A stretch of 64,000 nucleotides of DNA from Bacteroidia bacterium (GTDB taxonomy: Bacteria; Bacteroidota; Bacteroidia; NS11-12g; UBA955): the NCBI GenBank assembly GCA_040403495.1, contig JBBAKM010000007.1, forward strand, positions 486-64,485, read 5' to 3'. Positions within the stretch are counted from its first letter, which is position 1, and each line of letters opens with the position of its first letter. The notes beneath the pieces are model-generated. The model worked only from the letters and a program-made list of their open reading frames with translations. It was not told the origin of the DNA and made no database searches. Below, one piece after another: positions 1 to 64,000 of this stretch. The translations under genes were made by a program, and so were the position numbers.

Positions 1-1383
1 TTAATGACACAGAATCTAAATGTAACTTCTTATTGTATGAAAAATGATAGGTATGAACAGTGTCGGGCAACTGCCATCCAAACACCAAATCAACCTTTTT
101 TCCTCTTTGCGCCAAACTATCCCCTGTTTTTAAAATATCTTGTAAACTTACACTGTCTTTATTTTCTTTGGTAAAATGTGTAAATCGTGCCATCTTTTGT
201 TCTCTTAAAACCCAAAATGGATAAGGATAGTAATACATGACAGATTCCATAATATAATCAGGTTCAGCAATGATTACCCTTTCTGTCACATGCGACAATT
301 GTAAGTCGTGCCCCAATTCGTTGGCATTTGAATTTTTGAAACGGAAGTCCATTTCATATGCTTGATATCCTTTGACAAACAAAACTGTTAATATAAAAGT
401 AAACGAAATTACACCCAATCCCATCAAGTTTCTAACCGTTGTTGAACTATTAAAATCCAATTTCAAATCTTCGTAACTACCTATTACTAATGCTATAAAT
501 CCAAATATAAACACGCCTTGGTGATGGAGGTAATTTTCTCTAATGTTTTGATGAAAAAAACTCATTATTATCATCAATGCAAATGCAGAAAACATGATAC
601 TTTTTCTTTTTACAAAAATCAACAAACTCAATAATAGCAATAATGTAGTTAACTCACGTTCTAAGGGAATTGACAAACCTAACAATTGAGGAAATCCAAT
701 TCCAACATCCCACACATGCACCCAAGACAACTCATTCCAAGTCCAAGACTTAACAACAAGACTTTGTTCATTGGGTAAACAAGTTAATATTGCAAAAAAG
801 ACAGAAAGTATTACTATTCCAATCGCTATAAATTGACCCATTCTCAATTTTGGGTTTTGAAAGATGTACAAGGCCAAAAATACTGGCGTAAACATGGTTG
901 CATAAAAATTAGTTTGGGGTAGTAATACCAAACAAATCAACGGCAATAATCCCTCCTTTTTTTGCGACAACATACAGGCAAACCAAAACATCAAAAACAC
1001 TGATATACCATAGTTTCGCGCATTGATGGAATATTCATAAAGACCGTAAAATCCAAAAACAATGAGTACTGCAAAAAGCCAATGAATTTTAGTTTTGAAC
1101 AGTAATAAATATACAAACCCTGCAGCAAACAATAATGACAAAAAGCCTAAAACTAAGGGAGTATTAAAAAGCGAATGAGATACTTTTAACAAAAAATACC
1201 ACAATATTGGATGACCTTCATTTTTTAAATTCGTAAATAAATCAAGAAAAGAATCCGATGAAAGGGCAATACTCAATGGTCTTACTTCATCGCGCCAATA
1301 CACATGATTGACAATGCCGTATAAGACTAGAGCTCCCCAAGTTATAAAAACCAAAAGTCGAATATTCCTATCGACTTTTGACA
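1..1383 (-). CDS. Integral membrane protein, 3'-partial at the window edge; multi-TM, GT-C-like glycosyltransferase/ArnT-PMT-like topology. The start ATG is at 1381-1383.
   Basis: An open frame runs on the minus strand from the ATG at 1383 to position 1 with no stop. The translation (MSKVDRNIRLLVFITWGALVLYG...WRDEVRPL...) is highly hydrophobic with many predicted TM helices. Its last gene in the operon is the asparaginase gene, whose stop codon it abuts. Confidence 0.45.
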
Positions 1384-1385
1384 TA

Positions 1386-2417
1386 TCAGTGCATTTTAAT
1401 TGAGTTAAATTGAGGCAGTTGAAGGTCCACTGTTTTAGTTTCACCTGTCACCATACCACCAAAATTCTTATTTTCAGTCGCAATGTAATGATGCAAGGTC
1501 GCATTATCAGCCTCTGACAAAAGCTGCATTTTTTCAACAACTGCTTGAGCCACATTGTATTGAGGCCCCATTTTACCATCGTCAATTTTAATACACACCC
1601 CCAATTGTTGCTTAACAATTCCTAAAGAATATACGCCATCAGCGCCTGTTTTACCTATCAACTCCCCTTTTGAAAGTCTCATAAGGTCGGTACAATATCT
1701 TTGTTTACCTGCTATCATTTCAGGGAACTCTACAATAGAATCAACCATTAATTTGCAAGCATTTTGAACCGATTGGTCGAACTTATTAGGCGCAACTAAT
1801 TGTCGGTAAGCGATGGCTTGGTTATAAACAGGGAAAGAAAAAATAGGTGCAGAACAACCATCAACGCCTTGTTTTATTAAACTCACAGGATACTCATGAA
1901 AATCAGAAATTACAGTCAAGATAGTTTGATGAAGCGCATGAGTTGGCTGAATATAAGTGGCAATATCTAAATTGTTGTAAACGCAATAGGCCAAAAACCC
2001 TGCATGTTTTCCACTACAATTGTTATGAATTTTTTGAGGTTTTATATCATTTTTAATCAGCAAATATTGGTCTTCTCTGAGTGTAGGCATTTGAGGACCA
2101 CATTGCAAATCATCTTCTTTCAAGCCAATTTTATTTAAGATAGAACGCACCGTTTCAACGTGGGTAGGTTCACCATTGTGACTCCCGCACATAATTGCTA
2201 TTTCTTTCCTAGTAAACCCAAAATGCTCAATAGCGCCAGAACAAAGCAAAGGGATTTGTTGAAAAAACTTAAGTGCAGAACGCGGAAAACAGACTTGTTT
2301 TACATCGCCTTGTTGGTATAAAATATGATTATCAGAATCTACAATACAGATAACTCCACGGTGAAAACTTTCCAAAACGTCTCCACGCATTACTTCTACT
2401 AAAATCGGGTTACTCAT
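1386..2417 (-). CDS. L-asparaginase II family protein (DUF/AnsA-like, pfam06089-type)
   Basis: 343 aa. It carries the diagnostic 'HNNCSGKHAGF' motif of the asparaginase II family. The start ATG overlaps the pyrB stop by 1 nt (TAATG). Confidence 0.7.
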   Translation of the reverse strand: MSNPILVEVMRGDVLESFHRGVICIVDSDNHILYQQGDVKQVCFPRSALKFFQQIPLLCSGAIEHFGFTRKEIAIMCGSHNGEPTHVETVRSILNKIGLKEDDLQCGPQMPTLREDQYLLIKNDIKPQKIHNNCSGKHAGFLAYCVYNNLDIATYIQPTHALHQTILTVISDFHEYPVSLIKQGVDGCSAPIFSFPVYNQAIAYRQLVAPNKFDQSVQNACKLMVDSIVEFPEMIAGKQRYCTDLMRLSKGELIGKTGADGVYSLGIVKQQLGVCIKIDDGKMGPQYNVAQAVVEKMQLLSEADNATLHHYIATENKNFGGMVTGETKTVDLQLPQFNSIKMH

Positions 2418-3349
2418 TAATTTTTATTAATATTATTAGCTAGCAAGAACATACAAGCCATTCTGATGGCAACGCCATTCTCTACTTGGTCTAAAATGAT
2501 ACTTAAGTCACTATCAGCAACCTCACTTGTTATCTCCACACCTCTATTGATAGGTCCGGGATGCATAATAGTAATTGGTTTATCAAGCTTTTTAATTAAG
2601 TCCATTGTTAATCCATATTGTAAACTGTATTCCCTTAAAGATGGGAAATATTTATCATCTTGTCTTTCCATTTGAATGCGCAACATATTGGCAACATCGC
2701 ACCATTGAAGGGCTTTTTCCAATTGATGTTCCACTTTTACACCCAACTGTTCTATGTGTTTGGGAATTAATGTTGTTGGTCCGCAAACCATCACTTGGGC
2801 TCCTAATTTATTAAGACACAATATATTTGACAAAGCTACTCTACTGTGTAAAATATCACCCACTATTAGCACTTTCTTTCCTGCCACATCGCCATAAGTT
2901 TCGCGAATAGAGTATGCATCCAAAAGGGCTTGAGTAGGATGTTCATGCGTTCCGTCGCCTGCGTTTAATATAGCAGCATCAATGTGTTTAGACAAAAACA
3001 CACAAGCACCAGGACTAGGGTGACGCATTACCACCATATCCACTTTCATGCTTAATATATTTTTAACCGTATCTATCAATGTTTCACCTTTGGTAACCGA
3101 AGAGGAAGAGGATGAAAAGTTGATAATATCGGCACTTAGTCTTTTTTGGGCAAGTTCGAATGAAATTCTTGTTCTAGTAGAGTTTTCGAAAAACAAGTTA
3201 GCAACAGTAATATCACGAAGAGAAGGCACTTTTTTTATCGGACGGTTAATAATGGCTTTAAAGTTATCTGCCGTTTCAAAAATCAGTTGAATATCCGCTT
3301 CTGAAAGGTCTTTAATGCCCAATAAATGATTTACTGATAATTTACTCAT
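2417..3349 (-). CDS. pyrB: Aspartate carbamoyltransferase catalytic subunit
   Basis: 310 aa. Carbamoyl-phosphate-binding motif 'STRTR', aspartate-binding 'HPTQ' and the 'HPGP' C-terminal motif are present. The gene overlaps the pyrR stop by 8 nt. Confidence 0.9.
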   Translation of the reverse strand: MSKLSVNHLLGIKDLSEADIQLIFETADNFKAIINRPIKKVPSLRDITVANLFFENSTRTRISFELAQKRLSADIINFSSSSSSVTKGETLIDTVKNILSMKVDMVVMRHPSPGACVFLSKHIDAAILNAGDGTHEHPTQALLDAYSIRETYGDVAGKKVLIVGDILHSRVALSNILCLNKLGAQVMVCGPTTLIPKHIEQLGVKVEHQLEKALQWCDVANMLRIQMERQDDKYFPSLREYSLQYGLTMDLIKKLDKPITIMHPGPINRGVEITSEVADSDLSIILDQVENGVAIRMACMFLLANNINKN

Positions 3350-3878
3350 GCGTTTTTAACCAAACTTTATAATTATTTTCTTGCCAATCTACTTTAACCT
3401 TTTGATTTTGACCTCTTGTATCAATGGATTTACCAACATAATCGGCACTAATTGGATTTTCTCTGTGGTATTTTCTGTCTATCAACACACACAATTCTAC
3501 TTTATCGGGTCTGCCAAAATCCACCAAAGCATCCATGGCACTTCTGATAGAACGTCCCGTGTACAAAACATCATCTATTAAGATAATTTTCAACCCTTCG
3601 GTACTAAAAGGAATGTGAATAGGACTGGCAGACAACTGCTTTTCGGAAGACCTAAAATCATCTCGGTAAAAAGTAATATCCAATTCACCATAGTTGATTT
3701 TTTTTCCTATAATTTCTTCAATCTTATTTTTGATAAACCTAGCTGGCAAAACACCTCTGGGTTGCAACCCAATGATTGCGGTATTAGAAAAATCATCGTA
3801 GTTCTCTATCAACTCATAAGCCAACCTGTTTAGGGTTACAATAAGTTTGTGGTGATCAAATAATAATTTTTCTTCCAT
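3342..3878 (-). CDS. pyrR: Bifunctional pyrimidine operon regulator / uracil phosphoribosyltransferase PyrR
   Basis: 178 aa. It has the PRTase fold motif 'ILIDDVLYTGRSIRSA' and lies directly upstream of pyrB, as in classic pyr operons. Confidence 0.85.
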   Translation of the reverse strand: MEEKLLFDHHKLIVTLNRLAYELIENYDDFSNTAIIGLQPRGVLPARFIKNKIEEIIGKKINYGELDITFYRDDFRSSEKQLSASPIHIPFSTEGLKIILIDDVLYTGRSIRSAMDALVDFGRPDKVELCVLIDRKYHRENPISADYVGKSIDTRGQNQKVKVDWQENNYKVWLKTHE

Positions 3879-3881
3879 TGT

Positions 3882-4292
3882 TTATTTCGTTTCGGAAAGT
3901 TCTAAAATGATATCAAATTCATACTGAGTTAGCTTCATAACACTCAACCGTCCTTGTTTAACCAATCCAATGTTTGCCAAACGACTGTCATTTTTTATTT
4001 GTTCTAAAGTAACTGTTTTTTTGAGTGTTTGAAATGGTGCAACATCCACAACAACCCAATTGGTATCATCGGTTGTAGGGTCTTGGTAATGTTCTTTAAC
4101 AATTTTTACAATTCCCACAATCTCTTTACCTTCATTGCTGTGATAAAAGAAACACAAATCCCCAACTTTCATTTCTCTGAGGTTATTTCGTGCTTGGTAA
4201 TTGCGAACACCGTCCCAAAAAGTCTTCTTGTCAGCCAACATTTGTTGCCAAGAGTACTTAAATGGCTCCGATTTTATCAACCAATGATTCAT
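3882..4292 (-). CDS. EVE (PUA-like) domain protein
   Basis: 136 aa. The N-terminus 'MNHWLIKSEPFKYSW' and the overall length and pattern match the EVE domain family. It is the first gene of the minus-strand EVE-pyrR-pyrB-asparaginase-membrane protein operon. Confidence 0.7.
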   Translation of the reverse strand: MNHWLIKSEPFKYSWQQMLADKKTFWDGVRNYQARNNLREMKVGDLCFFYHSNEGKEIVGIVKIVKEHYQDPTTDDTNWVVVDVAPFQTLKKTVTLEQIKNDSRLANIGLVKQGRLSVMKLTQYEFDIILELSETK

Positions 4293-4458
4293 TCATGCAA
4301 ATGAAAAGAAAAAAAATTGACTTTTCAACAGAAACAAAGAAAGATTATTCACTTAATATCTTGATAACTTAAGAGACAATCTTTCCTAATTAATTTTCAA
4401 CATGAATAAAATCTAATAATAAAATTTGTATTTTTGCTGTCACAAATAAGAATACGTT

Positions 4459-5568
4459 TTGGAAAATTTCATTGTATCAGCTAGAAAATATCGCCCTTCC
4501 GTTTTTGACGAGGTGGTGGGTCAAAGGCATATTACAGATACATTACTCAATGAAATCAACTCCAATCAACTGGCTCAATCATTTTTATTTACTGGTCCAA
4601 GAGGTGTAGGTAAAACAACTTGTGCCCGTATTTTAGCCAAGATTGTAAATCAAACTGAAAATGACAATCCTGACAATGATTACAGTTTTAATATCTTTGA
4701 ATTAGATGCTGCAAGCAACAACTCTGTAGAAGACATTCGTGGTCTTATAGAACAAATTAGAATACCGCCACAAACAGGTAAATACAAGGTTTATATTATT
4801 GACGAGGTTCACATGTTGTCCTCTCAAGCTTTTAATGCTTTTCTAAAAACCCTTGAAGAACCCCCTAAATATGCGATTTTCATTTTAGCGACGACTGAAA
4901 GACATAAAGTTCTTCCCACAATATTATCACGCTGCCAAATCTTCAATTTCAGAAGAATTCAGGTTAACGATATGGTAGAGCATCTTAAAAAAATTGCTTT
5001 AAAAGAAAATATTGAAGTTGAAGAGGAAGCCCTCCATGTTATTGCCGAAAAAGCAGATGGTGGTCTGCGTGACTGTTTATCAATATTCGACCAAATGGTC
5101 AGTTTTTCTAAAGGAAAAATCACCTACGAAAAAGCCATTGAAAACTTAAATATCCTTGACAGAAGTGTTTACTTCAAAATGACTGAATCAATTATAAGTC
5201 AAGATATTGCCCAAACACTTAATTCATTTGACAACATCATCCAACTTGGTTTTGATGGTCAATTATTCCTGAACGGATTAAGCGACCACTTTAGAAATCT
5301 ATTGGTTTGCAAAAACCCAAATACACACAAACTTTTGAATGTAAGCGACAACCACAAAGAACGCTACAAAATTCAAAGTGAGGAGTGCCAATTGTCTTTC
5401 TTGCTCAACGCACTTAATATCAACAACCAATTTGATATTGAATACAAAATGAGTAAAAACCAACGTTTACACATTGAACTTGCCCTATTAAAACTCTGTC
5501 ACATCAAAAGTTTAATCCAATCAAATCTAACATTGGAAGAATTAAAAAAAAAAGTGATGAGTATATAG
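4459..5568 (+). CDS. dnaX: DNA polymerase III subunit gamma/tau, N-terminal clamp-loader domains I-III (gamma-like product, 369 aa). It terminates just after an A10 tract.
   Basis: The ORF carries the Walker A motif 'GPRGVGKTTCARILAK', the 'DEVHML' box and an SRC-type sensor motif. It ends with ...LKKKVMSI* at the TAG at 5566-5568, immediately after the A-run at 5544-5553. Confidence 0.9.
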   Translation: MENFIVSARKYRPSVFDEVVGQRHITDTLLNEINSNQLAQSFLFTGPRGVGKTTCARILAKIVNQTENDNPDNDYSFNIFELDAASNNSVEDIRGLIEQIRIPPQTGKYKVYIIDEVHMLSSQAFNAFLKTLEEPPKYAIFILATTERHKVLPTILSRCQIFNFRRIQVNDMVEHLKKIALKENIEVEEEALHVIAEKADGGLRDCLSIFDQMVSFSKGKITYEKAIENLNILDRSVYFKMTESIISQDIAQTLNSFDNIIQLGFDGQLFLNGLSDHFRNLLVCKNPNTHKLLNVSDNHKERYKIQSEECQLSFLLNALNINNQFDIEYKMSKNQRLHIELALLKLCHIKSLIQSNLTLEELKKKVMSI

Positions 5569-6164
5569 CTTCTGTTAAAGAGCTAAAGAACAAACGTTTG
5601 ATTGATTCCAACAAACCGAAACATGGTGTGTTTGAGTCTGAATTAGCAACCAAAGAATACAAACTCCCCAAGATACCTTCCAAAGGCGCCATTACAGTTG
5701 AGGACAATGCCAAACAAATTTCAATACTTGAATTAGCCAAAGACGAAGAATCTGTCATTAAAATATCAGAGGACTTAATTAAACAAAGCTTGCCTCCAAT
5801 GGAACAAGTGCCTGTCCTGAATGAAACAACATTAATTGCAGCGAATCAATCATTTGGAAAAAGCAAACCTATTGCACTAGCTTCTCTCTTTAAAATTCTA
5901 AAATATGAATTAGTAGGAACTAACATCAATGTTCATTTAACCAAGCAACAAATTGAAAAAATTGGGGACCATAAAATTGATTGGCAAATTTATTTAAGGC
6001 AGTATTTCCAACTAAATGAAATTGTTTTAAATTTCAATGAAGACAATAGCGTTGAAGCCCCTAAAATTTCCTACACCTCTGCTGAACAGTTTAAAGAAAT
6101 GTACGATGAAAACAAGTCTATTCAAGAACTTGTAAAAACATTCAACTTAAAAATCAAGTATTAG
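5517..6164 (+). CDS. dnaX: Probable tau-specific C-terminal part of DnaX in the -1 frame relative to 4459..5568. It is reachable by a -1 ribosomal frameshift or transcriptional slippage in the A10 tract, or it is a homopolymer sequencing error.
   Basis: The -1 frame is open from 5517, well upstream of the TTG at 5598 used by the ORF track. It overlaps the A10 tract and continues 216 codons to 6164. There is no independent RBS or promoter context. The encoded sequence is hydrophilic and looks like a tau C-terminal domain. Confidence 0.55.
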   Translation, partial: PIKSNIGRIKKKSDEYIASVKELKNKRLIDSNKPKHGVFESELATKEYKLPKIPSKGAITVEDNAKQISILELAKDEESVIKISEDLIKQSLPPMEQVPVLNETTLIAANQSFGKSKPIALASLFKILKYELVGTNINVHLTKQQIEKIGDHKIDWQIYLRQYFQLNEIVLNFNEDNSVEAPKISYTSAEQFKEMYDENKSIQELVKTFNLKIKY

Positions 6165-7665
6165 TTTGGCTCGACTTATTGTGCTGGTGGTGGTACATTT
6201 TCAGAGCTGTAATAATAGCTAAATAACCCCAAAATGGTGCTGCAATTTTATCAAAATCAGTAAAGTTATTCAAAAAGGCGTGGACGTAATAGGTAAACAA
6301 ACCAAGCATTACAGCAGTACCCAAACTCTTTACCCATGGCAATACCGAAGGATGATATATGAGCCCCATTGCCAAATAAATAGAACTTAAAAAAACTGCA
6401 ACCCAACTCAAAAAACCAATCAGTCCCATTTCGGAAAGGGCATTAAAATATTCACTATGTGTGTTACCCAAGTCACCACTGTTGGTGCTAATAAGTGTTA
6501 AGTTTTCAGGTCTTTGAAATGGGGCATATTGGAACGTGTATGTTCCGGGACCGAAACCAAAAACAGGCCTTTCTTTGAACATTAAAACGGCACATTGCCA
6601 CCTGTTTACTCTTTCCAAATTGGAAGGATCGGTTGTAATATTTGAAACAGATTGTGCATGAGATTCTATGTCATCGGCACTCCCCTGCTTATTCTTTTCG
6701 AGACTGTATAAAAGTTGGTCTTGCCTAATCCAAGCAATTGACAAAATCAAAAGCAAAGCATACATCATGTGTTTAAAAGAAACTTTGAACTGCAATAGCA
6801 CGTAAAAAAACAATGCTGCCAATAAACTTATCCATGAAGCACGGGTGTAAGAAAAAATAATTCCCACAACCAAAACAATAAAGATACTAAAAAAAACGGT
6901 GCGATAAATCCAATTAAAATTGAATAACTGACCACGCAAAGTATACATTAAAGCTACGGGAACCAAAAATGAAATATAGGCCGAATACATGGTATGTTCT
7001 TGGAAAAAAGGCTTCATAATATCATACCCCCAACCTCTCGAAAAATCTTCTCTAGCATGTTTAACCAAGGTATAAAAAACCACTATAACCGTTCCATATA
7101 GCAAATAAGAAAGAAACTTTCTCACTACACTTGGATTCTTAAATAACTGAAGTAAGAAAAAGTAAAAAACGACCATAAACCAAGTACGGGCCAAAAAGTA
7201 CTTGAGAGAAACCATCGGCATTGAGCTTGCAAAAACGGTTACAAACATCCATACCCAATTGATAACTATAAATAAAATTAACGGATTATTGAATAATGAA
7301 ACCTTTATCTCTCCATTAATAAACAACTGGATGACATAAACCAAAAACAACAACCAAATCATTGGTTCTGTTGGTAAAGACAAGCCAAAACCACCTCCAA
7401 CATCGTCAACAAACAATGAAAAGGGAATTAAAAAACAAAGGATTAAAGTATAAAAAACTGGTCTGTAAATACAAATATAAACTGCAACTAGCGCAACAGG
7501 TAATAAGAGCATTTCATACACCCCAAAAAACAAAGAAATGCCAGTGATAGCAATAAAAAGCAATCCGATTAAATAGATTACTTGGTTTGATTTTTCTTTG
7601 AAATGGAGGTTTAAATAATTCAAATTAAACAGACTTGGTCGTTTGAATTTTTTCGTAAATGGCAA
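6154..7665 (-). CDS. O-antigen ligase/polymerase-like (Wzy_C domain) multi-TM membrane protein
   Basis: 503 aa with more than 10 hydrophobic helices and a large periplasmic loop, typical of the WaaL/Wzy family. It sits adjacent to Wzz-like and Wzx-like genes. Confidence 0.55.
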   Translation of the reverse strand: MPFTKKFKRPSLFNLNYLNLHFKEKSNQVIYLIGLLFIAITGISLFFGVYEMLLLPVALVAVYICIYRPVFYTLILCFLIPFSLFVDDVGGGFGLSLPTEPMIWLLFLVYVIQLFINGEIKVSLFNNPLILFIVINWVWMFVTVFASSMPMVSLKYFLARTWFMVVFYFFLLQLFKNPSVVRKFLSYLLYGTVIVVFYTLVKHAREDFSRGWGYDIMKPFFQEHTMYSAYISFLVPVALMYTLRGQLFNFNWIYRTVFFSIFIVLVVGIIFSYTRASWISLLAALFFYVLLQFKVSFKHMMYALLLILSIAWIRQDQLLYSLEKNKQGSADDIESHAQSVSNITTDPSNLERVNRWQCAVLMFKERPVFGFGPGTYTFQYAPFQRPENLTLISTNSGDLGNTHSEYFNALSEMGLIGFLSWVAVFLSSIYLAMGLIYHPSVLPWVKSLGTAVMLGLFTYYVHAFLNNFTDFDKIAAPFWGYLAIITALKMYHHQHNKSSQTNT

Positions 7666-8686
7666 AAACTAAAGCAGAAAACAAAATAGTAGCAATAAGA
7701 GTGACCAAAACAATTAATTTCCTAACGGGATAAGCACGTTGTTCAGCCACATCGGCACCACTTACTGTAAATTTATTATTCAATGTTTCCTTAACATCCA
7801 CTTCGGCTCTTTCAAATTTGGCTTTCAGTGCCGAAAAACGCTCAAGCTCCAAAAGTAAAGTCTCCGACAAGGAAGTGAAATTACCACCATGCTGAGCTAA
7901 ATTCTTCTGTTGTTCCATTAAGTCTAACACTTTGTTCATGTTTCCGGCAGCCCTAGCTTTGTATATTTCCTCAGACACAGCTCTGGTTTGTTCGATATAG
8001 TTTGTAACACCCTCCAAACCCAACTTATACATATCTTCCTTTATTTTATTAATTTCATTTTCTTTGGCAACCATTTGACGTTTAATAATTTCCAAAGCAG
8101 GAATAGCTACATCCAATTGAATTTCGTTTTTGATAGAATCGTATAAATCTAAAATACCGTTCGCCATTTTGGCGGCCATTTCAGGATTTTCATCCATAAC
8201 ATCTACTTTTATAGAAAGGTATCTGGTTCTTGAAAACTTAAAATTTGAACTGATTTTTTCATTTAACCTTGTTTTTTTATAATTACTTTTCGGATCAATT
8301 TTGTAATGTTCCATCAGTTTGTAATTTCTAATTAAACGTTCTGTAAGCTTAGAAGATTGTAAAATTTGTAAAGCTTTTTCGGCTTCCTCTTCTGCACCAA
8401 ACTCCAAAACATCCTTTTGTCTTTGGTTTAATTCTGCTAATAGTGCGTTACTAATGGAATTGTTAGTAGTTGGATAAAAAACAACTGTTGACTGATATTT
8501 AGGTGTAATCATAAACGACACAACCGAAGAAATAACAATTGCCAAAATTGACAATACGATAAATTGTTTTCTCCATCTGTAAAAAAGAGAAATGACATCA
8601 GCAAAAGTTATTATACCACTTGAAGGTTTTTCGAAAGAATTTTCCATGCTCAATAAATGAAACGCAAAAATAAGAATTTTAAGCAA
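7625..8686 (-). CDS. Polysaccharide chain-length determinant (Wzz/PCP family) protein
   Basis: 353 aa. It has an N-terminal TM helix after 'RWRKQFIVLSILAIVISSVV', a long coiled-coil periplasmic region and a C-terminal TM helix ('LIVLVTLIATILFSALVFAIY'). This is the PCP topology. It overlaps the downstream Wzy gene by 41 nt. Confidence 0.6.
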   Translation of the reverse strand: MLKILIFAFHLLSMENSFEKPSSGIITFADVISLFYRWRKQFIVLSILAIVISSVVSFMITPKYQSTVVFYPTTNNSISNALLAELNQRQKDVLEFGAEEEAEKALQILQSSKLTERLIRNYKLMEHYKIDPKSNYKKTRLNEKISSNFKFSRTRYLSIKVDVMDENPEMAAKMANGILDLYDSIKNEIQLDVAIPALEIIKRQMVAKENEINKIKEDMYKLGLEGVTNYIEQTRAVSEEIYKARAAGNMNKVLDLMEQQKNLAQHGGNFTSLSETLLLELERFSALKAKFERAEVDVKETLNNKFTVSGADVAEQRAYPVRKLIVLVTLIATILFSALVFAIYEKIQTTKSV

Positions 8687-8715
8687 TTCTCAAGGCTAAC
8701 TTAAATTAAAGTATT

Positions 8716-10155
8716 TTATTGTGCCTTATTTTTTAAGAAATTAACAAAAGTATGAGGATTTATTAACCTCAATAGAATAGATAAAAGGACAGAAAGGATG
8801 GCAAATAGACCCAAGCTTAGTACAGTATTACCAATTGCTTTTACAAAAAAGAAGACCCCAAACAGACAAATCACAAAAAGGATGTAACGCATTACTAGGT
8901 TGAATGATAACTTAAATTGGTATAAATGAAAACATCTAAACAAACATAAAAGAGCAAATACACTTTGTGTTACCAATGTTGCAACCGCTGCACCTATAAT
9001 ATTGTAGTTGGGGATAAGTATAAAGTTTAACAATAAATTAACCATTAAAGCGGTTGCTGCGAACAAAATCAGGTAATAAATATCCTTTTGAGCCGTTAAT
9101 AAAGTGCTAAAAACAAAGATTAACGCCATTGGAATAAAACTAAGCATGATTATTTTGAATGTTTGTGAAGAATATTGCCACACTGCGACATCTGCATAAT
9201 CATACATCATTTTCATAATCCTTTCGTTGTAAAACATGGAACCCAACCCCACAACAAGTGCTGTTAACAACAAAATAGTCGTTGCGGTTTTGGTTAATGG
9301 CTTAACATCCTCATTCTTAGCTAATAATTTGGCAAACATAGGGAGAAGCAATCCTGCAAAAAGCATAGCAAACATGGAGGAGGCATCCAAAAAGCGATAA
9401 CTCTGAGCGTACAATGAAGAGTAATAATTGGGATTATCAAGAAGAATATTCATCAGCACAACGTCCACACGAGTGTACAATCCCATTAAAGCAAACAAAA
9501 GAGCAAAAGGGAGGCTTTTTCTGATAAGTAACTTCACTTCAGTTGTATTGACCTTATAGGACATTGCTTCAATTTGAGCATAATATTTAATATTGTAAAG
9601 CAGGGCAATAAGTAATGTAACACACAATGCTAACAGTTGTGCCGATGCAAAATAATAAACATTAATCCATTGAAACCAATACAACAAGACACACAAAATA
9701 ATTCCAAAAAACTTATCACTCACTGACAAAAAACTATCAATCTTGTAATGATGAAGTCCGTTTATATTACTTCTAAAATACAATATAAAAGAAGTCACGA
9801 TTTGACTTGCTCCCACTATCATCAAAAGAGATACATTGACTTGTTTGGCCCATCCTAAAGAGAAAACAATAGCAAAATATATAAAAGATAAAATCAGTTT
9901 GAGACCAACCAATGTTTTTAGATTTTTTTTAAAAAACAATGGGTCAGATGCGACGTGAGTATTATTAAAACTTTGAATACCGATGTCTAGGAGAACCCCA
10001 AACACCAAAGACAAATTGAGAACAATATAGTATTCGCCGTATGCAGTCCCCAATAAATTGTTGGCCATTCTATCTATCAATAAAATCCAAACAGGTTTAA
10101 CAACCAAATTAAGACCTTGTAACAGAAATAAATTTTTTAGAAATAATGACCTCAT
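8716..10155 (-). CDS. Oligosaccharide flippase (Wzx / MOP-superfamily polysaccharide biosynthesis protein)
   Basis: 479 aa with roughly 12-14 TM helices. The N-terminal region matches Wzx/RfbX-type polysaccharide biosynthesis proteins. Confidence 0.6.
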   Translation of the reverse strand: MRSLFLKNLFLLQGLNLVVKPVWILLIDRMANNLLGTAYGEYYIVLNLSLVFGVLLDIGIQSFNNTHVASDPLFFKKNLKTLVGLKLILSFIYFAIVFSLGWAKQVNVSLLMIVGASQIVTSFILYFRSNINGLHHYKIDSFLSVSDKFFGIILCVLLYWFQWINVYYFASAQLLALCVTLLIALLYNIKYYAQIEAMSYKVNTTEVKLLIRKSLPFALLFALMGLYTRVDVVLMNILLDNPNYYSSLYAQSYRFLDASSMFAMLFAGLLLPMFAKLLAKNEDVKPLTKTATTILLLTALVVGLGSMFYNERIMKMMYDYADVAVWQYSSQTFKIIMLSFIPMALIFVFSTLLTAQKDIYYLILFAATALMVNLLLNFILIPNYNIIGAAVATLVTQSVFALLCLFRCFHLYQFKLSFNLVMRYILFVICLFGVFFFVKAIGNTVLSLGLFAILSVLLSILLRLINPHTFVNFLKNKAQ

Positions 10156-10325
10156 TAATTTTTACAAAAAAACAATAATTAATAGACATTTCAATGACAA
10201 ATTATTTAAGTACATTCATTGTAAGCATTCGATAAAACAAAGATTGATTTGATAATATCAAGGAAATATTTTGATAATTTAAAATTATCGACTACATTTG
10301 CCAATAAACAACATATAAAAATACC

Positions 10326-10511
10326 ATGGGAAGAGGAGATCAACGTACAAAAAAAGGTAAAATTACAGCTGGTACATACGGCGTAAGTAGACCTAGACCA
10401 GTTGCCAAAGCAACACCGTCTAAAGCTGAAGCAAAAGCTGCTGCACCAAAAACAGTAAAAGTAAAAGCAGAGCCAAAAGCAAAAGCGAAAGCTAAAAAAA
10501 CCAAAGATTAA
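10326..10511 (+). CDS. 30S ribosomal protein THX with a Lys/Ala-rich histone-H1-like C-terminal tail
   Basis: The N-terminus 'MGRGDQRTKKGKITAGTYGVSRPRP' matches the THX signature (GKGDxRTxxGKIxxGxYG). The remaining ~35 aa are AKA/KAK low-complexity sequence. Confidence 0.75.
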   Translation: MGRGDQRTKKGKITAGTYGVSRPRPVAKATPSKAEAKAAAPKTVKVKAEPKAKAKAKKTKD

Positions 10512-10536
10512 TTTAAAGAACAAGCAACTATTAAAA

Positions 10537-10583
10537 AATGCTAAATTGGCTTCTATAAGATAGACCAATTTAGCATTTTTTTA
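10537..10583 (+). terminator. Rho-independent terminator after the THX gene
   Basis: A perfect 13-bp inverted repeat, aatgctaaattgg ... ccaatttagcatt, is followed by a T-run (tttttttatt). Confidence 0.8.
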
Positions 10584-10592
10584 TTCATATAC

Positions 10593-11621
10593 ATGACCAC
10601 ACAAGATACCATCGAAGAAGAAGACATAGACCTATACGAACACCATCGATTTATTGCAGACAAGGGACAAACCCCTATGCGCTTAGATAAGTTCGTAACA
10701 ATGAGAATTGAAAATGCAACCAGAACGCGTGTTCAAAAAGGCATTGACCTTGGCAGTATTTTAGTTAATGACCGCCCTTCTAAAAGCAATTATGCGATTA
10801 AACCCCATGATATTGTTACTGTTGTTCTTCCTAATCCTCCGCGTAACCCCGAACTAATTCCCGAAAACATCCCGATAAACATCGTTTACGAAGACGATGA
10901 ATTGTTGTTGGTTAACAAAAATGCAGGTTTAGTGGTACACCCAGGTTTTAATAATTACTCAGGAACTTTAATCAATGCCTTGGTTTATCATTTCCAAAAC
11001 CTACCTGCTTTCTCTTCGGATCAAAGGCCGGGACTAGTTCACCGTATTGACAAAGACACGAGTGGTTTATTAATTGTTGCCAAAACTGAGGATTCTATGG
11101 TTCACCTTGCAAAGCAATTTTTCGACCACAGCATCCAACGCATATACAAAGCCATCGTTTGGGGCGATTTGAAAAAAGACAGCGATACCATTGTTGGAAA
11201 TATCGGTAGAGATGTTCGCGACCGTAGACTTTCTGCAGTGTTTGCAGACCCAGCTATTGGCAAACATGCCGTTACTCATTACCGAGTTTTAGAAAGATTT
11301 GGATTTTGTACCCTAATAGAATGTCAGTTGGAAACTGGTCGAACACACCAAATTCGTGCACACATGAGACACATAGGTCATACGTTATTTGCTGATGATG
11401 CTTATGGCGGAAAAAAAGTAATGGTTCAAAGTAAAATGCCCAAGTTTGACACGTTTATCAACAATTGCTTTCAAATCCTGTCAAGACAAGCGTTGCATGC
11501 TCAAACGCTCGGTTTTATTCATCCACAAACCAAAGAGTTTATGAATTTTGAGACAGAATTACCCGAAGACATGAGTCAGTTATTAGACAAGTTTAGAACA
11601 TATGTTCAGCAGAATTATTAA
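10593..11621 (+). CDS. rluD: RluA-family 23S rRNA pseudouridine synthase (RluD-like)
   Basis: 342 aa with an S4-like N-terminus and the catalytic motif 'HRIDKDTSGLLIVAKT'. Confidence 0.85.
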   Translation: MTTQDTIEEEDIDLYEHHRFIADKGQTPMRLDKFVTMRIENATRTRVQKGIDLGSILVNDRPSKSNYAIKPHDIVTVVLPNPPRNPELIPENIPINIVYEDDELLLVNKNAGLVVHPGFNNYSGTLINALVYHFQNLPAFSSDQRPGLVHRIDKDTSGLLIVAKTEDSMVHLAKQFFDHSIQRIYKAIVWGDLKKDSDTIVGNIGRDVRDRRLSAVFADPAIGKHAVTHYRVLERFGFCTLIECQLETGRTHQIRAHMRHIGHTLFADDAYGGKKVMVQSKMPKFDTFINNCFQILSRQALHAQTLGFIHPQTKEFMNFETELPEDMSQLLDKFRTYVQQNY

Positions 11622-12859
11622 TTAGAAAGCACCAATTCTCGCAGCATAGCAAGGGCCATATTACTCGACCTTCCTATTACATTACTTCTGTCACCTATAA
11701 AGTGAAAGGTTTGCACTATGGTTTTTTGTGCCGATGACACCCCTATAACTACTGTACCAACTGGTTTTTCCTCACTGCCCCCACCCGGACCAGCAATCCC
11801 TGACACGGCAATTGAAAAATCTGTTTGTAATCTTTCCCTCACACCATTTGCCATTTGTTCTACAACAGGTTCACTAACCGCTCCTACAGTTTCAAACAAA
11901 ATGGACTCAACGCCTAATTGATGGTGTTTTACTGAATTACTATAACTTACCACAGACCCTACAAAAAACTGAGAAGCGCCTGACAATTGGGTTAACTGTT
12001 GAGAAATAAATCCTCCTGTACAACTCTCAGCAATACTCAAGGTATAATGGTTTTTGATAAGCAATTGTGAAACTATTTCAGGAAAGGTTAAATCATTTTC
12101 TGCAATTACCCCTTCTTTTATAATCTCCTTTATTTTGTTTGCATATATTTCAATTTCATCTACAATAGAGCCATCATGAGAACTAGCGCCGGTCAACCTC
12201 AATCTCACCACATTCAGATTAGGTAAGTATGCAAGCTTTATAGTTGGAGGCAATGACTCTTCCACCTCTTTAATTTTTAAAGCCAATAAAGATTCAGGAA
12301 TATTAAAGGTAACCATTGTTTTGTAATACAATGGAGACTGAGAAAATTTTTCCTTGATGAGTGGCAATGCTTTTAATTCAAAAATACGTTTCATTTCATA
12401 AGGCACGCCTGGTAAACTTATAATAACGGCGCCCTCTTTTTCGAACCACATTCCGGGAGCTGTTCCCCATTCATTGTATAGCGTTACACAAGATTCGGGC
12501 AATTCGGCTTGCATTACATTAATTTCGAGCATTTTACGACTTCTTTTTTCGAAAAAAAGCTCCAACTGCTGAACTACACCTTGGTCGATTCGCCAACCGG
12601 TATTGAAAAACTTAGCCAAAGTTTTTTTAGTAATGTCATCCTTAGTTGGCCCAAGACCTCCTGTTAAAATAATTAATTGAGACCTTTTTAAACTTTCGGC
12701 TAATTGGTGTATTATATCTTCTTCGGTGTCACTGATACATGTCTTACATTTAACTTCAATATTGTTCTTAAACAACAATTGCCCCAACCAAGCACTGTTT
12801 GTGTCAACCACTTGACCAAGCAGTAATTCATCCCCTATCGTTATTATTTCAGCTTTCAT
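11618..12859 (-). CDS. cinA: CinA-family competence/damage-inducible protein (nicotinamide-nucleotide amidohydrolase)
   Basis: 413 aa. The N-terminus 'MKAEIITIGDELLLGQVVDTNSAWL' is the MoCF-binding domain and a CinA C-terminal domain follows. It is convergent with rluD and overlaps it by 4 nt. Confidence 0.85.
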   Translation of the reverse strand: MKAEIITIGDELLLGQVVDTNSAWLGQLLFKNNIEVKCKTCISDTEEDIIHQLAESLKRSQLIILTGGLGPTKDDITKKTLAKFFNTGWRIDQGVVQQLELFFEKRSRKMLEINVMQAELPESCVTLYNEWGTAPGMWFEKEGAVIISLPGVPYEMKRIFELKALPLIKEKFSQSPLYYKTMVTFNIPESLLALKIKEVEESLPPTIKLAYLPNLNVVRLRLTGASSHDGSIVDEIEIYANKIKEIIKEGVIAENDLTFPEIVSQLLIKNHYTLSIAESCTGGFISQQLTQLSGASQFFVGSVVSYSNSVKHHQLGVESILFETVGAVSEPVVEQMANGVRERLQTDFSIAVSGIAGPGGGSEEKPVGTVVIGVSSAQKTIVQTFHFIGDRSNVIGRSSNMALAMLRELVLSN

Positions 12860-12952
12860 TTCAATTGCAAATATTCATTAATTAATTCATTTAACAATTA
12901 ACTTAATTTGGGGAATTTGAATTAATGTCATAAATTTGTTTATCAAGATTGT

Positions 12953-14428
12953 ATGAGGCTAAGATTATTTGCATATTTAATATTTTTTGTTCAAATACAA
13001 TCTATTGATTTAAAGGCTCAATGTGATAAATCTGTTGTACCACCAACAACTATAAATACCATCTTCATCACTCACAATTACACAGGCGATGTCACTTTTT
13101 ATACCTCAGCATTTAGTTCTAATTGTGTTACAGGCACTGTCACTACCCCTCCTAATTCTGTTTGGTTAGGAAGAAATGGCTCATTTAAATACACCCTAAA
13201 TTTTAGTAAAAATGTCAATGATTTGGTTATTGTTATAACTGGAACAGGGCAAACAGCCAATGAAAACTTTATATTCACAACAAACAAAGGAAATCCAACA
13301 ATAACAAGTAGCAATAATTGCTTAACAAGGATTGTTGGAAATGTAATTTTAAGCGGTAGTCCAAATAACTCAGGAGCTTCAGCAAGTGCTAGAGGTGGTG
13401 GTGGTGGCATTTTTACAATTTCTAATAACACTGCATTTAACTCCCTCACAATTTCAGGAGATGGAGGTCAAAATGGTTCTTTATTAGCGTTATGTAGCAG
13501 TTCTGTCGTTGAAGTTGAAAAAAAATCTTACTTTACACAAACTATTTATCGCTGTCCCAATTCCCCATTTACATTTGGCAACAAAACATACCTATTACCA
13601 GGAAAATACATTGACACTTTAGTTAATTATTTAGATGATGATTCCATAGTTACCACTCATTTATTTCATCATCCTAGCTATGAACAAAATATATACAAAA
13701 CAATTTGCGAAGGAGACACGTTTAAAACCGGCTTAAACCTATACACGCAAGAAGGTGTCTATAACCAAAATTTTTTAAGTAGATTTGGATGTGACTCTAT
13801 TGTTAAACTCAACTTAAAAGTAAGCCCCAAATCAACAGAAAACATAGAATTTACAATTTGTGATGGGGATACATTATTGTTAAACAACAAAGTCTATTTA
13901 AATGAAGGATTATTTCAAGATACTTTATTAAATTTCAGAGGTTGTGACTCTTTACTAAACATTGCAATTAATCAGATTGAAAAATCATACTACACATACA
14001 ATTACTTCATCTGTCCCGAGGATACCGTTATTCACAACAATCAAATTTTCACAGATATAGGAGAAACAATTGAAATATTAAAATCATACCGAAATTGCGA
14101 TTCCATAGTAAGTGTAAAAGTACAATTATTACCCAAGCTAAACGAGTGTAAAGATGCCACTTTTTTCATTCCAACAGCATTTAGTCCAAATAGTGACGGA
14201 CACAATGATGTATTTAAAATAGAAGGTGAACACATTAAAGAAATAGAAATGATGATTTTTAACCGTTGGGGCGAAATATTATTCCAAAAAACAGACCAAT
14301 CGGCCCAATGGGATGGATATTATCAACAAGAAATTTGTCAAGATGGATTGTACTTTTATCAAGTAAAAATAAAAGCCAATAACCTCAAAATCTACTACAA
14401 AAACGGCACAATTCATTTGATAAAATAA
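12953..14428 (+). CDS. Secreted protein with a T9SS type-B (CHU_C / gliding-motility-associated) C-terminal sorting domain
   Basis: 491 aa with an N-terminal signal peptide. The C-terminal ~90 aa, 'FFIPTAFSPNSDGHNDVFKIEGEHIKEIEMMIFNRWGEILFQ...GLYFYQV', is the type-B CTD signature. Confidence 0.75.
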   Translation: MRLRLFAYLIFFVQIQSIDLKAQCDKSVVPPTTINTIFITHNYTGDVTFYTSAFSSNCVTGTVTTPPNSVWLGRNGSFKYTLNFSKNVNDLVIVITGTGQTANENFIFTTNKGNPTITSSNNCLTRIVGNVILSGSPNNSGASASARGGGGGIFTISNNTAFNSLTISGDGGQNGSLLALCSSSVVEVEKKSYFTQTIYRCPNSPFTFGNKTYLLPGKYIDTLVNYLDDDSIVTTHLFHHPSYEQNIYKTICEGDTFKTGLNLYTQEGVYNQNFLSRFGCDSIVKLNLKVSPKSTENIEFTICDGDTLLLNNKVYLNEGLFQDTLLNFRGCDSLLNIAINQIEKSYYTYNYFICPEDTVIHNNQIFTDIGETIEILKSYRNCDSIVSVKVQLLPKLNECKDATFFIPTAFSPNSDGHNDVFKIEGEHIKEIEMMIFNRWGEILFQKTDQSAQWDGYYQQEICQDGLYFYQVKIKANNLKIYYKNGTIHLIK

Positions 14429-14549
14429 GTTGCTTAATAGTAAAAATAGGTTCAAATAAAGCAAACAAAAGACAGGCTAGAAACTTGCTCTTTTTTATCA
14501 ACAATTCTATAAAATTAATCTCAAAACCTTAATTTTACGGAATCAAATT

Positions 14550-17500
14550 ATGCCCGAATTCGTCCATTTACACAACCACACTCAATACTCTTTGTTAGAC
14601 GGAGCTGCCTCTATCAGCAAACTCTATAAAAAAGCGGTTCAAGACAATCAGAAAGCAATTGCAATTACCGACCACGGCAATATGTTTGGGGCTTTCCAGT
14701 TTGTGGCAGAAGCAACTAAATATAACAAAAATGGAGAAGTTATTAAACCAATTGTTGGATGTGAGTTTTATGTTTCAGAAGATAGATTTAGAAAAAATTT
14801 TACCAAAGACGACAAAGATGTAAGATACCACCAATTGCTTTTGGCTAAAAATGCAACTGGATATAAAAACATATCAAAACTGTGTTCATTGGGTTATTTG
14901 GAAGGGATGTATGGCAAATATCCAAGAATCGATAAAGCCCTAATTGCTGAATATCACGAGGGATTGATTGCCACTTCTTGCTGTTTGGGGGCTATTATTC
15001 CAAGAACCATCCTTAAAAAAGGTGAAGCTGCCGCAGAAGAAGAATTAAAATGGTGGTTGGATGTTTTTGGAGAAGATTTTTACATTGAAATACAAAGACA
15101 TCAGTTGAACGATGAAATTATCGTAAACGATACGTTGATGAAGTTTGCCAACAAATACCAAATTAAAGTTATAGCAACCAATGATTCCCATTATGTTGAT
15201 GAGGCTGATGCCAATGCTCATGATATATTGTTGTGTATAAACACCAACGAAAAACTAAACACTCCCAAAATTATAGACTACGGGGATGAGGAAACAAGTA
15301 CAAAAGGACGACGATTTGCTTTCCCTAACGACCAATTTTATTTTAAAACCCAAGCACAAATGAATGTGCTGTTTAGCGATATCCCCGAGTCGCTCGACAA
15401 TACTTTAGAAATAGTTTCAAAAATAGAAACGCTCGACTTAAAAAAGGAAATTCTACTTCCTAACTTCCCAATTCCTGACTCCTTTAAAACCCATACCACT
15501 TCGCTCAAAATTGACGAAAAAACCACGCTTGAGCCTGATGTGCTAAACCAATGGGAATATCTAAAAGACTTGACTTTTAAAGGCGCCAAAAAAAGATATA
15601 CTGATATTACTCCCGAAGTGGAAGAACGATTGACTTTTGAACTCGACATTATCCGAAAAATGGGGTTTGCTGGATATTTCCTTATCGTTTCGGATTTCAT
15701 TAGAGCAGGAAAAGATTTGGGCGTTATCGTTGGCCCGGGACGTGGTTCTGCTGCAGGAAGTGCCGTTGCTTATTGCATTGGAATTACCAGTATTGACCCC
15801 ATTAAGTACGACTTACTATTTGAGCGTTTCCTGAATCCCGACCGTAAATCAATGCCCGATATAGATACCGATTTTGATGACGAGGGAAGACAAAAAGTAA
15901 TAGATTATGTGGTTGAAAAATACGGCAAATCGCAAGTTGCTCAAATTGTTACTTATGGTAAAATGGCAGCAAAAATGAGTGTCAAAGATGTGGCTCGTGT
16001 TATGGATTTCTCGATGGAAGAATCCAACCATTTAACCAAATTGTTTCCAACCAAACCAATTGGTATTACCCTTAAACAAATTTTACATGCTAAAATTGAG
16101 GGTGCCGAAGAGGTTATAGAAAACGAAGACCCTGATGCTGAAGGAGATACTGCAGAGATAGAAAACAAAGACACTATCGTTATTCGTAGAGAGGAGGTAC
16201 AAGGCATAATGCAACTTCGAGAGTATTACAATGACAAGCAAAACACCAATGGAGAAGTGTTGCGACAAGCTGAATTACTCGAGGGTTCTGTAAGAAACAC
16301 AGGAGTACACGCTGCGGGTATCATCATTGCCCCAAAAGATTTAAAGGAAATTCTACCCGTTGCTATTTCAAAAGATTCTGAGTTATACCTAACCCAATAC
16401 GATGGAAAAGTGGTAGAAGATGCCGGTGTTATTAAAATGGACTTTTTGGGACTTAAAACCCTATCTATTCTAAAAACAGCGGTTGATATTATCAAAATGA
16501 ACAGGGGCATAGAAATAGATATAGAAACGCTCCCACTTGATGATGAACTAACATATCAACTGTACCAAAAAGGCGAAACCAATAGTACTTTTCAGTTTGA
16601 AAGTGTGGGGATGCAGAAATACTTGAGAGAATTAAAACCCGATAAATTCGAAGATTTAATTGCTATGAACGCCTTATACAGGCCGGGACCAATGGAGTAC
16701 ATTCCTTTGTATATTAAAAGGAAACACGGTTTGGAAGAGATTAACTACGACATCCCTGAGCTCGAAGACCATCTCAAAGACACTTATGGTATTACTGTTT
16801 ACCAAGAGCAGGTGATGCTTCTGAGTCAGTCCTTGGCAGGATTTTCAAAAGGGAAAGCTGACATATTGAGAAAAGCAATGGGTAAAAAGAACCTCAATGA
16901 CTTAATGAAATTGAAGGATGATTTTATGAAGGGTATCAAAGAAAGAAACTTAGATGCCAACCGTTGTGAAAAAATTTGGAAAGATTGGGAATCCTTCGCC
17001 TCTTATGCTTTTAACAAATCACACTCAACTTGTTATGCTTTTGTAGCCTATCAAACGGGTTATCTGAAAGCGCATTATCCTGCTGAATTTATGGCATCGG
17101 TTCTTTCAAACAACACGAATAACCTTGAAAAACTAAGCTTTCACATGGAAGAATGCAAACGAATGGGCGTTCCTGTGTTAGGTCCTGATGTGAATGAGAG
17201 TCACATTCAATTTACAGTAAATTCAAAGGGTGAAATCCGTTTTGGTTTATGCGCAATTAAAGGAGTAGGTGATGGACCAGCCTTTAATATCATAGAAGAA
17301 AGAGAGAAAAATGGACCTTATAAAAGTATATTTGATTTAACTTCACGTTGCAATTTGCGAAATGTCAATAAAAAAACATTAGAGTCATTGGTAAAGGCAG
17401 GTGCTTTTGATTTTGACCCAACCTACCACAAAGCTCAATACATAACTGAAATGGGAGGTACTACAGGATTAGAAACCGCTTTGAAATATGGAATCAATTT

Positions 17501-18257
17501 TCAGGCTTTACAAAACAGCAATCAAAGCTCATTGTTTGGGGACAAAAGCGACAGTACTATCAATTTACCTCTTTTACCAAAAGTAGAGCCTTTTACCATT
17601 ATTCAAGAATGTGAACTTGAAAAAGAAATGGTTGGCATATACATTAAAATGCACCCATTGGATACCTTTAAACTTGAATACGAAACCATTGTTAACACCA
17701 AATTGCATGAATTAAATGATTTAGGACCTCTTGAAAACAAACCATCCATAGCTGTAGCAGGTGTTATTTTAGAAGAAAACACTTTCACTTCAAAAAAGAA
17801 TCAAAAGTTCAACAAATTCAAACTACAAGATTATGATGGTCAGTATGATTTTTATTTGTCAGGAGAAACTTTGGACAACTTTGGAAAATATATCAATAAA
17901 GGGGAATTTGTATTAATCAATTGCACCGTAACAAAAAGTAAATACGCTACTAGTCCCGATGCTAAATTGTATTTGAATATTATTTCTATCAAACGAATGG
18001 AATATCTTAAAAAAGATTGGTTTAAATCCCTGTTGATAAATCTGGTTGTCAATAAATTGAGTCATCAGACTATTGAAGATTTACAAGCAATAATAGAAAA
18101 ATTCCCAGGCGACAAACCCCTTGAATTTAATCTCATCGATACTCAGAAAAAATACAAGATAAATACCTATAGCAATGACAAGAAAATTGAGATTTGCGAA
18201 GAACTTATTTTTGAGCTTAAAAAAATCGATGTAGATTATACCATATTAAAAAATTAG
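14550..18257 (+). CDS. dnaE: DNA polymerase III subunit alpha
   Basis: 1235 aa. The PHP-domain N-terminus 'FVHLHNHTQYSLLDGA' is present, followed by the polymerase core, (HhH)2 and OB-fold regions. Confidence 0.95.
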   Translation: MPEFVHLHNHTQYSLLDGAASISKLYKKAVQDNQKAIAITDHGNMFGAFQFVAEATKYNKNGEVIKPIVGCEFYVSEDRFRKNFTKDDKDVRYHQLLLAKNATGYKNISKLCSLGYLEGMYGKYPRIDKALIAEYHEGLIATSCCLGAIIPRTILKKGEAAAEEELKWWLDVFGEDFYIEIQRHQLNDEIIVNDTLMKFANKYQIKVIATNDSHYVDEADANAHDILLCINTNEKLNTPKIIDYGDEETSTKGRRFAFPNDQFYFKTQAQMNVLFSDIPESLDNTLEIVSKIETLDLKKEILLPNFPIPDSFKTHTTSLKIDEKTTLEPDVLNQWEYLKDLTFKGAKKRYTDITPEVEERLTFELDIIRKMGFAGYFLIVSDFIRAGKDLGVIVGPGRGSAAGSAVAYCIGITSIDPIKYDLLFERFLNPDRKSMPDIDTDFDDEGRQKVIDYVVEKYGKSQVAQIVTYGKMAAKMSVKDVARVMDFSMEESNHLTKLFPTKPIGITLKQILHAKIEGAEEVIENEDPDAEGDTAEIENKDTIVIRREEVQGIMQLREYYNDKQNTNGEVLRQAELLEGSVRNTGVHAAGIIIAPKDLKEILPVAISKDSELYLTQYDGKVVEDAGVIKMDFLGLKTLSILKTAVDIIKMNRGIEIDIETLPLDDELTYQLYQKGETNSTFQFESVGMQKYLRELKPDKFEDLIAMNALYRPGPMEYIPLYIKRKHGLEEINYDIPELEDHLKDTYGITVYQEQVMLLSQSLAGFSKGKADILRKAMGKKNLNDLMKLKDDFMKGIKERNLDANRCEKIWKDWESFASYAFNKSHSTCYAFVAYQTGYLKAHYPAEFMASVLSNNTNNLEKLSFHMEECKRMGVPVLGPDVNESHIQFTVNSKGEIRFGLCAIKGVGDGPAFNIIEEREKNGPYKSIFDLTSRCNLRNVNKKTLESLVKAGAFDFDPTYHKAQYITEMGGTTGLETALKYGINFQALQNSNQSSLFGDKSDSTINLPLLPKVEPFTIIQECELEKEMVGIYIKMHPLDTFKLEYETIVNTKLHELNDLGPLENKPSIAVAGVILEENTFTSKKNQKFNKFKLQDYDGQYDFYLSGETLDNFGKYINKGEFVLINCTVTKSKYATSPDAKLYLNIISIKRMEYLKKDWFKSLLINLVVNKLSHQTIEDLQAIIEKFPGDKPLEFNLIDTQKKYKINTYSNDKKIEICEELIFELKKIDVDYTILKN

Positions 18258-18272
18258 ATTTAATTTGCAGTC

Positions 18273-18926
18273 ATGTTAAGTAAAGAGCAAATAGCACAGA
18301 GAATAGCCATGGAATTGAAAGATGGTTATTATGTTAATTTGGGAATTGGAATTCCTACATTGGTTGCCAATTACATTCCGGCAGGTGTAGATGTTGTTTT
18401 ACAATCCGAAAATGGATTGCTTGGCATGGGGCCATTTCCATTTGAGGGCGAAGAAGATGCAGACTTAATAAACGCAGGAAAGCAAACTATTACAACCGTG
18501 AATGGTTCTGCATTTTTCGACAGTGCCATGAGTTTTGGAATGATTAGAGCAGGAAAAGTCGATTTAACTGTATTGGGTGCTATGGAAGTCAATGACAAGG
18601 GTGATATTGCCAATTGGAAAATACCCGGAAAAATGGTCAAAGGAATGGGTGGTGCTATGGACTTAGTGGCAAGTGCCAAAAACATCATTGTAGCGATGCA
18701 GCATGTCAACAAAGCTGGAGAATCAAAACTGCTTAAAGAGTGCAGTCTTCCTATTACGGGATTGGCTTGCGTAAAAAAGATAGTAACCGAATTAGGCGTT
18801 TTTAATATCAACGAAAATGGTTTTGAATTGATAGAGAAAGCCGCAGATGTTTCGGTTGAATACATCAAAGAAAAAACAGAAGGAAGATTGACTGTAAGTA
18901 GTGAACTTAAAGACATTACTTTTTAA
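18273..18926 (+). CDS. scoB: 3-oxoacid CoA-transferase, subunit B-like
   Basis: 217 aa containing 'MGGAMDLVASAKN', the glutamate-CoA thioester region of CoA-transferase family I B subunits. No subunit A is adjacent. Confidence 0.75.
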   Translation: MLSKEQIAQRIAMELKDGYYVNLGIGIPTLVANYIPAGVDVVLQSENGLLGMGPFPFEGEEDADLINAGKQTITTVNGSAFFDSAMSFGMIRAGKVDLTVLGAMEVNDKGDIANWKIPGKMVKGMGGAMDLVASAKNIIVAMQHVNKAGESKLLKECSLPITGLACVKKIVTELGVFNINENGFELIEKAADVSVEYIKEKTEGRLTVSSELKDITF

Positions 18927-18955
18927 TTGAATACAACACATAAAGAACTTATATA

Positions 18956-20101
18956 ATGAAATTTGGAACCAAAGCATTACATGCAGGCATAGAACCTGAT
19001 CCAACTACAGGAGCCGTTATGACTCCTATTTATCAAACTAGCACTTTTGTACAAGAATATCCAGGCAAACACAAAGGCTATGCTTATGCGAGAGGAAAAA
19101 ATCCAACTAGAAATCAACTTGAAAACAACTTAGCTGCGTTAGAAAATGGCAATCATGCCATTTGTTTTAGTAGTGGAATGGGTGCAATAGACGCTGTAAT
19201 TAAACTTTTAAAACCTGGAGATGAGGTTATCACAGGAGACGATATCTATGGAGGTTCATACCGAATGTTTTCTAAAATATACGAACCTTTTGGAATTAAA
19301 TTTCATTATATCAACTTATACGATGCTAGCAATATTGAAAAATACATCAACAGCAATACAAAATTGATTTGGGCCGAAACCCCGACCAATCCAACATTAA
19401 AAATTGTTGACATTGCAGCAGTTTCTGCTATAGCAAAAGCCAATCATATTACCTTAGCTATTGACAATACTTTTGCTTCACCATACCTACAAAACCCTTT
19501 GGATTTAGGGGCAGATATAGTAATGCACAGTGCAACAAAGTATTTGGGCGGACACAGTGATGTCGTAATGGGGGCTTTGGTTGTTAATGATGATGAATTA
19601 TACCAACGTCTTCATTTTATTTTAAATAGTTGTGGTGCTAATCCGGGCCCTATGGATAGTTTCCTTGTATTAAGAGGCATTAAAACCCTTCATTTAAGAA
19701 TGAAAGCCCATTGTGAAAACGGAGAAAAAGTGGCACACTTCCTAAGAAATCATCCAAAAATTGGTCATGTTTATTGGCCAGGTTTCGAAGATGCAAATGG
19801 TCATCAAATTGCAAAAAAACAAATGCGTGGATTTGGCGGTATGGTTTCATTTACACTTAAAGGAGATGATTTTGATGCTGCTATGCGTTTTGCTTGTAAT
19901 GTTAAAGTATTTACGCTTGCAGAATCATTGGGAGGAGTTGAAAGTTTGGTCAATCACCCTGCAAGTATGACACACGCAAGTATTCCAAAAGCAGAGAGAG
20001 ACAAAGCCGGTGTTGTTGATGGTTTATTGAGACTTAGTGTTGGCGTTGAGGATATCGAAGATTTAATTTTAGACATAGATCAAGCACTTGATTTGGTTTA
20101 A
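18956..20101 (+). CDS. PLP-dependent trans-sulfuration enzyme (cystathionine gamma-synthase/lyase or methionine gamma-lyase family)
   Basis: 381 aa with the Cys/Met metabolism PLP family pattern and the PLP-lysine motif 'SATKYLGGHSDVV'. Confidence 0.8.
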   Translation: MKFGTKALHAGIEPDPTTGAVMTPIYQTSTFVQEYPGKHKGYAYARGKNPTRNQLENNLAALENGNHAICFSSGMGAIDAVIKLLKPGDEVITGDDIYGGSYRMFSKIYEPFGIKFHYINLYDASNIEKYINSNTKLIWAETPTNPTLKIVDIAAVSAIAKANHITLAIDNTFASPYLQNPLDLGADIVMHSATKYLGGHSDVVMGALVVNDDELYQRLHFILNSCGANPGPMDSFLVLRGIKTLHLRMKAHCENGEKVAHFLRNHPKIGHVYWPGFEDANGHQIAKKQMRGFGGMVSFTLKGDDFDAAMRFACNVKVFTLAESLGGVESLVNHPASMTHASIPKAERDKAGVVDGLLRLSVGVEDIEDLILDIDQALDLV

Positions 20102-20119
20102 TTTTCAAAAAATGTAGTA

Positions 20120-20600
20120 TAATCTATTTCCCAATAGCTTTTGGGACCATTCAACCATCCTTCCCTCTTCTTTTTGTCATCTTTTTTGCTAGAAAAAAAG
20201 CAAAAAAGTCGCCAAAAAGGATTGTGTGTTTAATAATAACCACGGGTTAAAACCCGTGGCTATTATTATTTACCTCCTCTGGAGGTATTTTTACCGTTGT
20301 TGTATTCTCTCTGTTTTCATCACACCATACCTTCCCTTGTTATTAGCATGTTCAAAGAGCATCTTCGTGTTGTCTTTTCCTCTCTCACTCTGCGCTCTCC
20401 TGAATGACTCGGGAGTGGTTAGGTTTCCATTAAAAAGCGCAACTAAGAGTGCTTTTTGTGTGGCTTCGCTCATAACCACGGGTTAAAACCCGTTGCTATA
20501 ATTATTTTCCAATAGCAATCGGGACTATTTCCAGATAGCTATCGGGACTATTTAATATCCCCCGAGCTGTCATGTCGACGAAGGAGACATCTTTTCCCGA
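20120..20600. repeat. Mosaic intergenic repeat element (family A). It contains short perfect hairpins (ccacgggttaaaacccgtgg, tacctcctctggaggta, cccgatagctatcggg) and is related to 44030-44460.
   Basis: Long stretches are shared with 44058-44316. These include ccaatagct.ttggga, ttttgtcatctt...aaaagcaaaaaagtcgccaaaaa..attgtgtg, ataaccacgggttaaaacccgtggctattattatt and cgatagctatcgggactatt. Confidence 0.8.
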
Positions 20601-20747
20601 CAGCTTTTGTGATTGATGTTGGTCTCTGCTTAAAAGAAAAAAAAAGAATTTAAAGCCTTGATAAAATTGCAATCAAAGTTGAAAACTTTAACTTAAATGT
20701 ATTCCATTGAATTCATATTTTTGCAGATAAGTTAAGAATTAAAAAAT

Positions 20748-21371
20748 TTGAAAACGGGGAATATTTTTTTTGTGCTGTTGTCTGTATTATCTTTTTTTGC
20801 ATGCAATCAAGAAAAATCTAGCGTTAATCAACTTTCACGGTCAGATGAGAACAAAGCAACCATCATTATTCAACCTTTTGATGAATTTCCCGATAATGAA
20901 ACCCAAACAATAGCAGTAGAACTAAGAAAAGTCTATTCAAAGGTTACAATTAATAAAAACATCCCATTTCCTAGTAATTCGATTAACCCTTCTGGCAAAA
21001 GATACCGTGCCGATTCTTTAATTAAATATTTGAGTAAACAAGCCCCTAAGAATACACTTATAATTGGACTAACCAATAAAGACATAAGTACACAAAAAGG
21101 GAAAATCAAAGATTGGGGAGTGTTTGGTTTAGGTTATTGTCCTGGCAAATCTTGTATAGCCTCAAATTTTAGATTAAAAGGGAAGAATAGAGCTGAAAAG
21201 TTATACAAAGTCGCAATTCATGAACTTGGCCATACCCAAGGCCTTCCCCACTGCCCCATAAAAACTTGTTTGATGCGAGATGCAAAAGGCAAAGATGTAT
21301 TAGACGAAGAAAAAGAATTTTGCAAAATGTGTAAACAGGTTTTAATAAATGCCAATTGGGCTTTTAAATAA
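20748..21371 (+). CDS. Archaemetzincin-like Zn metalloprotease lipoprotein
   Basis: 207 aa with a lipoprotein signal (…LSFFAC). It has the 'HELGHTQGLPHC' (HExxHxxGxxHC) motif followed by a CxxxC…CxxC cysteine cluster, as in the AmzA family. Confidence 0.55.
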   Translation: MKTGNIFFVLLSVLSFFACNQEKSSVNQLSRSDENKATIIIQPFDEFPDNETQTIAVELRKVYSKVTINKNIPFPSNSINPSGKRYRADSLIKYLSKQAPKNTLIIGLTNKDISTQKGKIKDWGVFGLGYCPGKSCIASNFRLKGKNRAEKLYKVAIHELGHTQGLPHCPIKTCLMRDAKGKDVLDEEKEFCKMCKQVLINANWAFK

Positions 21372-21380
21372 AAAAATAAA

Positions 21381-22739
21381 ATGAATAACAAATATCTAAT
21401 AAAAAACATTAGCATCGTGAATGAGGGTTCTATCATAACAAGTGATTTACTCATAGAAAATGGATTAATTAAAAAAATTGGCATTATCAATGATTCAGAA
21501 AGTCATGTAATTGATGGCACTAATCAATTTCTATTTCCGGGTATTATTGACGGTCAAGTGCACTTTCGCGAACCAGGACTAACACACAAAGGCGACCTAT
21601 ACACAGAGAGTAAAGCCGCTGTTGCAGGAGGTACCACTTCATTTATTGACATGCCAAATACTGTTCCGAATGTATTGACTATGGAAATTTTAAACGATAA
21701 ATACACTATTGCAGCTAAGCAATCTTTGGCTAATTATGGCTTTTTTTTAGGTGTTAATGGCGACAATCTTGACGAAGTAATCAAACTTGACAAAAGTAAA
21801 TTACTAGGAGTGTCGGATGATGGACTCTATTTCACAAAAAAAGGGAATCTCCTTGCTGACAATCCTGAAACGATGGAAAAACTATTTGCTAACTGCAAAT
21901 CCATAATAGCGATTCATTCTGAGAAAGAGAGTATTGTTGAAGAAAACGAAAACCATTACAAAAACCTATATGGGGAAGAGGTTCCTGTTAAATTTCACCC
22001 AATAATAAGGAGCGAAAAAGCCTGTTATGAAGCTACAAAAAGAGCCATTGATATAGCAAACAAGCACAATGCTAGACTTCATATCCTTCACTTAACAACC
22101 GAAGCTGAAACTCATTTATTCAGAAACGATATTCCTTTAAAAGAGAAAAAAATAACGACCGAAGTGTCTGTTCACCATCTTTGGTTTAGTGACAAAGATT
22201 ACGACAAATTGGGCACTTTAATCAAATGGAATCCGGCCATTAAAACCGAAAAAGATAAAAACGGATTGTTAAAAGCCCTTTTAGATGACAGAATTGATAT
22301 TGTAACAACAGACCATGCACCGCATTCAATCGAAGAAAAAGAAAAAACTTATTTCAATGCAATGTCAGGTGCTCCTATCATTCAACACTCATTAAACATT
22401 ATGTTGGAATTTTACAAAAAAGGCCAAATTTCACTTGAAAAAATTGCTGAAAAAATGTGCCACAATCCAGCAATTCTCTATGATATTTCAATGCGAGGAT
22501 TTATTCGTGAGGGATATTATGCAGACTTATGTATTGTTGACTTAAATTCAGACTGGACTGTTGATAAAGACAATCTTTTATATAAATGTGGCTGGTCACC
22601 TTTAGAAGGCACTACTTTTGGAACCAAAATTACACACACTTTTGTCAATGGAAACTTGGTGTACAACAATGGACAATTTGACGAAAGTTATAGAGGACAA
22701 GCCTTAGAAACAAGTGAACAAGTTAGGCAACAGGCTTAA
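21381..22739 (+). CDS. Cyclic amidohydrolase, dihydroorotase-like (pyrC-type) / allantoinase family
   Basis: 452 aa. The metal-binding 'DGQVHFREPG' (HxH) motif is present, a likely carbamylated-Lys region, and 'DHAPH' late in the protein. Confidence 0.65.
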   Translation: MNNKYLIKNISIVNEGSIITSDLLIENGLIKKIGIINDSESHVIDGTNQFLFPGIIDGQVHFREPGLTHKGDLYTESKAAVAGGTTSFIDMPNTVPNVLTMEILNDKYTIAAKQSLANYGFFLGVNGDNLDEVIKLDKSKLLGVSDDGLYFTKKGNLLADNPETMEKLFANCKSIIAIHSEKESIVEENENHYKNLYGEEVPVKFHPIIRSEKACYEATKRAIDIANKHNARLHILHLTTEAETHLFRNDIPLKEKKITTEVSVHHLWFSDKDYDKLGTLIKWNPAIKTEKDKNGLLKALLDDRIDIVTTDHAPHSIEEKEKTYFNAMSGAPIIQHSLNIMLEFYKKGQISLEKIAEKMCHNPAILYDISMRGFIREGYYADLCIVDLNSDWTVDKDNLLYKCGWSPLEGTTFGTKITHTFVNGNLVYNNGQFDESYRGQALETSEQVRQQA

Positions 22740-22751
22740 ACATTACTAATA

Positions 22752-23588
22752 ATGTTTAAAAACAGGAAACTTCTTATTGCAACAAAACACAAAAAAGAAA
22801 GTGTTATTGCACCCATTTTAGAGAAAGAATTGGGTGTTATTTGTTTTACTGACGAGCATTTTGACACAGACCAATATGGGACTTTTAGTGGCGAAATAGA
22901 GCGAATAAATGACCCGATTACAACGCTAAAAAACAAATGTTTGAGCGCAATGGAACAAAATGATTGTGATTTAGCCATTGCAAGTGAAGGTTCTTTTGGC
23001 CCACATCCCACTCTATTTTTCGCAAATGCTGATGACGAGTTTTTAATCTTTATTGACAAAAAGAATAACATTGAAATTATAGTTAGAGAACTGAGCACAT
23101 CAACTAATTTCAGTGGCAAAGAAATAAATTCAAAAAGTGAATTAATGGATTTTGCTCAAAAAATTGGCTTTCCCTCACATGGATTGATTTTAAAAAACAG
23201 TCAATCACGTGGACAAAAAATCGAAAAAGGCATAGTGGATTTTGTTAAGCTTAACGATGTTTATGAGCAGTTAAAAACAGACAATCAAGCTCTTTATGTT
23301 GAAACAGACATGAGGGCCATGTATAATCCAACAAGAATGGACGTTATAAAAACAGCAACTACTAAATTAGTTTCCAAAATTATGTCTTGTTGTCCTCAAT
23401 GTGAAAAACCTGGATTCGACGTTACTAAAGCAAACAAAGGACTTGCATGTAATTTGTGCGGATTTCCAACTAATTCCATTTTAAGTTACATTTATGAATG
23501 TAAACATTGTAAATTTACAAAAACCGAAATGCATCCTCACAATAAGCAATTTGAAGACCCAATGTATTGTGACAATTGCAATCCTTAA
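22752..23588 (+). CDS. Hypothetical protein with a C-terminal 4xCxxC zinc-ribbon pair
   Basis: 278 aa. The C-terminus carries CPQC…CNLC…CKHC…CDNC. The N-terminal two-thirds have no recognisable motif. Confidence 0.4.
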   Translation: MFKNRKLLIATKHKKESVIAPILEKELGVICFTDEHFDTDQYGTFSGEIERINDPITTLKNKCLSAMEQNDCDLAIASEGSFGPHPTLFFANADDEFLIFIDKKNNIEIIVRELSTSTNFSGKEINSKSELMDFAQKIGFPSHGLILKNSQSRGQKIEKGIVDFVKLNDVYEQLKTDNQALYVETDMRAMYNPTRMDVIKTATTKLVSKIMSCCPQCEKPGFDVTKANKGLACNLCGFPTNSILSYIYECKHCKFTKTEMHPHNKQFEDPMYCDNCNP

Positions 23589-24060
23589 AAATCAGACGCC
23601 AAGCATGGCGTCTCTACCGAAAACCTATTATGATTTCGCCACGACGTGGCTGGGAAATTATTGATTTATTCCTATTATGATTTCGCCACAACGTGGCTGT
23701 TAAATTTTTGATTTTATATAATCAAACACCTAAACACCCTTTACTTCGACAAGCTCAGTATAAACTCCCTCACGTGACTAGGCTCAGCCTAGTGGGTGAC
23801 AAACAAATAAACAATTTAAACACCTAAACCCTTTAAACCTCCTCAACCCTTTAAACACCTAACCACCTAAACACCCTTCGAGAGGTAATCTCACGTGACT
23901 AGGCTCAGCCTAGTGGGTGACACCTAAACCCTTTAAACCTCCTCAACCATTTAAACCACCTAAACAAATAAACACCCTTCGAGAGCCTCAGGGTGACAAC
24001 TAAACAAATAAACAATCTCGCTACTCAGCGCGAAACCATTCCCAACTAATAACTTATCAA
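23585..24060. repeat. Intergenic repeat cluster with several units. The palindrome-containing unit ttatgatttcgccacgacgtggctg occurs twice. The unit ctcacgtgactaggctcagcctagtgggtgac occurs twice here and once at 44361. Degenerate 'cacctaaaccctttaaacc' tandem units are also present.
   Basis: The direct repeats are visible in the sequence. gccacgacgtggc is a perfect palindrome. The gacgccaagcatggcgtc hairpin at 23594 recurs at 44023. Confidence 0.8.
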
Positions 24061-24122
24061 AAAGTGATTTTAAAAAATGAAAAAATAATTATATTTAAAG
24101 AAAAATTAATTCTAATTACATC

Positions 24123-25067
24123 ATGTTAAAATTATCTTTAAAATCATTGTTTCTATTTAGCCTCATTTCTTTTAACAACTTTAGCAATGGTCAGGGTTGT
24201 AGCGATGCTGGATTTTGTACCATTAACAGTTTTAAACCTAACAACACAGACAGCACTCAAGAAACAAAAAATCAATTTAAAACGGGTGCTTTTTGGGGAA
24301 ATGCCGACAATTCTATCTTAGCTTATGGCGCTTATATTGAATACAACCGACTGCTTAACAACAAATGGTCAATCGATTTGAAAATTACAAGTTTGGGACA
24401 AAACGGGAATAACATCAGCACCTATGGCCTTTCCGATGCATTTATCAATGCCAATTTTAAAGCGCATGAAAATTTAAAATTAACAATTGGCACTAAACTT
24501 CCTTTTACAAGAGCTAACAAACAAATTCCGCCTAATATTACTATGCCTCAATCTGCAAGATCTTTACCAATGGATTATCAGGCAAGTTTGGGAACCATTG
24601 ACTTCATTTTTGGAGTTGGATTCCAATTTAAAAAAATACAATTAGCCGCGGCAATTCAGCAGCCTATCACTCAAAACAGCAATACATTTGCACCCTATAC
24701 TATTAACACCGTTGGTTATTCTCAATTAAATCAGTTTCAAAACACCAATCAATTCAAACGAAGTGGTGATGTATTACTTAGAATTTCTTATCCTTTTACC
24801 GTTAAGGAACGCCTAATGATAACTCCTAGCCTACTCCCTATTTACCACTTAGCAAACGATAAATATACGGACTTCCAAAATATTGAAAGAGAAATTATTG
24901 GTTCTAAAGGATTGACACTTAATGGCAATTTGTATTTCGACTATGAATTAAACCATAAAAACACCATTCAATTGAATATGGGAATGCCATTCATTGTTAG
25001 AAAATCCCGTCCAGATGGGTTGACTAGAAGTTTTATTATGAACTTGGAATATAAATTCAATTTTTAA
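24123..25067 (+). CDS. Hypothetical outer-membrane beta-barrel-like protein
   Basis: 314 aa with a signal peptide. The sequence has alternating amphipathic strands and ends in an aromatic C-terminal residue (…YKFNF), consistent with an OMP. Confidence 0.35.
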   Translation: MLKLSLKSLFLFSLISFNNFSNGQGCSDAGFCTINSFKPNNTDSTQETKNQFKTGAFWGNADNSILAYGAYIEYNRLLNNKWSIDLKITSLGQNGNNISTYGLSDAFINANFKAHENLKLTIGTKLPFTRANKQIPPNITMPQSARSLPMDYQASLGTIDFIFGVGFQFKKIQLAAAIQQPITQNSNTFAPYTINTVGYSQLNQFQNTNQFKRSGDVLLRISYPFTVKERLMITPSLLPIYHLANDKYTDFQNIEREIIGSKGLTLNGNLYFDYELNHKNTIQLNMGMPFIVRKSRPDGLTRSFIMNLEYKFNF

Positions 25068-25089
25068 ATCATTAATAATCTGCTTAACA

Positions 25090-25590
25090 ATGACTGAAAA
25101 AAGGCCTCAAATTAAAATTCAAAAAACGAAAATAGAGCATACCATAGATTTTTTAACTTGGACAATTGTGACTGCAGTTTGTGTTTATACAATCGTTGAA
25201 TATACACACCTTCCCAAAACAATACCTATTCATTTCAATAGTGCGGGAGTTGCAGACGGATTTGGGAATAAAAGTACTATTTTAACACTTCCAATCATTT
25301 TAGTTTTTTTAACCATTCTGATGAGTTTGGTTAGCAAATTTCCTCACCATTTTAACTACCCCAATAAAATTACTCCAGAAAATGCATTAAGGCAATATAA
25401 GTTGGCAACTAATCTTATCAGATATTTGAGACTAGCAATCGTTTTCATTTATAGCCAAATAACCGTTTCAACGATTTGGATAGCAAATGGTAAAAAAACG
25501 GGACTTGGAGTTTGGTTTTTACCCTTAAGTGTAGGTATTATTTTTACATTAATCATCCTTTTTATATTTCAATCCAAAAAAAAACAATAG
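25090..25590 (+). CDS. DUF1648-type small membrane protein
   Basis: 166 aa with 3-4 TM helices. The N-terminal pattern resembles the SdpI/YhfL-related DUF1648 family. Confidence 0.35.
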   Translation: MTEKRPQIKIQKTKIEHTIDFLTWTIVTAVCVYTIVEYTHLPKTIPIHFNSAGVADGFGNKSTILTLPIILVFLTILMSLVSKFPHHFNYPNKITPENALRQYKLATNLIRYLRLAIVFIYSQITVSTIWIANGKKTGLGVWFLPLSVGIIFTLIILFIFQSKKKQ

Positions 25591-25686
25591 CTACTTGTAA
25601 TAAATATAACCAATTTGAATTCAATAGTAAAAATTCATACATTTGTATCACATAATGATTAAAAATTCAGGCAATTATAAAATAAA

Positions 25687-26340
25687 ATGATTCAATTAAA
25701 TCCAAAAGTTGACTTATATATCAAAGACGGTTGTGGCAGGTGTGCCTTACATGCTACTCCCAAATGCAAGGTGAACAAATGGCAAATTGAGCTTGAAACA
25801 CTTAGGCAAATAGTGCTAGAAAGTGGATTAACCGAAGAGCTTAAGTGGGGTGTTCCGGTTTACACCCATTTGGGCAAAAACATACTTACAGTTAGCGCTT
25901 TGAAGGATGCGTGTATTATTGGCTTTTTCAAAGGTGTATTGATAAAAGACACTCAAAATATGCTGATAAAACAGGGAGAAAATTCACAATCGAGTCGCAT
26001 AGTTAAATTCACATCAGAAAACGAAATCTTGAACCATCAAGATACGCTAATTGATTTTATACTTCAAGCCATTCAAATTGAAGAAAATGGACAAAAAGTC
26101 GAATTTAAGAAAGATGACATTTCTGTTCCTGAAGAATTAACCCAAAAGTTTGAAGAAAATCCAGCCTTTAAAACTGCTTTTTACGAATTGACCCCAGGCA
26201 GACAAAAAGGGTATCTACTCTATTTCAGTCAAGCCAAGCAGTCGGCAACTCGCACACAGAGAATTAACAATTACACTCAAAAAATATTTGAAGGCATTGG
26301 TTTTCACGACGAGTATAAAATGAATAATAAGAAAAAATAA
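25687..26340 (+). CDS. YdeI/OmpD-associated + DUF1801 domain protein
   Basis: 217 aa. The C-terminal 'PGRQKGYLLYFSQAKQSATRTQRI' matches the YdeI family tail. Confidence 0.45.
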   Translation: MIQLNPKVDLYIKDGCGRCALHATPKCKVNKWQIELETLRQIVLESGLTEELKWGVPVYTHLGKNILTVSALKDACIIGFFKGVLIKDTQNMLIKQGENSQSSRIVKFTSENEILNHQDTLIDFILQAIQIEENGQKVEFKKDDISVPEELTQKFEENPAFKTAFYELTPGRQKGYLLYFSQAKQSATRTQRINNYTQKIFEGIGFHDEYKMNNKKK

Positions 26341-26366
26341 AGATTTCATCAATCATTCACTTCAGC

Positions 26367-27413
26367 ATGTTGGAAAAAAAAGCAATCGAATTACAACAGA
26401 TTTTAGATAACACCATTGACGGCAAAAAAGTATTTGGTTGCAATTTTGCAATGAAGTACCAAAATGAATTTTGGCAAGGCACTGCAGGCAATTTCGAAAC
26501 CGAAGATTCATATTTCATTGCAAGCACGACTAAGCTTTTTACGACTGCATTAATTTTGAATTTAAGGGCAGCAGGGGCATTGTCGCTCAACGACCCAATT
26601 CATTTGTACCTCGACAAAAGCATTATTGATAGACTTTTGGTATATAAAGGCACAGATTATTCCGAAAAAATAACCATTCAACACTTATTAAGTCACAGCA
26701 GCGGTTTAGCAGATTATTTCCAAGAAAAGGAGTCCAATGGGAACAGTTGGGAAGATGAGCTAAAAGAAGGAAGAGACAAGGCTTGGACTTTCGAGGAAGT
26801 GCTTACCAAAGCTAAAAACATGCGTCCGAAATTCGCCCCCGGCAGCAATGGCAAAGCGCATTATTCCGACACAAACTTTCAATTACTTGGTAAAATAATT
26901 GAAACTATCACAGGCAAGAAATACACAAGTTTTTGTGAAGAAACAATCATTCAAGCACTTCAATTAAAACACACCTACCTGTACGAAAACCCTAATGATC
27001 AAACACCGCATACCATGTATTTCAAAAACGGCGTTTTAAACATTCCTCAAGCAATGGCATCGTTCAAAAGTGACGGCGGTATGGTTTCAAACACAAAGGA
27101 TTTATTATGCTTTACAGAAGCCTTTTTTAATGGTCAGTTGTTCCCCAAGGCATACATTAATGAACTTCAGGTTTGGAAGAGAATATTTTTCCCTATGCAA
27201 TCAGGGATAGGCATTCACAGGTTCAAGTTACCTTGGATTTTCAATCCTACAGGCGCTGTTCCTGAAATGATAGGACATTCGGGATTATCGGGCACATTGG
27301 CCTATTACAGCCCCAAACACGAATTATTTATAGTTGGCACAGTAAATCAAATAGCTTATCCAGATTTATCCTTTAAAACGGCCATAAAACTCATTAGAAA
27401 GGCGATTCAATAA
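26367..27413 (+). CDS. Serine hydrolase (beta-lactamase/transpeptidase-like, class C/esterase family)
   Basis: 348 aa. The SxxK motif is 'ASTTKLFT', and the Tyr and HxG regions are present. Confidence 0.75.
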   Translation: MLEKKAIELQQILDNTIDGKKVFGCNFAMKYQNEFWQGTAGNFETEDSYFIASTTKLFTTALILNLRAAGALSLNDPIHLYLDKSIIDRLLVYKGTDYSEKITIQHLLSHSSGLADYFQEKESNGNSWEDELKEGRDKAWTFEEVLTKAKNMRPKFAPGSNGKAHYSDTNFQLLGKIIETITGKKYTSFCEETIIQALQLKHTYLYENPNDQTPHTMYFKNGVLNIPQAMASFKSDGGMVSNTKDLLCFTEAFFNGQLFPKAYINELQVWKRIFFPMQSGIGIHRFKLPWIFNPTGAVPEMIGHSGLSGTLAYYSPKHELFIVGTVNQIAYPDLSFKTAIKLIRKAIQ

Positions 27414-27485
27414 AAATACTATATATTTTAAATACTATTTAAACAGGGTTTAAACACCCTTTTATCTCAATATTTTAGCCATAGG

Positions 27486-27600
27486 TTTACCACCGTTCTC
27501 GCTCGCATCTTGCGAGTGATTTACCATACCGCCTCTGGCGCAATTGTGCCGTTGTTGGTCTCGGCTAAGCCGAGTCCTACGACAAACAAGCTGGAAAATG
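27486..27600. repeat. Hairpin-repeat element, left copy of the family bracketing the lipoprotein gene
   Basis: ccgttctcgctcgcatcttgcgagtgatttaccataccgcctctggcgcaatt…gttgttggtctcggctaagccgag is almost identical to 28418-28560. It contains the ctcgca/tgcgag and gtctcgg/ccgag inverted repeats. Confidence 0.8.
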
Positions 27601-27691
27601 AAGTGCATTTGTAAGAATAGATAAATTCTCTATTTTTGAATCTTACTAAATTGGGATGCGCTAAAAAACAGTAAAAACTCAAAATAAGATT

Positions 27692-28393
27692 ATGCTCCAA
27701 AAAACGAAAACACTCTTAGTCCTTTTCATCCTTTTATTATTGCCTAGCTGCAGCATCAATTCGAATCAATCTATAACAGATGTATTAAAATTTGAAGACA
27801 TTAAAATCAAACCTCCTAATTGTCCAAATTACCAATTCGAAAGTATTCAAAAAAATGGTGATAGTATCGTGTTAAAAATAAATTGTAATGAGACCTATTT
27901 TTTTTATTTAACAGAAAGAGAATATTTTATTTACTGTTTAAAAAATCTTAAACCATACTTATTACAAGAGAAATTTATAGATACTATATTTTGTGAGTAT
28001 AATTACCCTAATCAAAATAACAGAAAAATGGATTTAAAAACTTCAAAACAGGAGGCTATCAAAGCAATTGAATTGAGAGATTCTATAAACGCTCCATTTT
28101 TTCATAAAATTATTGAAAATGTAATTAACGATTCCAATTACAATAACACTGTAAATTTCATGTCATATATCTACGGAAAATCTACCATAGGGGATTCATA
28201 CAACTTTTATGACGATGCAGATATATTTGATTTTTATTATATCATCAACAATGACATATTGAGTGGGAATAAAGACCCACTGAGTTTAAAAACATTAAAA
28301 TTGATGGAGACAAAGATGAATAAAACCAATCCTACAAGTCCAATTGATGTTCACATTACCTTTATTAAAACTCTTTATTATAAAGGTAAATGA
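27692..28393 (+). CDS. Hypothetical lipoprotein
   Basis: 233 aa with a lipobox-like signal (LLLLPSCS). It is Asn/Tyr/Ile-rich and has no recognisable domain. Confidence 0.4.
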   Translation: MLQKTKTLLVLFILLLLPSCSINSNQSITDVLKFEDIKIKPPNCPNYQFESIQKNGDSIVLKINCNETYFFYLTEREYFIYCLKNLKPYLLQEKFIDTIFCEYNYPNQNNRKMDLKTSKQEAIKAIELRDSINAPFFHKIIENVINDSNYNNTVNFMSYIYGKSTIGDSYNFYDDADIFDFYYIINNDILSGNKDPLSLKTLKLMETKMNKTNPTSPIDVHITFIKTLYYKGK

Positions 28394-28409
28394 GTTTTAA
28401 TGAATTTAA

Positions 28410-28660
28410 TCCGTTCTCGCTCGCATCTTGCGAGTGATTAACCACACCCACCGTTCTCAGCGTTCTCGCTCGCATCTTGCGAGTGATTTACCATACCGCC
28501 TCTGGCGCAATTAATAAATACTTAAGTCGTTGTTGATCTCGGCTAATCCGAGACCAACAACGGCACAATATGAAGTTAAGTAAAAGAGATGCCGGAGGCA
28601 AGGTAGGAGTTAACTCGCAAGATGCGAGCTAGAACTGATGTGAGCTAGAACGGGTATAAT
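28410..28660. repeat. MITE-like composite inverted-repeat element, right copy with extra arm
   Basis: The left arm, ccgttctcgctcgcatcttgcgagtga, is present 1.5 times. The right arm, aactcgcaagatgcgagctagaac…gagctagaacgg, is its reverse complement. The internal perfect hairpin is gttgttgatctcggctaatccgagaccaacaac. Confidence 0.8.
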
Positions 28661-28671
28661 TTCAAAAAACA

Positions 28672-29367
28672 CTACTTCATTTTGTTCAGATTTGTAAATT
28701 CTAAAACTGTTCCATCCTTTAAGAAAAGTCTTGAACCTGTGGCGTTCTTTCTGATTTCAACAATGAAATTGTAATTGATTAGATGACTTCTGTGTGCACG
28801 ATAAAAAAGTGACTCTGGTAATTTTTCTTCAAAATACTTTAAAGATTTAGTTACACTTATTTGTTTGTCCTCATAGTACAAAACGCAATAACTCCGATTG
28901 GCTTGTATTCGACTAATTTTATGACAATTAAAAAACTGTGTTTTATCGTGTCCTACCACCATTAACAAATCGTGTTCATCATGTATTGCGAGTTCTTGCT
29001 TTTGTTTTTCCTCAAGCAACTTATGTATACATTCCTTTAGTTCCGATAACACAACAGGCTTAGAAAGAAAAAACCGAACCCTTTCCTTAATTGCATCAAT
29101 AGCATAGTGTTCGTGAGCTGTGAACAAAACTACTTTGTTTTTAAGTGAATGTGGCAAACTTTCTATGAATTCAAACCCATTTAATTCTGGCATTTCAACG
29201 TCTAAAAAAACAACATCTACAGTTACGTTTTCCAATTCTTGCAACGCTATTTTGGGTGATGTGTATGAACCAATGATTAATAACTGAGTTGAAAAAAAAT
29301 TGTTTACAACCTTTTCAAAACCATTGATTGCAACTTCTGTATCATCTATTATTATCGCTCTTAACAT
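28672..29367 (-). CDS. LytTR-family two-component response regulator
   Basis: 231 aa. The receiver domain carries the phospho-acceptor context 'DVVFLDVEMPELNG', and a C-terminal LytTR DNA-binding domain follows. It lies 12 nt downstream of the kinase gene. Confidence 0.85.
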   Translation of the reverse strand: MLRAIIIDDTEVAINGFEKVVNNFFSTQLLIIGSYTSPKIALQELENVTVDVVFLDVEMPELNGFEFIESLPHSLKNKVVLFTAHEHYAIDAIKERVRFFLSKPVVLSELKECIHKLLEEKQKQELAIHDEHDLLMVVGHDKTQFFNCHKISRIQANRSYCVLYYEDKQISVTKSLKYFEEKLPESLFYRAHRSHLINYNFIVEIRKNATGSRLFLKDGTVLEFTNLNKMK

Positions 29368-29379
29368 CTATTTTTTGAC

Positions 29380-32304
29380 TTAATTTTTATTTTCGGGTTC
29401 TACTAAATAAGGTATATTAAGTGTAACACGTGTACCCGTTTCTAAATTTGATTCATTGCCTATATTTTCAATCGTAAAAAAAGATTCAATTTTTAATAGT
29501 TTACTGTAAGCTTTTAATCTATTTTGAATATTATCCAAACCATAAGACTTTCTCTCTGATACCTTTTTATTATACCCTACGCCATTGTCTGTAATTATTA
29601 CATTCAATAGCTTGTCTTTGAGTTTAACATCAAGTTGAATACGGTTTAATTGCTGTTTATGAGGAACCAATCCATGAATGATTGCATTTTCTACAAAAGG
29701 CTGAAATATCATCGTAGGCACTTTAACATTTGTTATGGTGGCGCTTGATGTGTCTGAGAAAAAACGATAGTCAAAATCTATGTTTATATTCCTTATGAGA
29801 CCTTCTAGTTTAATATACTCTTTAATAGTTTCTATTTCTTGTTCTAATGATATGAAACTGTAATCAGATTTCTCCAAAATGCTTCGCATTACTTTACCAT
29901 ATTGCCCTATGAACTCAAAAGCTTTTTCCTTGTCATTATCCAAAACTACACTTTGCAAACTCATTAATGAGTTGCTTAAGTAATGAGGATTAATTTGAGC
30001 TCTCAATGCTTTAAGTTCGCTTTCAAGCAAGACTAATTCTCTTTTTAGCGTATTTTGCTTTAACTTAAAATAGAACTTACTTATGTAAACAGCAAGAATA
30101 ATTAATATCAAACCATAAATCAAAATGGCTATTTGAGAGCTATACCAAGCTGGTTCAACTATTAATTTAATTTTTTTATAGCTTTTAACATCTGAATCTT
30201 TATTCTTCCTAAAATACACATTGTAAGTTCCTCTTTTCAAGGAATATAAAATCAATTCAAAGTTATTTAAGAGTATCCATTTGTCACTTATTTCTGGAAT
30301 TTTATATTCAATATTTGTATGGTTTAGTAAATCAATATCCGCTAAAGCAAGTTTCATTGTAAAATCAGCAAATCCTTCTTTTAAATAATATTGATAACTT
30401 AATGGTTGCTTATCTCCATTATAATCTATTTGTTGAATTATAATTGGATTATTGTTCTTATAAGGGATATATGTATTAGGATCAAAAACTACTATGCCAG
30501 ACATATTAGACAATGCAAATCTATCATCACTTAATCTTACGCCAGAGTTGTAAAACCTTCCATTAAACTCTTTATTTATTAAGCCATTATTTGTATCAAA
30601 TCTATAAATTTGCAATTCATTTTTAGGGTTTTTTTCAAACCCCAAAACCTCATTTTTTTCTATTAAAACCAATCCACTGTTTGTTGGAATCCAATAATTT
30701 CCTTTTTTATCCACTAGGTAATAATGAGCAAAATTTAATACTCCATTAGGATCATTAAAAAACTTACTAATCTTCAAATCCTTATCCATCCAATAAATAC
30801 CAGAACCATACGTAAATACCCAATATTTATTAATACTTGAATCATACTTGACAAACCTTACTTCCTTTCCTATTAATTCATTAATAATTTTCGACTTTTG
30901 GGTTAACAAATCATATAATTCAATCCCATCTTTTTCTCTTACTAAAAGCCACTGGCTTGGTTTATAAAACTCATGTGCAGAAGAAATTGTAAAATTTACC
31001 TTTAAGACATTCTCTAATTTGTTTTTCCCATTTAAGCAAAGCAATTTATTCCTGTGTAACACATATATTTTTCCTTTACTTAAAAATGCATCTGTATAAA
31101 ACTTTTCATTCGCTTCCGACGAAATATCCACTTTGTACTTTTTACAAGATTTGTCACTTATATAATAAACCGAGTCTTTGTTAAATAAGCATATTTCACT
31201 GCTGTTGATATTTATTGCGGCAGAAAAAAAATTGACAAACTGGAAGTTTTTGAATACACTTGAATTAAATGATAAAGGCATTCCTAAAGAATTAACAAAA
31301 ACTCGATAAACCTCCGCTTTTTCTTCCTCCCTTAAAGGATTTAATTCATTTTTAAAAAGACTTGGTTGTAGCAAATACAATCCATTTGTTGCGGAGTAAA
31401 AAATAGTTACTTTTTCATTTTTTAAATAGACAGATCTTTTTAAACTCTTATCCTCAATCCCATGCTTATTTATCTGTTTAAAATTCAATTTATTGTCTAA
31501 AATTATAACTTTAAACAAATCAGAACCTACATGTAAATCTATTTCATTGTTATTTTTATTAAATATTAAACTCGAGAGGTCAATTTTTCTATTTAAAATT
31601 TTTGGCAAATCATAAACTGCTTCTATTCTATCCTTATAAATCACATATAATTTTTTCGAGTAACTTAACATAGCAAGCCGGTTGTTAAATACAAAACCTG
31701 CATTAGAGAAAAATAAATGATCTATATTTGGTACTTTTTTGTCCTTGCCAAAAAAAATTTGATCTAAATTAACTTGATACCAAGTACTACTATCTAAATC
31801 ATAATAAAAAACACCATCATTTATATGATTAAAATTCCTTACAGTTGAAAATAAAACAGGATTTTCCTCTTTAAAAATCAATTCATAATTACCATTTACA
31901 ATACAATTTTTCCCAAAAACCAAACTTGAATCATAAATTAATTCAGAATTTTTATTGACCTTAAAAAAACGATTATCAGATGATTTAATTACCAATTCAC
32001 CATTTTCTCTTCTTTGAATTTTATCAAAACGATTATTTTTAATTGAAGGAAAGTTAATACTAGAATAATTAAAGAAACTTCTTCCATTATATCTACTTAG
32101 GCCTGATTGTGTAGCTATCCAAACAAATCCGTTTTTATCGCTATTCACATCATTAATTAGATTACTGGGTAAGCCATTTTCGTTAGTATAATGCTTTATC
32201 AAATAATCATTCTCATGTACTTTTTGTGAAGTAGCTGTATAGTTAAAAACCAAGAGCAAAACAATCAAAAACAAATCCTTTAAACCCTTTATTGTGCAAT
32301 TCAT
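29380..32304 (-). CDS. Sensor histidine kinase: periplasmic two-component-regulator propeller/Y_Y_Y-type domain + TM + LytS-type His_kinase/HATPase
   Basis: 974 aa with a signal/TM helix at the N-terminus and a long repeat-rich extracytoplasmic region. A TM helix (IAILIYGLILIILAVYI) is followed by the LytS signature 'INPHYLSNSL' and an ATPase domain. Confidence 0.8.
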   Translation of the reverse strand: MNCTIKGLKDLFLIVLLLVFNYTATSQKVHENDYLIKHYTNENGLPSNLINDVNSDKNGFVWIATQSGLSRYNGRSFFNYSSINFPSIKNNRFDKIQRRENGELVIKSSDNRFFKVNKNSELIYDSSLVFGKNCIVNGNYELIFKEENPVLFSTVRNFNHINDGVFYYDLDSSTWYQVNLDQIFFGKDKKVPNIDHLFFSNAGFVFNNRLAMLSYSKKLYVIYKDRIEAVYDLPKILNRKIDLSSLIFNKNNNEIDLHVGSDLFKVIILDNKLNFKQINKHGIEDKSLKRSVYLKNEKVTIFYSATNGLYLLQPSLFKNELNPLREEEKAEVYRVFVNSLGMPLSFNSSVFKNFQFVNFFSAAININSSEICLFNKDSVYYISDKSCKKYKVDISSEANEKFYTDAFLSKGKIYVLHRNKLLCLNGKNKLENVLKVNFTISSAHEFYKPSQWLLVREKDGIELYDLLTQKSKIINELIGKEVRFVKYDSSINKYWVFTYGSGIYWMDKDLKISKFFNDPNGVLNFAHYYLVDKKGNYWIPTNSGLVLIEKNEVLGFEKNPKNELQIYRFDTNNGLINKEFNGRFYNSGVRLSDDRFALSNMSGIVVFDPNTYIPYKNNNPIIIQQIDYNGDKQPLSYQYYLKEGFADFTMKLALADIDLLNHTNIEYKIPEISDKWILLNNFELILYSLKRGTYNVYFRKNKDSDVKSYKKIKLIVEPAWYSSQIAILIYGLILIILAVYISKFYFKLKQNTLKRELVLLESELKALRAQINPHYLSNSLMSLQSVVLDNDKEKAFEFIGQYGKVMRSILEKSDYSFISLEQEIETIKEYIKLEGLIRNINIDFDYRFFSDTSSATITNVKVPTMIFQPFVENAIIHGLVPHKQQLNRIQLDVKLKDKLLNVIITDNGVGYNKKVSERKSYGLDNIQNRLKAYSKLLKIESFFTIENIGNESNLETGTRVTLNIPYLVEPENKN

Positions 32305-32685
32305 TGTACTAAAAAAAAAGATAAATTCACAATTTCAACACAAGTTATACAATATTGTTTTAAACTATGAAGTCGCAAAATTAACTATTAGTGTGAAATA
32401 ATTTAAAAGATTTTCTGACAAGAATATGTTTTAAACATATTTTAATAACAATCTTCACATTTAGTTAATTGAGCACTCTTCATTAAGTAGTATTTTTTTG
32501 CTTGTTTTAATACTATCATTTCAACATTTATTGAATAAAACCAATAACCTAAATTATATTTTTGCATAATTTAACCCATTTAAGCTGTTATTGTTGTTTT
32601 TTAATTTCTGCATATTTGAATTAGTTCATTTACAAAACTTTTTTTTATAATCCCTTTCTTTTATACTTGGCCGTGCATTTTTTAC

Positions 32686-32756
32686 CGCTCTTTGATAAAC
32701 TCAGAACAGGCTCCAGCGCTGAGGTCGCTGAGGGGTTATTCACTAAGTCGCCTTAT
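32686..32756. repeat. Copy of the 'gataaactcagaacaggctcc.gcgct.aggtcgc.gagg' repeat; the second copy is at 38978
   Basis: About 60 nt are near-identical between 32686-32745 and 38978-39037. Confidence 0.75.
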
Positions 32757-33134
32757 TATAATATATTTCCTTGATAATTAATCCATTGAATAAGATATTA
32801 TTTGACCTTCGGTATGAAACTCTCTTGCAAAGTTTGAAACATAAAAATGAACAACTTGCGCTTGAACCACTAATACTTTCTGCCATTTTCCACAAGAAGT
32901 GCCTTTTAGTGGTGGTTTTAATTGAAATTATTGCACTTATCAAAACTCTAGAAAAAATAGTTTTTTGTTTGTTGACACCAATATAGAATTATTATTAATA
33001 GAAGTTGGATTATCCACTATTTTCATTTGTGATTTTGCTTCTTTAATAAAGAACCCTAAAAAAAATAGGCTTGAGGTTTGGCTTTTAGTTGTTTTTTTCA
33101 TTTTTTTAAATATCCTAATAAAATCTAAATAAAC

Positions 33135-34571
33135 TTAATTAATCCTTTTAGCAGACATCCAACTTTTACCATTTGCATCTGACAAAGTATAGCCTGAATT
33201 TGATGCCGCTTGAGAATAAATCCTTAATTTATATATTGCGGAACCTGTAGTGGTTACAAAATACTTACCATAACCGACACCTTGAACATTTAAAGAAAGT
33301 GCACTATATGTAGCTTGTGTTTCAGTATCACTAATCACTCCATTTGAAGATGATGTTAATACACCACTTACGCCTCCTGGTGTAGCTATATTAAAGCCTC
33401 TTAAACTCCATTCTATTTCCCAAACTCCAGCAGATGGTATTGTTATTGAAATATAATCTGTTGCAGTTGATGGGCTAGTTCCGGATGCAATAACCAAATT
33501 TGCACCAATTATTGGAGAAACAAATATAGGAAACACTGTTCTACTTATCATTCTCCATGCTGTTCCTGTACTTTGAATTGTAATCGAACTCAATGTAGGA
33601 ATTATAGTTGTTGAAATTCCATTTGTACCTAAAACATTTGATGCAAAAGACTTATCTACAGGACCAGAGTTAGCAACTACATATATCCTACCTGGACAAG
33701 ATGAAGCACTTGGAAGCGTTACAGTTTGAGTTGTGGCATCATTAAGAAATATAGTGTGGTCTTTGTTTCCTAATGTATATGTTGCACCTGTTATTCCTTT
33801 TGCAATTGGCGCAAAAGATCCTGATAATTCTAGTGTACTTGTTGGAGTTGTTGTACCAATTCCGACATCTCCATTATGTAATATTCTCATTCGTTCCTGT
33901 TCACTTGTATTACCAAGTGATGTCGTAGAAAATACTAGGTTTCCTCCCCCTTCTGTAGTAGTTTGATTTTCTGCTGTCAAGGCATTTATAGATGCATTTC
34001 TATTGTATGTAGTTCCGTTTGCGCTCTGAAACAATATTCCCGCTACTGCTGATCCTGAAACAAGTGCAGTGTTTACTGAAGGGTCTGCATTGTTAGTTTT
34101 ACGAATTGTAATCCATGCATTATTACCATTAGTAGTTGTTCCCCTAGTAATAGAAAAGTTTTGAATCGTTCCTCTAAAATCAAGAGATCTGTTTTCCATA
34201 TTTACTATTCTATTGCTTTTTAGAGTTCCATCAACCGTATAAATATTTTGTAGGTTTAAAGCATCTGCAATTTGAACCCATTGAGTGCCATCGTTATAAT
34301 AAAAACCAGGGCTTACATTATTTGGAGCAGTTCCTGCAGTAGCAGTGTTATAGACTGTCATACCTGAAATATGCGCGTTTAATGGCGAAGCATTATTAAT
34401 GGCACTTAGAGAAACTCTAGGCAAAAGCAAGCCTTTATTTGTGGACTCGAGTTCTAGAATAGAATTGGAATTAATCGTGGTTGGGTTATCACCCACTTTT
34501 ACTTGGGAATATGTTTCTTGAGATAATAATCCTAAAAAGAGAAGGATTAGGAGTTTGATTGTTTGTTTCAT
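33135..34571 (-). CDS. Secreted tail-fibre-like repeat protein, paralogue of 36184..38313 (shared N-terminal module)
   Basis: The start is chosen at MKQTIKLLILLFLGLLSQETYSQ, a signal peptide; the ORF track extends it upstream to 34652. The mature N-terminus VKVGDNPTTINSNSILELESTNKGLLLPRVSLSAINNASPL…YYNDGTQW is ~75% identical to that of the 709-aa protein. The 'ERMRILHNGDVGIGTTTPTSTL' repeat motif is present. Confidence 0.7.
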   Translation of the reverse strand: MKQTIKLLILLFLGLLSQETYSQVKVGDNPTTINSNSILELESTNKGLLLPRVSLSAINNASPLNAHISGMTVYNTATAGTAPNNVSPGFYYNDGTQWVQIADALNLQNIYTVDGTLKSNRIVNMENRSLDFRGTIQNFSITRGTTTNGNNAWITIRKTNNADPSVNTALVSGSAVAGILFQSANGTTYNRNASINALTAENQTTTEGGGNLVFSTTSLGNTSEQERMRILHNGDVGIGTTTPTSTLELSGSFAPIAKGITGATYTLGNKDHTIFLNDATTQTVTLPSASSCPGRIYVVANSGPVDKSFASNVLGTNGISTTIIPTLSSITIQSTGTAWRMISRTVFPIFVSPIIGANLVIASGTSPSTATDYISITIPSAGVWEIEWSLRGFNIATPGGVSGVLTSSSNGVISDTETQATYSALSLNVQGVGYGKYFVTTTGSAIYKLRIYSQAASNSGYTLSDANGKSWMSAKRIN

Positions 34572-34599
34572 TTTTATTATATTTTTGTTGTTTTTTTGA

Positions 34600-34740
34600 A
34601 TTCTTATTTTCTCACTTCGGAGGCATTCACCACAGAGGCACAAAGAGCACAAAGATTTCCTCAGTATTCTCCGTGACTTTGTGGTGCTTTTTTTTTACCA
34701 CGGAGTCAACCTCCATAGGCGGACAGACACATGCACAAAG
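34600..34740. repeat. GC-rich hairpin repeat ('cattcaccacagaggcacaaagagcacaaagatttcctcagtattctccgtgactttgtggtgcttttttt…accacggag'), copy 1
   Basis: It is near-identical to 35170-35250 and shares cattcacc/cggagg motifs with 38360-38400 and 39050-39080. Confidence 0.75.
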
Positions 34741-34741
34741 A

Positions 34742-35122
34742 TTATAAATAACCATTAATAGTCCTTTTAACTCCATTCTTTAATAACACTTCGTTAAAAT
34801 TGATTAATAACCCTAGTTTCAAATTTTTAAGTTTTAAATAGGTAAGGAGTTGTGCAGTATGAATATCCGCTAATGCTTCAACACTTTTAATCTCTATAAT
34901 TACTTTATTTTCAACTAGTGCATCTATTCTATATCCTGCATCGAGTTTTACATTTTTATAAACTACTGGTAGTGATTGCTGTTGATATACTTCCAATCCC
35001 ATTTGCCTAAGTTCGTAAACTAAACATACTTCGTAGGTACTTTCTAAAAGCCCTGGACCAAGATGCCTATGTACTTCTATTGCTGCACCGATTACTATTG
35101 TTGAAATTTCGTTTTCTGTCAT
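34742..35122 (-). CDS. GxxExxY family protein (PD-(D/E)XK nuclease fold)
   Basis: 126 aa. The N-terminus 'IVIGAAIEVHRHLGPGLLESTYEVCLVYEL' contains the invariant G..E..Y motif, and the size is right for the family. Confidence 0.75.
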   Translation of the reverse strand: MTENEISTIVIGAAIEVHRHLGPGLLESTYEVCLVYELRQMGLEVYQQQSLPVVYKNVKLDAGYRIDALVENKVIIEIKSVEALADIHTAQLLTYLKLKNLKLGLLINFNEVLLKNGVKRTINGYL

Positions 35123-35124
35123 TG

Positions 35125-35300
35125 TTTATTTATTTACCGCAGAGGCATTCCCTTAGAAGGAATCTACCAAAGAGACATTCACCACATAGGCACAAAGAGC
35201 ACAAAGATTTCCTCAGTATTCTCCGCGACTTTGTGGTGCTTTTTTTACCACGGAGGCATTTACAGCGGAGGCGAAGAGTAAGCTGAGGTGTTTTCTTTGC
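35125..35300. repeat. GC-rich hairpin repeat, copy 2 (flanks the other side of the GxxExxY gene)
   Basis: See 34600-34740. The element ends with accacggaggcatttacagcggaggcgaagag. Confidence 0.75.
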
Positions 35301-35320
35301 GCTATTTATATTTAATTTTA

Positions 35321-36160
35321 CTATTCAGTTTTTATTTTATCCATAGATTCTTTAATTGCAGTTATGGTTTTTAGGTTTTGAGCTGCTATTTCATATTCAG
35401 GGGCTAATTCCAATGCTTTCTTAAAACTTTCTATAGATTCCATGTAAGCCTTATTTTCGTATTCTAACAATCCATTGATATTATATAAAACTGCTCTAAA
35501 CGGCACATTTATTTCTTTTTTGTTTTTTTCATTAAGTACAGAGAGAGAAACTTGATTTATTGTGGTATCTGCCATTAAACTATTACAAGTTACTTGCGCC
35601 TCTTTAACCCTTTTGAGTTGTTGTTGTAATTGCAGTAATGCATAGCCATGTTGTATGTTTTTTGAATTAGAATATAACTTTTGGTATGCATCTGCTGCTT
35701 CAACCGTTTGGTTTAAGGCATTTGCAGAAACAGCGAATATTTCTGTTATTAAATCAGAACTTCTACCACTTTCTTGAATCTCTTTAACTAATTTGTAAGA
35801 AATATCGTATTGCCTGTTTTGTGCATACATTAAGGCTAAGGTATCTTTATATTCTATATTACTTTTATTTTCAATCAAATAATAATTTAAAGAAACTATT
35901 GCTGTATTTAAATCACCCTTTTGTATTGACTGTCTGTATACTTTCACGTGCAGATTCTCATTTAAGCTCTTATTTGGATTGGTCTTTTTTACTTTTTTTA
36001 CCTTAACATCTTGTGCAAAACCTAAATTATAACATAATAGAATGCATAATACGATTAGTCTTCCTAACATTTTGAATCTATTTATTGATTTAAAATCCAT
36101 TATTTTCATTTTTACTGTCATTAATTTTGAATAAAAAAAGGACTTTGATAATGATACCAA
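35321..36160 (-). CDS. Tetratricopeptide-repeat protein with an N-terminal signal/TM segment
   Basis: 279 aa with hydrophobic 'LGRLIVLCILLCYNLGFAQ' followed by several TPR-like helical repeats (…ALMYAQNRQY…, …AYMESIESFKKALELAP…). The true start may be an internal Met. Confidence 0.55.
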   Translation of the reverse strand: MVSLSKSFFYSKLMTVKMKIMDFKSINRFKMLGRLIVLCILLCYNLGFAQDVKVKKVKKTNPNKSLNENLHVKVYRQSIQKGDLNTAIVSLNYYLIENKSNIEYKDTLALMYAQNRQYDISYKLVKEIQESGRSSDLITEIFAVSANALNQTVEAADAYQKLYSNSKNIQHGYALLQLQQQLKRVKEAQVTCNSLMADTTINQVSLSVLNEKNKKEINVPFRAVLYNINGLLEYENKAYMESIESFKKALELAPEYEIAAQNLKTITAIKESMDKIKTE

Positions 36161-36183
36161 AGTCCTTTTTATGAAAAGTTTTT

Positions 36184-38313
36184 TTATTTCTTTTCTAACA
36201 ATTCCAATTTAGCTTTTAATTCATCTATCTGTTTTTGTTGATCTTTGATTGCTTCCACTAAAACTGGCACTAAATTTTGGTAAGCCATAGAAAGTGTTTC
36301 GCCTTTAGTAACATCTCCTTCTACACCCATTACAACTTCGGGTACAACTTTCTGAACATCTTGTGCTAAAAACCCTAATTGTCTTCCAGACTCAAGGTTA
36401 TTGCTCCAATTATAATAAACCCCATTCAATTGGTTTACCAATCCAAGTGCATTTTCAACTTTAACAACATTGGTTTTTAAACGAGCATCAGAAGAGTGTA
36501 ACCAACCAGTAGTGGTGTATGTTCCTGTTGTTGTTCCATTAAATACAGTAAGTCTTTGTGATGGGGAAGCTGTTCCTATACCAACATTTCCATTATTATT
36601 GATTCTCATTCGTTCAGAAGTACCACCATTATTAGTTTCAAAAACAATTTTACCAGCAGCACGTGTTGAAGTAATAACTATTCCATTATCGGTCCCTGTT
36701 TGGCCTGTTGTAGTAATCGCACCAGCACTATTACCATCAGCTGAATTAATAAAATATAGACCTCGATTTGAAATATCACCAAAAACATCCAATTTTCGAG
36801 TTGGTGAAGTTGTTCCTATACCTATATTACCAGCAATATTAATCCTCATTCTTTCCTCACTATCTGTTTCAAAAGCAATCCCTGTAAGAGATCTTATTGC
36901 TATTATTGTATTACTATTGATTGCCGGCCCAACTCCACCAGCTCCTGAAACTATATAACTTGCAGAATTATCTATTCGAATATTTCCTCCTGAAACTTGC
37001 AGTCTTTCAGTTGGAGAGACAGTACCTATACCAACATTACCACTATTATTAATAACCATAGCTTCCGTTTCTACACTTGAATTTGGCTGTTTTACATGAA
37101 ATTCAATAGCAGGCTTGGTTGACCTTGAATCAAATGATATAAATGAACCTTGAAAAGTAGGTTGACTTACTCCCAATAAAGATGGCATGTTTGAACCAAT
37201 TCGAATAAGTCCAACAGTGTTTCGCATAATACCCATGTTATAAGTTGAACTTAATGCAATATTACCATTTACTTCTAACCTTTGTGATGGAAAATCTTGC
37301 AAACCACCGCCAATTAGTAGTCCATTTGGATTTAATCTCATTAATTGAATATAGGTTGAAGCATCATTGGTCTGTGCCCATGTAAAACCACCTGCCCCTG
37401 TTCCTCTATGGTTTACAAATCCAGAATAGCCTTGTGCTGCTAACCCACCAAATAAAATACCTGAATTCCAAGACAAATGCATTCCTTGATTATTATTTGG
37501 TGCACCTGATACAATCAAAGCCCCTCCTGATACACTTAGCCTTGAAGGTGCGGTAGTTCTTCCTATAGAAACATTTCCATTGGGATGTACAATAAGTCTA
37601 TCTCTTCCTCTTGACATCAATCTAAATGAGTTATTATTAATAGTTCCTACTCTATTGTTTCTAGTGTTAGTATAATTACCACCTAAACGCCAAAACGGTG
37701 ATGTTGGCGGACGAGTTGAAGACAAAACCCAAGTTGTTCCGTTAAATTGATAGGTATTTCCTGCATTTGCTCCTTCAGTTACAACTCTTTTCTCGCCTGA
37801 AACAGGAGTATAAAAATTCCAAATCAGATTTCCTGATGTATTTACACCAGCTAACTCTGCTATATTATTTGTTTGTCCAGCCCAGTCTCCACTCGCACCC
37901 GATGGCACAATATAAACATCCCCATCATCACCTGAGGTAGGAGGAGCTGTTAGCGTATTATCAATAACTGGACCACCATCGTTGTCAACATCAGCTAAAT
38001 CAGAAAAAGCAATTAACTGCCATTTAGTTCCGTCGTTATAGTAATATCCTGGAACTACATCATTTGGCAATGTTCCCGCAGTGGCAGTGTTGTATACTAT
38101 CATACCTGCTACGTGAGCAGATAATGGAGATGCATTGTTTGTGGCAGAAAGAGTTACTCTTGGCAAGAGTAATCCTTTGTTTGTAGCTTCCAATTCTAAT
38201 ACAGAATTTGAATTAATGGTTGTAGGGTTATTTCCTACTTTTACTTGGGCGTATACCCCTTGAGCGAACAATCCTAAAAAAAATAGGATTAGTAATTTGC
38301 TTGTTTTTTTCAT
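36184..38313 (-). CDS. Secreted tail-fibre-like protein with a C-terminal peptidase-S74-type intramolecular chaperone (self-cleaving) domain
   Basis: 709 aa with signal peptide MKKTSKLLILFFLGLFAQGVYAQ. It has the paralogous N-terminal module and three or more 'ERMRINxxGNVGIGTxSPxxxL' repeats. The C-terminus 'SSDARLKTNVVKVENALGLVNQLNGVYYNWSNN…' followed by a coiled-coil tail (IDELKAKLELLEKK) matches the SDxRxK(E/T)N[IV]…Y.W signature of phage tail-spike/endosialidase chaperone domains. Confidence 0.7.
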   Translation of the reverse strand: MKKTSKLLILFFLGLFAQGVYAQVKVGNNPTTINSNSVLELEATNKGLLLPRVTLSATNNASPLSAHVAGMIVYNTATAGTLPNDVVPGYYYNDGTKWQLIAFSDLADVDNDGGPVIDNTLTAPPTSGDDGDVYIVPSGASGDWAGQTNNIAELAGVNTSGNLIWNFYTPVSGEKRVVTEGANAGNTYQFNGTTWVLSSTRPPTSPFWRLGGNYTNTRNNRVGTINNNSFRLMSRGRDRLIVHPNGNVSIGRTTAPSRLSVSGGALIVSGAPNNNQGMHLSWNSGILFGGLAAQGYSGFVNHRGTGAGGFTWAQTNDASTYIQLMRLNPNGLLIGGGLQDFPSQRLEVNGNIALSSTYNMGIMRNTVGLIRIGSNMPSLLGVSQPTFQGSFISFDSRSTKPAIEFHVKQPNSSVETEAMVINNSGNVGIGTVSPTERLQVSGGNIRIDNSASYIVSGAGGVGPAINSNTIIAIRSLTGIAFETDSEERMRINIAGNIGIGTTSPTRKLDVFGDISNRGLYFINSADGNSAGAITTTGQTGTDNGIVITSTRAAGKIVFETNNGGTSERMRINNNGNVGIGTASPSQRLTVFNGTTTGTYTTTGWLHSSDARLKTNVVKVENALGLVNQLNGVYYNWSNNLESGRQLGFLAQDVQKVVPEVVMGVEGDVTKGETLSMAYQNLVPVLVEAIKDQQKQIDELKAKLELLEKK

Positions 38314-38345
38314 TTTATTGATACTTTGGTTATTTTTTATTTTTT

Positions 38346-38412
38346 ATTTTTTATTTTTTTCACCCGGAGACATTCACCGCAGAGACGCGGAGAACGCGGA
38401 GGGGATTTTCGC
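38346..38412. repeat. T-rich run + 'cacccggagacattcaccgcagagacgcggagaacgcggagggg' member of the cattcacc/CGGAG repeat family
   Basis: It shares the gacattcacc.cag ag motif with 35180-35200 and cgcggag(g) with 39065-39085. Confidence 0.6.
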
Positions 38413-38413
38413 T

Positions 38414-38956
38414 TCATTTCCTTTTTATTGTGTGTTTTAATTTAACGACTGCAAAATTCAGTTCTATAGTTGTTTCGGTATTGGTTACATTAAGTTCATT
38501 GCCTATCCAATCTGATATTAATACACTTGTTTGATTCATTATTTCTTTTTGTTTTTCTGGATCTTCGGTTGTATTTATTGTTTCTAGGTTTCTTGTTAGT
38601 TCTTTGAATGTTGCAAATGCTTCTATAATGGAAAGAGTGGTTTGGGTTGCTTTGGCACTTTTTAAAATTGTTGCTAGCATATAAAGCCCTTTTTCAGTAA
38701 AGGCTTTTGGAAGTTTTACTTTCCCTCCAGCTGATAATGAAGACGAAAATTTCGACTTCATTGTATTCCACTCTTCTGTATTTAGATACAATATATACCC
38801 TTCAGGAAATCTATCGGGATTGTTTTTTACTGCCTCATTTACGCGTTTGGTTTCTACACCATACAAGGCAGCCACATCACTATCCAAGATAACTTTTGTT
38901 TCTCGGAGCATCATGATTTTGCTTTCTACTTCGCTATGGGTTAGTTTTCCATTCAT
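38414..38956 (-). CDS. ORF6N-domain (KilA-N-related, phage antirepressor-type) DNA-binding protein
   Basis: 180 aa. The N-terminal 'VILDSDVAALYGVETKRVNEAVKNNPDRFPEGY' is the ORF6N signature. Confidence 0.7.
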   Translation of the reverse strand: MNGKLTHSEVESKIMMLRETKVILDSDVAALYGVETKRVNEAVKNNPDRFPEGYILYLNTEEWNTMKSKFSSSLSAGGKVKLPKAFTEKGLYMLATILKSAKATQTTLSIIEAFATFKELTRNLETINTTEDPEKQKEIMNQTSVLISDWIGNELNVTNTETTIELNFAVVKLKHTIKRK

Positions 38957-38977
38957 TTATTAATTTTCTATTCTTTT

Positions 38978-39092
38978 ATTTACTGCTCTTCGATAAACTC
39001 AGAACAGGCTCCGGCGCTAAGGTCGCGGAGGTTTTCTTCTCTCTGCGCTCTTAGATTTTCACCACGGAGGCGCGGAGGTCGCTGAGGGGATT
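38978..39092. repeat. Second copy of the 'gataaactcagaacaggctcc' repeat, extended with accacggaggcgcggaggtcgctgagggg
   Basis: See 32686. The 3' part is GC-rich CGGAG repeats. Confidence 0.75.
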
Positions 39093-39093
39093 T

Positions 39094-40602
39094 TTATTTA
39101 TTCAATATAATTTTATAGGTTTTGGTTTGATAATTGCTTGTTACATTCAAAAAATACATGGCGTTATCCAAATGATTCAAATCTATTGATTGTAAACCCG
39201 ATTGTTTTGAATCATTACTCAAAATTAATTTACCATCAAAAGAAGTTAGCGTGTAGGTTAAATCTGTGTTTTCTGAAAAAATATTAATAATTCCTTGAGA
39301 TGGATTTGGATAAATTTTTACCACAGGATTAAGTCCATCACTAAATTCAACTATTTTGAAATCAGACTGAGTTGGATTCCCTTCAAAATCTACCATTGTT
39401 AATTTGTAAAAATTTAAGCCCAATTGTGCATTAACATGTTTAAATGCATAATTATTAACCAGTGATGAAGTTCCTGCTCCTTTTACTTCTCCTATTTTAG
39501 ACCAATTCGTTCTATCCACACTGGTTTCTAAAACAAAGTGACTGTTGTTGAATTCATTGGTAGTAGTCCAAGTAATTTGAGACACCAAATAACTAGCAGC
39601 TTGTGCATTAAAATCAATTAAGGTAACTGGCAATGGCGTTAATAAGTTAGTTGATTTACTGTAAAAAGCACCACTAGCGGAAGCAGAAGTAACTGTAGTA
39701 TATAATCTTGTATGCTTTACTGCAGATAAAGATGTACCTGTTGAAGGTGCATTTGTCCCTATGGCACCAACTCCGTCATCCCACATTGAAGAACCTTGAT
39801 ACTGAGTCACAAAGGCATCTGCATCTGAAGTATAAGCCGAACCATTAGTTGATGTATTATGTTGAAGTGTTAAATTAGCTGCCGAACCTGAAGTAGAATA
39901 AATATTCCAAGTTCGAAAAATTCCATTATCAGGAACTCTCTCATCAGAAGCAGACTCCGAATAGTTTTTTACTTGAACAAAAAAGTTATCAGTAGAATTG
40001 GGTGTTATGGTTGCAGGGGTATAATCAGTTGTAGCTCTTCCAACGGGGAAATCAAAAGAAGCAGAAGAAGCAATAGATTCTTTAGCTAAAAATCCCGTTC
40101 CATTGGTTACTATATATTGGGTTTCGTCTACATTGGTAATAGTAGCAGCGGATGCAACCTCAAAATTTTGATCTCCTAAAATCAAATGCCCATTTACAAA
40201 ATCCAAACCCGTTGTAATCCTTGCGTATGAATTTGTTAAAGTAACGTTATTGGTATTGTCTATTGCGATATTAATCAACGAAGGATGAGCTCCACCAATA
40301 GTAGAGCTATTACCTCCATCGAGTGTTTGAGCAGCAGCACCTACAAACAAAATCCTTCCTGTTCCAGCTTGTGTAGAAGTAGTATTGGCAAAAATTTCAG
40401 CCCCAGTATTAATAGTAGTAGCAGATCCTAACATGTGTAATGTGGAACCATTTTGAAAAAACATTTGTGCATCTACTCCTAATTGCAAATTACCAAAGTT
40501 ACCCATTTCTCCAAAAACTGAAAAAGAGCCATTGATATTAGTTTGGGAATGTGTTGCATTTATAAATAGCAATGTAAAAGCAAATAGAAGTGACTTCTTC
40601 AT
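39094..40602 (-). CDS. Secreted protein with a T9SS type-A (Por_Secre_tail) C-terminal sorting domain
   Basis: The start is taken at MKKSLLFAFTLLFINATHSQ, a signal peptide. The C-terminal ~80 aa, 'KIYPNPSQGIINIF…YFLNVTSNYQTKTYKIILNK', is the type-A CTD pattern. Confidence 0.7.
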   Translation of the reverse strand: MKKSLLFAFTLLFINATHSQTNINGSFSVFGEMGNFGNLQLGVDAQMFFQNGSTLHMLGSATTINTGAEIFANTTSTQAGTGRILFVGAAAQTLDGGNSSTIGGAHPSLINIAIDNTNNVTLTNSYARITTGLDFVNGHLILGDQNFEVASAATITNVDETQYIVTNGTGFLAKESIASSASFDFPVGRATTDYTPATITPNSTDNFFVQVKNYSESASDERVPDNGIFRTWNIYSTSGSAANLTLQHNTSTNGSAYTSDADAFVTQYQGSSMWDDGVGAIGTNAPSTGTSLSAVKHTRLYTTVTSASASGAFYSKSTNLLTPLPVTLIDFNAQAASYLVSQITWTTTNEFNNSHFVLETSVDRTNWSKIGEVKGAGTSSLVNNYAFKHVNAQLGLNFYKLTMVDFEGNPTQSDFKIVEFSDGLNPVVKIYPNPSQGIINIFSENTDLTYTLTSFDGKLILSNDSKQSGLQSIDLNHLDNAMYFLNVTSNYQTKTYKIILNK

Positions 40603-41150
40603 TTTAAAAATATTTAATTGATATGTTTTAATATTATAGTTCATAATGTTTGATTGATTAAATTGTACTAAGTGGTTCATTTTTGTGTAATTTAAAGTGC
40701 AGCAAAGTTAAGAACGTAATTAATGCTAATATTTTTACAGTAATGAAAGTGAATAAATATTTTCCCAAATGACCTTAAAATGAAACGAAATTACCTTTTT
40801 AGCTTTCGAGAGTAATTCAAAACCTATAGAATAGGGTATAAAAAGGTGTTAAATTAATGTTAATTTCACCAAATACACTCCCATTGATTGAAACCAATGT
40901 ACTACAACATGCTTTTTGTACTACAAATTTCACACAACATTCATTTTCGCTCACCGCTATTGATTAATACTTTGAAAATCAATCCATGAAAATAACATAA
41001 GTTAGAAAAAAAACCACAAACGAAGTACATAAAAAGATAAAACACTATATTTAAGTATAAAAATAGACTATAAAAATCCAATTAATAAGAAAAATGTACC
41101 CATTATTATAAAGTACTCGATAAAAATTTAGGTACTTTCATTTAAAATAA

Positions 41151-41180
41151 AAGGTCATTTGTTAGTCAGAAGGTCATTTT
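41151..41180 (+). promoter_or_regulatory. Direct repeat aaggtcattt-N9-aaggtcattt about 80-100 bp upstream of the regulator gene cluster; a candidate LytTR-type or LuxR-type operator
   Basis: The core aggtcattt is at 41152-41160 and again at 41171-41179, giving a 19-bp period. An AT-rich tattatataaa -7-like element lies about 30 bp downstream. Confidence 0.35.
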
Positions 41181-41257
41181 GAAGTTTTCCAAAAAATAGT
41201 ATTATATAAAAGGGACTAATTTCGAAAAAATTAATTGAATCTATTTCAATATACTAA

Positions 41258-41923
41258 TTGACAATGCAACAACTCATAATTATCAACAAAGACAAAGAAC
41301 AGGCGGAAGATTTAAAAAGTATGCTTTCACCTCATTATTTTGTTAGAGGCATCTTTTCTAACATTGAGAGTTTTATTGAAGTGATGTCACTAAAAACACA
41401 TATTTACATTATCATTTATTGCAATAAGACCATCGATAATTTTGCAGCAGTAAAAAGCTCAAGAATCATTATTTACAACAGTTTAGAAAATGACAAGCTA
41501 ATATTTAATGCCATACAATTAGGAGTAAAAGGTTTTGTAAATCATACTCAGAAAATAAATGAGTTATTAGACATTATAGAAATAATCATTATGGGTGGTT
41601 GCTATGTAAGTAATACCATTATTTACAAACTCTTTAAACACATACAAGACATCAATGATTTAATCCTAGGAAAAAAAATACAGAAATACGACACACTATC
41701 CAGAAGAGAAGTAATGGTTTTTGAACAACTTCTTAGTGGATATTCGTACAAAGAAATTTCTACAAACCTTGGCATTTCAGTTGACACAACACGTAAACAC
41801 ATCAGTAGAATTTACAAAAAAATAAATATTCACAGCAAAGGAGAACTTTATAATCTACATTATAATGTTCAAATAAAATCCAAACAGTACAATCAATTAT
41901 TTCCACAATACATTAAACAATAA
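41258..41923 (+). CDS. LuxR/FixJ-family transcriptional regulator with a degenerate N-terminal receiver-like domain
   Basis: 221 aa. The C-terminal HTH 'LSRREVMVFEQLLSGYSYKEISTNLGISVDTTRKHISRIYKKINIHSKGEL' is the GerE/LuxR type. The N-terminal ~120 aa are receiver-sized but lack an obvious DD…D…K phospho-acceptor set. Confidence 0.7.
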   Translation: MTMQQLIIINKDKEQAEDLKSMLSPHYFVRGIFSNIESFIEVMSLKTHIYIIIYCNKTIDNFAAVKSSRIIIYNSLENDKLIFNAIQLGVKGFVNHTQKINELLDIIEIIIMGGCYVSNTIIYKLFKHIQDINDLILGKKIQKYDTLSRREVMVFEQLLSGYSYKEISTNLGISVDTTRKHISRIYKKINIHSKGELYNLHYNVQIKSKQYNQLFPQYIKQ

Positions 41924-41928
41924 TAACC

Positions 41929-42519
41929 ATGATTACTTCAAGAAAAACCAAAAGAAAATCCAATACACCTTTTTACAATATCTGCATAGTGGACGATTCT
42001 CACATTTATGCATTAGGCTTAAAAAACAGCATTGATAAGAGTCTAAATAGAACGGCTCACTCATTCGTTTTTCATCACAAAAGTTTAGATGAAATTAACA
42101 CATCAAGCACAGCTCCTATTGATATTTTATTTATAGATTACGATGATTTACTTCTTCCTCAATTTAACACCATTTTCTCAAAATTGAAAAGAAAAAATCC
42201 AAGTATGAAACTTATCGTTTCTACGGCTGATTTGCTAAATATAGATTTCATAAAATTATACACCTATAACATCAATGGATTATTCTCCAAAAGCTTAAGT
42301 ACAAAAGCATTTAATATTTATTTTAAACGTGTTTTAGATCAAACCATGTTTATTGACCAATATAGTATTAGAAGAATTGTAGAAGAAGAGAAGAAGCAAA
42401 AAATTAGGTACTATTATAAATCTGTTTCACTTCAAAACTTGGAGTTGATTCAAAATCGTTATTTGAACTATACACCCTATTTTGTTGACAAAGAAGCTTT
42501 ATCATTTCTTCAGCAGTAA
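41929..42519 (+). CDS. Stand-alone receiver-like (possibly pseudo-receiver) domain protein
   Basis: 196 aa. The 'ICIVDDSH…DILFIDYDD…LIVSTAD' pattern resembles a CheY-like fold. No output domain is present. Confidence 0.4.
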   Translation: MITSRKTKRKSNTPFYNICIVDDSHIYALGLKNSIDKSLNRTAHSFVFHHKSLDEINTSSTAPIDILFIDYDDLLLPQFNTIFSKLKRKNPSMKLIVSTADLLNIDFIKLYTYNINGLFSKSLSTKAFNIYFKRVLDQTMFIDQYSIRRIVEEEKKQKIRYYYKSVSLQNLELIQNRYLNYTPYFVDKEALSFLQQ

Positions 42520-42600
42520 ATTAAAACTTATAAACTTGAAATAACCTACAATTTAATGTTAATTTGCATTAATTTATTGGTACTTTATTGAAATCAAAAA

Positions 42601-43329
42601 ATGTTTAGCGCCATATTAATAGACGATCAAGAAGAAATTATAGTTTCTATTAGCAAAATGATTGCTCATTTTTTCAATGAGGATATTAAAATTATTGGCA
42701 CTTATACTTCATCTGAAGAGGCAATCATTTCATTATCGGAAACTGAACCCGATCTTATTTTCATGGATATGGAAATGCCCTATTTAAATGGACTTGATGC
42801 TATCAATTTAATTCCCGACAATATAAAATCAAAAGTTATTGTTATTTCAGGCAAAGATCAATATGCTATAAAAGCACTTAAATTCAATGTATTTGATTAT
42901 TTATTAAAACCTGTTTCTTTGATTGAGTTTAAAAAATGTATCGAAAAACTAAAGGCCGAAGAAGCGTTAATTAAAGTCAATCAAAATGAAGTTAAATCAA
43001 ATACCATTGTTATTGATAGTAAATTCAAAACCTATTTTTTAGAATTTCCACTTATTAATCACATAAAGTCGAAATCCTCACATACGCTTATTAATATTGA
43101 AAATCAGGAACAGTTAGTTCCTCGACCTATAAAATATTTTGAAGAAATACTCCCTAAAACACTTTTTTTCTCCCCTCACAGATGTCATATTGTAAACTTT
43201 AACTTTATTAAGGAACTTCGTAAATCCGAAAATGGCGGTGCTATTATGGTTTTAAAGGATGATACCCAAATTGAAATGTCAAAAAAGAAGAGAGTTAGCT
43301 TTATGACTCACTTCAAATACAAGTTTTAG
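42601..43329 (+). CDS. LytTR-family response regulator, paralogue of 28672..29367
   Basis: 242 aa. The receiver 'ILIDDQEE…DLIFMDMEMPYLNG…VIVISGKDQYAIKALKFNVFDYLLKP' is followed by a LytTR domain. No kinase gene is adjacent. Confidence 0.85.
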   Translation: MFSAILIDDQEEIIVSISKMIAHFFNEDIKIIGTYTSSEEAIISLSETEPDLIFMDMEMPYLNGLDAINLIPDNIKSKVIVISGKDQYAIKALKFNVFDYLLKPVSLIEFKKCIEKLKAEEALIKVNQNEVKSNTIVIDSKFKTYFLEFPLINHIKSKSSHTLINIENQEQLVPRPIKYFEEILPKTLFFSPHRCHIVNFNFIKELRKSENGGAIMVLKDDTQIEMSKKKRVSFMTHFKYKF

Positions 43330-43514
43330 TGTTTGGGGGTCGTGAAAAAGTTATAAAAACCTTGTTCATTTGTTATAATTGTTAATCCCGTTAGTATTTC
43401 GTAAGATTTGCTAGCGGTTTTTTCTTAGCCTTTTTTGTGCTTGAGCTAAGCTCAGACTAAATTCTCAGAGATTATCCACTCGAACTCAAGAGTTCTCATC
43501 TCTTAAGCAAAAAA

Positions 43515-43540
43515 AAACAGGCGGTAAGCCTGTTTGTTTT
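43515..43540. terminator. Bidirectional rho-independent terminator (aaacaggc-ggtaa-gcctgttt flanked by an A9 run upstream and a T-rich run downstream)
   Basis: A perfect 8-bp stem with a 5-nt loop is flanked by caaaaaaaaa on the left and gtttgtttt on the right. Confidence 0.65.
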
Positions 43541-43557
43541 GCGGAGAGTAAGAGATT
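43541..43557 (-). repeat. 17-nt duplicate of the tRNA-Ser 3' end (gcggagagtaagagatt = the T-arm/acceptor 3' part); att-like remnant
   Basis: It is identical to 43717-43733 inside the intact tRNA gene. Confidence 0.7.
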
Positions 43558-43672
43558 ATTGGCATGATCTCTGTGAGGAGTGGCTTCAAGACACTACAAA
43601 ACCTAGCCGTTACACGGCTGGTCTTTTTTTATGCCCTTTTTTGTGCTTGAGCTAAGCTCAGACAAAAAAAGG

Positions 43673-43702
43673 GCATAAAAAAACCTCAATAAAATTGAGG
43701 TT
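43673..43702 (-). terminator. Terminator immediately 3' of tRNA-Ser (cctcaat-ttt-attgagg stem followed by T7 on the minus strand)
   Basis: The forward strand reads aaaaaaacctcaataaaattgaggtttt. On the minus strand a hairpin is followed by ttttttt. Confidence 0.65.
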
Positions 43703-43713
43703 TTGTAGAGTCT

Positions 43714-43801
43714 TGGCGGAGAGTAAGAGATTCGAACTCTTGATACCTTGCGATATACACGCTTTCCAAGCGTGCTCCTTAAACCACTCGGACAACTCTC
43801 C
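43714..43801 (-). tRNA. tRNA-Ser (anticodon GGA), type II with a long variable arm; the CCA end is encoded
   Basis: The minus strand reads GGAGAGTTGTCCGAGTGGTTTAAGGAGCACGCTTGGAAAGCGTGTATATCGCAAGGTATCAAGAGTTCGAATCTCTTACTCTCCGCCA. It has a 7-bp acceptor stem, a D-arm with GG, an anticodon stem CACGC/GCGTG with loop TTGGAAA, a long extra arm and a T-arm GTTCGAATC. Confidence 0.9.
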
Positions 43802-43852
43802 TTTATTCGTTTGCAAAAATAATCCTATTTTTTATTAAAAAAATTGCATTAT

Positions 43853-43911
43853 TTATACACGCTTTCTCCCGAAACCTCGGGATGCTCCTTAAACCACTCG
43901 GACAACTCTCC
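43853..43911 (-). pseudogene. Partial tRNA-Ser copy (5' acceptor + D-arm + part of the variable arm) with the anticodon arm replaced by an unrelated hairpin; tRNA fragment
   Basis: 43884-43911 is identical to 43774-43801, and 43853-43865 to 43751-43763. The segment caagcgt is replaced by tcccgaaacctcgggat, and no 3' half is present. Confidence 0.7.
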
Positions 43912-44019
43912 TTTTTCTAACGGATTGCAAAATTAATGCTTTTTAATTTAACTATTAAAGTTTTATTGCTCAATTTCTAAGTAATTTTACACCTTAACCT
44001 TTTATTCATTATTTTGAAA

Positions 44020-44460
44020 TGAACAGACTCCAAGCATGGCGTCCCTATCATTATCCATTTTCCAATAGCTATTGGGATTATTCCACCCCAAATTCTTTTT
44101 GTCATCTTTATTGCAAGGGAAAAGCAAAAAAGTCGCCAAAAATATTGTGTGGGTTTGCTCATAACCACGGGGGAAAAACCTATCCACGGGTTAAAAACCC
44201 TAACCACGGGTTAAAAACCCTAACCACGGGTTAAAACCCGTGGCTATTATTATTATTATGGTCTTGTGAAGGATTATTTTCTATTTCCCCGATAGCTATC
44301 GGGACTATTAACCAACAACATCACGTTGAACATCGTGAAACCATTCAAAACCCTTCGAGAAAATCTCTCACGTGACTAGGCTCAGCCTAGTGGGTGACAC
44401 CTAAACAATCACGCTGAACGGCGTGAAACCTCCCAAGGATTCGGGACTATTAACTCTTTT
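44020..44460. repeat. Mosaic intergenic repeat element (family A copy 2) including a 20-bp tandem array ccacggg(tt/gg)aaaaaccctaa x ~3.5
   Basis: It shares blocks with 20120-20600 and 23590-23930. The tandem units lie at 44165-44240. Confidence 0.8.
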
Positions 44461-44494
44461 TGTCTCTTTCTTTTTTTAATTGTAGGTTTGTAAC

Positions 44495-45097
44495 ATGAAA
44501 TTTATTGAATTGGACCAAATCCAACAGTATGAAATTCTGGATACTCGAATTCCCGACCTTTTTGAACGTGGCTTTATTCCCCGTTCTATCAACGTAGGTC
44601 TTAATGGCTCTTTTGAACAAAAATTAAAAACTGTGTTTCCCGATACCTCTACCCCATTATTGGTTGTATCTGACAAAAATGAACTCTCACTCAATCAGTT
44701 GAATGAATTGGGCTATTCCAATCTCGTTTTCTTAGAAAATGGCTTTAAAACATACGCCCAAGCTCAATTGCCTATTGATGTTATTATTAGTGTATCAACT
44801 GAAGAGTTTGAGCTCGACCTAAATTTTAACAATGAATTTGTTGTGGATGTTCGCAATCCCGAAAAATACAACAATGGCCATGTGCTCGAAGCTATTAATA
44901 TTCCCTACACTGAACTGCCTAGTAAACTTCATGCTTTACCCAAAGACAAAGTTATTTACTTGTATTGTAGCAGTGGTTATAGCAGTATGATTGCTTCTAG
45001 TTTGCTCAGAAAAAACGGCTTTCTCCTGATTAAAAATGTGTATGGAGGAATTGAACAAATTAGTAAAACTAAAATTCCAATTATTCAAAACGCTTGA
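44495..45097 (+). CDS. Tandem rhodanese-like domain protein (sulfurtransferase-like)
   Basis: 200 aa. The second domain carries the active-site Cys loop 'YCSSGYSSMIAS', and the first domain looks inactive. Confidence 0.65.
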   Translation: MKFIELDQIQQYEILDTRIPDLFERGFIPRSINVGLNGSFEQKLKTVFPDTSTPLLVVSDKNELSLNQLNELGYSNLVFLENGFKTYAQAQLPIDVIISVSTEEFELDLNFNNEFVVDVRNPEKYNNGHVLEAINIPYTELPSKLHALPKDKVIYLYCSSGYSSMIASSLLRKNGFLLIKNVYGGIEQISKTKIPIIQNA

Positions 45098-46632
45098 CCT
45101 TTATTCGCCGAATAAATCGAACCCATTTTATGCTTTTCGTAGCCTTTTGGCTGCTGTTCAATGCATTTATTGGTCGTTTTGATAGCTTCAATAAACCTCC
45201 TATGGGGGTTCATCAAAGTGCGCAGTGTGATAGACTCTCTTTGGCACAAAACTATTACTACAATGGTTTTCGTTTTTTTTATCCCGAAGTCAATGAAAAC
45301 CGATGTATAGACGGTATCGTTTCGTGTGAATTTCCATTGATGAGTTATTTGGCTGCGGGTTTATTTAAAATGGGTTCTTACAATGAGTTTTATTTTCGAT
45401 TACTCAGTTTTTTAGTCTTTAGTTTGGGTATCTATGCACTCTTTCTTCTTTTATTGCGCTATTTCAATCCATTTATATCACTTGCCCTTATTGGATTGTT
45501 CAATGCCTCTCCTATTGTTCTTTTTTATGCAAATAACTTTTTACCTGACATCGCCTCTCTTGGTCTAGCATTGTGTGCTTGGTATTTCTTTTTCAAAGGC
45601 TTTGTGGCTCATTCATACCTACCGGCACAACTCACAAAAACAGATTCACTCCTTTTTTGCATAACCCTTAGTTTGAGTATTGCTATCAAAACTACCTCAA
45701 TGATTCAGTGGTTTACCCTGTTTTTTGTAGGTTTTATTGCCTTACTCTTTCCAAGTAAATTCAAAATTCAAGCACCAAAAACCCTATTCACGCTCCTTAT
45801 CATTTCATTAATTTTACCACTATCATGGTATTTTTGGAGTCAACATTTGGGTAAGATACACAACAGCGCTTATTTTTTAATGCAAATCCCCGACTTTACC
45901 GGTTGGAATGATTATTTCGACGATTGGCATGTCTATTTGGCTAATTGGCCTTCGCAAACTTTCACAGCACCAGTCATTTACGTTTTGTTTGGTTTGTTAG
46001 TTTTAAATCTATTTTTATATCCCGTTTTGAATAAAACGTTGTGGCTAATTTCCTCCATCAACACATTAGGCACTTTGGCTTTTTTATCATTAATGATTCA
46101 TCAATTTAAGTATCACGACTATTATGTATTGTGCTTACTACCTGCTTTTTTTCTGAATTGGATTTCACTGGGGACTGCAATTAAACAATTAAACCCTCAA
46201 TTTTGGTTTATTAAAGTAAGCGCCATTATCCTTTTATTAGTTGGGCTCAACTATCAATTCAACTTTGGCAAACGATACCTAAAAGAACGTTATACGCAAG
46301 GTAATTACTGGGAACAGTCTCACATTAATGCTTTTGACTATGGGGCGCTTAAAACACAATTAAACGCTATTGGCATAAACAGAAAGGACTGTGTAATGGT
46401 TGGTTACGACATTTCCCCAAATAATATTTTGTATTACCTTCATCTGAATGGTTTTAGATTTTTCAAGGACCAAGATGAACGCTTAATCACAGAAAACATA
46501 GCACTTAGGCATCCCAATATACTCATTAGTAATTCTAGCGATTTTGAACAACAAGTAATGCCTTATGTAAAAGGATTACAATTGGTTCACACTTACAAAA
46601 ACATTCGTGTTTACAACATTATTTACCCATAA
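45094..46632 (+). CDS. Multi-TM membrane protein, GT-C/PMT-ArnT-like glycosyltransferase candidate
   Basis: 512 aa with 10 or more hydrophobic helices and an N-terminal acidic/aromatic loop motif. It overlaps the rhodanese gene by 4 nt. Its architecture is similar to the partial membrane protein at 1-1383. Confidence 0.4.
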   Translation: MTFIRRINRTHFMLFVAFWLLFNAFIGRFDSFNKPPMGVHQSAQCDRLSLAQNYYYNGFRFFYPEVNENRCIDGIVSCEFPLMSYLAAGLFKMGSYNEFYFRLLSFLVFSLGIYALFLLLLRYFNPFISLALIGLFNASPIVLFYANNFLPDIASLGLALCAWYFFFKGFVAHSYLPAQLTKTDSLLFCITLSLSIAIKTTSMIQWFTLFFVGFIALLFPSKFKIQAPKTLFTLLIISLILPLSWYFWSQHLGKIHNSAYFLMQIPDFTGWNDYFDDWHVYLANWPSQTFTAPVIYVLFGLLVLNLFLYPVLNKTLWLISSINTLGTLAFLSLMIHQFKYHDYYVLCLLPAFFLNWISLGTAIKQLNPQFWFIKVSAIILLLVGLNYQFNFGKRYLKERYTQGNYWEQSHINAFDYGALKTQLNAIGINRKDCVMVGYDISPNNILYYLHLNGFRFFKDQDERLITENIALRHPNILISNSSDFEQQVMPYVKGLQLVHTYKNIRVYNIIYP

Positions 46633-46724
46633 ATAGTTCAATTAAATTGAAGATGCATATAAAAAAATCCCCAATTAGATTGGGGATTTTCTACTAACAT
46701 TTTAAATAATCTGAGTCACACTCG

Positions 46725-49394
46725 TTATATCTTGGTAAGCTTAATAAGCTTTGTTTTATTGACAACTAAAGTATAGATACCCGAAGAGAAGTTAGTCAAA
46801 TCAACCATTGAAGATTCATTTGCTTTCAAAACATATACTCTTCCATAAATATCCACTAATTCTAAAGACCAAATAGTTTCACTTGAATTTATTTTAAGCC
46901 AATCTATGACTGGTTGAGGATACACTATTGTTTCATTTGACATTCTTTCATTAACACTTAATTTACCTGCGGTTTTGAACAACCAATTAGCAGTATCGAT
47001 ACCTTCATAAAAGATACCTAATTCATTTTTCACAAAATTAGATGGAATTTCAATTCCAATGAATGCACCATTTGCAAAACTCTGACTAGGCGTAACAGTT
47101 AATACACTATCTAACAAGGTTAATTCACTACTATTAGCAGATATGGTTTTAAACAATTGTTTATTTTGATATACTTTTATTTGACTACCTGCATTCAATG
47201 TTACATTTTGGTTAAACTTAATCGTCAACGGTGATGTTGTAGAGATGTCTTTAGACAAATGTAAAGGGGTTAACTGACTCATTTTTGGAGAAGCTGCCAT
47301 AGTGAAGTACCAAGTTCCATAAAAGATAGGGGAACTTTTTTGACCATACACATCAATAAAACATGAATCGGTTGCTATAACCACAAATGAACCTGGCTTA
47401 AATGCTTCAGCAGGTGTAATTGTAACCACAGAATCTACTACTTGTATGACACTACTTCCTACTGCAATAGTTTCTTTTAAACTTCCGTTTACAAAAATTG
47501 AGATATTACAATTGTTTGCCTTACTAACATTATCTTTATAGGTAATAGTTGGTAATACATTTGGCAATACATTCACTTTTAAATTTTCAGGAGACAAACG
47601 ACTCACTTCAGGTTTCTTTTCAATAGTATAAAAGAACCAATCTGTAAGTTTAATTTCAGGTGCATAAATATTGAAAGACGAATCTCTGAAAGAATTGGCA
47701 GTAACGCTTACTTCAATTTTTGAATTAATAGGCAAATCTTTCACAGGATTAATTACAATAAGTCTTCCATTTGCTCTAACATTATTAGATGTTACATTGA
47801 TTGTTTCAAACAATGTATTGTTAGCATAAATCCTTATTGTACCTGCTAGTCTTTTCAAAACAGTTTCATCAAACTCAATAGCTAAATCATCATTTGGCAA
47901 TATCATTTTAGCATCTTTTGTAGGAGATAGTTTAACTAACTTAGGAGCAACATTTTCATAATTGCAGGTGTATGCACGAGAATTTCTCTCAATTGCCCCT
48001 TTTGAAGTTAGAGTTTTATTCTTAAAAGCCCCGAATGAATTAGGATAATACGAACATCTAAAAACAGCACCATTGCCAAAGGCTCCATCTGCGCTAATGG
48101 TATTACCTACTAATGGATTTTTATATTCCCAAACAATTTTCTTTTGTGGAGTAACTTCAAAAAAGCGACCTTGAACACCACTACAAATCAATGTATTTCC
48201 ATTGGGCAAACGATTTGCCCCAGAGATAACTACTGAGAAAAATGCTGTAGACACAGAATCCTTGTAAGTCCATGAAAAGTTATTAGGACCGTATGGTAAA
48301 TTCATTTTATAAGCATTATTAGACAAATCGGGAATTTGAAACACATCAACAGTCGAATATAAAGTATCTCTTTCTTGACCATTATTGAAAATCATAATTT
48401 TACCTGAATCTAAATATCCACCTGGAATCCAATGAGCGTCATGTTGTTTAAACATTTTACGATCATTTTTTGTACCCCAACCATAGGCTTGTGGATTTCC
48501 CCAACGGTATATAATATCTCCTCCCATTCCTGAGTTTCCCCCTTGATGCGTTCCAGCTTCAGATTTAGTTGTACTATGATCAATGACCCAAACTTCTGAA
48601 ATATTATGGGTACTTATAATAATTTGATCTGTTTTTGCATTGTAAGCAACAGAATTGGCATGAATCCAATCGTATGTTTTTAAATTGGTTGCGTAATTAA
48701 TATTCATCAACTCAGGGTGGTCTGATACAACACCAAAATTAGGTTTACTAGGATCAAAATCTTGAATAATATGGTCAAATAAATCCCATTGCCATACAAT
48801 TTCAGCGCTGTCTTTTCCAATTGGACGTAATTCAATAATTCTCTCTCCCCACAATTCGTCTCCTGCGGGACCTTGTTGGAAATTCTCTGGCCTACGACCT
48901 AAATCTAATGCCTCTGTTTTGGAAATATGATGCCAAGCCAAAACTAAAATATTTCCATTTGGCATCACTTCAATGTCATGGTGCTGGGTTAATGAATCAT
49001 TGAATATTTCATAACTCCATAATAACTTACCAAACCAATCATATTCTTCGATATAACCACCTTTTCCACCAGCTGTCAAAAAACTAGTATCACTGTGAAC
49101 ACCTGTTTTTATTAAATGACCATCAGCTGTTAAATAAGAGGATAAACTAGGAGGTGTAAGCGTTGTCCATTGATGTACTTTTTGACCACATTTATTGATC
49201 AAATAAGTAGTATCGCAATTAATAGGAGAAAATAGAATGTATCCATTTTCATCGTTACCGGGGAGTTTCTTCTTTAAACCGAATGTTTTCTGAGCATAAG
49301 ACTGAGAAAAAGAAGAATTAACAAAAAAAAGAACGAGTGTTAAGAGAGAGAAAAATTTGTTCATAATTAGAAATCTTTTTAATAAAGCATGCAA
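46725..49394 (-). CDS. Arylsulfotransferase (ASST)-like beta-propeller protein with Ig-like repeats and a T9SS type-A C-terminal sorting domain
   Basis: 889 aa with a signal peptide. The ASST-like blocks 'HHDIEVMPNGNILVLAWH' and 'HANSVAYNAKTDQIIISTHNISEVWVIDH' are present. The C-terminal 'YPQPVIDWLKIN…GIYTLVV' is the CTD. Confidence 0.5.
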   Translation of the reverse strand: MHALLKRFLIMNKFFSLLTLVLFFVNSSFSQSYAQKTFGLKKKLPGNDENGYILFSPINCDTTYLINKCGQKVHQWTTLTPPSLSSYLTADGHLIKTGVHSDTSFLTAGGKGGYIEEYDWFGKLLWSYEIFNDSLTQHHDIEVMPNGNILVLAWHHISKTEALDLGRRPENFQQGPAGDELWGERIIELRPIGKDSAEIVWQWDLFDHIIQDFDPSKPNFGVVSDHPELMNINYATNLKTYDWIHANSVAYNAKTDQIIISTHNISEVWVIDHSTTKSEAGTHQGGNSGMGGDIIYRWGNPQAYGWGTKNDRKMFKQHDAHWIPGGYLDSGKIMIFNNGQERDTLYSTVDVFQIPDLSNNAYKMNLPYGPNNFSWTYKDSVSTAFFSVVISGANRLPNGNTLICSGVQGRFFEVTPQKKIVWEYKNPLVGNTISADGAFGNGAVFRCSYYPNSFGAFKNKTLTSKGAIERNSRAYTCNYENVAPKLVKLSPTKDAKMILPNDDLAIEFDETVLKRLAGTIRIYANNTLFETINVTSNNVRANGRLIVINPVKDLPINSKIEVSVTANSFRDSSFNIYAPEIKLTDWFFYTIEKKPEVSRLSPENLKVNVLPNVLPTITYKDNVSKANNCNISIFVNGSLKETIAVGSSVIQVVDSVVTITPAEAFKPGSFVVIATDSCFIDVYGQKSSPIFYGTWYFTMAASPKMSQLTPLHLSKDISTTSPLTIKFNQNVTLNAGSQIKVYQNKQLFKTISANSSELTLLDSVLTVTPSQSFANGAFIGIEIPSNFVKNELGIFYEGIDTANWLFKTAGKLSVNERMSNETIVYPQPVIDWLKINSSETIWSLELVDIYGRVYVLKANESSMVDLTNFSSGIYTLVVNKTKLIKLTKI

Positions 49395-49547
49395 ATATTA
49401 AATAAATTTGAACACTAACGTTCATTTCATATAAATAATGACAGTCTTATGACAAAGTCAAAATGTTTGAAAATCAATAAATTAACATTGTATATATCTA
49501 AATTGTTTATAAATTAACTAATTTCTATTAAAAGTAAATAATACCTA

Positions 49548-52500
49548 TTACTGAATCGTGTATCTTAACTTAGCACCAAAAGTTGTTAATGCTGTTGGAA
49601 ATGCATTGGAAGCATAAGGAGTGGATGCTCTTCTGTCATAGAATATCGTTAAATTGACATTGGAGTTAACCATGTAATTAATATTTGGACGAATTAGTAC
49701 TACTCTTTGTCCGTTTGCAGCTGTATTGGTATTTTGGTCTACTTTACGAATAATAGTGTAGTTATTTTGAATACTTACATCCAAATCCATTTGTAAATCA
49801 TTCACTAAATTTACTCTTTTACCATTTACTTTTATTGGCAATTTTATTCCATTTACCCTATATCCTAATCTAAACACCATTTCTTTACTGCTCATTTCCG
49901 TTACATTGGCATTGGGAACAAACAAGGTTATATTCCTATTAGAGTTGTATTTAAAGTTGGTGGTAATCCCTGATTTTGTAGTTAAGTCAATCCCAATTAA
50001 CGGGTTAAATTGTTCACGAATAGAAACATTATTAATATTCAACTGACTCACCAAATCTTTGCCTCTTTCTGCTGTTGCTTCAGGATTGTATTGCAAATTA
50101 CTGGTATAGCCACTTACATTATAATTTCCTACATATCTGTGTTGAATGGTTACGTTTGAAAATATTTTTCCAACTGCTTTTATTTTACTGAGTCCATTAT
50201 AATTAATAGCCCAGTTTGGCAATGGTAAATTCCTGAATGGACTAAGTGAAACCGACGATTGATTTGCCCCTGAATAAGCCGCTAAAAAGGCAGGAATTAA
50301 GGTATTTTGAGCGGTAGCGCCATATCCAAAATAGTACTTTCCTCTGTTTGTTGTATCAACTCTTTTATTCACTACCCTGTCATCCAAATTAGCTTGACGT
50401 TGTGAAATTACAAACCTGTAGTTTTCAAAGTTATCATAATTTTTACTTACCCATCCATTTTTAGCATTGACTGGATCATTGGCTGTTTGGATAAATACAC
50501 TTGACATTGAGAAATTCCCTGTTTCTGTCATTGCAAAATCTCTCCAGTCTCTTAAGGTATCGTCATATCTAAACAAAGACTGTATGGAATTCATTTGTGA
50601 CAAATTAAAATTCACTTGAATCCTAAAATCTTTCATAGGTTCTAGTGTTGCATTTCCTTGTATGGTTTTGGAATTAGTTTGGGTGTAAAAATTGTTTAAC
50701 CTTAAATCATTGCTCAAATTGCCATTTTGCGCCAAATTATAACGGGTATTATTTTCTTGACTTCCCAAAATAAATGGCAAACCAGGCGCATTTTTGGCAA
50801 AATTTTGACCGAAGTAATCGATTTGCTCATTGAAACCAGGCAATAAAATCCCTTGTCTCAAGGTATAATTCACACTACCATTTCTCAACATCATCAATGC
50901 TCTTAAAAAACCAGTTCCTGGCGATGGCTTTTCTTTTTCGTTCTTATTTGTGGCAGCTGAACCTTGATCTTTAGGGTCTTTAACTGGTGGTTTTTTGGTA
51001 CCCCCTTGGTTAATTTTCTTTAAGAACGGAATTTTATTGTATAAGTTAACAAAGTTAAACTGTGAATTCACATTCAAATCTCTACTATTTGAAATCGTAT
51101 TTCCAAACGTACTGAAAGCAGGTGGCGCTTGTGTCCAACCATAATTGGCCCCATATTTCACTTGGGTTTGAATCCAATTCAAAAATCCAACCTTAGCAAA
51201 AGGCACGGTATAGTTAAACACTGCAATCTGATTAAAATCTCTCATTCTTCCCAAAGCCCAAAAATCCTTGCGAATACTGTCTCTTTGTAAGTTATTGGTA
51301 ATTTCACCAAATGGTTCTTGAACACGGCTATTGACCGTTGCTGAATAATCTAATTTTAAACTTTTGGTGAAAGGAAAGTTAACATTAAACACCCTTTGCA
51401 TGGTAAAGTTCTTATCAAACAATCGAGGCGTTATTTGTTTAAATAAATCATTCGAACGGCTTAATTTTTCTGAATACAATCGGTCTACATCAAAACGAAT
51501 TAATATGGTTTGTGGCAAGTAATTCAGGTTGAAATCACGCAAAATCTGAAGTTTCTTGTTTTTAATAAACTTGAACGGTTCCCATGGTTTTGACTTAGGA
51601 TTGTAAGTATATCCTAAACTTCCGTGATAGGTTTTAGTAAATTGATCTTCGACCTGAATGTTACGACGCTTTAAGTGAATAAATGAATAGGTTAAGTTGA
51701 AATTAGAAATACTCCAAGGCATTACAGGACCTGTTCCGGTGTGATTTTTCCTAACGTTTGTAAAATTTATACTGTACCTTGAATTGTAATCTTCGGCCGC
51801 TCTTAATACTTCTTTTTTCTGATCTTCAGGCAAACGGGCAACAGAAGATTTCAACTCTACGTCGGGATTCAAAGGATTGAACTTAGGACGCATAATAGTT
51901 CCACTGTAACCAATAAACATTGGAATATTTACCCCTGCTTTTTGTGGGAAAAACTTACCTAATTCAAAAGCAGATGACAAATCATATTGGTAATTGTCGC
52001 TCAAATTACGTTCATTTAATCGTTTGTCTATGCCACCAAAACCGATAGTTGAAATATTTCCTGAAGCAGATAAGGTTGCAAAATCTGCCATTTGAGCCAC
52101 CACACGTCCTGTTGTAGCCCAACCACCTTTGTTGGAAATATCCGTAACACGCATTTCATTGAACCACACTTCCCCACACTTAGGATTGTCGGTATTGTTT
52201 CGAATACCAAGCATTATCACCCTTACATTGCTCAAATCAGGCAATCCTAAAATGGTAATGCGGTGTCCTTTTTCATTGAAATAGAAAAATGGTCGATTTA
52301 GTTGAACATTAGCATCTTCCCTTTTAGTTTTTGAATTGAATAAATCTGCCAAAGCAAAATTTAATTCATTTTCAGCCATCCAAATTCTATCAGGAGCTAT
52401 AGTTCCATTAGGTGTTATTTTTAAAGGAATTTCATACTCGTAATAGTTACCAACCAAATCTGTTCCTATTCTGATAAATGCTGACAAATCGCCATCATTC

Positions 52501-55500
52501 AATTGGTCGCCCTCGGCGTGAACAAACATTTTAAAATTCTTGTAATTTCGAATATCAAAATTCAAGGCTTTAAACGCTCCTCTTGCATCACCTGGTTTTA
52601 AATTACACACTCTTAATGAAAGAGATTGTTCGTTTTGTTGAACAAAGTTTTGAGAGGCAGGGTCACGAACACGGTCAATCCCTGGAGGTTCTATGTAGCG
52701 AATAGGTGTTCTTTTTCCGTTTTCTTCAATGTTAACTGTAGAAACGACAAAAGCTGTATTATCATTAGGGTCTAAAGGAACTACAGCACCTGGTGTAGTC
52801 ATAGAATTGGTATACCTTCTCCAGTCGGCACGTACTAATTGGAAATTTGCCATCCTCAAAATTGTGCTGTCGGTAAACCCTTTTAGATACATTCTCATAA
52901 AACGTATTGACTTAAAATCAGAGATATTTCCAACGGTTCTGGTGTATTCACGAATTGGAATTTTTAATTGAATCCATCTAATTTTTTCGGTTTTACCATT
53001 TTTTAGTAATTTATTGACTTCAGAAATATCGGTCACAAAACCTTTTCCAATCTCAATATCATCTGGACTTAAATTTACTTCGTAATTAAAGTAATCTTCC
53101 GTTTGATTCATGGTAAAATCATTATTTATGTCTTCGTTATCAGGTAAGTTGGTAGCAGATTCAGGTGAACCATCAGGCAATTTATTAAGCGTTGAATTCC
53201 CCTCCAAATTATTGAATTTTTTATATCTGCTGATAACTGATGCCAACTCAGAATCGTAAGCAGCAATTCTATTGTGTGCGTAATTATCATTAGCAGGGTC
53301 TTCAAAGGCTTTTAAATAGATTTGGGAATTTGCCCCAAAAACATCTCTTAAAGAATCTAAATATTTGGAATAGAACAAGCGTTCATCTTGGTCGTTCATT
53401 CCATCTAACCCCACATCTTGAAAAGGTCGAGCTGAAGGCTCATTATCAAATGCGTTATTTAATTGAGGTAAAACAGGGACTCTTCCAAAAACAGAAGTAT
53501 CAGCATCTCCCAAATTGCCCAAAGGACTGAATCCATTTTCGAAGGTTTTTCTTCTGTCAGGCAAAATATCCTCACTTACGTTACCCAAATCAATGTACAA
53601 TTTACCCTTGTTTGAGCCAGTAGAATTGTAAAAGAACGGATCCATCATCCATATTTCGATATAATCAATATTGGCTGCCTCAAAGTCGTTACTTTCAATT
53701 CTTCTCATTATTCCACCCCAAGTATTTTCAGGTTTATTAAAAGACCCATTTGCGTTAAAATCACTTGAGTTTGGATTGAAGTTATATTGACCTCTCTCTT
53801 TTGGGAAATAAGCCAAATCAAAAGTAGATAAAATATTAGGTGCGCCTTGTTGAATTTGTTTGTTTGGAAAAACCTCAGTTACCGTAACCTCTCTCATGTA
53901 ATGATTACTTTGCATTTCCACATCACTTGCAATGTGGGCAGGCGTAAATCTGTCTCTTCTGTAAAATGTGGGGTCAATATTATACCATGACAATTTAGAC
54001 CTTTGGTAACCCCAAGTCTTTTTATCAGAAGCATTCAACCTCCATTCGGGGAAAAGAAAAGGTTGGTTCTGAGGGATACTTGCTAATTTCCAATTGCTAA
54101 CTAATCTTAAATCAAAAGTAGTTTCAGCCCCTTCAAAATCATCCAAGTAACTAACCCCTCTTTGGTTGTTTTGACCTAAAGCTTTGCCAGGAAATAATCT
54201 TGCATACTCCCCTTGTGCAGACAATTTACTTTCTGCTTTGGTTTGAATAAATGGCAATTTATCTACTAACTTGGTTAAAAACAAGGAAGGCGAATTATAA
54301 CTGAAGTCGACACCAAAAATAGTATTTAAAAGAGGATCGTCATTGATATTAGTTTTGGGAGTTAAAGCTCTTTCATACATGTGTAAGATTGTTCCACCCA
54401 ATAATAATTTTTTGTTCGCAGCATAATCAAAGCGAGTTCCTAGCAATGTTTTTTGTTGAATATTAAACAAACTGTTACTCTCTGATGACACTTTAATAAC
54501 GGCACCTGATTGTAAAATCCCTTGATTGATAATCGTTACTTTACCTGCATTGTAATCAACGATAAAATCCACATTTTCAGTCAATTTAGTTCCATTAGCC
54601 GTAACTACTACAGACCCTTGTGGAACGTTAAGCGCATTTAATGAAATTTCATTACTACTACTTCCTTTGTATGACCCTTTTAAGAAAAACTTGTTGTGAG
54701 TTACATCTTGTTCTGCCATCCACTTGGTACTGTCATACAAAGCATCAAACACATATTTGTCTGCCACTTGATTATTCCCATCAAACTTACTTCTAAGAAA
54801 ATCACCGAAGGGTTCTCTTACAGGAAAAATTACCCTTCCAAATCTACTTTGAAAAGTAATATCTTCAATAACATCTAACACCCCGTCAGGTTTAGGTTCT
54901 GCCTGACGGTTTATTTTATCCATATTCATTACTCTAATTAATGGATTACCATTGCTTAATTGAGGGAAATTTTGAACCGGCATGTAATTCAAATCAGCGC
55001 CAGAAGGGTCATCATTATAAATAACGTTAAAATCCAAATCGGAAGTATTGATATTAAAGGAACCTAACGAGTAAATATTTTTCATCATCAATTCCCACAT
55101 AGGAATTTTGGTTCTGATGATGTTATTTTTTAACATTTTCACCATCAAAACTCTACTGTTTGCACGGTCGCTTGCTACTTCTGAGGCAAACTCCCCTACT
55201 TTGTATATTTGACCATTGAAAGTGTATTCAAAAGCAACCGCTAAAATCTCATCATTATTGAGCGCTGTATTTAAGGATACATATCCCAATCTTTGGTTAA
55301 CGTTAAATTCATTTTCGTTCAACTGTCGGGCATACGTCAAAAGCTCGTAATCCAAACCTTGTTGATATTGGGGATACTGACTATTTAATGCATCAATTGT
55401 AGATTTGGACAAACGAATGTTATTACTTCCCGGACCATTTGTGAAATTATCGTAAATGGTATTGTGATTGTTCGAAGTTCTTGGGTCAAGGAAACCTGGG

Positions 55501-56786
55501 ATTCTAGCATTTGTATTGTAAGGATTGGTTTCACCCAAATCCATTATAGACAATACATCTCTGGTATTTTCAAAATTTCCACTTCTATTGGTAACCCATA
55601 TTTCAACACGGTTAATAAAGACACCTGAAGCAACAAGAGGTAAATTTGACAAGGCATTGTCATATTGGTCTTTGAAAAACTGACCTAAAAAGTAGTGTCT
55701 GTTTTGGTCGTAGTTGTGCGCTTGAATATTGAATTGTGTAATTTGAGCACCTCCATTAACCGTTGTTTCTGTTCTTTGCCCTTTGTTTTGCGTGGCTATT
55801 ACAGACATTTTCAATCGACCAAACTGCCAATCTGTTTTAATCCCAAATAGAGATTGTCCTGCTTGTATTAAACTTCCGTTTAAAGGCAAACTCACATTAC
55901 CAAGTTCTACCTTTTTCAACATTTGGTCTTCCTTACCTACCCAATCCAATTTGGTTTGATTATCAAAATCAAACGTTGCATCGGTATCGTACTTGATTCC
56001 TAAGTTAAGTGCATTTCCAATTTTTCCGGTTACGTTTAATTGTATTTTTTGGTCAAAATCAAACTGACCTGTTTTTTGTTGTCTTGCACTAAATTGTGGG
56101 TTCCTAACAGTATTAAAATTTCCACCAAAAGTTAATTCAGCCGATCCACTTGGTTGAATATCAATAAGACCACCTCTGAATACTTTGTCTAATACATCTG
56201 GCGTTTTAATTAATTCAATCTTGTTATTGTTGTTGTAACCACTAGAACCTGCATTACTTTTGGCACGTTGGTCATAATAACGTTTGCGTTCATCTGCTGC
56301 GGTTTCTGCCAAATATTCATCTCTTGTTAATGACTTAACCAATGTTTTGCGACCACCTACTTGCTTGTAAACATCATATCGTTTGGTCTGAGGATTGTAT
56401 TGAACGTCTTTTTTTACAGAAGGATCTAATAAGTCGATGTTATTTTTATAGTCAGGTTTATCGTCTTTTACGTTGTCTTTTATTGGAAATGCTAATTTAC
56501 CTGAATCTTTACCACCTTTTTTAGTAGTATCATTTGGAGAAATTAAATTTAGCTGAGTTTCTTCAACAGGAAATGATGAAACAATTGATTCTTTTTTTGA
56601 TTTTGGGGATTCTACATTTTCAGACTTTTCATTTGATTCCACGAAAATAGAATCAATGATTGAAAGCATGTCAGCACTGAACATACCTCTATACGACCCT
56701 CCCAAAATGGGCAGAGTAAAACAAAACAGAACGAATCCAATAAGATTCTTATGTCCAAGCCTACTGGCGCTTTTTAAAAAATCCAC
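49548..56786 (-). CDS. sprA: Cell-surface protein SprA (T9SS outer-membrane translocon Sov/SprA)
   Basis: A 2412-aa ORF with the size, signal peptide and Asn/Gly/Tyr-rich beta-barrel composition characteristic of Flavobacterium SprA. Confidence 0.85.
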   Translation of the reverse strand: MDFLKSASRLGHKNLIGFVLFCFTLPILGGSYRGMFSADMLSIIDSIFVESNEKSENVESPKSKKESIVSSFPVEETQLNLISPNDTTKKGGKDSGKLAFPIKDNVKDDKPDYKNNIDLLDPSVKKDVQYNPQTKRYDVYKQVGGRKTLVKSLTRDEYLAETAADERKRYYDQRAKSNAGSSGYNNNNKIELIKTPDVLDKVFRGGLIDIQPSGSAELTFGGNFNTVRNPQFSARQQKTGQFDFDQKIQLNVTGKIGNALNLGIKYDTDATFDFDNQTKLDWVGKEDQMLKKVELGNVSLPLNGSLIQAGQSLFGIKTDWQFGRLKMSVIATQNKGQRTETTVNGGAQITQFNIQAHNYDQNRHYFLGQFFKDQYDNALSNLPLVASGVFINRVEIWVTNRSGNFENTRDVLSIMDLGETNPYNTNARIPGFLDPRTSNNHNTIYDNFTNGPGSNNIRLSKSTIDALNSQYPQYQQGLDYELLTYARQLNENEFNVNQRLGYVSLNTALNNDEILAVAFEYTFNGQIYKVGEFASEVASDRANSRVLMVKMLKNNIIRTKIPMWELMMKNIYSLGSFNINTSDLDFNVIYNDDPSGADLNYMPVQNFPQLSNGNPLIRVMNMDKINRQAEPKPDGVLDVIEDITFQSRFGRVIFPVREPFGDFLRSKFDGNNQVADKYVFDALYDSTKWMAEQDVTHNKFFLKGSYKGSSSNEISLNALNVPQGSVVVTANGTKLTENVDFIVDYNAGKVTIINQGILQSGAVIKVSSESNSLFNIQQKTLLGTRFDYAANKKLLLGGTILHMYERALTPKTNINDDPLLNTIFGVDFSYNSPSLFLTKLVDKLPFIQTKAESKLSAQGEYARLFPGKALGQNNQRGVSYLDDFEGAETTFDLRLVSNWKLASIPQNQPFLFPEWRLNASDKKTWGYQRSKLSWYNIDPTFYRRDRFTPAHIASDVEMQSNHYMREVTVTEVFPNKQIQQGAPNILSTFDLAYFPKERGQYNFNPNSSDFNANGSFNKPENTWGGIMRRIESNDFEAANIDYIEIWMMDPFFYNSTGSNKGKLYIDLGNVSEDILPDRRKTFENGFSPLGNLGDADTSVFGRVPVLPQLNNAFDNEPSARPFQDVGLDGMNDQDERLFYSKYLDSLRDVFGANSQIYLKAFEDPANDNYAHNRIAAYDSELASVISRYKKFNNLEGNSTLNKLPDGSPESATNLPDNEDINNDFTMNQTEDYFNYEVNLSPDDIEIGKGFVTDISEVNKLLKNGKTEKIRWIQLKIPIREYTRTVGNISDFKSIRFMRMYLKGFTDSTILRMANFQLVRADWRRYTNSMTTPGAVVPLDPNDNTAFVVSTVNIEENGKRTPIRYIEPPGIDRVRDPASQNFVQQNEQSLSLRVCNLKPGDARGAFKALNFDIRNYKNFKMFVHAEGDQLNDGDLSAFIRIGTDLVGNYYEYEIPLKITPNGTIAPDRIWMAENELNFALADLFNSKTKREDANVQLNRPFFYFNEKGHRITILGLPDLSNVRVIMLGIRNNTDNPKCGEVWFNEMRVTDISNKGGWATTGRVVAQMADFATLSASGNISTIGFGGIDKRLNERNLSDNYQYDLSSAFELGKFFPQKAGVNIPMFIGYSGTIMRPKFNPLNPDVELKSSVARLPEDQKKEVLRAAEDYNSRYSINFTNVRKNHTGTGPVMPWSISNFNLTYSFIHLKRRNIQVEDQFTKTYHGSLGYTYNPKSKPWEPFKFIKNKKLQILRDFNLNYLPQTILIRFDVDRLYSEKLSRSNDLFKQITPRLFDKNFTMQRVFNVNFPFTKSLKLDYSATVNSRVQEPFGEITNNLQRDSIRKDFWALGRMRDFNQIAVFNYTVPFAKVGFLNWIQTQVKYGANYGWTQAPPAFSTFGNTISNSRDLNVNSQFNFVNLYNKIPFLKKINQGGTKKPPVKDPKDQGSAATNKNEKEKPSPGTGFLRALMMLRNGSVNYTLRQGILLPGFNEQIDYFGQNFAKNAPGLPFILGSQENNTRYNLAQNGNLSNDLRLNNFYTQTNSKTIQGNATLEPMKDFRIQVNFNLSQMNSIQSLFRYDDTLRDWRDFAMTETGNFSMSSVFIQTANDPVNAKNGWVSKNYDNFENYRFVISQRQANLDDRVVNKRVDTTNRGKYYFGYGATAQNTLIPAFLAAYSGANQSSVSLSPFRNLPLPNWAINYNGLSKIKAVGKIFSNVTIQHRYVGNYNVSGYTSNLQYNPEATAERGKDLVSQLNINNVSIREQFNPLIGIDLTTKSGITTNFKYNSNRNITLFVPNANVTEMSSKEMVFRLGYRVNGIKLPIKVNGKRVNLVNDLQMDLDVSIQNNYTIIRKVDQNTNTAANGQRVVLIRPNINYMVNSNVNLTIFYDRRASTPYASNAFPTALTTFGAKLRYTIQ

Positions 56787-57099
56787 TTACAAAAAATTAC
56801 TTAAAATACTAAAAATCAATGTGTAATGTTACTAACAATAGGCTTTTGGTGTTTATTATCGATGTGCGAATATAACGAAGTTTTGAAATAATTATTGTTT
56901 TTAAGAAAATTTTGACAAAATCATTGCAAAAAATATATATAACACACTGAATAACAATTAATTAATCCTATAATTCAAATTCAATCATAATTTAAATTAT
57001 TTTAATAAGTAATACCTTATTTAATAAACATATACACTTTTCAATTCTTTAAATAATTGCCTATTATAAATATTTAAATCATTTGTTTAAATTTGCGAT

Positions 57100-58203
57100 G
57101 TGTTCAAACGAAACATTTTATTTATTGTAATTTTTACGTCTGTTACTTCTTCTTATGCACAAGATGCCTTTAAAGGCTTTTCCGTTAATATGTTTCCCGG
57201 CTTTTTGATTGCTCATCGCGATTATATGGCCAACATGGAAGCACATACTATGGGTATTGAACTCAACTATGTTAGCAATCACACAGGGTGGAATAGCATT
57301 GACCAAAAATACAAACATTTGCGATGGGGAGTGGGTGCCTCTTACTTTAATTTGGGAAATCGCGAAACCAATGGCAGTGTCATTGATGCAAGTCTGCACG
57401 TGGAGGCTAACTTAAAAAAAAGAGCTAAATTCCAAAGCACATTGAGATTTGGTTCGGGAATCGGTTTCCTTACCAAACCTTATAACTTCGATTTAAACAG
57501 AAAGAACAAAGCCATTGGTTCTAGATTGAATGGCAAAATGCAAATCCTCTACAATACCTACCATACTATTTCTCCCAAGCATCAATTGGTTCTTGGCATT
57601 GGCGTTACACATTACAGCAATGGTAATTTCAAACGACCGAATTTAGGAATAAATATGGCTCACCTAAGTGTTGGACTTATTCAACATTTTAATAACCCAC
57701 AATTTAAATCGAAAGACTTACCGACATTGTTCCCCAAAAATGGATTTGAAGTCATGTTTGCCTATGCTAACAAACAAATTGCAGTTGCTGATATTCGCCG
57801 TTTTAACATTTATGCCGCTAGTTTTTTGGCCTACTACCAACATAAAAACAAACCACGTGCTTGGCGATTTGGTCCTGAGTTTTTTATTGACAACACCTAC
57901 CCTTATGAAAAATTCAACCCCAATTCTTTAAAAAACAATCAACTGCATGAAATTACTGAAGTGGCTGTCAAAGTGGGACATGAATTTCAGTTTGGCAGAA
58001 TTGCTATTGTTACCGATTTGGGCACTTATGTTTACAGACCCAATGACTACAAAAAAAGGGTTTATTTTGCCATAGGGTTCAACTATCATTTCAACAAAGG
58101 TATTTTTGTTCAATCGCGACTGAAATCACACATGGCTGTTGCTGATTACTTTTATTGGGGAGCTGGTTATCGTTTCAAAAATCCATTAAATAAAAATGAC
58201 TAA
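57100..58203 (+). CDS. Acyloxyacyl hydrolase / lipid A 3-O-deacylase (PagL-like) outer-membrane protein candidate
   Basis: 367 aa with a signal peptide and beta-strand-rich sequence containing conserved H/S candidates. The assignment is by family resemblance only. Confidence 0.35.
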   Translation: MFKRNILFIVIFTSVTSSYAQDAFKGFSVNMFPGFLIAHRDYMANMEAHTMGIELNYVSNHTGWNSIDQKYKHLRWGVGASYFNLGNRETNGSVIDASLHVEANLKKRAKFQSTLRFGSGIGFLTKPYNFDLNRKNKAIGSRLNGKMQILYNTYHTISPKHQLVLGIGVTHYSNGNFKRPNLGINMAHLSVGLIQHFNNPQFKSKDLPTLFPKNGFEVMFAYANKQIAVADIRRFNIYAASFLAYYQHKNKPRAWRFGPEFFIDNTYPYEKFNPNSLKNNQLHEITEVAVKVGHEFQFGRIAIVTDLGTYVYRPNDYKKRVYFAIGFNYHFNKGIFVQSRLKSHMAVADYFYWGAGYRFKNPLNKND

Positions 58204-58924
58204 ATATCTTTTTTTCATTTCAATTGTATTATTCAGTTGTCATCCCGCCGATGATTTATTTACCTCTTACGGGGAAGTTATTAATGAAGAACGCCAAGTG
58301 CCTAATTTTGACGCCATAGAGGTGGGTGAAAAGTTTGATGTTTTTATCATTCAAGACTCAATAAAAGCTGGAACAGTTATTATGTCCGCGGGTAAAAATG
58401 TAATTAAAGGCTACACAACTGTTGTCGAAAATAACTTACTAAAAATAAGAAACGAGAACTCTTTTAATTGGGTTAGAAAACTAAAAATTAGACAAAAAGT
58501 TATTGTTTATGTAAACACTCTCAATAGAATTGAAATACTAGGGAGCGCAAAAATCATCAGTGAAGGACCTATTGTAAACAAACAATCGATAACTATAAAC
58601 CAAGGTGGACTCGAGGATGCTGAACTGAAAATTGAAGCTGATTATATCAATATCAATTGCAATAACACTGGTGGTGTTATATTGAGCGGTTCTTGTTTTT
58701 TGATTTCTGCCTCTGTAGATGATATTAGTTTTTTGGATGCAAGAAATTTGGAAGCAAAAAAATGCTATATCGCAAGCTTTAGCAGAGCTGACTCTTATGT
58801 AAAAGGGCTCGAAGTACTTGATATTAAACTTTTTGGTGCAGGAAACATTCATTATTCAGGCGAACCAAGTCAAACTTTTACTAAATTCAACTCGGGTGAG
58901 GGTAAAATTATCCCTTTAATGTAG
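58196..58924 (+). CDS. DUF2807 / head-GIN-domain (putative auto-transporter adhesin head) lipoprotein
   Basis: 242 aa with the lipoprotein signal (FSC). It has repeated beta-helix-like 'N/G-x-G-x-V' strands typical of DUF2807. Confidence 0.5.
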   Translation: MTKYLFFISIVLFSCHPADDLFTSYGEVINEERQVPNFDAIEVGEKFDVFIIQDSIKAGTVIMSAGKNVIKGYTTVVENNLLKIRNENSFNWVRKLKIRQKVIVYVNTLNRIEILGSAKIISEGPIVNKQSITINQGGLEDAELKIEADYININCNNTGGVILSGSCFLISASVDDISFLDARNLEAKKCYIASFSRADSYVKGLEVLDIKLFGAGNIHYSGEPSQTFTKFNSGEGKIIPLM

Positions 58925-59938
58925 TTTCTGTTTGATTGCCTCTAACAACCTTTCTTTTTCGCCGAACATTATCTCCGTTTTTAAAGGCAAAACCCAAAAT
59001 TTATTCTCAGGAACTAAGTTAAAAAGTGTTTCATTGAGCAACTTCGATTCATCTTTTTCGGTTGTAACTACTATGGTTTGAGCATCCAAAGAATCAATAA
59101 GCATTGTAATCTCTTTTACTGAATAATTATAATGATCGGGGAATGATTTAGCTTGAACTCCCGAATATTGCGATTTTAATTCATTGATAAACAATTGTGG
59201 ATTTGCTATTGATGACAATGCTATTACTTTTTGAACTTTCAACTCCGAAAGACTTGTAGAGCCTTTTATTGAACGAATTTTTTGGTATTGAATACAAGTA
59301 AAAAACACAGATTGATGCTTACTTGGATTAATCTTTTGAATAAGTTGTTGCTTCTCAACTAAACCCATAGTTGGGGGACATTTTGTTACTACGATGATGT
59401 TCGCTCTTTTTATTCCGTTAATACTTTCGCGCAATCTACCAACAGGCAACAAAGTGTCATTGAAATACAAATTACCATATTCAGTAAGCACCACTTGAAC
59501 ATCCAACTGAACCGCCCTGTGTTGAAAAGCATCATCCAAGAGCACCAATTCTACCTTCGATTTTTCATAATACTGTAAGCCAAGTTTTCGTTTTTCGGCT
59601 ACCACGACTTCCACTTCGGGCAAATGTTGTAAATACCAAAATGGTTCATCGCCTATTGTTTGAGCTGAAGAGGTTTGATTAGCGTGTATTAATCCTTTGG
59701 TTTTTCGTCCATACCCTCTTGACAAGATTCCAATTTTATAATCGCTTTTAAATTCGTTAAATAACCATGCCGTAAAAGGGGTTTTACCACTTCCACCCAC
59801 TTGCAAATTTCCGATTCCAATGGTTTTTAATGTCGATTTATATGATTTAAAAAACTGATGGCCGTAGCAATAATTCCTAACTTTGGTAATGGCATTGAAC
59901 AACAAAGCCAAAGGGAAAAGTAGGAATTTAGCGAACAT
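58916..59938 (-). CDS. lpxK: Tetraacyldisaccharide 4'-kinase
   Basis: 340 aa with the P-loop 'GNLQVGGSGKTPF'. Confidence 0.85.
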   Translation of the reverse strand: MFAKFLLFPLALLFNAITKVRNYCYGHQFFKSYKSTLKTIGIGNLQVGGSGKTPFTAWLFNEFKSDYKIGILSRGYGRKTKGLIHANQTSSAQTIGDEPFWYLQHLPEVEVVVAEKRKLGLQYYEKSKVELVLLDDAFQHRAVQLDVQVVLTEYGNLYFNDTLLPVGRLRESINGIKRANIIVVTKCPPTMGLVEKQQLIQKINPSKHQSVFFTCIQYQKIRSIKGSTSLSELKVQKVIALSSIANPQLFINELKSQYSGVQAKSFPDHYNYSVKEITMLIDSLDAQTIVVTTEKDESKLLNETLFNLVPENKFWVLPLKTEIMFGEKERLLEAIKQKLH

Positions 59939-59939
59939 A

Positions 59940-60662
59940 TCAATAAACTATTTCAGTTAAGTAAAGCCCATGAGCAGGCACAGAAACACCTGCTAACCTT
60001 CTGTCTTTACTTTCTAATATTTCTTTAAACTTCTCAATTGTAATTTTATTTTCCCCTAACAAGGTTAATGTTCCGACCATTGCTCTAACCATGTTTCTCA
60101 AAAAACGATTGGCTGTCACTTCAAACACTAAAATATGATCTTTATAATACCATTCGGCATGCATTACATTACAGACATAATGTTTCACGTCTGTATTCGT
60201 TTTACTAAAGCAACTGAAATCTTGTTCTCCCAATAGTAAAAGAGCTCCTTCATTCATTTTTTCTAGATTCAATGGGTGAAACCACCTTACTGCTGCATTG
60301 TGTAAAAAAGGATTCTTATCAAAAATGATGTGGTATTCGTATGTCCTTGATTTAGCATTAAAACGGGCATTAAAATCGTCGGAAATTGCAACTATATCAT
60401 GTATTGCTATGTCATGTGGCAAAATACCATTTAGGTTTCTATTGATAGAATCGGGCAAAACCACCGAAGTATCAAAATGAGCAAAATATTGTTTAGCGTG
60501 CACTCCTGTGTCCGTTCTACCACACCCCATTGTTTCAATAGGTTGTCTCAACAAAACAGACAAGGCGTTGTTAAGCACCTCTTGAACTGTCATGCCATTG
60601 GGTTGAATTTGCCAACCTTGATAGTTGGTACCATTGTATGAAAGTTCAATTAGATATCTCAT
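59940..60662 (-). CDS. truA: tRNA pseudouridine(38-40) synthase
   Basis: 240 aa with the catalytic 'GCGRTDTGVHA' motif. Confidence 0.9.
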   Translation of the reverse strand: MRYLIELSYNGTNYQGWQIQPNGMTVQEVLNNALSVLLRQPIETMGCGRTDTGVHAKQYFAHFDTSVVLPDSINRNLNGILPHDIAIHDIVAISDDFNARFNAKSRTYEYHIIFDKNPFLHNAAVRWFHPLNLEKMNEGALLLLGEQDFSCFSKTNTDVKHYVCNVMHAEWYYKDHILVFEVTANRFLRNMVRAMVGTLTLLGENKITIEKFKEILESKDRRLAGVSVPAHGLYLTEIVY

Positions 60663-60670
60663 GACTTTAA

Positions 60671-61261
60671 TTAGTCTATGAATCTACCACCATTGCCCAA
60701 CCAATCAGAAATAACTTTCTTTTCGTTTTCAGTTAAATTTCCCATGCTACCATCCACAGCTTTTGTTTTCATCATTTGACCTCTTTCCACAATTTTACAA
60801 TCGGTATTAAAGATATTTGGAACAGAACCATTGCTTGCATGACAACCAGAAATAGCACATTTTTGAGAAACCAAAGCCTTAACATTGGTAAACAATGGAC
60901 CTGCAGTTCCGCTTTCTGTAATAGTGAAAGTGGCATTTTTAGTACATCCATCGGCATCTTTAACTACCAAAGTATAATTTCCTGGCGCCAAATCTTTAAC
61001 TTCGCTATTGCTAGTAAAGTTACCTCCATTTATTTGGTAAGTAAATCCAGAAGAACCAGAAGCAGTAATCAAAACTTCTCCATTTTTTTCACAAGGACTT
61101 GCATTTTTAACCGTTGTATTAACAACAATATTTTTAGAGGCACAGTTTACGGTTGGACCATCATCGTCACTGCTACCATCGTCATCATTTTTATCGCAAG
61201 AGCTTAGCACAAAACACACTGAAAGTAGTGTTAGAAACAGATTTTTTTTAGATAATTTCAT
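60671..61261 (-). CDS. Hypothetical lipoprotein (acidic linker, Ig-like beta region, C-terminal Cys-x4-Cys-His motif)
   Basis: 196 aa with lipobox LSSCDKNDDDGSSDDDG. The C-terminal region 'CAISGCHASNGS…GSMGNLTENEKKVISDWL' resembles PSCyt-type heme or metal sites but is not a canonical CxxCH. Confidence 0.35.
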   Translation of the reverse strand: MKLSKKNLFLTLLSVCFVLSSCDKNDDDGSSDDDGPTVNCASKNIVVNTTVKNASPCEKNGEVLITASGSSGFTYQINGGNFTSNSEVKDLAPGNYTLVVKDADGCTKNATFTITESGTAGPLFTNVKALVSQKCAISGCHASNGSVPNIFNTDCKIVERGQMMKTKAVDGSMGNLTENEKKVISDWLGNGGRFID

Positions 61262-61265
61262 ATAG

Positions 61266-62651
61266 TTATTTTTTTAATTCTGAGTAAAACTGATAGAAAT
61301 ATGGAATTGTTTCAATGCCTTTGTAATAATTGAACAAACCATACTTTTCGTTTGGAGAGTGTAACGCATCTGAGTCGAGCCCAAATCCCATTAACAATGA
61401 TTTGATTCCTAATTCAGCTTCGAACAATGCAATAATTGGGATACTTCCTCCACCGCGGGTTGGGATTGGATTTTTTCCAAATGTTTGGAACATTGCTTTA
61501 GAAGCTGCTTGAAATTCAATACTGTCTGTTGGTGTAAGAACTGGTTCGCCACCGTGGTGAGGTGTTACTTTTACTTTAACACTTGCAGGCGCTATTTTTT
61601 CAAAATGAGCTTTGAATAAATCAGATATTTTATGTGAATTTTGTCCAGGGACTAAACGCATACTAATTTTAGCATTTGCTTTACTTGGCAATACTGTTTT
61701 AGACCCTTCTCCAATATAACCTCCCCATATTCCATTTACCTCTAATGTTGGTCTGATACTGGTTCTTTCAACTGTAGAATAACCTTTTTCTCCCCATACA
61801 TCGTCAATATTTAAGTCTTTTTTGTAGGCATCCAAACTGAAAGGAGCTTTTGCCATTTCGGCACGGTCTGCATCTGACACTACTATTACATCGTCATAGA
61901 AACCCGGAATTGTAATGTGATTATTTTCGTCATGCAATGATGCTATCATTTGACATAAAATTGTTGCAGGATTAGCCACAGCACCACCATATACACCTGA
62001 GTGTAAGTCACGGTTTGGCCCTATCAATTCTACTTCCATGTAGGCTAAACCTCTTAACCCAACATCTATACTTGGCGTGTCATTGGCAATCATACTGGTA
62101 TCACTTACCAATACAACATCCGCTTTTAATTTCTCTTTATTAGCTTTGATAAAAGTTCCTAAATTAGCAGAACCTACCTCCTCTTCACCTTCAATCATAA
62201 ATTTAACATTACAAGTCAATGAGTTTGTTCTCATCATACTTTCAAATGCTTTAACGTGCATATACATTTGACCTTTGTCATCACAAGCTCCTCTTGCATA
62301 AATAGCACCTTCAGGATGTTCTTCTGTTTGTTTAATTACTGGTTCAAAGGGTGGTGAATGCCACAAATCGAGTGGATCAGCAGGTTGAACATCGTAGTGA
62401 CCATATACCAAAACAGTTGGCAATGAAGCATCAATGATTTTTTCACCATAAACAATTGGATGACCTGCTGTAGGACAAATTTCAACATTATCTGCGCCAG
62501 CTTCTTTTAACTTTTCGGCAACAAAATCGGCTGTTTTTTTAACATCTTCAGCAAATTTACTGTCTGCACTTACAGATGGAATGCGTAATAAGTCTAGGAG
62601 TTCGTTTAAAAATTTATCCTTGTTGGCGTTTAAATATTCTGAATGGGTCAT
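61266..62651 (-). CDS. M20-family dipeptidase (Sapep/PepV-like metallohydrolase)
   Basis: 461 aa with the metal ligand pattern 'HYDVQP…D…EGEEE…' typical of peptidase M20. Confidence 0.8.
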   Translation of the reverse strand: MTHSEYLNANKDKFLNELLDLLRIPSVSADSKFAEDVKKTADFVAEKLKEAGADNVEICPTAGHPIVYGEKIIDASLPTVLVYGHYDVQPADPLDLWHSPPFEPVIKQTEEHPEGAIYARGACDDKGQMYMHVKAFESMMRTNSLTCNVKFMIEGEEEVGSANLGTFIKANKEKLKADVVLVSDTSMIANDTPSIDVGLRGLAYMEVELIGPNRDLHSGVYGGAVANPATILCQMIASLHDENNHITIPGFYDDVIVVSDADRAEMAKAPFSLDAYKKDLNIDDVWGEKGYSTVERTSIRPTLEVNGIWGGYIGEGSKTVLPSKANAKISMRLVPGQNSHKISDLFKAHFEKIAPASVKVKVTPHHGGEPVLTPTDSIEFQAASKAMFQTFGKNPIPTRGGGSIPIIALFEAELGIKSLLMGFGLDSDALHSPNEKYGLFNYYKGIETIPYFYQFYSELKK

Positions 62652-62711
62652 TGTAAATAATTATTATAGACGCAAACATAATTAATTATTGATAAAATTA
62701 AAAACCAATCT

Positions 62712-63278
62712 TTATGACTCCAAATAAATATATTCCTTAAGAAATCCCATGTATTTTTTCTGAGTTATTTCTTTGGCCCCAAACTGTTTTAAATGGTCGG
62801 TTATAAACTGACAATCCACCAATTTAATATCTTGTAAATGAACCCAATCCATCAAAAAAACCAAGGCAATTTTACTTGCATCTGTCACTGTGTGAAACAT
62901 ACTTTCACCAAAAAACATTTTCCCAATTTTCAATCCATACAAGCCCCCTACAAGTTCATCATTGCGCCACACTTCGAAACTGTAGGCATAACCGAGCGTG
63001 TGCAAATGGCAATACAATTCTATAATTTCCTCAGAAATCCAAGTTTCTTCTCTTTTTGCACAAGCCTGCATCGTTGACTTAAAATCGAAATTGATTCTTA
63101 AATCAAAGGTTTTTTTGGCATATAGCTTTTTTAAATTCTTAGGCACATGAAATTCCGACGGAAAAATAACACCTCTCTTTTTGGGTTGATACCAATAAAT
63201 GGTATTATTTTCATCAGGGTCTGCCATTGGGAAAACCCCTTCATAATAGGCGTTAAGAACTTGATGTGCCGTTATCAT
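62712..63278 (-). CDS. aat: Leucyl/phenylalanyl-tRNA--protein transferase
   Basis: 188 aa. The N-terminus 'YYEGVFPMADPDE…YWYQPKKRGVI' and the 'FESMFH' region match Aat. Confidence 0.85.
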   Translation of the reverse strand: MITAHQVLNAYYEGVFPMADPDENNTIYWYQPKKRGVIFPSEFHVPKNLKKLYAKKTFDLRINFDFKSTMQACAKREETWISEEIIELYCHLHTLGYAYSFEVWRNDELVGGLYGLKIGKMFFGESMFHTVTDASKIALVFLMDWVHLQDIKLVDCQFITDHLKQFGAKEITQKKYMGFLKEYIYLES

Positions 63279-63284
63279 ATTTCA

Positions 63285-64000
63285 CTAAACTATGTCTACA
63301 TAGCTTAATTTTTTGAAGGCATTTACCCTCTCCATCAATTCATTTGTTGGAATATCTAAGATATTGTCTGTACCAAATTTTTCGACACAAAAACTAGCCA
63401 TGGCACTACCATATATGATTGCACGTTTCATGTTTTCAAAACTAATATCATTGGTGTACGCCAACCATCCTATAAATCCTCCGGCAAACGTATCGCCTGC
63501 ACCTGTTGGATCAAAAACATCTTCTAGCAACATTGCTGGTGCTGAAAACACTTGGTCTCCATGAAACAACAATGCACCGTGTTCCCCTTTTTTGATAATC
63601 AAATATTGAGGTCCCATTTCTCTGATAACTCTTGACGCTTTTAACAAACTGTATTCACCCGATAATTGACGGGCTTCTTCGTCATTAATAGTTAAAACAT
63701 CTACTTTTTTTAATGCTTTTTTCAAATCTTCTAAAGCGATATCCATCCAAAAATTCATGGTATCCATTACCACTAATTTTGGTTTATTGGTCAATCGTTC
63801 TAGCAATGTTAACTGAACCTGTGGAGACAAGTTGCCCAACATAACAAACTCAGGTTGAGCCAAAGACGCCGGAACAACAGGATCAAAATCAGCCAAAACA
63901 TTGAGTTCTGTGATTAAGGTTTCTCTGCTATTCATGTCATTAAAATATCGACCGCTCCAAAAGAAAGATTTTTCGCCTTCTTTGATCTGTAACCCTTCTG
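63285..64000 (-). CDS. PfkB-family carbohydrate/sugar kinase, 5'-partial (continues beyond the window end)
   Basis: The 'DPTGAGDTFAGGF' anion-hole motif is present. The frame stays open upstream of the annotated Met to position 64000. Confidence 0.75.
   Translation of the reverse strand, partial: EGLQIKEGEKSFFWSGRYFNDMNSRETLITELNVLADFDPVVPASLAQPEFVMLGNLSPQVQLTLLERLTNKPKLVVMDTMNFWMDIALEDLKKALKKVDVLTINDEEARQLSGEYSLLKASRVIREMGPQYLIIKKGEHGALLFHGDQVFSAPAMLLEDVFDPTGAGDTFAGGFIGWLAYTNDISFENMKRAIIYGSAMASFCVEKFGTDNILDIPTNELMERVNAFKKLSYVDIV

Follow-up and report, generated by a model that had tools for sequence, protein, structure and literature searches.

The dnaX gene of the 64,000-nt stretch of DNA analyzed here (the window; all features described below lie on its forward strand) is divided between two reading frames at a run of ten A residues. 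This arrangement raises the question of whether the gene is damaged or misassembled, whether it constitutes two genes, or whether a single gene supplies both the gamma and tau forms of DnaX through recoding and, in the last case, whether the slip occurs during transcription or during translation.

Results

The frame 0 open reading frame (ORF) of dnaX spans positions 4459 to 5568, starts with TTG and encodes a gamma-like protein of 369 amino acids (aa) that comprises AAA+ domains I-III and ends with the residues EELKKKVMSI. The protein contains Walker A (GPRGVGKT), Walker B (IIDEVH) and SRC motifs, matches the Pfam families DNA_pol3_delta2, DNAX_ATPase_lid and DNA_pol3_gamma3, scores above the cut-off of the NCBIfam model TIGR02397 (dnaX_nterm) and aligns with positions 1 to 365 of 614 of the NCBIfam model PRK14971. 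An identical 369-aa sequence is present in public collections under the name 'DNA polymerase III subunit gamma/tau'. The A10 tract, which represents the proposed slippage or shift site (T10 on the template strand), occupies positions 5544 to 5553 at codon 362 and is read in frame 0 as TTA AAA AAA AAA GTG. Its end is separated by 12 nt from the TAG stop codon at 5566 to 5568, which closes the gamma-like form 4 codons past the run and is replaced by TAA in the relative L001. The +1 frame is closed by tandem TGA codons at 5555 to 5557 and 5558 to 5560, which are invariant in all relatives.

The −1 frame, past the run, reads K K K S D E Y I A S V K and encodes a tau-specific segment of 203 codons (5553 to 6164, SDEYIASVK...NLKIKY) that ends with a TAG codon at 6162 to 6164. 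The original prediction had this frame open from 5517 through the run to 6164; its downstream extent was borne out, but the upstream limit is a TGA codon at 5475 to 5477, and the frame is open from 5478. The tau segment aligns with positions 494 to 613 of 614 of PRK14971 (E value of 3.9 × 10−6), and its residues 124 to 202 match a profile of single-ORF tau C-termini with 24 bits, the alignment reaching the extreme C-terminus of these proteins. The N- and C-terminal halves both map to the single family model PRK14971 and are homologous to one tau protein. A search of the sequences of solved structures with the profile of tau C-termini gave no meaningful match, the best one being an unrelated proteasome subunit (E value of 9 × 10−4). 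The addition of one A residue to the run joins codon 365 of frame 0 to the tau segment and results in a fusion protein of 568 aa, close to the size of about 570 aa originally proposed. The exact 568-aa fusion is absent from the public protein collection, and therefore no pipeline has annotated it for this lineage.

We simulated changes in the length of the run and compared the predicted products. While A10 decoded normally yields the 369-aa gamma-like form, A11 or A8 creates a single frame encoding 568 or 567 aa, respectively, and A9 or A12 leads to a stop at TGA 5555 to 5557 after 365 or 366 aa. The frame was thought to be restored by either A11 or A9; the former does restore it, as does A8, but A9 runs into the TGA codon. 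At a GC content of 34 %, the mere presence of an A10 run is unremarkable. Within the whole window, there is exactly one A10/T10 run and no longer A/T run, compared with approximately 11 matches expected from dinucleotide-preserving shuffles. Long A/T runs are avoided in the window, and the sole survivor is located at the gamma/tau junction. The window has 27 A/T runs of at least 8 nt; a change of ±1 nt merges two frames (372 to 571 codons) at the A10 tract alone, and none of the other runs interrupts a gene.

Relatives of the window were collected from Logan, ENA and JGI, from the GTDB genomes L012 and L013 and by a pattern scan of metagenomes. All 16 contigs of the window's own clade carry exactly A10 and an identical split, and the metagenome scan, which permitted A8 to A12, found A10 alone. 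The sequence GAATT-A10-GTGATGAGTATATA is preserved in all clade contigs despite differences of up to 46 % at flanking third codon positions. AAA codons are retained at 81 to 100 % within this clade, and conservation of the run inside the clade is therefore weakly informative by itself. At the protein level, the cluster of the 369-aa protein at 90 % identity has 50 members, which are 369 aa long when complete, and all five protein clusters of homologues of the C-terminal part (74 to 99 % identity) are 187 to 188 aa long, as is the case when the gene is split. In comparisons with L003, L009 and L013, codon changes in the tau frame comprised 57 synonymous versus 20 to 28 nonsynonymous ones, while the other two frames showed 3 to 7 synonymous versus 74 to 83 nonsynonymous changes.

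The same layout was found in distant Bacteroidia, in which an A-run is situated at the same domain III/IV boundary with either gamma or tau in frame 0. Six further lineage groups with approximately 60 to 65 % DnaX identity also contain A10; gamma occupies frame 0 in these groups, and tau is accessible via +1A. The run lies in codon phase 1, 2 or 3 across these groups, while its length is always 10. Sister lineages with tau in frame 0, that is, with the polarity known from Thermus, contain A9 to A11, and both of their other frames are stopped within about 11 codons (L020, L022-L026, L033, L036, L045, L065, L071 and L075, among others). The gamma-in-frame and tau-in-frame states are interleaved on the tree, and the polarity can differ by a single nucleotide, as in L086 versus L036 or in L015 versus L017. 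Of these, L015 is a chromosome-level MAG with A11 that is placed inside an A10 clade. The tau frame is the −1 frame in 18 of the 19 split loci; by lineage, the −1 frame is needed by six groups and the +1 frame by L040 alone, which requires the opposite direction, −1A. Only one MAG represents L040, and the length of its run may itself be erroneous. The bias in direction is as compatible with ribosomal −1 shifting as with slippage that favors insertion.

Collectively, the identical A10 and split in relatives, the selection on the −1 frame and the recurrence of the layout in distant lineages support the original claim of programmed recoding in which the short form results from standard decoding and the long one requires the shift. 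Judged from these sequence comparisons, the A10 tract of dnaX is a genuine, evolutionarily maintained recoding site, with gamma encoded in frame 0 and tau predicted to arise by recoding. The explanation that accounts best for all of the observations is probably a maintained recoding site at which tau is made through RNA polymerase slippage on the T10 template; we infer a slip at the level of transcription, rather than or alongside one at the level of translation. RNA polymerase would slip on T10 and produce a mixture of mRNAs with A-runs of varied length. The unedited A10 mRNA would direct synthesis of the 369-aa gamma-like clamp-loader subunit (domains I-III plus VMSI), and the A9 and A12 mRNAs would give gamma variants of 365 and 366 aa, stopped at the TGA codon right past the run. 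The A11 mRNAs, as well as A8 and A14, would place the downstream 203 codons in frame and yield the 568-aa tau. A single gene would in this way supply both DnaX forms, and tau would depend on the slip. In characterized systems, the C-terminal region of tau tethers the polymerase core and the helicase. If slippage gives only approximately 20 to 30 % +1A transcripts, tau would be a minority product, and this would be surprising given that the polymerase is held by tau. A run of 9 A/T slips efficiently in vivo, and dnaX of Thermus makes use of such slippage (PMC5009743).

A different main route to tau would be programmed −1 ribosomal frameshifting on A_AAA_AAA, in which the mRNA stays A10 and some ribosomes slip back by one base on the Lys codons; the product would be the same 568-aa protein as the one translated from A11 mRNA. 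Such a shift is physically possible, since the frame 0 phase TT-A AAA AAA AAA G holds two overlapping X_XXY_YYZ heptamers, and it agrees with the −1 position of tau in nearly all split loci. Furthermore, Atkins et al. 2016 applied the words 'derived from ribosomal frameshifting' to dnaX genes of the reversed type and mentioned a candidate from Chlorobium with E. coli-like stimulators (PMC5009743). However, only A_AAA_AAA heptamers and no in-frame A_AAA_AAG are found at the tract, and in E. coli the former is far less prone to shift than the latter (PMC5009743). Frameshifting needs just seven A residues, yet all split lineages hold exactly ten, in all three codon phases.

The stimulatory elements that would be expected for frameshifting are likewise not conserved. 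A search of Rfam identified no family at the gathering score and none at an E value of ≤10 between positions 5450 and 5700. Upstream of the run, the sequence ATTGGAAGAATT becomes ATTGGATGAATT and CTTAGATGAATT in relatives, so that the Shine-Dalgarno (SD)-like site reads GGAAG in the window and GGATG or TAGATG in relatives, with conservation neither of an AGGAGG-like core nor of any other upstream SD-like element. Downstream of the run, a hairpin (TAGCTT/GAGCTA) at 5566 to 5585 had been proposed. The hairpin does exist in the sequence, where it is a weak 6-bp element that begins 12 nt past the run and consists of five Watson-Crick pairs and one G.U pair, but its role as a stimulator did not hold: it folds only in the window and in L012, it shows no compensatory pairs among seven distinct sequences and it is missing from the consensus structure. 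The downstream 67 nt fold with a z score of −1.24, and 21 of 200 shuffles fold equally well. We rejected this hairpin as a frameshift stimulator, as it is unconserved, lacks covariation and performs no better than shuffles. L040, in addition, needs −1A, which slippage can supply and −1 frameshifting cannot. The evidence leans towards slippage without deciding the matter, and we regard −1 frameshifting as an unlikely main source of tau.

Slippage on T10 might be assisted by RNA structure on the upstream side of the run. An AU-rich upstream stem adjoins the run in L001, L003, L009, L012 and L013 (−3.7 to −6.1 kcal/mol), and in the window itself this stem is shifted by 6 nt; within the clade, the stem is weak and shows no compensatory changes. 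Across lineages, an upstream hairpin is statistically enriched, and one compensatory pair change was observed between L086 and L036. In the Roseiflexus IS630 element, a terminator-like stem-loop tunes RNA polymerase slippage. By analogy, A10 together with a nascent-RNA stem-loop ending 0 to 3 nt before the run might constitute a conserved 'hairpin plus homopolymer' slippage module of Bacteroidia dnaX, in which the stem-loop would tune slippage and set the gamma:tau ratio, and lineages would have repeatedly flipped polarity by single-base changes while keeping the module. We put this forward tentatively, as a possibility with the odds against it; no description of such a dnaX module was found in the literature searched.

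Could the locus instead represent two true genes, without any recoding? In such a case, translation of a second protein of about 188 to 200 aa would be initiated separately or by reinitiation, and this protein would act in trans with the 369-aa one. Gene callers indeed list two ORFs, the second of which encodes 188 aa (5598 to 6164) and starts at a TTG codon at 5598. This codon is, however, replaced by CTA in L001 and by TTA in L013, and the −1 frame offers no ATG, GTG or TTG on the way from the run to 5598. Moreover, purifying selection acts on the −1 frame as early as the first codon past the run, 15 codons before the TTG, and these 15 codons exhibit only synonymous third-position changes in L003, L009 and L013. 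The same residues lie within one continuous tau ORF in sister lineages. A scan for promoter and terminator consensus sequences between the two ORFs gave no sign of a separate transcription unit. The arrangement of two independent genes is very improbable, and the 188-aa downstream ORF is an annotation artifact, in line with the original view that it has no start context of its own and encodes a tau-like C-terminal part.

Finally, a homopolymer error of sequencing or assembly, a recent pseudogene or phase variation at the DNA level (a population mixture of A10 and A11) is hardly credible: while homopolymers are prone to errors, the window comes from a single assembly and L015 carries A11 among A10 relatives, the 16 A10 contigs stem from different samples, pipelines and archives, the 50-member cluster is uniform in length, genes are intact at all other runs of the window, and both halves are under purifying selection across the third-position divergence given above, a pattern that a pseudogene of an essential gene would not show. 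The length error that the original prediction offered as its alternative is accordingly rejected, and its description of dnaX as split over two frames at A10, with the frame 0 stop at TAG, stands.

Discussion

The dnaX gene of the window can be compared with several known systems in which slippage or frameshifting takes place at an A-rich tract. One of these is dnaX of E. coli, in which a −1 programmed ribosomal frameshift occurs on A_AAA_AAG between an upstream SD element and a downstream stem-loop (Rfam RF00382). Both loci are dnaX genes with an A-rich slippery sequence at the domain III/IV boundary, and their two products, which in the window are predicted, have a common N-terminus. In contrast, the translational shift leads to the shorter gamma in E. 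coli and the shift would lead to the longer product in the window, which lacks the in-frame A_AAA_AAG, a conserved SD-like element, a conserved stem-loop and the Rfam match.

A closer counterpart is the two-ORF dnaX class reported by Antonov et al. 2013 (NAR 41:6514; PMC3711429) as GeneTack cluster COF_239165634 in Bacteroidetes, Chlorobi and Coraliomargarita. In this class, an A10 junction with a −1 shift at the DNA level makes recoding necessary for tau, and transcriptional realignment was proposed; A10 was found in nine published member species, Chlorobium was also described, and Flavobacterium johnsoniae, F. psychrophilum, Cytophaga hutchinsonii and Capnocytophaga ochracea share the A10-G context (PMC3711429). 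The window resembles this class in that ORF1 encodes DnaX domains I-III and stops 4 codons past the tract, the frame junction carries A10 (10 in most members of the class), ORF2 in the −1 frame encodes the tau-specific C-terminal region, and the position and direction of the junction are conserved, here in 16 clade contigs and six lineage groups. Unlike the listed members, the window belongs to an uncultured freshwater Bacteroidia lineage and has the flanks GAATT-A10-GTGATGAGTATATAG. The reversed gamma/tau logic, whose novelty the original prediction implied, had thus already been published and was repeated by Atkins et al. 2016 (PMC5009743). No experimental test of the two-ORF class was found in the literature searched, which comprised papers available without a subscription.

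Transcriptional slippage on A9 operates in dnaX of Thermus thermophilus (Larsen et al. 2000, as summarized in PMC5009743). Like the window, this gene has a tract of at least 9 A residues at the gamma/tau boundary, stops near the tract in the non-tau frames (TGA 5555 to 5557 and TAG 5566 to 5568 in the window) and two products per gene, which in the window are predicted. The mRNAs of mixed length that RNA polymerase slippage generates in Thermus are proposed for the window on the basis of its sequence. The polarity is reversed: the unedited single ORF of Thermus encodes tau and slippage gives gamma, whereas the unedited form in the window is gamma.

A dependence of the long form on slippage similar to that proposed here was demonstrated experimentally for tssM1 of Citrobacter rodentium, whose A11 run gives transcripts with 10 to 15 A residues and a long form that makes up approximately 20 %; the mechanism of tssM1 and tssM3 was proven by ESI-MS of cDNA and by AAG substitutions (PMC4256274). 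As in the window, a premature stop is positioned right past the poly-A run in C. rodentium tssM1 (A11) and Yersinia pseudotuberculosis tssM3 (A9). Both length variants of TssM are made and the long functional form comes only from transcripts with extra A residues, for which the dnaX counterpart is a proposal. The tssM polarity is reversed between related species, as it is between sister dnaX lineages; tssM is, however, an unrelated and nonessential secretion gene, unlike dnaX. Insect endosymbionts provide another parallel, the poly(A) frameshift 'rescue' (Tamas et al. 2008 and Wernegreen et al. 2010, cited in PMC3971599 and PMC5009743), in which polymerase infidelity preserves the function of genes interrupted by long A tracts and selection maintains the tracts, as would be the case for dnaX. 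The endosymbiont genomes are degenerate and harbor many such genes, whereas a single gene is concerned in the window and its short product is a known functional form, gamma.

The dnaX gene of the window hence confirms and extends the class published in 2013 and opens no new class. As to its consequences for annotation, the tau-specific part is recorded as a separate 'hypothetical protein' (JGI/IMG), and the genomes of the clade are therefore misannotated; quality checks of MAGs may also flag dnaX as truncated or misassembled. In E. coli, it is through the tau form of DnaX that the polymerase core and the helicase are connected to the clamp loader. In a genome that encodes only gamma in frame 0, replication would therefore depend on a decoding 'error'. 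Both polarities around A10 are interleaved among close relatives, which offers natural material for studies of the gamma:tau ratio and of the retention of A10.

Anatomy of the split dnaX gene

The run of ten A residues (A10) occupies positions 5544-5553 of the plus strand, near the end of a frame-0 dnaX open reading frame (ORF) that extends from TTG 4459 to TAG 5566-5568 and encodes 369 residues (the N part), including the Walker A (GPRGVGKT), Walker B (IIDEVH) and SRC motifs. Across the run, frame 0 reads TTA AAA AAA AAA GTG ATG AGT ATA TAG. As originally predicted, the −1 frame passes through the run (...K K K S D E Y I A S V K...) and stays open to TAG 6162-6164; however, it is open from 5478 and not from 5517. 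In simulations of altered run length, A11 and A8 fused the frames into products of 568 and 567 amino acids (aa), respectively, whereas A9 and A12 led to an immediate stop at TGA 5555-5557 (365 and 366 aa). Each of the three frames is thereby explained: two terminate at most 4 codons past the run, and the third provides 203 further codons (the C part). The assumption that A9 would restore one frame was wrong, as fusion needs A11 or A8, but rereading the sequence and the simulated lengths otherwise bore out the earlier description.

The N part matches the Pfam families DNA_pol3_delta2, DNAX_ATPase_lid and DNA_pol3_gamma3. On the NCBIfam model PRK14971 (614 positions), the N part covers 1-365 and the C part 494-613. 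A tau C-terminus profile built solely from single-ORF tau proteins of related genomes aligned to C-part residues 124-202/203, up to its end. The C-terminal region has no Pfam model, and a profile search of solved structures with it gave no useful match. As judged from these alignments, both halves belong to one protein, the long DnaX form tau. In public annotations, the N-terminal piece is a 'DNA polymerase III subunit gamma/tau', and 5598-6164 and its homologues (P0002, P0003, P0021-P0024) are each a 'hypothetical protein'; the fused 568-aa sequence is not in the protein collection.

Conservation of the run and of the −1 frame

Querying with the C part retrieved five protein clusters, all of 187-188 aa and 74-99% identity, so dnaX is called split wherever it was seen. 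The contigs encoding them are of Logan, ENA and JGI origin or belong to two GTDB genomes of the window's clade (L012 and L013); all carry GAATT-A10-GTGATGAGTATATA and a 369-aa ORF followed by a 187-188-aa ORF in a shared gene neighborhood. A metagenome scan with a pattern permitting A8-A12 added two contigs, both with A10. The flanks are well diverged, with 166 of 361 third codon positions of the N part differing from the related locus L001. An assembly or sequencing error was rejected because A10 and the split recur in all these sources.

In the −1 frame, codon changes relative to the related loci L003, L009 and L013 were mostly synonymous (57 versus 20-28 nonsynonymous), which rejects a pseudogene; the same DNA scored in the other two frames gave 3-7 synonymous versus 74-83 nonsynonymous changes. 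This constraint begins at the run: the 15 codons that separate the run from TTG 5598 differ from these loci solely by synonymous third-position changes. L001 has CTA and L013 has TTA in place of TTG 5598, which is therefore not a conserved start. Two separate genes were rejected on both grounds.

Among the window's 27 A/T runs of at least 8 nt, A10 alone joins two frames upon a change of ±1, and it is the only one of at least 10, where dinucleotide-preserving shuffles expect ~11 A10/T10 matches. Long A/T homopolymers are thus strongly depleted across 1-64000, which holds no C or G run of at least 8. Collectively, the conserved A10 and split and the −1-frame constraint uphold the central claim of a recoding site, which had been correctly interpreted, and A10 is very probably a selected one.

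Gene order around dnaX is conserved between window positions 3342-7665 and L001-L009. Genes for a phosphoribosyltransferase-family protein (178 aa) and an EVE-domain protein (136 aa) lie upstream, and those for a Wzy_C (O-antigen ligase-like) membrane protein, a Wzz-like protein and MurJ downstream, all on the opposite strand; the 3′ end of the Wzy_C ORF overlaps the tau stop by a few bases. The sole RNA gene detected in the 64-kb window by ARAGORN and Rfam is tRNA-Ser(GGA) (43714-43801, minus strand). L012 (CAMBXL010000005.1) is labeled 'Chitinophaga pinensis isolate GE-03apr19-118'; the DnaX proteins of L012 and the window (34% GC) are 98% identical, the nearest relatives of L012 are freshwater 'Bacteroidia bacterium' MAGs, and the species label is probably wrong.

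Runs and polarity in related lineages

From GTDB species representatives we compared 80 related dnaX loci, 77 of them scorable end to end. With L012 and L013 set aside, 17 loci have a short frame-0 ORF (356-380 aa) ending just past A10 at the domain III/IV boundary; tau is reached by one additional A in 16 and by one fewer in L040. In another 16 loci, which have A9, A10 or A11 at this boundary, frame 0 encodes tau and both other frames stop within ~11 codons. L089 has only A8, at codon 444, and the remaining 45 loci, labeled largely Bacteroidales, have no run. The run starts at codon position 1, 2 or 3 depending on the lineage, and its length is always ten in split genes.

L040 (CAYQNU010000005.1) has A10 at codon 353 and the short form, gamma, in frame 0; A9 or A12 gives access to its tau C terminus in the +1 frame (homology to tau C termini, E = 1e-20). 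No other locus needs the opposite direction, and L040 is a single MAG in which a run-length error is possible. A much more distant relative, L092 (Ga0114969_10198360), has a C part 31% identical and flanks unrelated at the nucleotide level, yet its reverse strand (reverse-complement positions 51-79) has the 29-nt core GAATT-A10-GTGATGAGTATATAG in identical form. Common to other lineages is (N0-2)GATGA...TAG after the run, so that one non-tau frame contains TGA, the other contains TAG, and the tau frame reads Asp-Asp/Glu.

Both polarities interleave on a neighbor-joining tree of the DnaX N-terminal 350 residues. A single additional base, C, right after A10 sets L086 (gamma in frame) apart from its tau-in-frame sisters L036, L065 and L071, and L015, with A11 and tau in frame, branches among L017-L021, which have A10 and gamma in frame; these differences fall at codons about 371-380. 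Such interleaving among close relatives, one base apart, implies that polarity flipped repeatedly while the tract was kept.

Mechanism of recoding

A/T runs of at least 9 are well-documented slippage sites for bacterial RNA polymerase, and Thermus dnaX uses A9 (PMC5009743). For the A11 run of Citrobacter rodentium tssM1, transcripts with 10-15 A's were measured, and the long form makes up ~20% of the product (PMC4256274). The window's A10 resembles these runs, and transcriptional slippage is probably the main route to recoding: run length is invariably ten in all codon phases, both polarities exist, one case needs the opposite direction, and E. coli-type stimulators are absent. Unlike E. coli dnaX, the window gene has no in-frame A_AAA_AAG and, in comparison with relatives, no conserved SD-like motif or downstream stem-loop at the run, where Rfam gave no match either. 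The hairpin proposed at 5566-5585 folds in the window and L012 only and lacks covariation support. From sequence, −1 ribosomal frameshifting on A_AAA_AAA, which would yield the same protein, is the less likely route.

In the 30 nt upstream of the run, many lineages (L086 at about 2370-2450, L036, L065, L071, L045, L040, L023, L015 and L017) have a stem-loop ending 0-3 nt ahead of it, such as CCGCATC-CTTA-GATGCGG in L086 or a 10-bp stem in L040. It falls within the lowest 10% of the same gene's 30-nt windows in 9 of 18 lineage groups (binomial P = 2e-5, which overstates independence), and between L086 and L036 one C-G pair is replaced by T-A at synonymous sites, a compensatory change. The window's own stem-loop is weak and displaced. 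That of the relatives resembles the slippage-stimulating nascent-RNA hairpin of Roseiflexus IS630.

Relation to known two-ORF dnaX genes

Antonov et al. assigned two-ORF dnaX genes to transcriptional realignment, listing 17 genes in 12 genera, nine with A10, among them Flavobacterium johnsoniae, F. psychrophilum, Cytophaga hutchinsonii, Capnocytophaga ochracea and several Chlorobium species (PMC3711429); the point was repeated by Sharma et al. in 2014 (PMC4066793) and Atkins et al. in 2016 (PMC5009743). We found no experimental demonstration for this class in the searchable literature. The window dnaX displays every sequence-level property of the class and so belongs to it; the recoding arrangement is real but not new.

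Follow-up and report, generated by a model that had tools for sequence, protein, structure and literature searches.

A dispensable, strain-variable locus probably encoding secreted MAT-type trimeric fibres and dedicated partners beside tRNA-Ser(GGA) in a freshwater Bacteroidota lineage

Introduction

Mosaic adhesive trimer (MAT) fibres of Bdellovibrio bacteriovorus are defined, in the part of their description drawn upon here (Caulton et al., Nat Microbiol 2024, PMC10769870), by a signal peptide, a conserved N-domain, a trimeric stalk and tips of S74 or non-S74 type. The same part locates these fibres on the cell surface and, in its Supplementary Table S3, already includes members from the FCB group (Bacteroidota). 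Judged by sequence, they are the closest known kind to the fibres described in this work, whose genes were identified between 27.5 and 43.5 kb of a 64-kb stretch of DNA (the window). The region probably represents a chromosomal locus, dispensable and variable between strains of a freshwater Bacteroidota lineage, that encodes secreted MAT-type trimeric fibres and dedicated partners. It is placed between housekeeping genes and tRNA-Ser(GGA), and its order is a triad of regulators, then divergently the genes of a T9SS cargo protein, an ORF6N protein, an S74 fibre and a TPR-like protein, followed by an interposed group (GxxExxY, a second fibre without S74 and a dead third fibre), a propeller-type LytS-like kinase and a LytTR regulator.

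Fibre genes

The S74 fibre gene (36184-38313, minus strand) encodes a secreted protein of 709 aa, in which a signal peptide is followed by a PTL_trimer N-domain (PF26696), DUF2793, beta-helix stalk repeats and a Peptidase_S74 self-cleaving chaperone (2.9e-16), the last possessing an SDARLK motif at Ser608 (SDxxxK type). Its stalk matches the solved Bdellovibrio MAT fibre Bd2133 (8ond, E 6e-9) and also 8oml, 8ol4 and 8on4, with the C-terminal half of the protein matching many PHROG tail-fibre families. Among congeners its sequence is a recombination patchwork. A secreted paralogue of 479 aa (33135-34574, minus strand) possesses a signal peptide, a PTL_trimer N-domain and a tail-fibre-like stalk. 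It is without an S74 domain, no relative of its last ~135 aa was found among the collected fibre homologues, and its gene is not present in L096, one of the contigs compared below. The two proteins have the signal peptide and an N-terminal domain of ~80 aa in common, which confirms a sequence-only reading of the window that had described them as paralogues, one of them with S74. Overlooked by that reading was a decayed third fibre gene (~32,950-33,101, within the minus-strand interval 32778-33101), in which stop codons set in after the signal peptide and the first part of the N-domain; the remnant was also identified in L096. Searches with the N-domain returned 7,567 matching cluster representatives among 1.84 billion proteins and at least 540 stretches encoding a relative in metagenome contigs.

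Genes adjoining the fibre genes

The cargo gene (39094-40605, minus strand; Por_Secre_tail call over 39094-40680) encodes a T9SS type A cargo protein belonging to an uncharacterised family, and its model is all-beta, with an FN3-like domain and a CTD sorting domain at the end. Across 80 metagenome loci collected with the fibre N-domain there were 24 homologues of the non-CTD part, and 21 of them sit immediately beside a fibre gene in the same orientation. When cargo homologues were used as the starting point instead, adjacent fibre genes were seen in two of three look-ups; beside the homologue of locus L090 there is none. As a rule, genes of this family adjoin a PTL_trimer fibre gene. No description of a fibre link to this T9SS cargo family was found in the literature, and the link is possibly new.

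The neighbouring gene (38414-38956, minus strand) encodes an ORF6N protein of 180 aa (ORF6N, 3e-29), which along its whole length matches PDC-S05 (E 1.7e-74), a candidate defence family of PADLOC, and, in a PHROG search, also matches phage anti-repressor families. One PDC-S05 representative has protected E. coli against T5 and T7 (bioRxiv 10.1101/2024.09.26.614923). This gene, earlier called phage-type, is no stray phage gene: in both L096 and L097 it occupies the same slot separating cargo from fibre, though it is absent from L008. A secreted TPR-like protein of 249 aa (35321-36070, minus strand; weak TPR matches) is encoded directly after the S74 fibre, as it is in L008, L009 and L096 (91% aa identity in L096). 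The GxxExxY gene of PD-(D/E)XK type (34742-35122, minus strand; PDDEXK_3/TIGR04256, E ~1e-44) is flanked by direct hairpin repeats of ~80 nt with 95% identity (34624-34705 and 35176-35255), gene and repeats making up one unit (34620-35255, minus strand); in L008 the start of a GxxExxY gene likewise follows the TPR-like gene. As GxxExxY is a multicopy nuclease-fold family and the ORF6N protein resembles a candidate defence family, some genes of the block may be passengers.

Regulatory genes

The sensor histidine kinase (29380-32304, minus strand; His_kinase, PF06580) consists of a periplasmic part of ~720 aa, in which a Reg_prop match falls below the curated cut-off, one membrane helix and a LytS-type His_kinase core. 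Next to it, a response regulator with receiver and LytTR domains is encoded (28672-29367, minus strand), showing 94% aa identity to its counterpart in L096. The triad (41258-43329, plus strand) is transcribed away from the cargo gene and comprises a GerE/LuxR-type regulator (41258-41923, plus strand; GerE), a receiver-like protein of 196 aa (41929-42519, plus strand; weak match) and a regulator in which domain search identified receiver and LytTR domains (42601-43329, plus strand). These three had been considered orphans. Their position is the same in L092 and L003 and partly so in L097: in L092 they lie between tRNA-Ser and the cargo gene with its fibre array, and in L097 the GerE gene adjoins the cargo gene. 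Among distant loci, two-component genes show only mild enrichment around fibre genes, with receiver ORFs at 0.70 per 10 kb within 1 kb of them and ~0.35 further out, and a LytTR two-component system lies beside the fibre cluster of distant locus L009.

Comparison with congeners

Congener L004 shares both flanks in the order beta-lactamase, DUF2200, tRNA-Ser (85-90% DNA identity; 93-99% protein identity for the neighbouring housekeeping genes), with the block missing, so that the accessory nature proposed for the block stands. In L092 the flanking genes for SprA, an arylsulfotransferase, a PMT-like protein and rhodanese (89-96% aa identity) are followed by tRNA-Ser, the triad (60-70% aa), the cargo gene (52%) and five PTL_trimer proteins, these five fibres carrying Fib_succ_major tips. 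Since homologues at this same site are 52-70% identical, long residence and allelic replacement fit better than recent insertion. In L003 the triad shows 70% DNA identity versus 92% in the flank, and an Abi_2 gene is located next to the tRNA.

Contigs L096, L097 and L008 are short and show gene order, not chromosomal position. L096 follows the order of the window, with the cargo gene (90% aa identity), ORF6N (80%), fibre (46%), TPR-like gene, fibre remnant, kinase (49%) and LytTR regulator. Its cargo, ORF6N, TPR-like and regulator genes, together with the fibre N-domain and kinase core, show ~86-92% DNA identity to those of the window. DNA similarity is undetectable in the fibre from ~residue 350 onward (stalk, tip and S74; 22-40% aa identity) and in the periplasmic sensor of the kinase, residues 1-750 of which are only 20-48% identical and residues 751-974 88-98%. 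L097 is 90% identical over one unbroken stretch that runs from the GerE gene, takes in cargo and ORF6N and reaches into the fibre, and in L008 the cargo, fibre and TPR-like genes are present. The pattern of variation between strains resembles homologous replacement of internal segments; as far as the alignments indicate, the fibre has had its outer half replaced and the kinase its sensing part.

Boundaries, base composition and the tRNA-Ser(GGA) gene

A partial copy of a MITE-like repeat (27491-27583) marks the left edge of the variable stretch, as homology with L004, the one congener compared at this junction, ends there; the stretch begins at 27491 and not at 28400, where it had earlier been placed. 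The more complete palindromic MITE-like element of ~250 bp lies at 28405-28660, and a relative of it is located after the regulator gene in L096. Between the two repeat copies is the gene of a predicted lipoprotein of 233 aa (27692-28393, plus strand; LLLLPSCS lipobox-like signal; 26.6% GC), which is missing from L004 and gave no family match. The OmdA and beta-lactamase genes, too, show unusual divergence, so that the variable zone may extend back to ~20.1 kb, a second variable segment lying at 20.1-25.7 kb. REP-like and MITE-like repeats were found at most junctions, including those of this second segment. The block is atypical in composition, GC3 of all 12 block genes being below the core mean and the kinase, triad and lipoprotein genes having 27-29% GC versus 35.5 +/- 1.8% for the core.

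The right-hand anchor of the locus is tRNA-Ser(GGA) (43714-43801, minus strand). Within it lies one of exactly two occurrences of the 17-mer GCGGAGAGTAAGAGATT (43716-43732 and 43541-43557); no third copy was found with up to 3 mismatches allowed (0.06 chance matches expected), including near the far edge at 27.5-28.7 kb. The span bracketed by the duplicate is 176 bp, not 15 kb. The region downstream of the tRNA (43418-43713) contains, besides the tRNA 3' fragment at 43541-43557, a 117-bp unit (43551-43667), which carries a two-way terminator hairpin, as well as a partial unit (43418-43461). Fragment and units are conserved in L003, L092 and also the block-free L004. On the other side of the tRNA, a partial second copy representing its 5' half (43845-43914, minus strand), in which a short hairpin replaces the anticodon arm, includes a perfect 32-nt copy at 43883-43914 that had been overlooked. 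The tRNA, the 17-nt copy, the repeats and all domain calls of the sequence-only reading were otherwise each reproduced.

Origin and proposed function

That reading had raised the possibility of a decayed island. On this view the block would have entered the 3' end of tRNA-Ser by site-specific integration and then lost its integrase. The block does abut this end, of which a 17-nt copy exists; L004 is without the block, the block genes are AT-shifted and the partial tRNA copies on both sides point to past recombination at the tRNA. Site-specific integration is unsupported for this block, however, as the duplicate brackets only 176 bp, no copy is present at the far edge and the repeat units occur in block-free L004. 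No integrase, transposase or recombinase was matched by Pfam among ORFs of at least 110 aa across the whole 64-kb window, as had been reported, and the diverged homologues at the L092 site fit long residence better. The tRNA is probably the landmark of a recombination hot spot and not an integration site used by the block, and the island explanation appears quite improbable. Another possibility is a remnant of a prophage, tailocin or contractile-injection system, with fibre and ORF6N left over or serving a particle encoded elsewhere, to which the PHROG tail-fibre and anti-repressor similarities would be suited. Against it, domain and PHROG searches found no capsid, tail tube, sheath, baseplate or terminase genes, and the conserved partners are cellular (T9SS cargo, two-component system and secreted TPR-like protein). 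Moreover, phage and tailocin fibres are assembled in the cytoplasm, whereas both fibres here have Sec signal peptides, and a search of 2.9 million viral contigs did not return their N-domain. We consider this explanation highly improbable, in agreement with the earlier view that the block is neither a prophage nor an ICE.

It is also conceivable, although unlikely, that the accessory genes gathered at the hot spot (defence candidates, regulators and surface proteins) are unrelated and form no functional unit. The PDC-S05 match of the ORF6N protein, with one representative protective against T5 and T7, the multicopy nature of GxxExxY, the Abi_2 gene at the same spot in L003, the repeats at most junctions and the lack of ORF6N in L008 would all be in keeping with this. 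Such an assortment would not be expected to hold a six-gene order in L096 despite a heavily diverged fibre and kinase sensor, to show fibre-cargo adjacency across distant metagenome loci, to repeat the triad, cargo and fibre arrangement in L092 and L097, or to have a LytTR two-component system by the fibre cluster in distant L009. The block is no miscellany; most of its genes belong to one module with recurring order. This order is conserved in several congeners, as would be expected of a core locus, but the block is dispensable, replaceable and AT-shifted.

For the fibre locus that we favour, a regulated surface-fibre system is a plausible payload, as had been suggested, and family knowledge would point to the following role. 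The fibres would be exported via the Sec pathway; to our knowledge, there is no known route across the outer membrane for fibres with a Sec signal only. They may trimerise with the aid of the S74 chaperone, which would cleave itself at Ser608. The conserved N-domain would hold them at the cell surface, possibly via the co-encoded T9SS cargo protein, a role suggested by gene adjacency alone, and the variable tips may bind ligands such as glycans on cells or particles. The kinase, its LytTR regulator and the triad would set expression.

Comparison with known systems

Like MAT fibres, as represented in the part of PMC10769870 used here, the fibres of this locus have a signal peptide and then a beta-rich conserved N-domain, a long beta-helical stalk directly similar to the solved fibres (8ond and the others above) and an S74 (SDxxxK) or non-S74 tip, and several paralogues with swapped tips occur per genome. 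They differ in their N-domain, which when compared by length is ~80 aa (PF26696, PTL_trimer) versus ~130 aa in Bdellovibrio, and in the phage-type DUF2793 that the S74 fibre additionally has. The host is not a known predator, and the cargo, ORF6N, TPR-like, kinase and regulator partners are unmentioned for MAT genes in that part of the paper. With phage S74 fibres and tailspikes (K1F endosialidase, T5 L-shaped fibre) the protein shares the S74 domain with its catalytic Ser-Lys motif, stalk repeats resembling PHROG tail-fibre families and a DUF2793 that resembles the N-termini of baseplate-attached fibres; unlike them, it carries a Sec signal peptide, its N-domain is bacterial-only and absent from viral contigs, and it is encoded with no phage genes nearby.

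Genomic islands and integrative elements linked to tRNA genes likewise adjoin a tRNA 3' end, vary in presence between strains, are AT-shifted and have tRNA-derived repeats nearby. In this locus no integrase is found, the repeats fail to bracket the block and are also present where it is missing, and internal segments as well as the whole payload look replaced between conserved flanks. The regulatory pair has the His_kinase core (PF06580) and the receiver and LytTR build of LytS/LytR systems, but in place of the multi-pass membrane sensor of LytS it possesses the ~720-aa periplasmic sensor with a sub-threshold Reg_prop match, and this large periplasmic part is the part of the kinase that differs between strains.

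The tRNA-Ser locus among related genomes

The stretch beside the 3' end of tRNA-Ser(GGA) (window 27.5-43.5 kb) was compared with congeners, three of which were recovered by a rhodanese-protein search limited to one genome of each species and further ones by contig look-ups. In congener L004, window positions 27491 to ~43480 are wholly missing; beside its tRNA-Ser lie genes for DnaE, a CoA transferase, a PLP enzyme, OmdA, a beta-lactamase and a DUF2200 protein, then short repeats and the tRNA. The flanks of the two loci share 85-90% DNA identity and the housekeeping neighbours 93-99% amino acid identity. Congener L003 carries a regulator triad (in the window at 41258-43329, plus strand) and an Abi_2 gene adjoining the tRNA, with 70% DNA identity to the window in the triad vs 92% in the flank. 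On a 2.95-Mb contig, congener L092 holds SprA to rhodanese, the tRNA, the triad, the type IX secretion (T9SS) cargo gene, five PTL_trimer proteins with Fib_succ_major tips and a redoxin gene; amino acid identity to the window is 89-96% in the right flank, 60-70% in the triad and 52% for the cargo. The window flanks consist of housekeeping genes, for example those for DnaE, DnaX, PyrB and LpxK, together with the T9SS translocon gene sprA. When flank proteins were looked up by exact match, the only contigs retrieved were short ones of the same strain that end at the repeats; the PLP enzyme gave no exact match, and a homologue search with the beta-lactamase, aimed at the sequence left of the locus in L003 and L092, recovered the L004 copy alone. 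GC3 lies under the core mean (0.31 ± 0.04) in all twelve block genes, and the GC content of the kinase, triad and lipoprotein genes is 27-29% vs 35.5 ± 1.8% for the core. The congener comparison and these GC and GC3 data thus mark the locus as dispensable and shifted in composition, an old resident of the tRNA-Ser site whose content has been replaced and not a one-off insertion.

A second segment missing from L004 was identified at 20129-25681, encoding an M54-like peptidase, an amidohydrolase, a DUF6671 protein, a protein of unknown function and a DUF1648 protein. REP-like repeats occur near its left edge (20237-20552) and within it (23769-23929), and the same repeat family is present to the right of the tRNA (44130-44460). 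The OmdA/DUF1801 and beta-lactamase-family genes (25687-27413) share 58% and 85% amino acid identity with those of L004, the housekeeping genes just to their left 98-99%, so the variable zone may reach well to the left of the block as first drawn. L003, a 34%-GC freshwater MAG, is publicly labelled 'Chitinophaga pinensis', a species name that looks unreliable, its near-identical relatives being labelled Bacteroidia only.

Rearrangements around the tRNA and the island and phage alternatives

ARAGORN and Rfam each identified a single tRNA, tRNA-Ser(GGA) at 43714-43801 (minus strand), and Rfam matched no other RNA family. The 17-mer GCGGAGAGTAAGAGATT has one copy at 43541-43557 and one within the tRNA at 43716-43732, a spacing of 176 bp; no third copy was found with up to three mismatches allowed (chance expectation 0.06 matches). 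Between the two copies lies a 117-bp unit that the window has in common with L003, L004 and L092. The region of this unit, downstream of tRNA-Ser and including a two-way terminator hairpin, spans 43418-43713 in the window, 6440-6760 in L003 and 6440-6750 in L004; at least two tandem copies are present in L003 and L004, and mapping in L092 gave a single copy. Nested in a 117-bp unit of the window is an 80-bp piece with the tRNA 3' fragment, bordered on either side by the 8-bp AGAGATTA. L004, though lacking the block, contains a 20-nt tRNA 3' fragment and the same pieces in permuted order. Small rearrangements clearly took place around the tRNA, and none of them delimits the 15 kb.

Other features were noted nearby. 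Placed 80 bp upstream of tRNA-Ser itself is a partial second copy of its 5' half (43845-43914), with 32 identical nucleotides (43883-43914) and a short GC hairpin in place of the anticodon arm. At 44162-44239 there are 3.5 tandem copies of the 19-20-bp unit TAACCACGGGTTAAAAACCC, with a strong hairpin at the end. Between the tRNA and the rhodanese gene, L003 and L004 encode a 173-aa T9SS protein and a ~740-aa fn3/Fib_succ_major protein (Pfam domains assigned from the L003 copy only), both missing from the window.

The sequence-only reading had proposed a decayed or novel island at the tRNA. Its features, namely tRNA-Ser(GGA), the 17-nt duplicate, the palindromic element and the direct repeats around the GxxExxY gene, are all real, and its domain calls were reproduced with Pfam, NCBIfam and PHROGs. 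The accessory character that it assigned to the block is borne out by L004 and by the lowered GC and GC3. The island itself is not: no ORF of at least 110 aa in the 64-kb window matches an integrase, transposase or recombinase, and the tRNA repeats do not bound the block. A tRNA-integrated island or ICE is also unsupported by the repeats, there being only two copies, 176 bp apart, in an arrangement that block-less L004 also has. The locus cautions against inferring an island from adjacency to a tRNA together with a short tRNA repeat. Origin as a prophage or phage-derived particle was rejected; PHROG matches are to tail-fibre and anti-repressor families only, and the N-terminal domain of the fibres was found in none of 2.9 million viral contigs.

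A conserved gene module

The domains identified in the block are receiver plus LytTR (twice), a LytS-type kinase core, PDDEXK_3/GxxExxY, DUF2793 with Peptidase_S74, ORF6N, Por_Secre_tail, GerE and a receiver-like domain. Most of these belong to one conserved module. A 9.6-kb locus of congener L096 has the order of the window: cargo (90% amino acid identity), ORF6N (80%), fibre (46%), a TPR-like protein (91%; in the window a secreted 249-aa protein, 35321-36070, minus strand), a decayed fibre remnant, His_kinase (49%) and receiver plus LytTR (94%). That remnant is common to both loci and is, in the window, a dead third fibre gene (32778-33101, minus strand, also delimited as ~32,950-33,101) in which stop codons come after a signal peptide and the beginning of the N-domain. 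The surplus of the window over L096 consists of the GxxExxY gene and a second fibre (35318 down to 33102). In L097, 90% identity to the window holds without a break from the GerE gene across cargo and ORF6N as far as the fibre, which it enters, and L008 has cargo, fibre and TPR-like genes without ORF6N. L008 had prompted the idea of ORF6N as a recent insertion, which was dropped because L096 and L097 hold ORF6N in the same place. Recent insertion of GxxExxY relative to L008 was also dropped, since in L008 too a GxxExxY gene starts after the TPR-like gene.

Fibre proteins

Two paralogous fibre genes are intact in the window, encoding a 709-aa protein (36184-38313, minus strand) and a 479-aa protein (33135-34574, minus strand). 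Both possess a Sec signal peptide followed directly by an 80-aa domain, which stands conserved in this position in nearly all of 42 homologues inspected. Precomputed Pfam matches assign P0001 and P0035, which are identical to the window proteins, to PF26696 (PTL_trimer), as a protein-collection annotation and not a locally computed score; literature searches found no paper on this family. Relatives of the N-domain are encoded by at least 540 stretches in metagenome contigs, and 7,567 cluster representatives among 1.84 billion proteins match N-domain/PTL_trimer. The PTL_trimer family, probably related to the fibres of MAT (mosaic adhesive trimer) type, is thus large in Bacteroidota. Residues 411-546 of the 709-aa fibre match the MAT stalk Bd2133 (8ond_A, E 6.2e-9) and, more weakly, 8oml, 8ol4 and 8on4. 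The 709-aa protein has a Peptidase_S74 domain (2.9e-16, 59.9 bits vs cut-off 22) with the catalytic Ser/Lys motif SDARLK (SDxxxK) at Ser608, and self-cleavage is predicted from domain and motif. Its 479-aa paralogue is S74-free, its C-terminal 135 aa being unique. By analogy, the fibres would assemble as trimers at the cell surface.

T9SS cargo partner

The cargo (39094-40605, minus strand) is a T9SS type A protein whose C-terminal sorting domain matches Por_Secre_tail/TIGR04183. The 80 metagenome loci found via the fibre N-domain contain 24 ORFs homologous to the part of the cargo outside the sorting domain, and 21 of them directly adjoin a fibre gene on the same strand; in the reverse direction, two of three loci reached from cargo homologues have a fibre neighbour. 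Cargo-fibre adjacency is the best-supported new association of this work. From this adjacency we infer that the cargo could anchor fibres bearing only a Sec signal at the surface or serve as their export carrier, and a conserved T9SS partner could explain how they are anchored or exported.

Redoxin (thioredoxin/AhpC-like) genes encoding 360-490 aa adjoin cargo or fibre genes in L090, L092, L093 and L003, and none is present in the window. The sprA gene (2412 aa) lies ~6 kb to the right of the tRNA. Further T9SS substrates nearby are an arylsulfotransferase with Por_Secre_tail and a CHU_C protein (46725-56786, sprA included, and 12953-14428).

Regulatory genes

The kinase (29380-32304, minus strand) has a PF06580 His_kinase core, one membrane helix and a large periplasmic sensor in which the Reg_prop match is sub-threshold. 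Together with its LytTR regulator (28672-29367, minus strand), it is found in the module of the window and of L096. The triad comprises a GerE/LuxR-type, a 196-aa receiver-like and a receiver plus LytTR regulator. In a distant locus, L009, a divergent LytTR system lies beside the fibre cluster, and in several distant loci GerE-type regulators and stand-alone receivers are located immediately upstream of fibre/cargo pairs. Strong enrichment of response regulators near fibre genes in distant loci was considered and dropped, the profile of receiver genes against distance from fibre genes reaching only ~2-fold; with this twofold enrichment, a general regulator-fibre link is suggestive. A sigma-70 promoter scan, a model unsuited to Bacteroidota promoters, gave 82 sites vs 75 expected from a shuffled control, that is, no excess. 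The dedicated kinase/regulator pair and the triad offer a testable lead.

ORF6N, GxxExxY and repeats

The ORF6N protein (38414-38956) matches the PADLOC PDC-S05 model PDLC04849 over residues 1-180 of 183 (E 1.7e-74) and is by this family match a candidate defence gene. One PDC-S05 representative has been described to protect E. coli against T5 and T7 (preprint, bioRxiv 10.1101/2024.09.26.614923). The position of ORF6N is fixed in three congeners, which argues for some tie to the module. GxxExxY belongs to a multicopy PD-(D/E)XK family (TIGR04256, 150.6 bits vs cut-off 35; Pfam PDDEXK_3, 148 bits vs 22). Either gene may have a regulatory, defensive or selfish role, and both are possibly passengers. 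The Abi_2 gene of L003 (5159-6082) is an abortive-infection gene and directly adjoins tRNA-Ser, which suggests that this spot also gathers defence genes.

Several repeats accompany these genes. A palindromic element of ~250 bp occupies 28405-28660 and recurs in part at 27491-27583, and direct repeats of ~80 nt (95% identity) lie on either side of the GxxExxY gene. Hairpin-forming REP-like repeats rich in CGCAAAG/CGCGGAG are found between module genes (34600-34710, 35125-35300, 38347-38409 and 39032-39094), and L008 has three tandem 84-bp REP-like units ahead of its GxxExxY gene (11010-11290). On the minus strand, a 67-nt repeat (85% identity) is located upstream of the kinase gene (32678-32744) and of the ORF6N gene (38976-39042); the two copies have a short terminal reading frame (LSAGACSEFI..) in common, and the repeat may represent either the remains of a gene or a control element common to both genes.

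Segmental variation between strains

Identity between the window and L096 is distributed unevenly within two proteins. The cytoplasmic core of the kinase (residues 751-974) is 88-98% identical at the amino acid level vs 20-48% for the periplasmic sensor (residues 1-750), and the signal peptide and N-domain of the fibre (residues 1-100) are 78-90% identical vs 22-40% for residues ~350-700, S74 included. No DNA similarity remains in the sensor and outer fibre stretches, and elsewhere the two loci are 86-92% identical. The L008 fibre resembles that of the window to residue 450 and departs from it in S74; in the L097 fibre it is the central part that differs, whereas S74 matches. On these alignments the variation is a segmental replacement of parts predicted to be exposed. 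Apparent co-variation of fibre tip and sensor is seen in one strain pair, window and L096.

The block is best viewed as a MAT-like fibre locus that is hypervariable, under two-component regulation and equipped with a T9SS partner, situated at a recombination hot spot beside tRNA-Ser; its function is inferred. A more specific proposal is that fibre and kinase form a matched specificity pair, exchanged and diversifying together, with the cargo as anchor or export carrier. The periplasmic sensor would then detect the ligand of the fibre tip, a freed S74 fragment or the engagement state of the fibre. This proposal rests on one strain pair differing in both parts and on gene adjacency, and we consider it unlikely. 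If true, it would describe an adhesin circuit that senses contact, has exchangeable specificity and is widespread in Bacteroidota. A further testable lead is the natural pattern of variation, in which swapping among strains is confined to the sensor domain and the exposed portion of the fibre.

Comparison with known systems

The fibre class is already known; in the literature searched, no description was found of the partner set or of the way in which fibre tip and sensor domain have been replaced as a pair. MAT fibres became known in 2024 as adhesins with which Bdellovibrio recognises prey (Caulton et al., PMC10769870). That account defines them by a signal peptide, an N-domain, a stalk and an S74 or other tip, reports them on the predator surface with glycan binding for one member, and already lists members from the FCB group. 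The window fibres resemble them in layout, stalk homology and an S74 or non-S74 C-terminus. The N-domain has 80 aa vs 130 aa in the Bdellovibrio proteins, the likeness being one of stalk and layout, and by these two features the window fibres appear to fit the MAT kind. As for LytS/LytTR systems, only the transmitter and regulator halves of the window pair fit, because the kinase has a large periplasmic sensor with one helix in place of the multi-pass membrane sensor of LytS.

Follow-up and report, generated by a model that had tools for sequence, protein, structure and literature searches.

An intact open reading frame on the minus strand at 36184..38313, within a 64,000-nucleotide window (the whole stretch of DNA that was analysed), encodes a 709-amino-acid (aa) protein that is probably a Sec-exported, homotrimeric surface fibre or adhesin, derived from phage tail fibres and matured by autoproteolysis at Ser608. 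The protein carries a predicted signal peptide, a shaft of repeats that match bacterial adhesive fibres, and a C-terminal intramolecular chaperone domain of the Peptidase_S74 family with an invariant Ser-Lys pair. Bacteria made receptor-binding modules of phages, the self-cleaving S74 chaperone among them, into surface fibres of their own, and this gene is a clear example from the Bacteroidota.

The 709-aa sequence is identical to the database protein P0001, lacks cysteine, and amounts to 72.6 kDa once the signal peptide is removed. Behind the Sec signal peptide are arranged an N-terminal module (N-module; PF26696, PTL_trimer), a DUF2793 domain, five fibre repeats and the S74 domain. The features of the gene, all on the minus strand, are as follows.

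36184..38313, minus strand: open reading frame of the S74-terminated mosaic fibre, 709 aa (reading frame, Pfam and database identity)
38248..38313, minus strand: predicted Sec-type signal peptide, aa 1-22, with cleavage between VYA and Q (read from the sequence)
37999..38247, minus strand: conserved N-module, aa 23-105, about 83 aa, common to the paralogue (precomputed Pfam assignment PF26696, PTL_trimer)
37726..37968, minus strand: DUF2793 domain, aa 116-196, a beta domain like those of phage baseplate and tail proteins (Pfam, E 7.5e-11)
36493..37626, minus strand: fibre shaft, aa 230-607, five repeats of about 70-90 aa (sequence repeats, phmmer, PHROG, Foldseek)
36187..36492, minus strand: S74/ICA intramolecular chaperone domain of 11.3 kDa, aa 608-709, with predicted release (Pfam, alignment, AlphaFold model)
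36490..36492, minus strand: codon of Ser608, putative catalytic nucleophile, with which the released chaperone would begin (36/36 homologues)
36475..36477, minus strand: codon of Lys613, putative general base in the Ser-Lys dyad (36/36 homologues)
36190..36282, minus strand: C-terminal helix of the S74 domain, aa 678-708 (AF2 model)

The end of the gene, at 36184..36520, comprises aa 598-709 and the stop codon, reads ...TGWLHSSDARLKTNVVKVENALGLVNQLNGVYYNWSNN... and closes with a helical KQIDELKAKLELLEKK tail. Pfam places Peptidase_S74 (PF13884) at aa 608-661 with an E-value of 2.9e-16; the motif is not a chance occurrence, because the score of 59.9 bits lies far over the gathering cut-off of 22 bits, and the profile is covered end to end (positions 1-57 of 58). 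The S-D-x-x-x-K motif, which is the same as in endoNF and Bd3182, is present as S608-D-A-R-L-K613. Ser608, Asp609 and Lys613 are invariant in 36/36 aligned homologues, and across the same diverse set G647, A650 and P658 are likewise invariant, the first two belonging to a GFLAQ motif inside the domain. An AF2 model of aa 540-709 as a monomer has a pLDDT of 84.5 overall and of more than 93 for aa 610-709. Its best PDB matches by Foldseek are the MyRF ICA domain 7DC3 (E 1e-6, TM 0.63, 22-26% identity), T5 pb1 4UW8, endoNF 3GW6 and GA-1 3GUD, and the fibres of Bdellovibrio rank next after these chaperone structures. The first-pass annotation had predicted a C-terminal S74 chaperone domain, a Ser/Lys dyad signature and a coiled-coil tail behind the domain, and had proposed a profile search against the S74/CIMCD family and a fold prediction as checks. 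All three predictions hold: the strong Pfam match falls in the last 102 aa, both dyad residues are conserved throughout the alignment, the tail is helical and modelled as such, and the monomer model best matches solved chaperone structures.

The S74 domains of endoNF and T5 pb1 cleave themselves. Experiments have shown the same for a bacterial S74 domain, that of Bd3182, which self-cleaves at the SDxxxK serine and in which the S782A substitution blocks cleavage (PMC10769870). It is conceivable that an S74-like domain is instead kept uncleaved as a trimerisation or folding module, with the fibre retaining its C-terminal coiled coil, and the supplementary table of Caulton et al. 2024 does set 'S74-like' tips of other phyla apart from 'S74' (PMC10769870). 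We regard this as quite unlikely for the present protein, in which the profile is matched in full and the catalytic Ser, Lys and Asp of SDxxxK never vary among the aligned homologues; moreover, as far as is known, every SDxxxK-bearing S74 domain tested so far self-cleaves, that of Bd3182 (PMC10769870) and those of endoNF and T5 pb1 included. Autoproteolytic maturation is the reading that we retain.

The N-terminus, MKKTSKLLILFFLGLFAQGVYA with Q after the cleavage site, shows the n-, h- and c-regions of a Sec signal peptide when read by eye, in agreement with the earlier description of a signal-peptide-bearing protein. The conserved module of the homologues begins straight after A-Q, and the position of the signal peptide is kept across them. 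The 709-aa fibre contains no lipobox, and a profile search found in it no C-terminal sorting domain of the type IX secretion system (T9SS; Por_Secre_tail/TIGR04183 or CHU_C). Lacking this domain, the fibre was rejected as type IX secretion cargo; three proteins encoded nearby, at 39094..40680, 46725..49394 and 12953..14428, do carry one. An NCBIfam search gave no match for either the 709-aa fibre or its 478-aa paralogue, and sigma-70 promoter and terminator scans returned scores no better than those of shuffled sequence.

The repeats of the shaft bear (E)RMRI..(N)GNVGIGT.SP...L capping-loop motifs, which were first noted as MRINxxGNVGIGTxSP-type repeats. The pattern [VI]G[IG]G..(S/F)P...L has four strict matches, at aa 334, 427, 497 and 577, and the motif of the fifth repeat, at aa 246-259, is degenerate. 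By sequence (phmmer), the repeats match crystal structures of the superfamily of mosaic adhesive trimers (MATs) of Bdellovibrio bacteriovorus, whose S74 class includes Bd3182 (Caulton et al. 2024, PMC10769870). These structures are 8OND (E 6e-9), 8OML, 8OL4 and 8ON4, and the Bdellovibrio proteins matched by sequence are Bd2133 (8OND), Bd1334 and Bd2439; the MAT structures matched by Foldseek are 8OML, 8ONF and 8OND. The shaft is predicted to form a trimeric beta-helix and to be the C-terminal part of the mature fibre.

Proximal to the shaft, the DUF2793 part also matches phrog_5363, phrog_15388 and gp76/77 of Pseudomonas phage Yua, and it has a structural match by Foldseek to chains S/T of 8GTC, a siphophage baseplate protein. 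The N-module is conserved and beta-rich, and PF26696 is present in all paralogues of the locus. A Foldseek search of the PDB gave no significant homologue of the N-module, and the N-domain of the Bdellovibrio MATs is described as likewise without one (Caulton et al., PMC10769870). A 142-aa fragment of Bd2133, rebuilt from the PDB alignment, retrieved only unrelated short metagenomic proteins. Because the N-module also occurs internally in other proteins, in up to 8-9 copies per protein, and in a few phage tailspike-like proteins, it may be a trimerisation or neck module and not a cell anchor.

The fibre gene belongs to a locus with the following further members.

39094..40680, minus strand: protein with a T9SS C-terminal sorting domain, 528 aa (profile match)
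38414..38956, minus strand: ORF6N-domain (anti-repressor-like) protein (Pfam, PHROG)
35321..36070, minus strand: secreted TPR-like protein, 249 aa, directly downstream of the fibre gene (weak TPR matches)
33135..34571, minus strand: paralogous fibre P0035, 478 aa, non-S74 class (Pfam, pairwise comparison)
32784..33101, minus strand: decayed remnant of a third fibre gene, encoding a signal peptide and the beginning of the N-module, followed by frame-shifted C-terminal fragments
29380..32304, minus strand: sensor histidine kinase (His_kinase, Y_Y_Y type), 974 aa (Pfam)
28672..29367, minus strand: LytTR response regulator (Pfam)

P0035 carries the same signal peptide and N-module, being about 80% identical to the 709-aa fibre over aa 1-105, together with one fibre repeat and a different C-terminal tip domain; it has no S74 match, so that an S74 fibre and a non-S74 paralogue coexist in one locus. 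The third fibre gene is intact in the related loci L093 and L094. The order of genes (T9SS-sorted protein, ORF6N, variable fibre, TPR-like secreted protein, further fibres, Y_Y_Y histidine kinase, LytTR) is syntenic in L093, L094, L084 and L083, with flanking genes 34-89% identical. Orthologues of the TPR-like partner adjoin PTL_trimer fibre genes in L084, L083, L093, L094 and L095. Orthologues of the 528-aa T9SS-sorted protein, of 54-56% identity, occupy the corresponding position in L084, L093 and L094, and the ORF6N protein has orthologues of 75-89% identity in L093 and L094 and is absent from L084. In L093 and L094, orthologues of the His_kinase/LytTR pair (28672..32304; 34-39% identity) occupy the matching end of the locus. 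A general association between N-module fibres and LytTR regulators was rejected, since such a regulator lies near N-module genes in only about 5 of 80 sampled genome loci; the association is confined to close relatives of the present locus. The surroundings are chromosomal housekeeping genes (dnaE, dnaX, pyrB, lpxK and sprA). SprA, the T9SS sorting domains and the way homologues are distributed place the uncultured host in the Bacteroidota, and its DnaE falls in a 90% cluster of 51 members.

Phage relatives exist for every domain of the protein. The repeats together with the S74 domain are common to 822 phage records, 36 PHROG families (mostly tail fibres) match the fibre, the S74 domain has 211 matches among IMG/VR viral contigs in a search with one single sequence of the C-terminal part, and the DUF2793 part is similar to a baseplate protein of a siphophage. 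The gene might on these grounds encode a receptor-binding fibre that belongs to a prophage or to a particle resembling a phage tail (a tailocin, an eCIS or one associated with a T6SS), now degraded or encoded elsewhere. We consider this very improbable. The fibre has a Sec signal peptide, but tail proteins that are assembled in the cytoplasm are without one, and the 64 kb yielded neither sheath, tube or baseplate genes nor genes for a capsid, portal, terminase or integrase. Pfam searches of most of the larger open reading frames of the window gave no domains of tail or baseplate proteins and none of capsid, portal, terminase or integrase proteins, no T6SS or tailocin genes were found within it, and seven neighbouring genes had no match to a structural PHROG family, except for the fibre paralogue. 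The same chromosomal locus, with its non-phage neighbours, is kept in several genomes, and the best identity to phages or viral contigs is 31-49% (at most 31% for deposited phages); among chromosomal homologues, identity reaches 96% in the C-terminal block.

The first-pass annotation had placed the gene in a non-prophage context near a two-component system, had described the paralogue at 33135..34571 as sharing the N-terminal module and lacking the chaperone, and had left the choice between a bacterial trimeric beta-helical surface fibre or adhesin and a tailocin-like receptor-binding protein. The context, the regulatory pair and the paralogue are as it described them. Of the two readings, the tailocin is disfavoured because a signal peptide is present and sheath, tube and baseplate genes were not found in the 64 kb, and the surface fibre or adhesin is favoured because the repeats match MAT fibres, the protein has a signal peptide and the non-phage locus is conserved.

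The locus is conserved and yet shuffles fast, with cassettes of the distal parts of fibres swapped at the level of strains. In related genomes, only the first ~100 aa are kept in the orthologous fibre slot. Among close relatives the mosaic breakpoints are sharp: P0002 is about 90-100% identical to the fibre over aa 1-450 and about 33% identical beyond, and P0003 is about 90% identical at both ends and about 20-30% identical over aa 351-550. A shufflon or programmed inversion was rejected as the source of this variation, the inverted repeats of the locus being weak (22-28 nt, 71-83% complementarity) and both fibre genes lying on the same strand. Such fast swapping of tips is also expected under phage or immune pressure, and the family is very large and occurs in non-predatory Bacteroidota, which would suit fibres that are structural or protective components of the surface layer, or decoys (phage-receptor mimics, matrix fibres), and not adhesins for external targets. 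We judge this unlikely, given that a conserved proximal and a variable distal end are the signature of recognition proteins, and that all characterised relatives, which are phage fibres and Bd2439 (PMC10769870), bind surface glycans through their variable distal end. We keep the adhesin as the preferred reading.

At E<=1e-3 the N-module family has 33,063 cluster representatives; it occurs at no fewer than 584 genome loci, of which all 80 of those listed are from Bacteroidota; the best N-module match to the fibre in the genome scan was 75%. The combination of N-module and S74 domain recurs in P0049, P0053, P0054 and P0055. Thousands of proteins of this kind go by the NCBI name 'tail fiber domain-containing protein', and homologues also bear the name 'Chaperone of endosialidase'; the genera concerned include Dyadobacter, Flavobacterium and Spirosoma. 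Literature searches on PF26696/PTL_trimer and on S74 proteins in Bacteroidetes found nothing specific, and no functional studies of the homologues so named were found in the literature searched; the Bacteroidota members of the N-module family appear to be without functional study so far.

We infer that the fibre trimerises, is cleaved, is displayed at the surface as an adhesin and is under two-component control. By analogy with the solved endoNF, T5 pb1, MyRF and Bd3182 systems, the 102-aa C-terminal S74 domain would first trimerise through its helical tail, and the trimer would then serve as the template on which the triple beta-helix repeats upstream of it fold. Lastly, the Ser608-Lys613 dyad would cleave the polypeptide N-terminal to Ser608, releasing the 11.3-kDa chaperone and leaving a stable fibre of aa 23-607 with 61.3 kDa per chain. 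The conserved N-module and DUF2793 would form the proximal end of the mature fibre, and its distal tip would be the newly exposed last turn of the beta-helix (...TVFNGTTTGTYTTTGWLHS), which is probably glycan-binding. The product would be one of two to three mosaic fibres of a conserved Bacteroidota locus, in the company of the TPR-like secreted partner, the T9SS-sorted protein, the ORF6N protein and the Y_Y_Y-type histidine kinase/LytTR regulator.

It is conceivable, though less likely than not, that the conserved locus is a dedicated system for the display of surface fibres and for recognition in non-predatory Bacteroidota. Were this true, fibres without a T9SS signal would have in the TPR-like partner their missing factor for assembly, export or anchoring, a surface or polysaccharide cue would turn the fibres on through the two-component system, and cassette swapping would retarget them to different cells or glycans; the MAT principle would then extend beyond predators to cell-cell or host recognition by bacteria in general. 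Together, distal cassette swapping, the TPR-like partner and the linked two-component system offer handles on binding, on fibre export without a T9SS signal and on regulation. Existing knowledge of the S74 mechanism itself is unchanged by this gene.

Among known systems, the ICA domain of MyRF (7DC3) is the best structural match and represents the same trimerise-then-cleave module with an upstream beta-helical stalk. MyRF differs in being a eukaryotic transcription factor of the ER membrane whose cleavage frees a DNA-binding domain, and its biological role is unrelated. The CIMCD proteins of phages (K1F endosialidase 3GW6, T5 L-shaped tail fibre pb1 4UW8, GA-1 neck appendage 3GUD) share with the fibre the domain and its Ser-Lys dyad, the position of the domain after a triple beta-helix and a C-terminal helix, with only 13-16% sequence identity. 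Unlike the fibre, they are synthesised in the cytoplasm, have no signal peptide and attach to the virion through N-terminal adaptor domains.

The Bdellovibrio MATs come closest in overall design. Chromosomal fibres that end in S74 and have a conserved N-domain, together with S74-less paralogues, were described in 2024 as the MAT superfamily, and Supplementary Table S3 of that report already has MATs from Flavobacteriaceae, namely from Dokdonia (A0A239D1M7; S74-like), Kordia (A9E803) and Patiriisocius (PMC10769870). MATs and the fibre are alike in their signal peptide, in each having a conserved N-terminal module common to its own paralogues, in an SDxxxK-bearing S74 domain at the C-terminus, in coexisting with paralogues that have other tips and no S74, and in a mosaic architecture with swapped tips. 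Both also have a beta-helical shaft, trimeric in MATs and presumably so in the fibre, with V-G-G/N-x-x-x-P-x-x-x-L capping loops, the motif given for MATs being V-G-G/N-pi-x-x-P-x-x-x-L (Caulton 2024, PMC10769870). The fibre differs in its host, a Bacteroidota bacterium without sign of predation, and in its length of 709 aa as against ~1000 in that report. Its N-module of ~83 aa (PF26696) precedes DUF2793, whereas the Bdellovibrio N-domain, a possible homologue, has ~130 aa, and the fibre lies in a conserved locus together with the TPR-like partner, the T9SS-sorted protein and the histidine kinase/LytTR pair, a setting not known to be described for Bdellovibrio. The fibre is thus a further example of a kind already described, the MAT-like S74 fibres.

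An intact minus-strand ORF, 36184..38313, encodes the 709-aa fibre protein (hereafter the S74 fibre), whose aa 598-709 plus the stop codon correspond to the interval 36184..36520 (TGWLHSSDARLKTNVVKVENALGLVNQLNGVYYNWSNN, with the C-terminal end KDQQKQIDELKAKLELLEKK). The first-pass annotation had read this end as a peptidase-S74 intramolecular chaperone with a Ser/Lys dyad, and both parts of that reading were upheld. Nearly the full Pfam profile PF13884 (Peptidase_S74, 'Chaperone of endosialidase') matched aa 608-661 (E 2.9e-16, 59.9 bits; gathering cut-off 22 bits); the NCBIfam models gave no match to the protein. When the last ~170 aa of 36 diverse homologues taken from the protein search were aligned, only six columns were invariant: Ser608, Asp609, Lys613, Gly647, Ala650, and Pro658. 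These residues make up the S-D-x-x-x-K dyad motif, with Ser608, Asp609, and Lys613 kept in 36/36 homologues, and the G(F/L)(I/L)AQ..P motif of the S74 family. The invariance of the dyad also argues against an S74-like module that does not cleave, an explanation we disfavour.

The 36-homologue alignment was used to build an AlphaFold2 monomer model of aa 540-709. Its pLDDT averages 84.5 and exceeds 93 between aa 610 and the C-terminus, where aa 678-708 form a long helix. A Foldseek search of the PDB with this model returned the MyRF ICA domain first (7DC3, E 1.3e-6, target-normalised TM 0.63), followed by the C-terminus of the T5 L-shaped tail fibre including its chaperone (4UW8) and the K1F endosialidase chaperone (3GW6). 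Neither outcome named at first pass as refuting the idea, a missing HMM match or an incompatible fold, was therefore obtained. Next came the MAT (mosaic adhesive trimer) fibres of Bdellovibrio (8OML, 8ONF, 8ON4, 8OL4, 8OND), which match the repeat part, with the GA-1 chaperone (3GUD) among them at rank 20. Because the model is of a monomer, the trimer is one that we infer.

At the other end of the protein, the N-terminus, MKKTSKLLILFFLGLFAQGVYA followed by QVKVG, resembles a signal peptidase I substrate, and in ~67 homologues the conserved sequence starts right after A-Q. Secreted proteins of Bacteroidota typically carry Gln at +1 (the 'Q-rule'). The S74 fibre contains no cysteine and therefore is not a lipoprotein. 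A strongly conserved N-module follows at aa 23-105 (PF26696, 'PTL_trimer', in the precomputed Pfam annotation), for which a literature search found no paper on the family; the N-terminal model has a pLDDT of 82.7, and a PDB structure search found no significant homologue of the module itself. DUF2793 occupies aa 116-196 (E 7.5e-11, Pfam) and has matches among the structural proteins of Pseudomonas phage Yua, in two PHROGs without an assigned function and, by fold, in the siphophage R4C baseplate-complex protein 8GTC chains S/T (probability 1.0 but E 3e-3). The PDB label of that chain, 'Ribonuclease III', looks like a carried-over misannotation.

The repeats described earlier are present as four strict [VI]G[IG]G..P...L copies after (E)RMRI..(N)GN, at aa 334, 427, 497, and 577, plus a degenerate copy at aa 246-259, and they also constitute a five-member DNA repeat family, D2. 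By sequence they match three Bdellovibrio bacteriovorus fibres with crystal structures, Bd2133 (8OND, E 6.2e-9), Bd1334 (8OML, 8ON4), and Bd2439 (8OL4), as well as many PHROG tail-fibre families and phage fibres such as the distal tail fibre of Thermus phage phiFa (31% over aa 402-696).

The S74 fibre lies in a locus that also contains the two-component system annotated next to it at first pass.

Genes of the fibre locus, in locus order
40680..39094, minus strand, T9SS-CTD protein, 528 aa
38956..38414, minus strand, ORF6N protein
38313..36184, minus strand, S74 fibre
36070..35321, minus strand, TPR-like secreted protein, 249 aa
35122..34742, minus strand, PDDEXK_3 protein
34571..33135, minus strand, non-S74 fibre, 478 aa
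33101..32784, minus strand, decayed fibre gene
32304..29380, minus strand, His_kinase protein, 974 aa
29367..28672, minus strand, LytTR response regulator

The non-S74 fibre, 478 aa when read from its ATG, is a paralogue with ~80% identity to the S74 fibre over aa 1-105 and one repeat in common, and a Pfam scan of it gave no S74 match, so that the relationship originally described holds. A 505-aa version of this ORF starting at TTG merely reads through one intergenic repeat. In the decayed third gene (32784-33101, GC only 26-31%), a 53-aa ORF with a signal peptide and the start of an N-module (MKKTTKSQTSSLFFLGFFIKEAKSQMKIVDNPTSINNNSI) is followed by frame-shifted fragments that match the C-terminal end of P0016, which is the third fibre gene in a syntenic locus, L094. 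Divergent from the fibre locus are three regulator genes (41258-43329, plus strand) encoding proteins of 221 aa (LuxR/GerE type), 196 aa (weakly receiver-like), and 242 aa (another LytTR response regulator); tRNA-Ser (43714-43801) comes after them, and the same trio adjoins a fibre gene on another contig, L001.

Most of the larger ORFs in the window were scanned with Pfam, which identified ordinary chromosomal genes (dnaE, dnaX, pyrB, asparaginase, lpxK, O-antigen ligase, Wzz, cystathionine lyase, SprA) and several T9SS-sorted proteins; among these ORFs there was no gene for a capsid, portal, terminase, sheath, tube, or baseplate protein or for an integrase. Compared with PHROGs, seven neighbours gave no structural-family match except the fibre paralogue itself. 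The non-prophage context is thereby corroborated. SprA, the Por_Secre_tail/CHU_C domains, and the distribution of homologues indicate that the host belongs to Bacteroidota. The 2412-aa SprA translocon gene (49548-56786, minus strand; SprA_N domain E 8e-181) lies 11 kb from the fibre locus, and T9SS cargo is encoded nearby at 46725-49394, 39094-40680, and 12953-14428. The initial reading had allowed either a chromosomal surface fibre or adhesin, or a tailocin-like protein. The former is supported by the match of the repeats to MAT fibres, by the signal peptide, and by a conserved locus of non-phage genes; the signal peptide and that locus, together with the absence of tail genes from the scanned ORFs, lead us to disfavour a tailocin or prophage fibre.

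The gene order of the locus is repeated in two assemblies, L093 (GCA_030682255.1, 'Bacteroidota bacterium') and L094, with identities to the window proteins of 54-56% (T9SS-CTD), 75-89% (ORF6N), 57-63% (TPR-like), 82% (PDDEXK_3), 34-36% (kinase), and 38-39% (regulator). The fibres in the slot before the TPR-like gene, 943 aa in L093 and 651 aa in L094, both lack S74 and resemble the S74 fibre over the first ~80-100 aa only (48-70% identity). In L084, a closer relative, the slot is occupied by P0002, which is ~90-100% identical over aa 1-450, then ~33%, and carries a different S74 allele; another homologue, P0003, is ~90% identical at both ends and only ~20-30% in aa 351-550. A more distant orthologue, P0005 (37% identity, 1226 aa, DUF2793 and S74), likewise has a TPR-like homologue after it (29% identity, E 1e-24) and is preceded by two further PTL_trimer genes and a histidine kinase/LytTR pair. 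Because the locus order is kept while the slot fibre differs beyond its proximal end, we see the fibre genes as cassettes within a locus that is itself conserved; their proximal end is constant, and shaft and tip are exchangeable. At 90% identity the S74 fibre forms a cluster of one member, versus 50-51 for DnaE and DnaX, which is consistent with fast fibre turnover. No inverted repeats able to drive programmed inversion were found in the locus.

Relatively GC-rich intergenic repeats of 60-75 nt flank the PDDEXK_3 and ORF6N genes: a 96% identical pair surrounds PDDEXK_3 (34620-34694 and 35172-35246), and others are 60-85% identical (34600-34662, 35233-35295, 38347-38409, 39032-39094; 32678-32744 and 38976-39042). 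Given these repeats, the lack of ORF6N from the equivalent place in L084, and the different place of PDDEXK_3 in L093, the two genes may be mobile cassettes.

A profile search with the N-module found 33,063 representatives (50% clusters) at E<=1e-3 and 10,324 at E<=1e-10, with up to 8-9 copies per protein, internal positions included; such copies run along P0146 (1432 aa), P0167 (4024 aa), P0183 (2484 aa), and others. A one-genome-per-species scan gave at least 584 confirmed loci. The 80 listed are all from Bacteroidota (Flavobacteriales, Cytophagales, Chitinophagales, Sphingobacteriales, Saprospiraceae, Paludibacteraceae), commonly contain tandem arrays of 2-6 paralogues, and hold 129 N-module ORFs, only six with an S74 end. 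In 2.9 million viral contigs the N-module had only seven weak matches, one inside a tailspike-like protein adjoining a likely portal gene (by position only), versus 211 for the S74 domain, none >49% identical. The shaft and chaperone are therefore a shared phage heritage, and the N-module is predominantly cellular and, among the loci listed, Bacteroidota-specific.

The viral tailspike-like protein (L091, 7722-9599, IMG/VR; 625 aa, no signal peptide) has its N-module at aa ~95-160, its gene directly following the positional portal candidate, and a viral 177-aa signal-peptide protein with an N-module (L086, 7947-8480) is encoded beside lysin-like and tail-fibre-like genes. Their occurrence suggests that the N-module serves as a neck or trimerisation element and not as an anchor dedicated to the cell. 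A recurrent pair in Flavobacterium, Myroides, and Paenimyroides consists of a 540-970-aa N-module protein and, immediately after it, a ~205-235-aa protein that is little more than a signal peptide and N-module (L014, L016, L019, L020, L025, L026, L030, L031, L033, L034, L037, L038, L071). P0089, a 1019-aa protein with two N-modules deposited as Daphnia sinensis, most probably comes from bacteria (Bacteroidota) contaminating that eukaryotic assembly.

For maturation we infer a route in which Sec would export the precursor and the signal peptide would be removed, the C-terminal domain would trimerise and nucleate the triple beta-helix, and Ser608, activated by Lys613, would cut the bond preceding it. 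An 11.3-kDa chaperone would be released, leaving a trimer of 61.3 kDa per chain (masses computed from sequence) with its last turn exposed as the distal tip. No T9SS sorting domain was found in the S74 fibre by Pfam or NCBIfam, although its neighbours have them. To judge from synteny alone, the TPR-like secreted partner is the obvious candidate for assembling or anchoring the fibre, as is the Y_Y_Y-type kinase/LytTR pair for regulating it; association with fibres is not general among N-module genes in the 80 listed loci. A role other than adhesion, for example as a matrix component or decoy, is also conceivable. Homologues already bear names such as 'tail fiber domain-containing protein' and 'Chaperone of endosialidase', so the domain combination is routinely annotated, and what remains of interest is how the fibre is exported and that its locus, though conserved, shuffles rapidly.

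The MAT superfamily was defined in Bdellovibrio by Caulton et al. 2024 (PMC10769870), who describe 21 proteins. Besides a signal peptide, each has a beta-rich N-domain of ~130 aa, which is conserved, and a trimeric beta-helix shaft whose capping loops follow V-G-G/N-x-x-x-P-x-x-x-L; the end is S74 with SDxxxK in 13 and another adhesive tip in eight. The same paper demonstrates surface display, glycan binding by Bd2439, and self-cleavage of Bd3182 at S782, which the S782A change blocks, and its Supplementary Table S3 includes MATs from other phyla, among them the Flavobacteriaceae Dokdonia pacifica (481 aa, S74-like), Kordia algicida, and Patiriisocius, as well as Saprospiraceae and Salinivirga. 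The S74 fibre and its non-S74 paralogue with the same N-module mirror this scheme point by point, and the one defining feature on which strict membership would still depend is whether that module is homologous to the N-domain of Bdellovibrio. We therefore take the S74 fibre to work in the manner of S74-class MAT fibres and very probably to be one of them.
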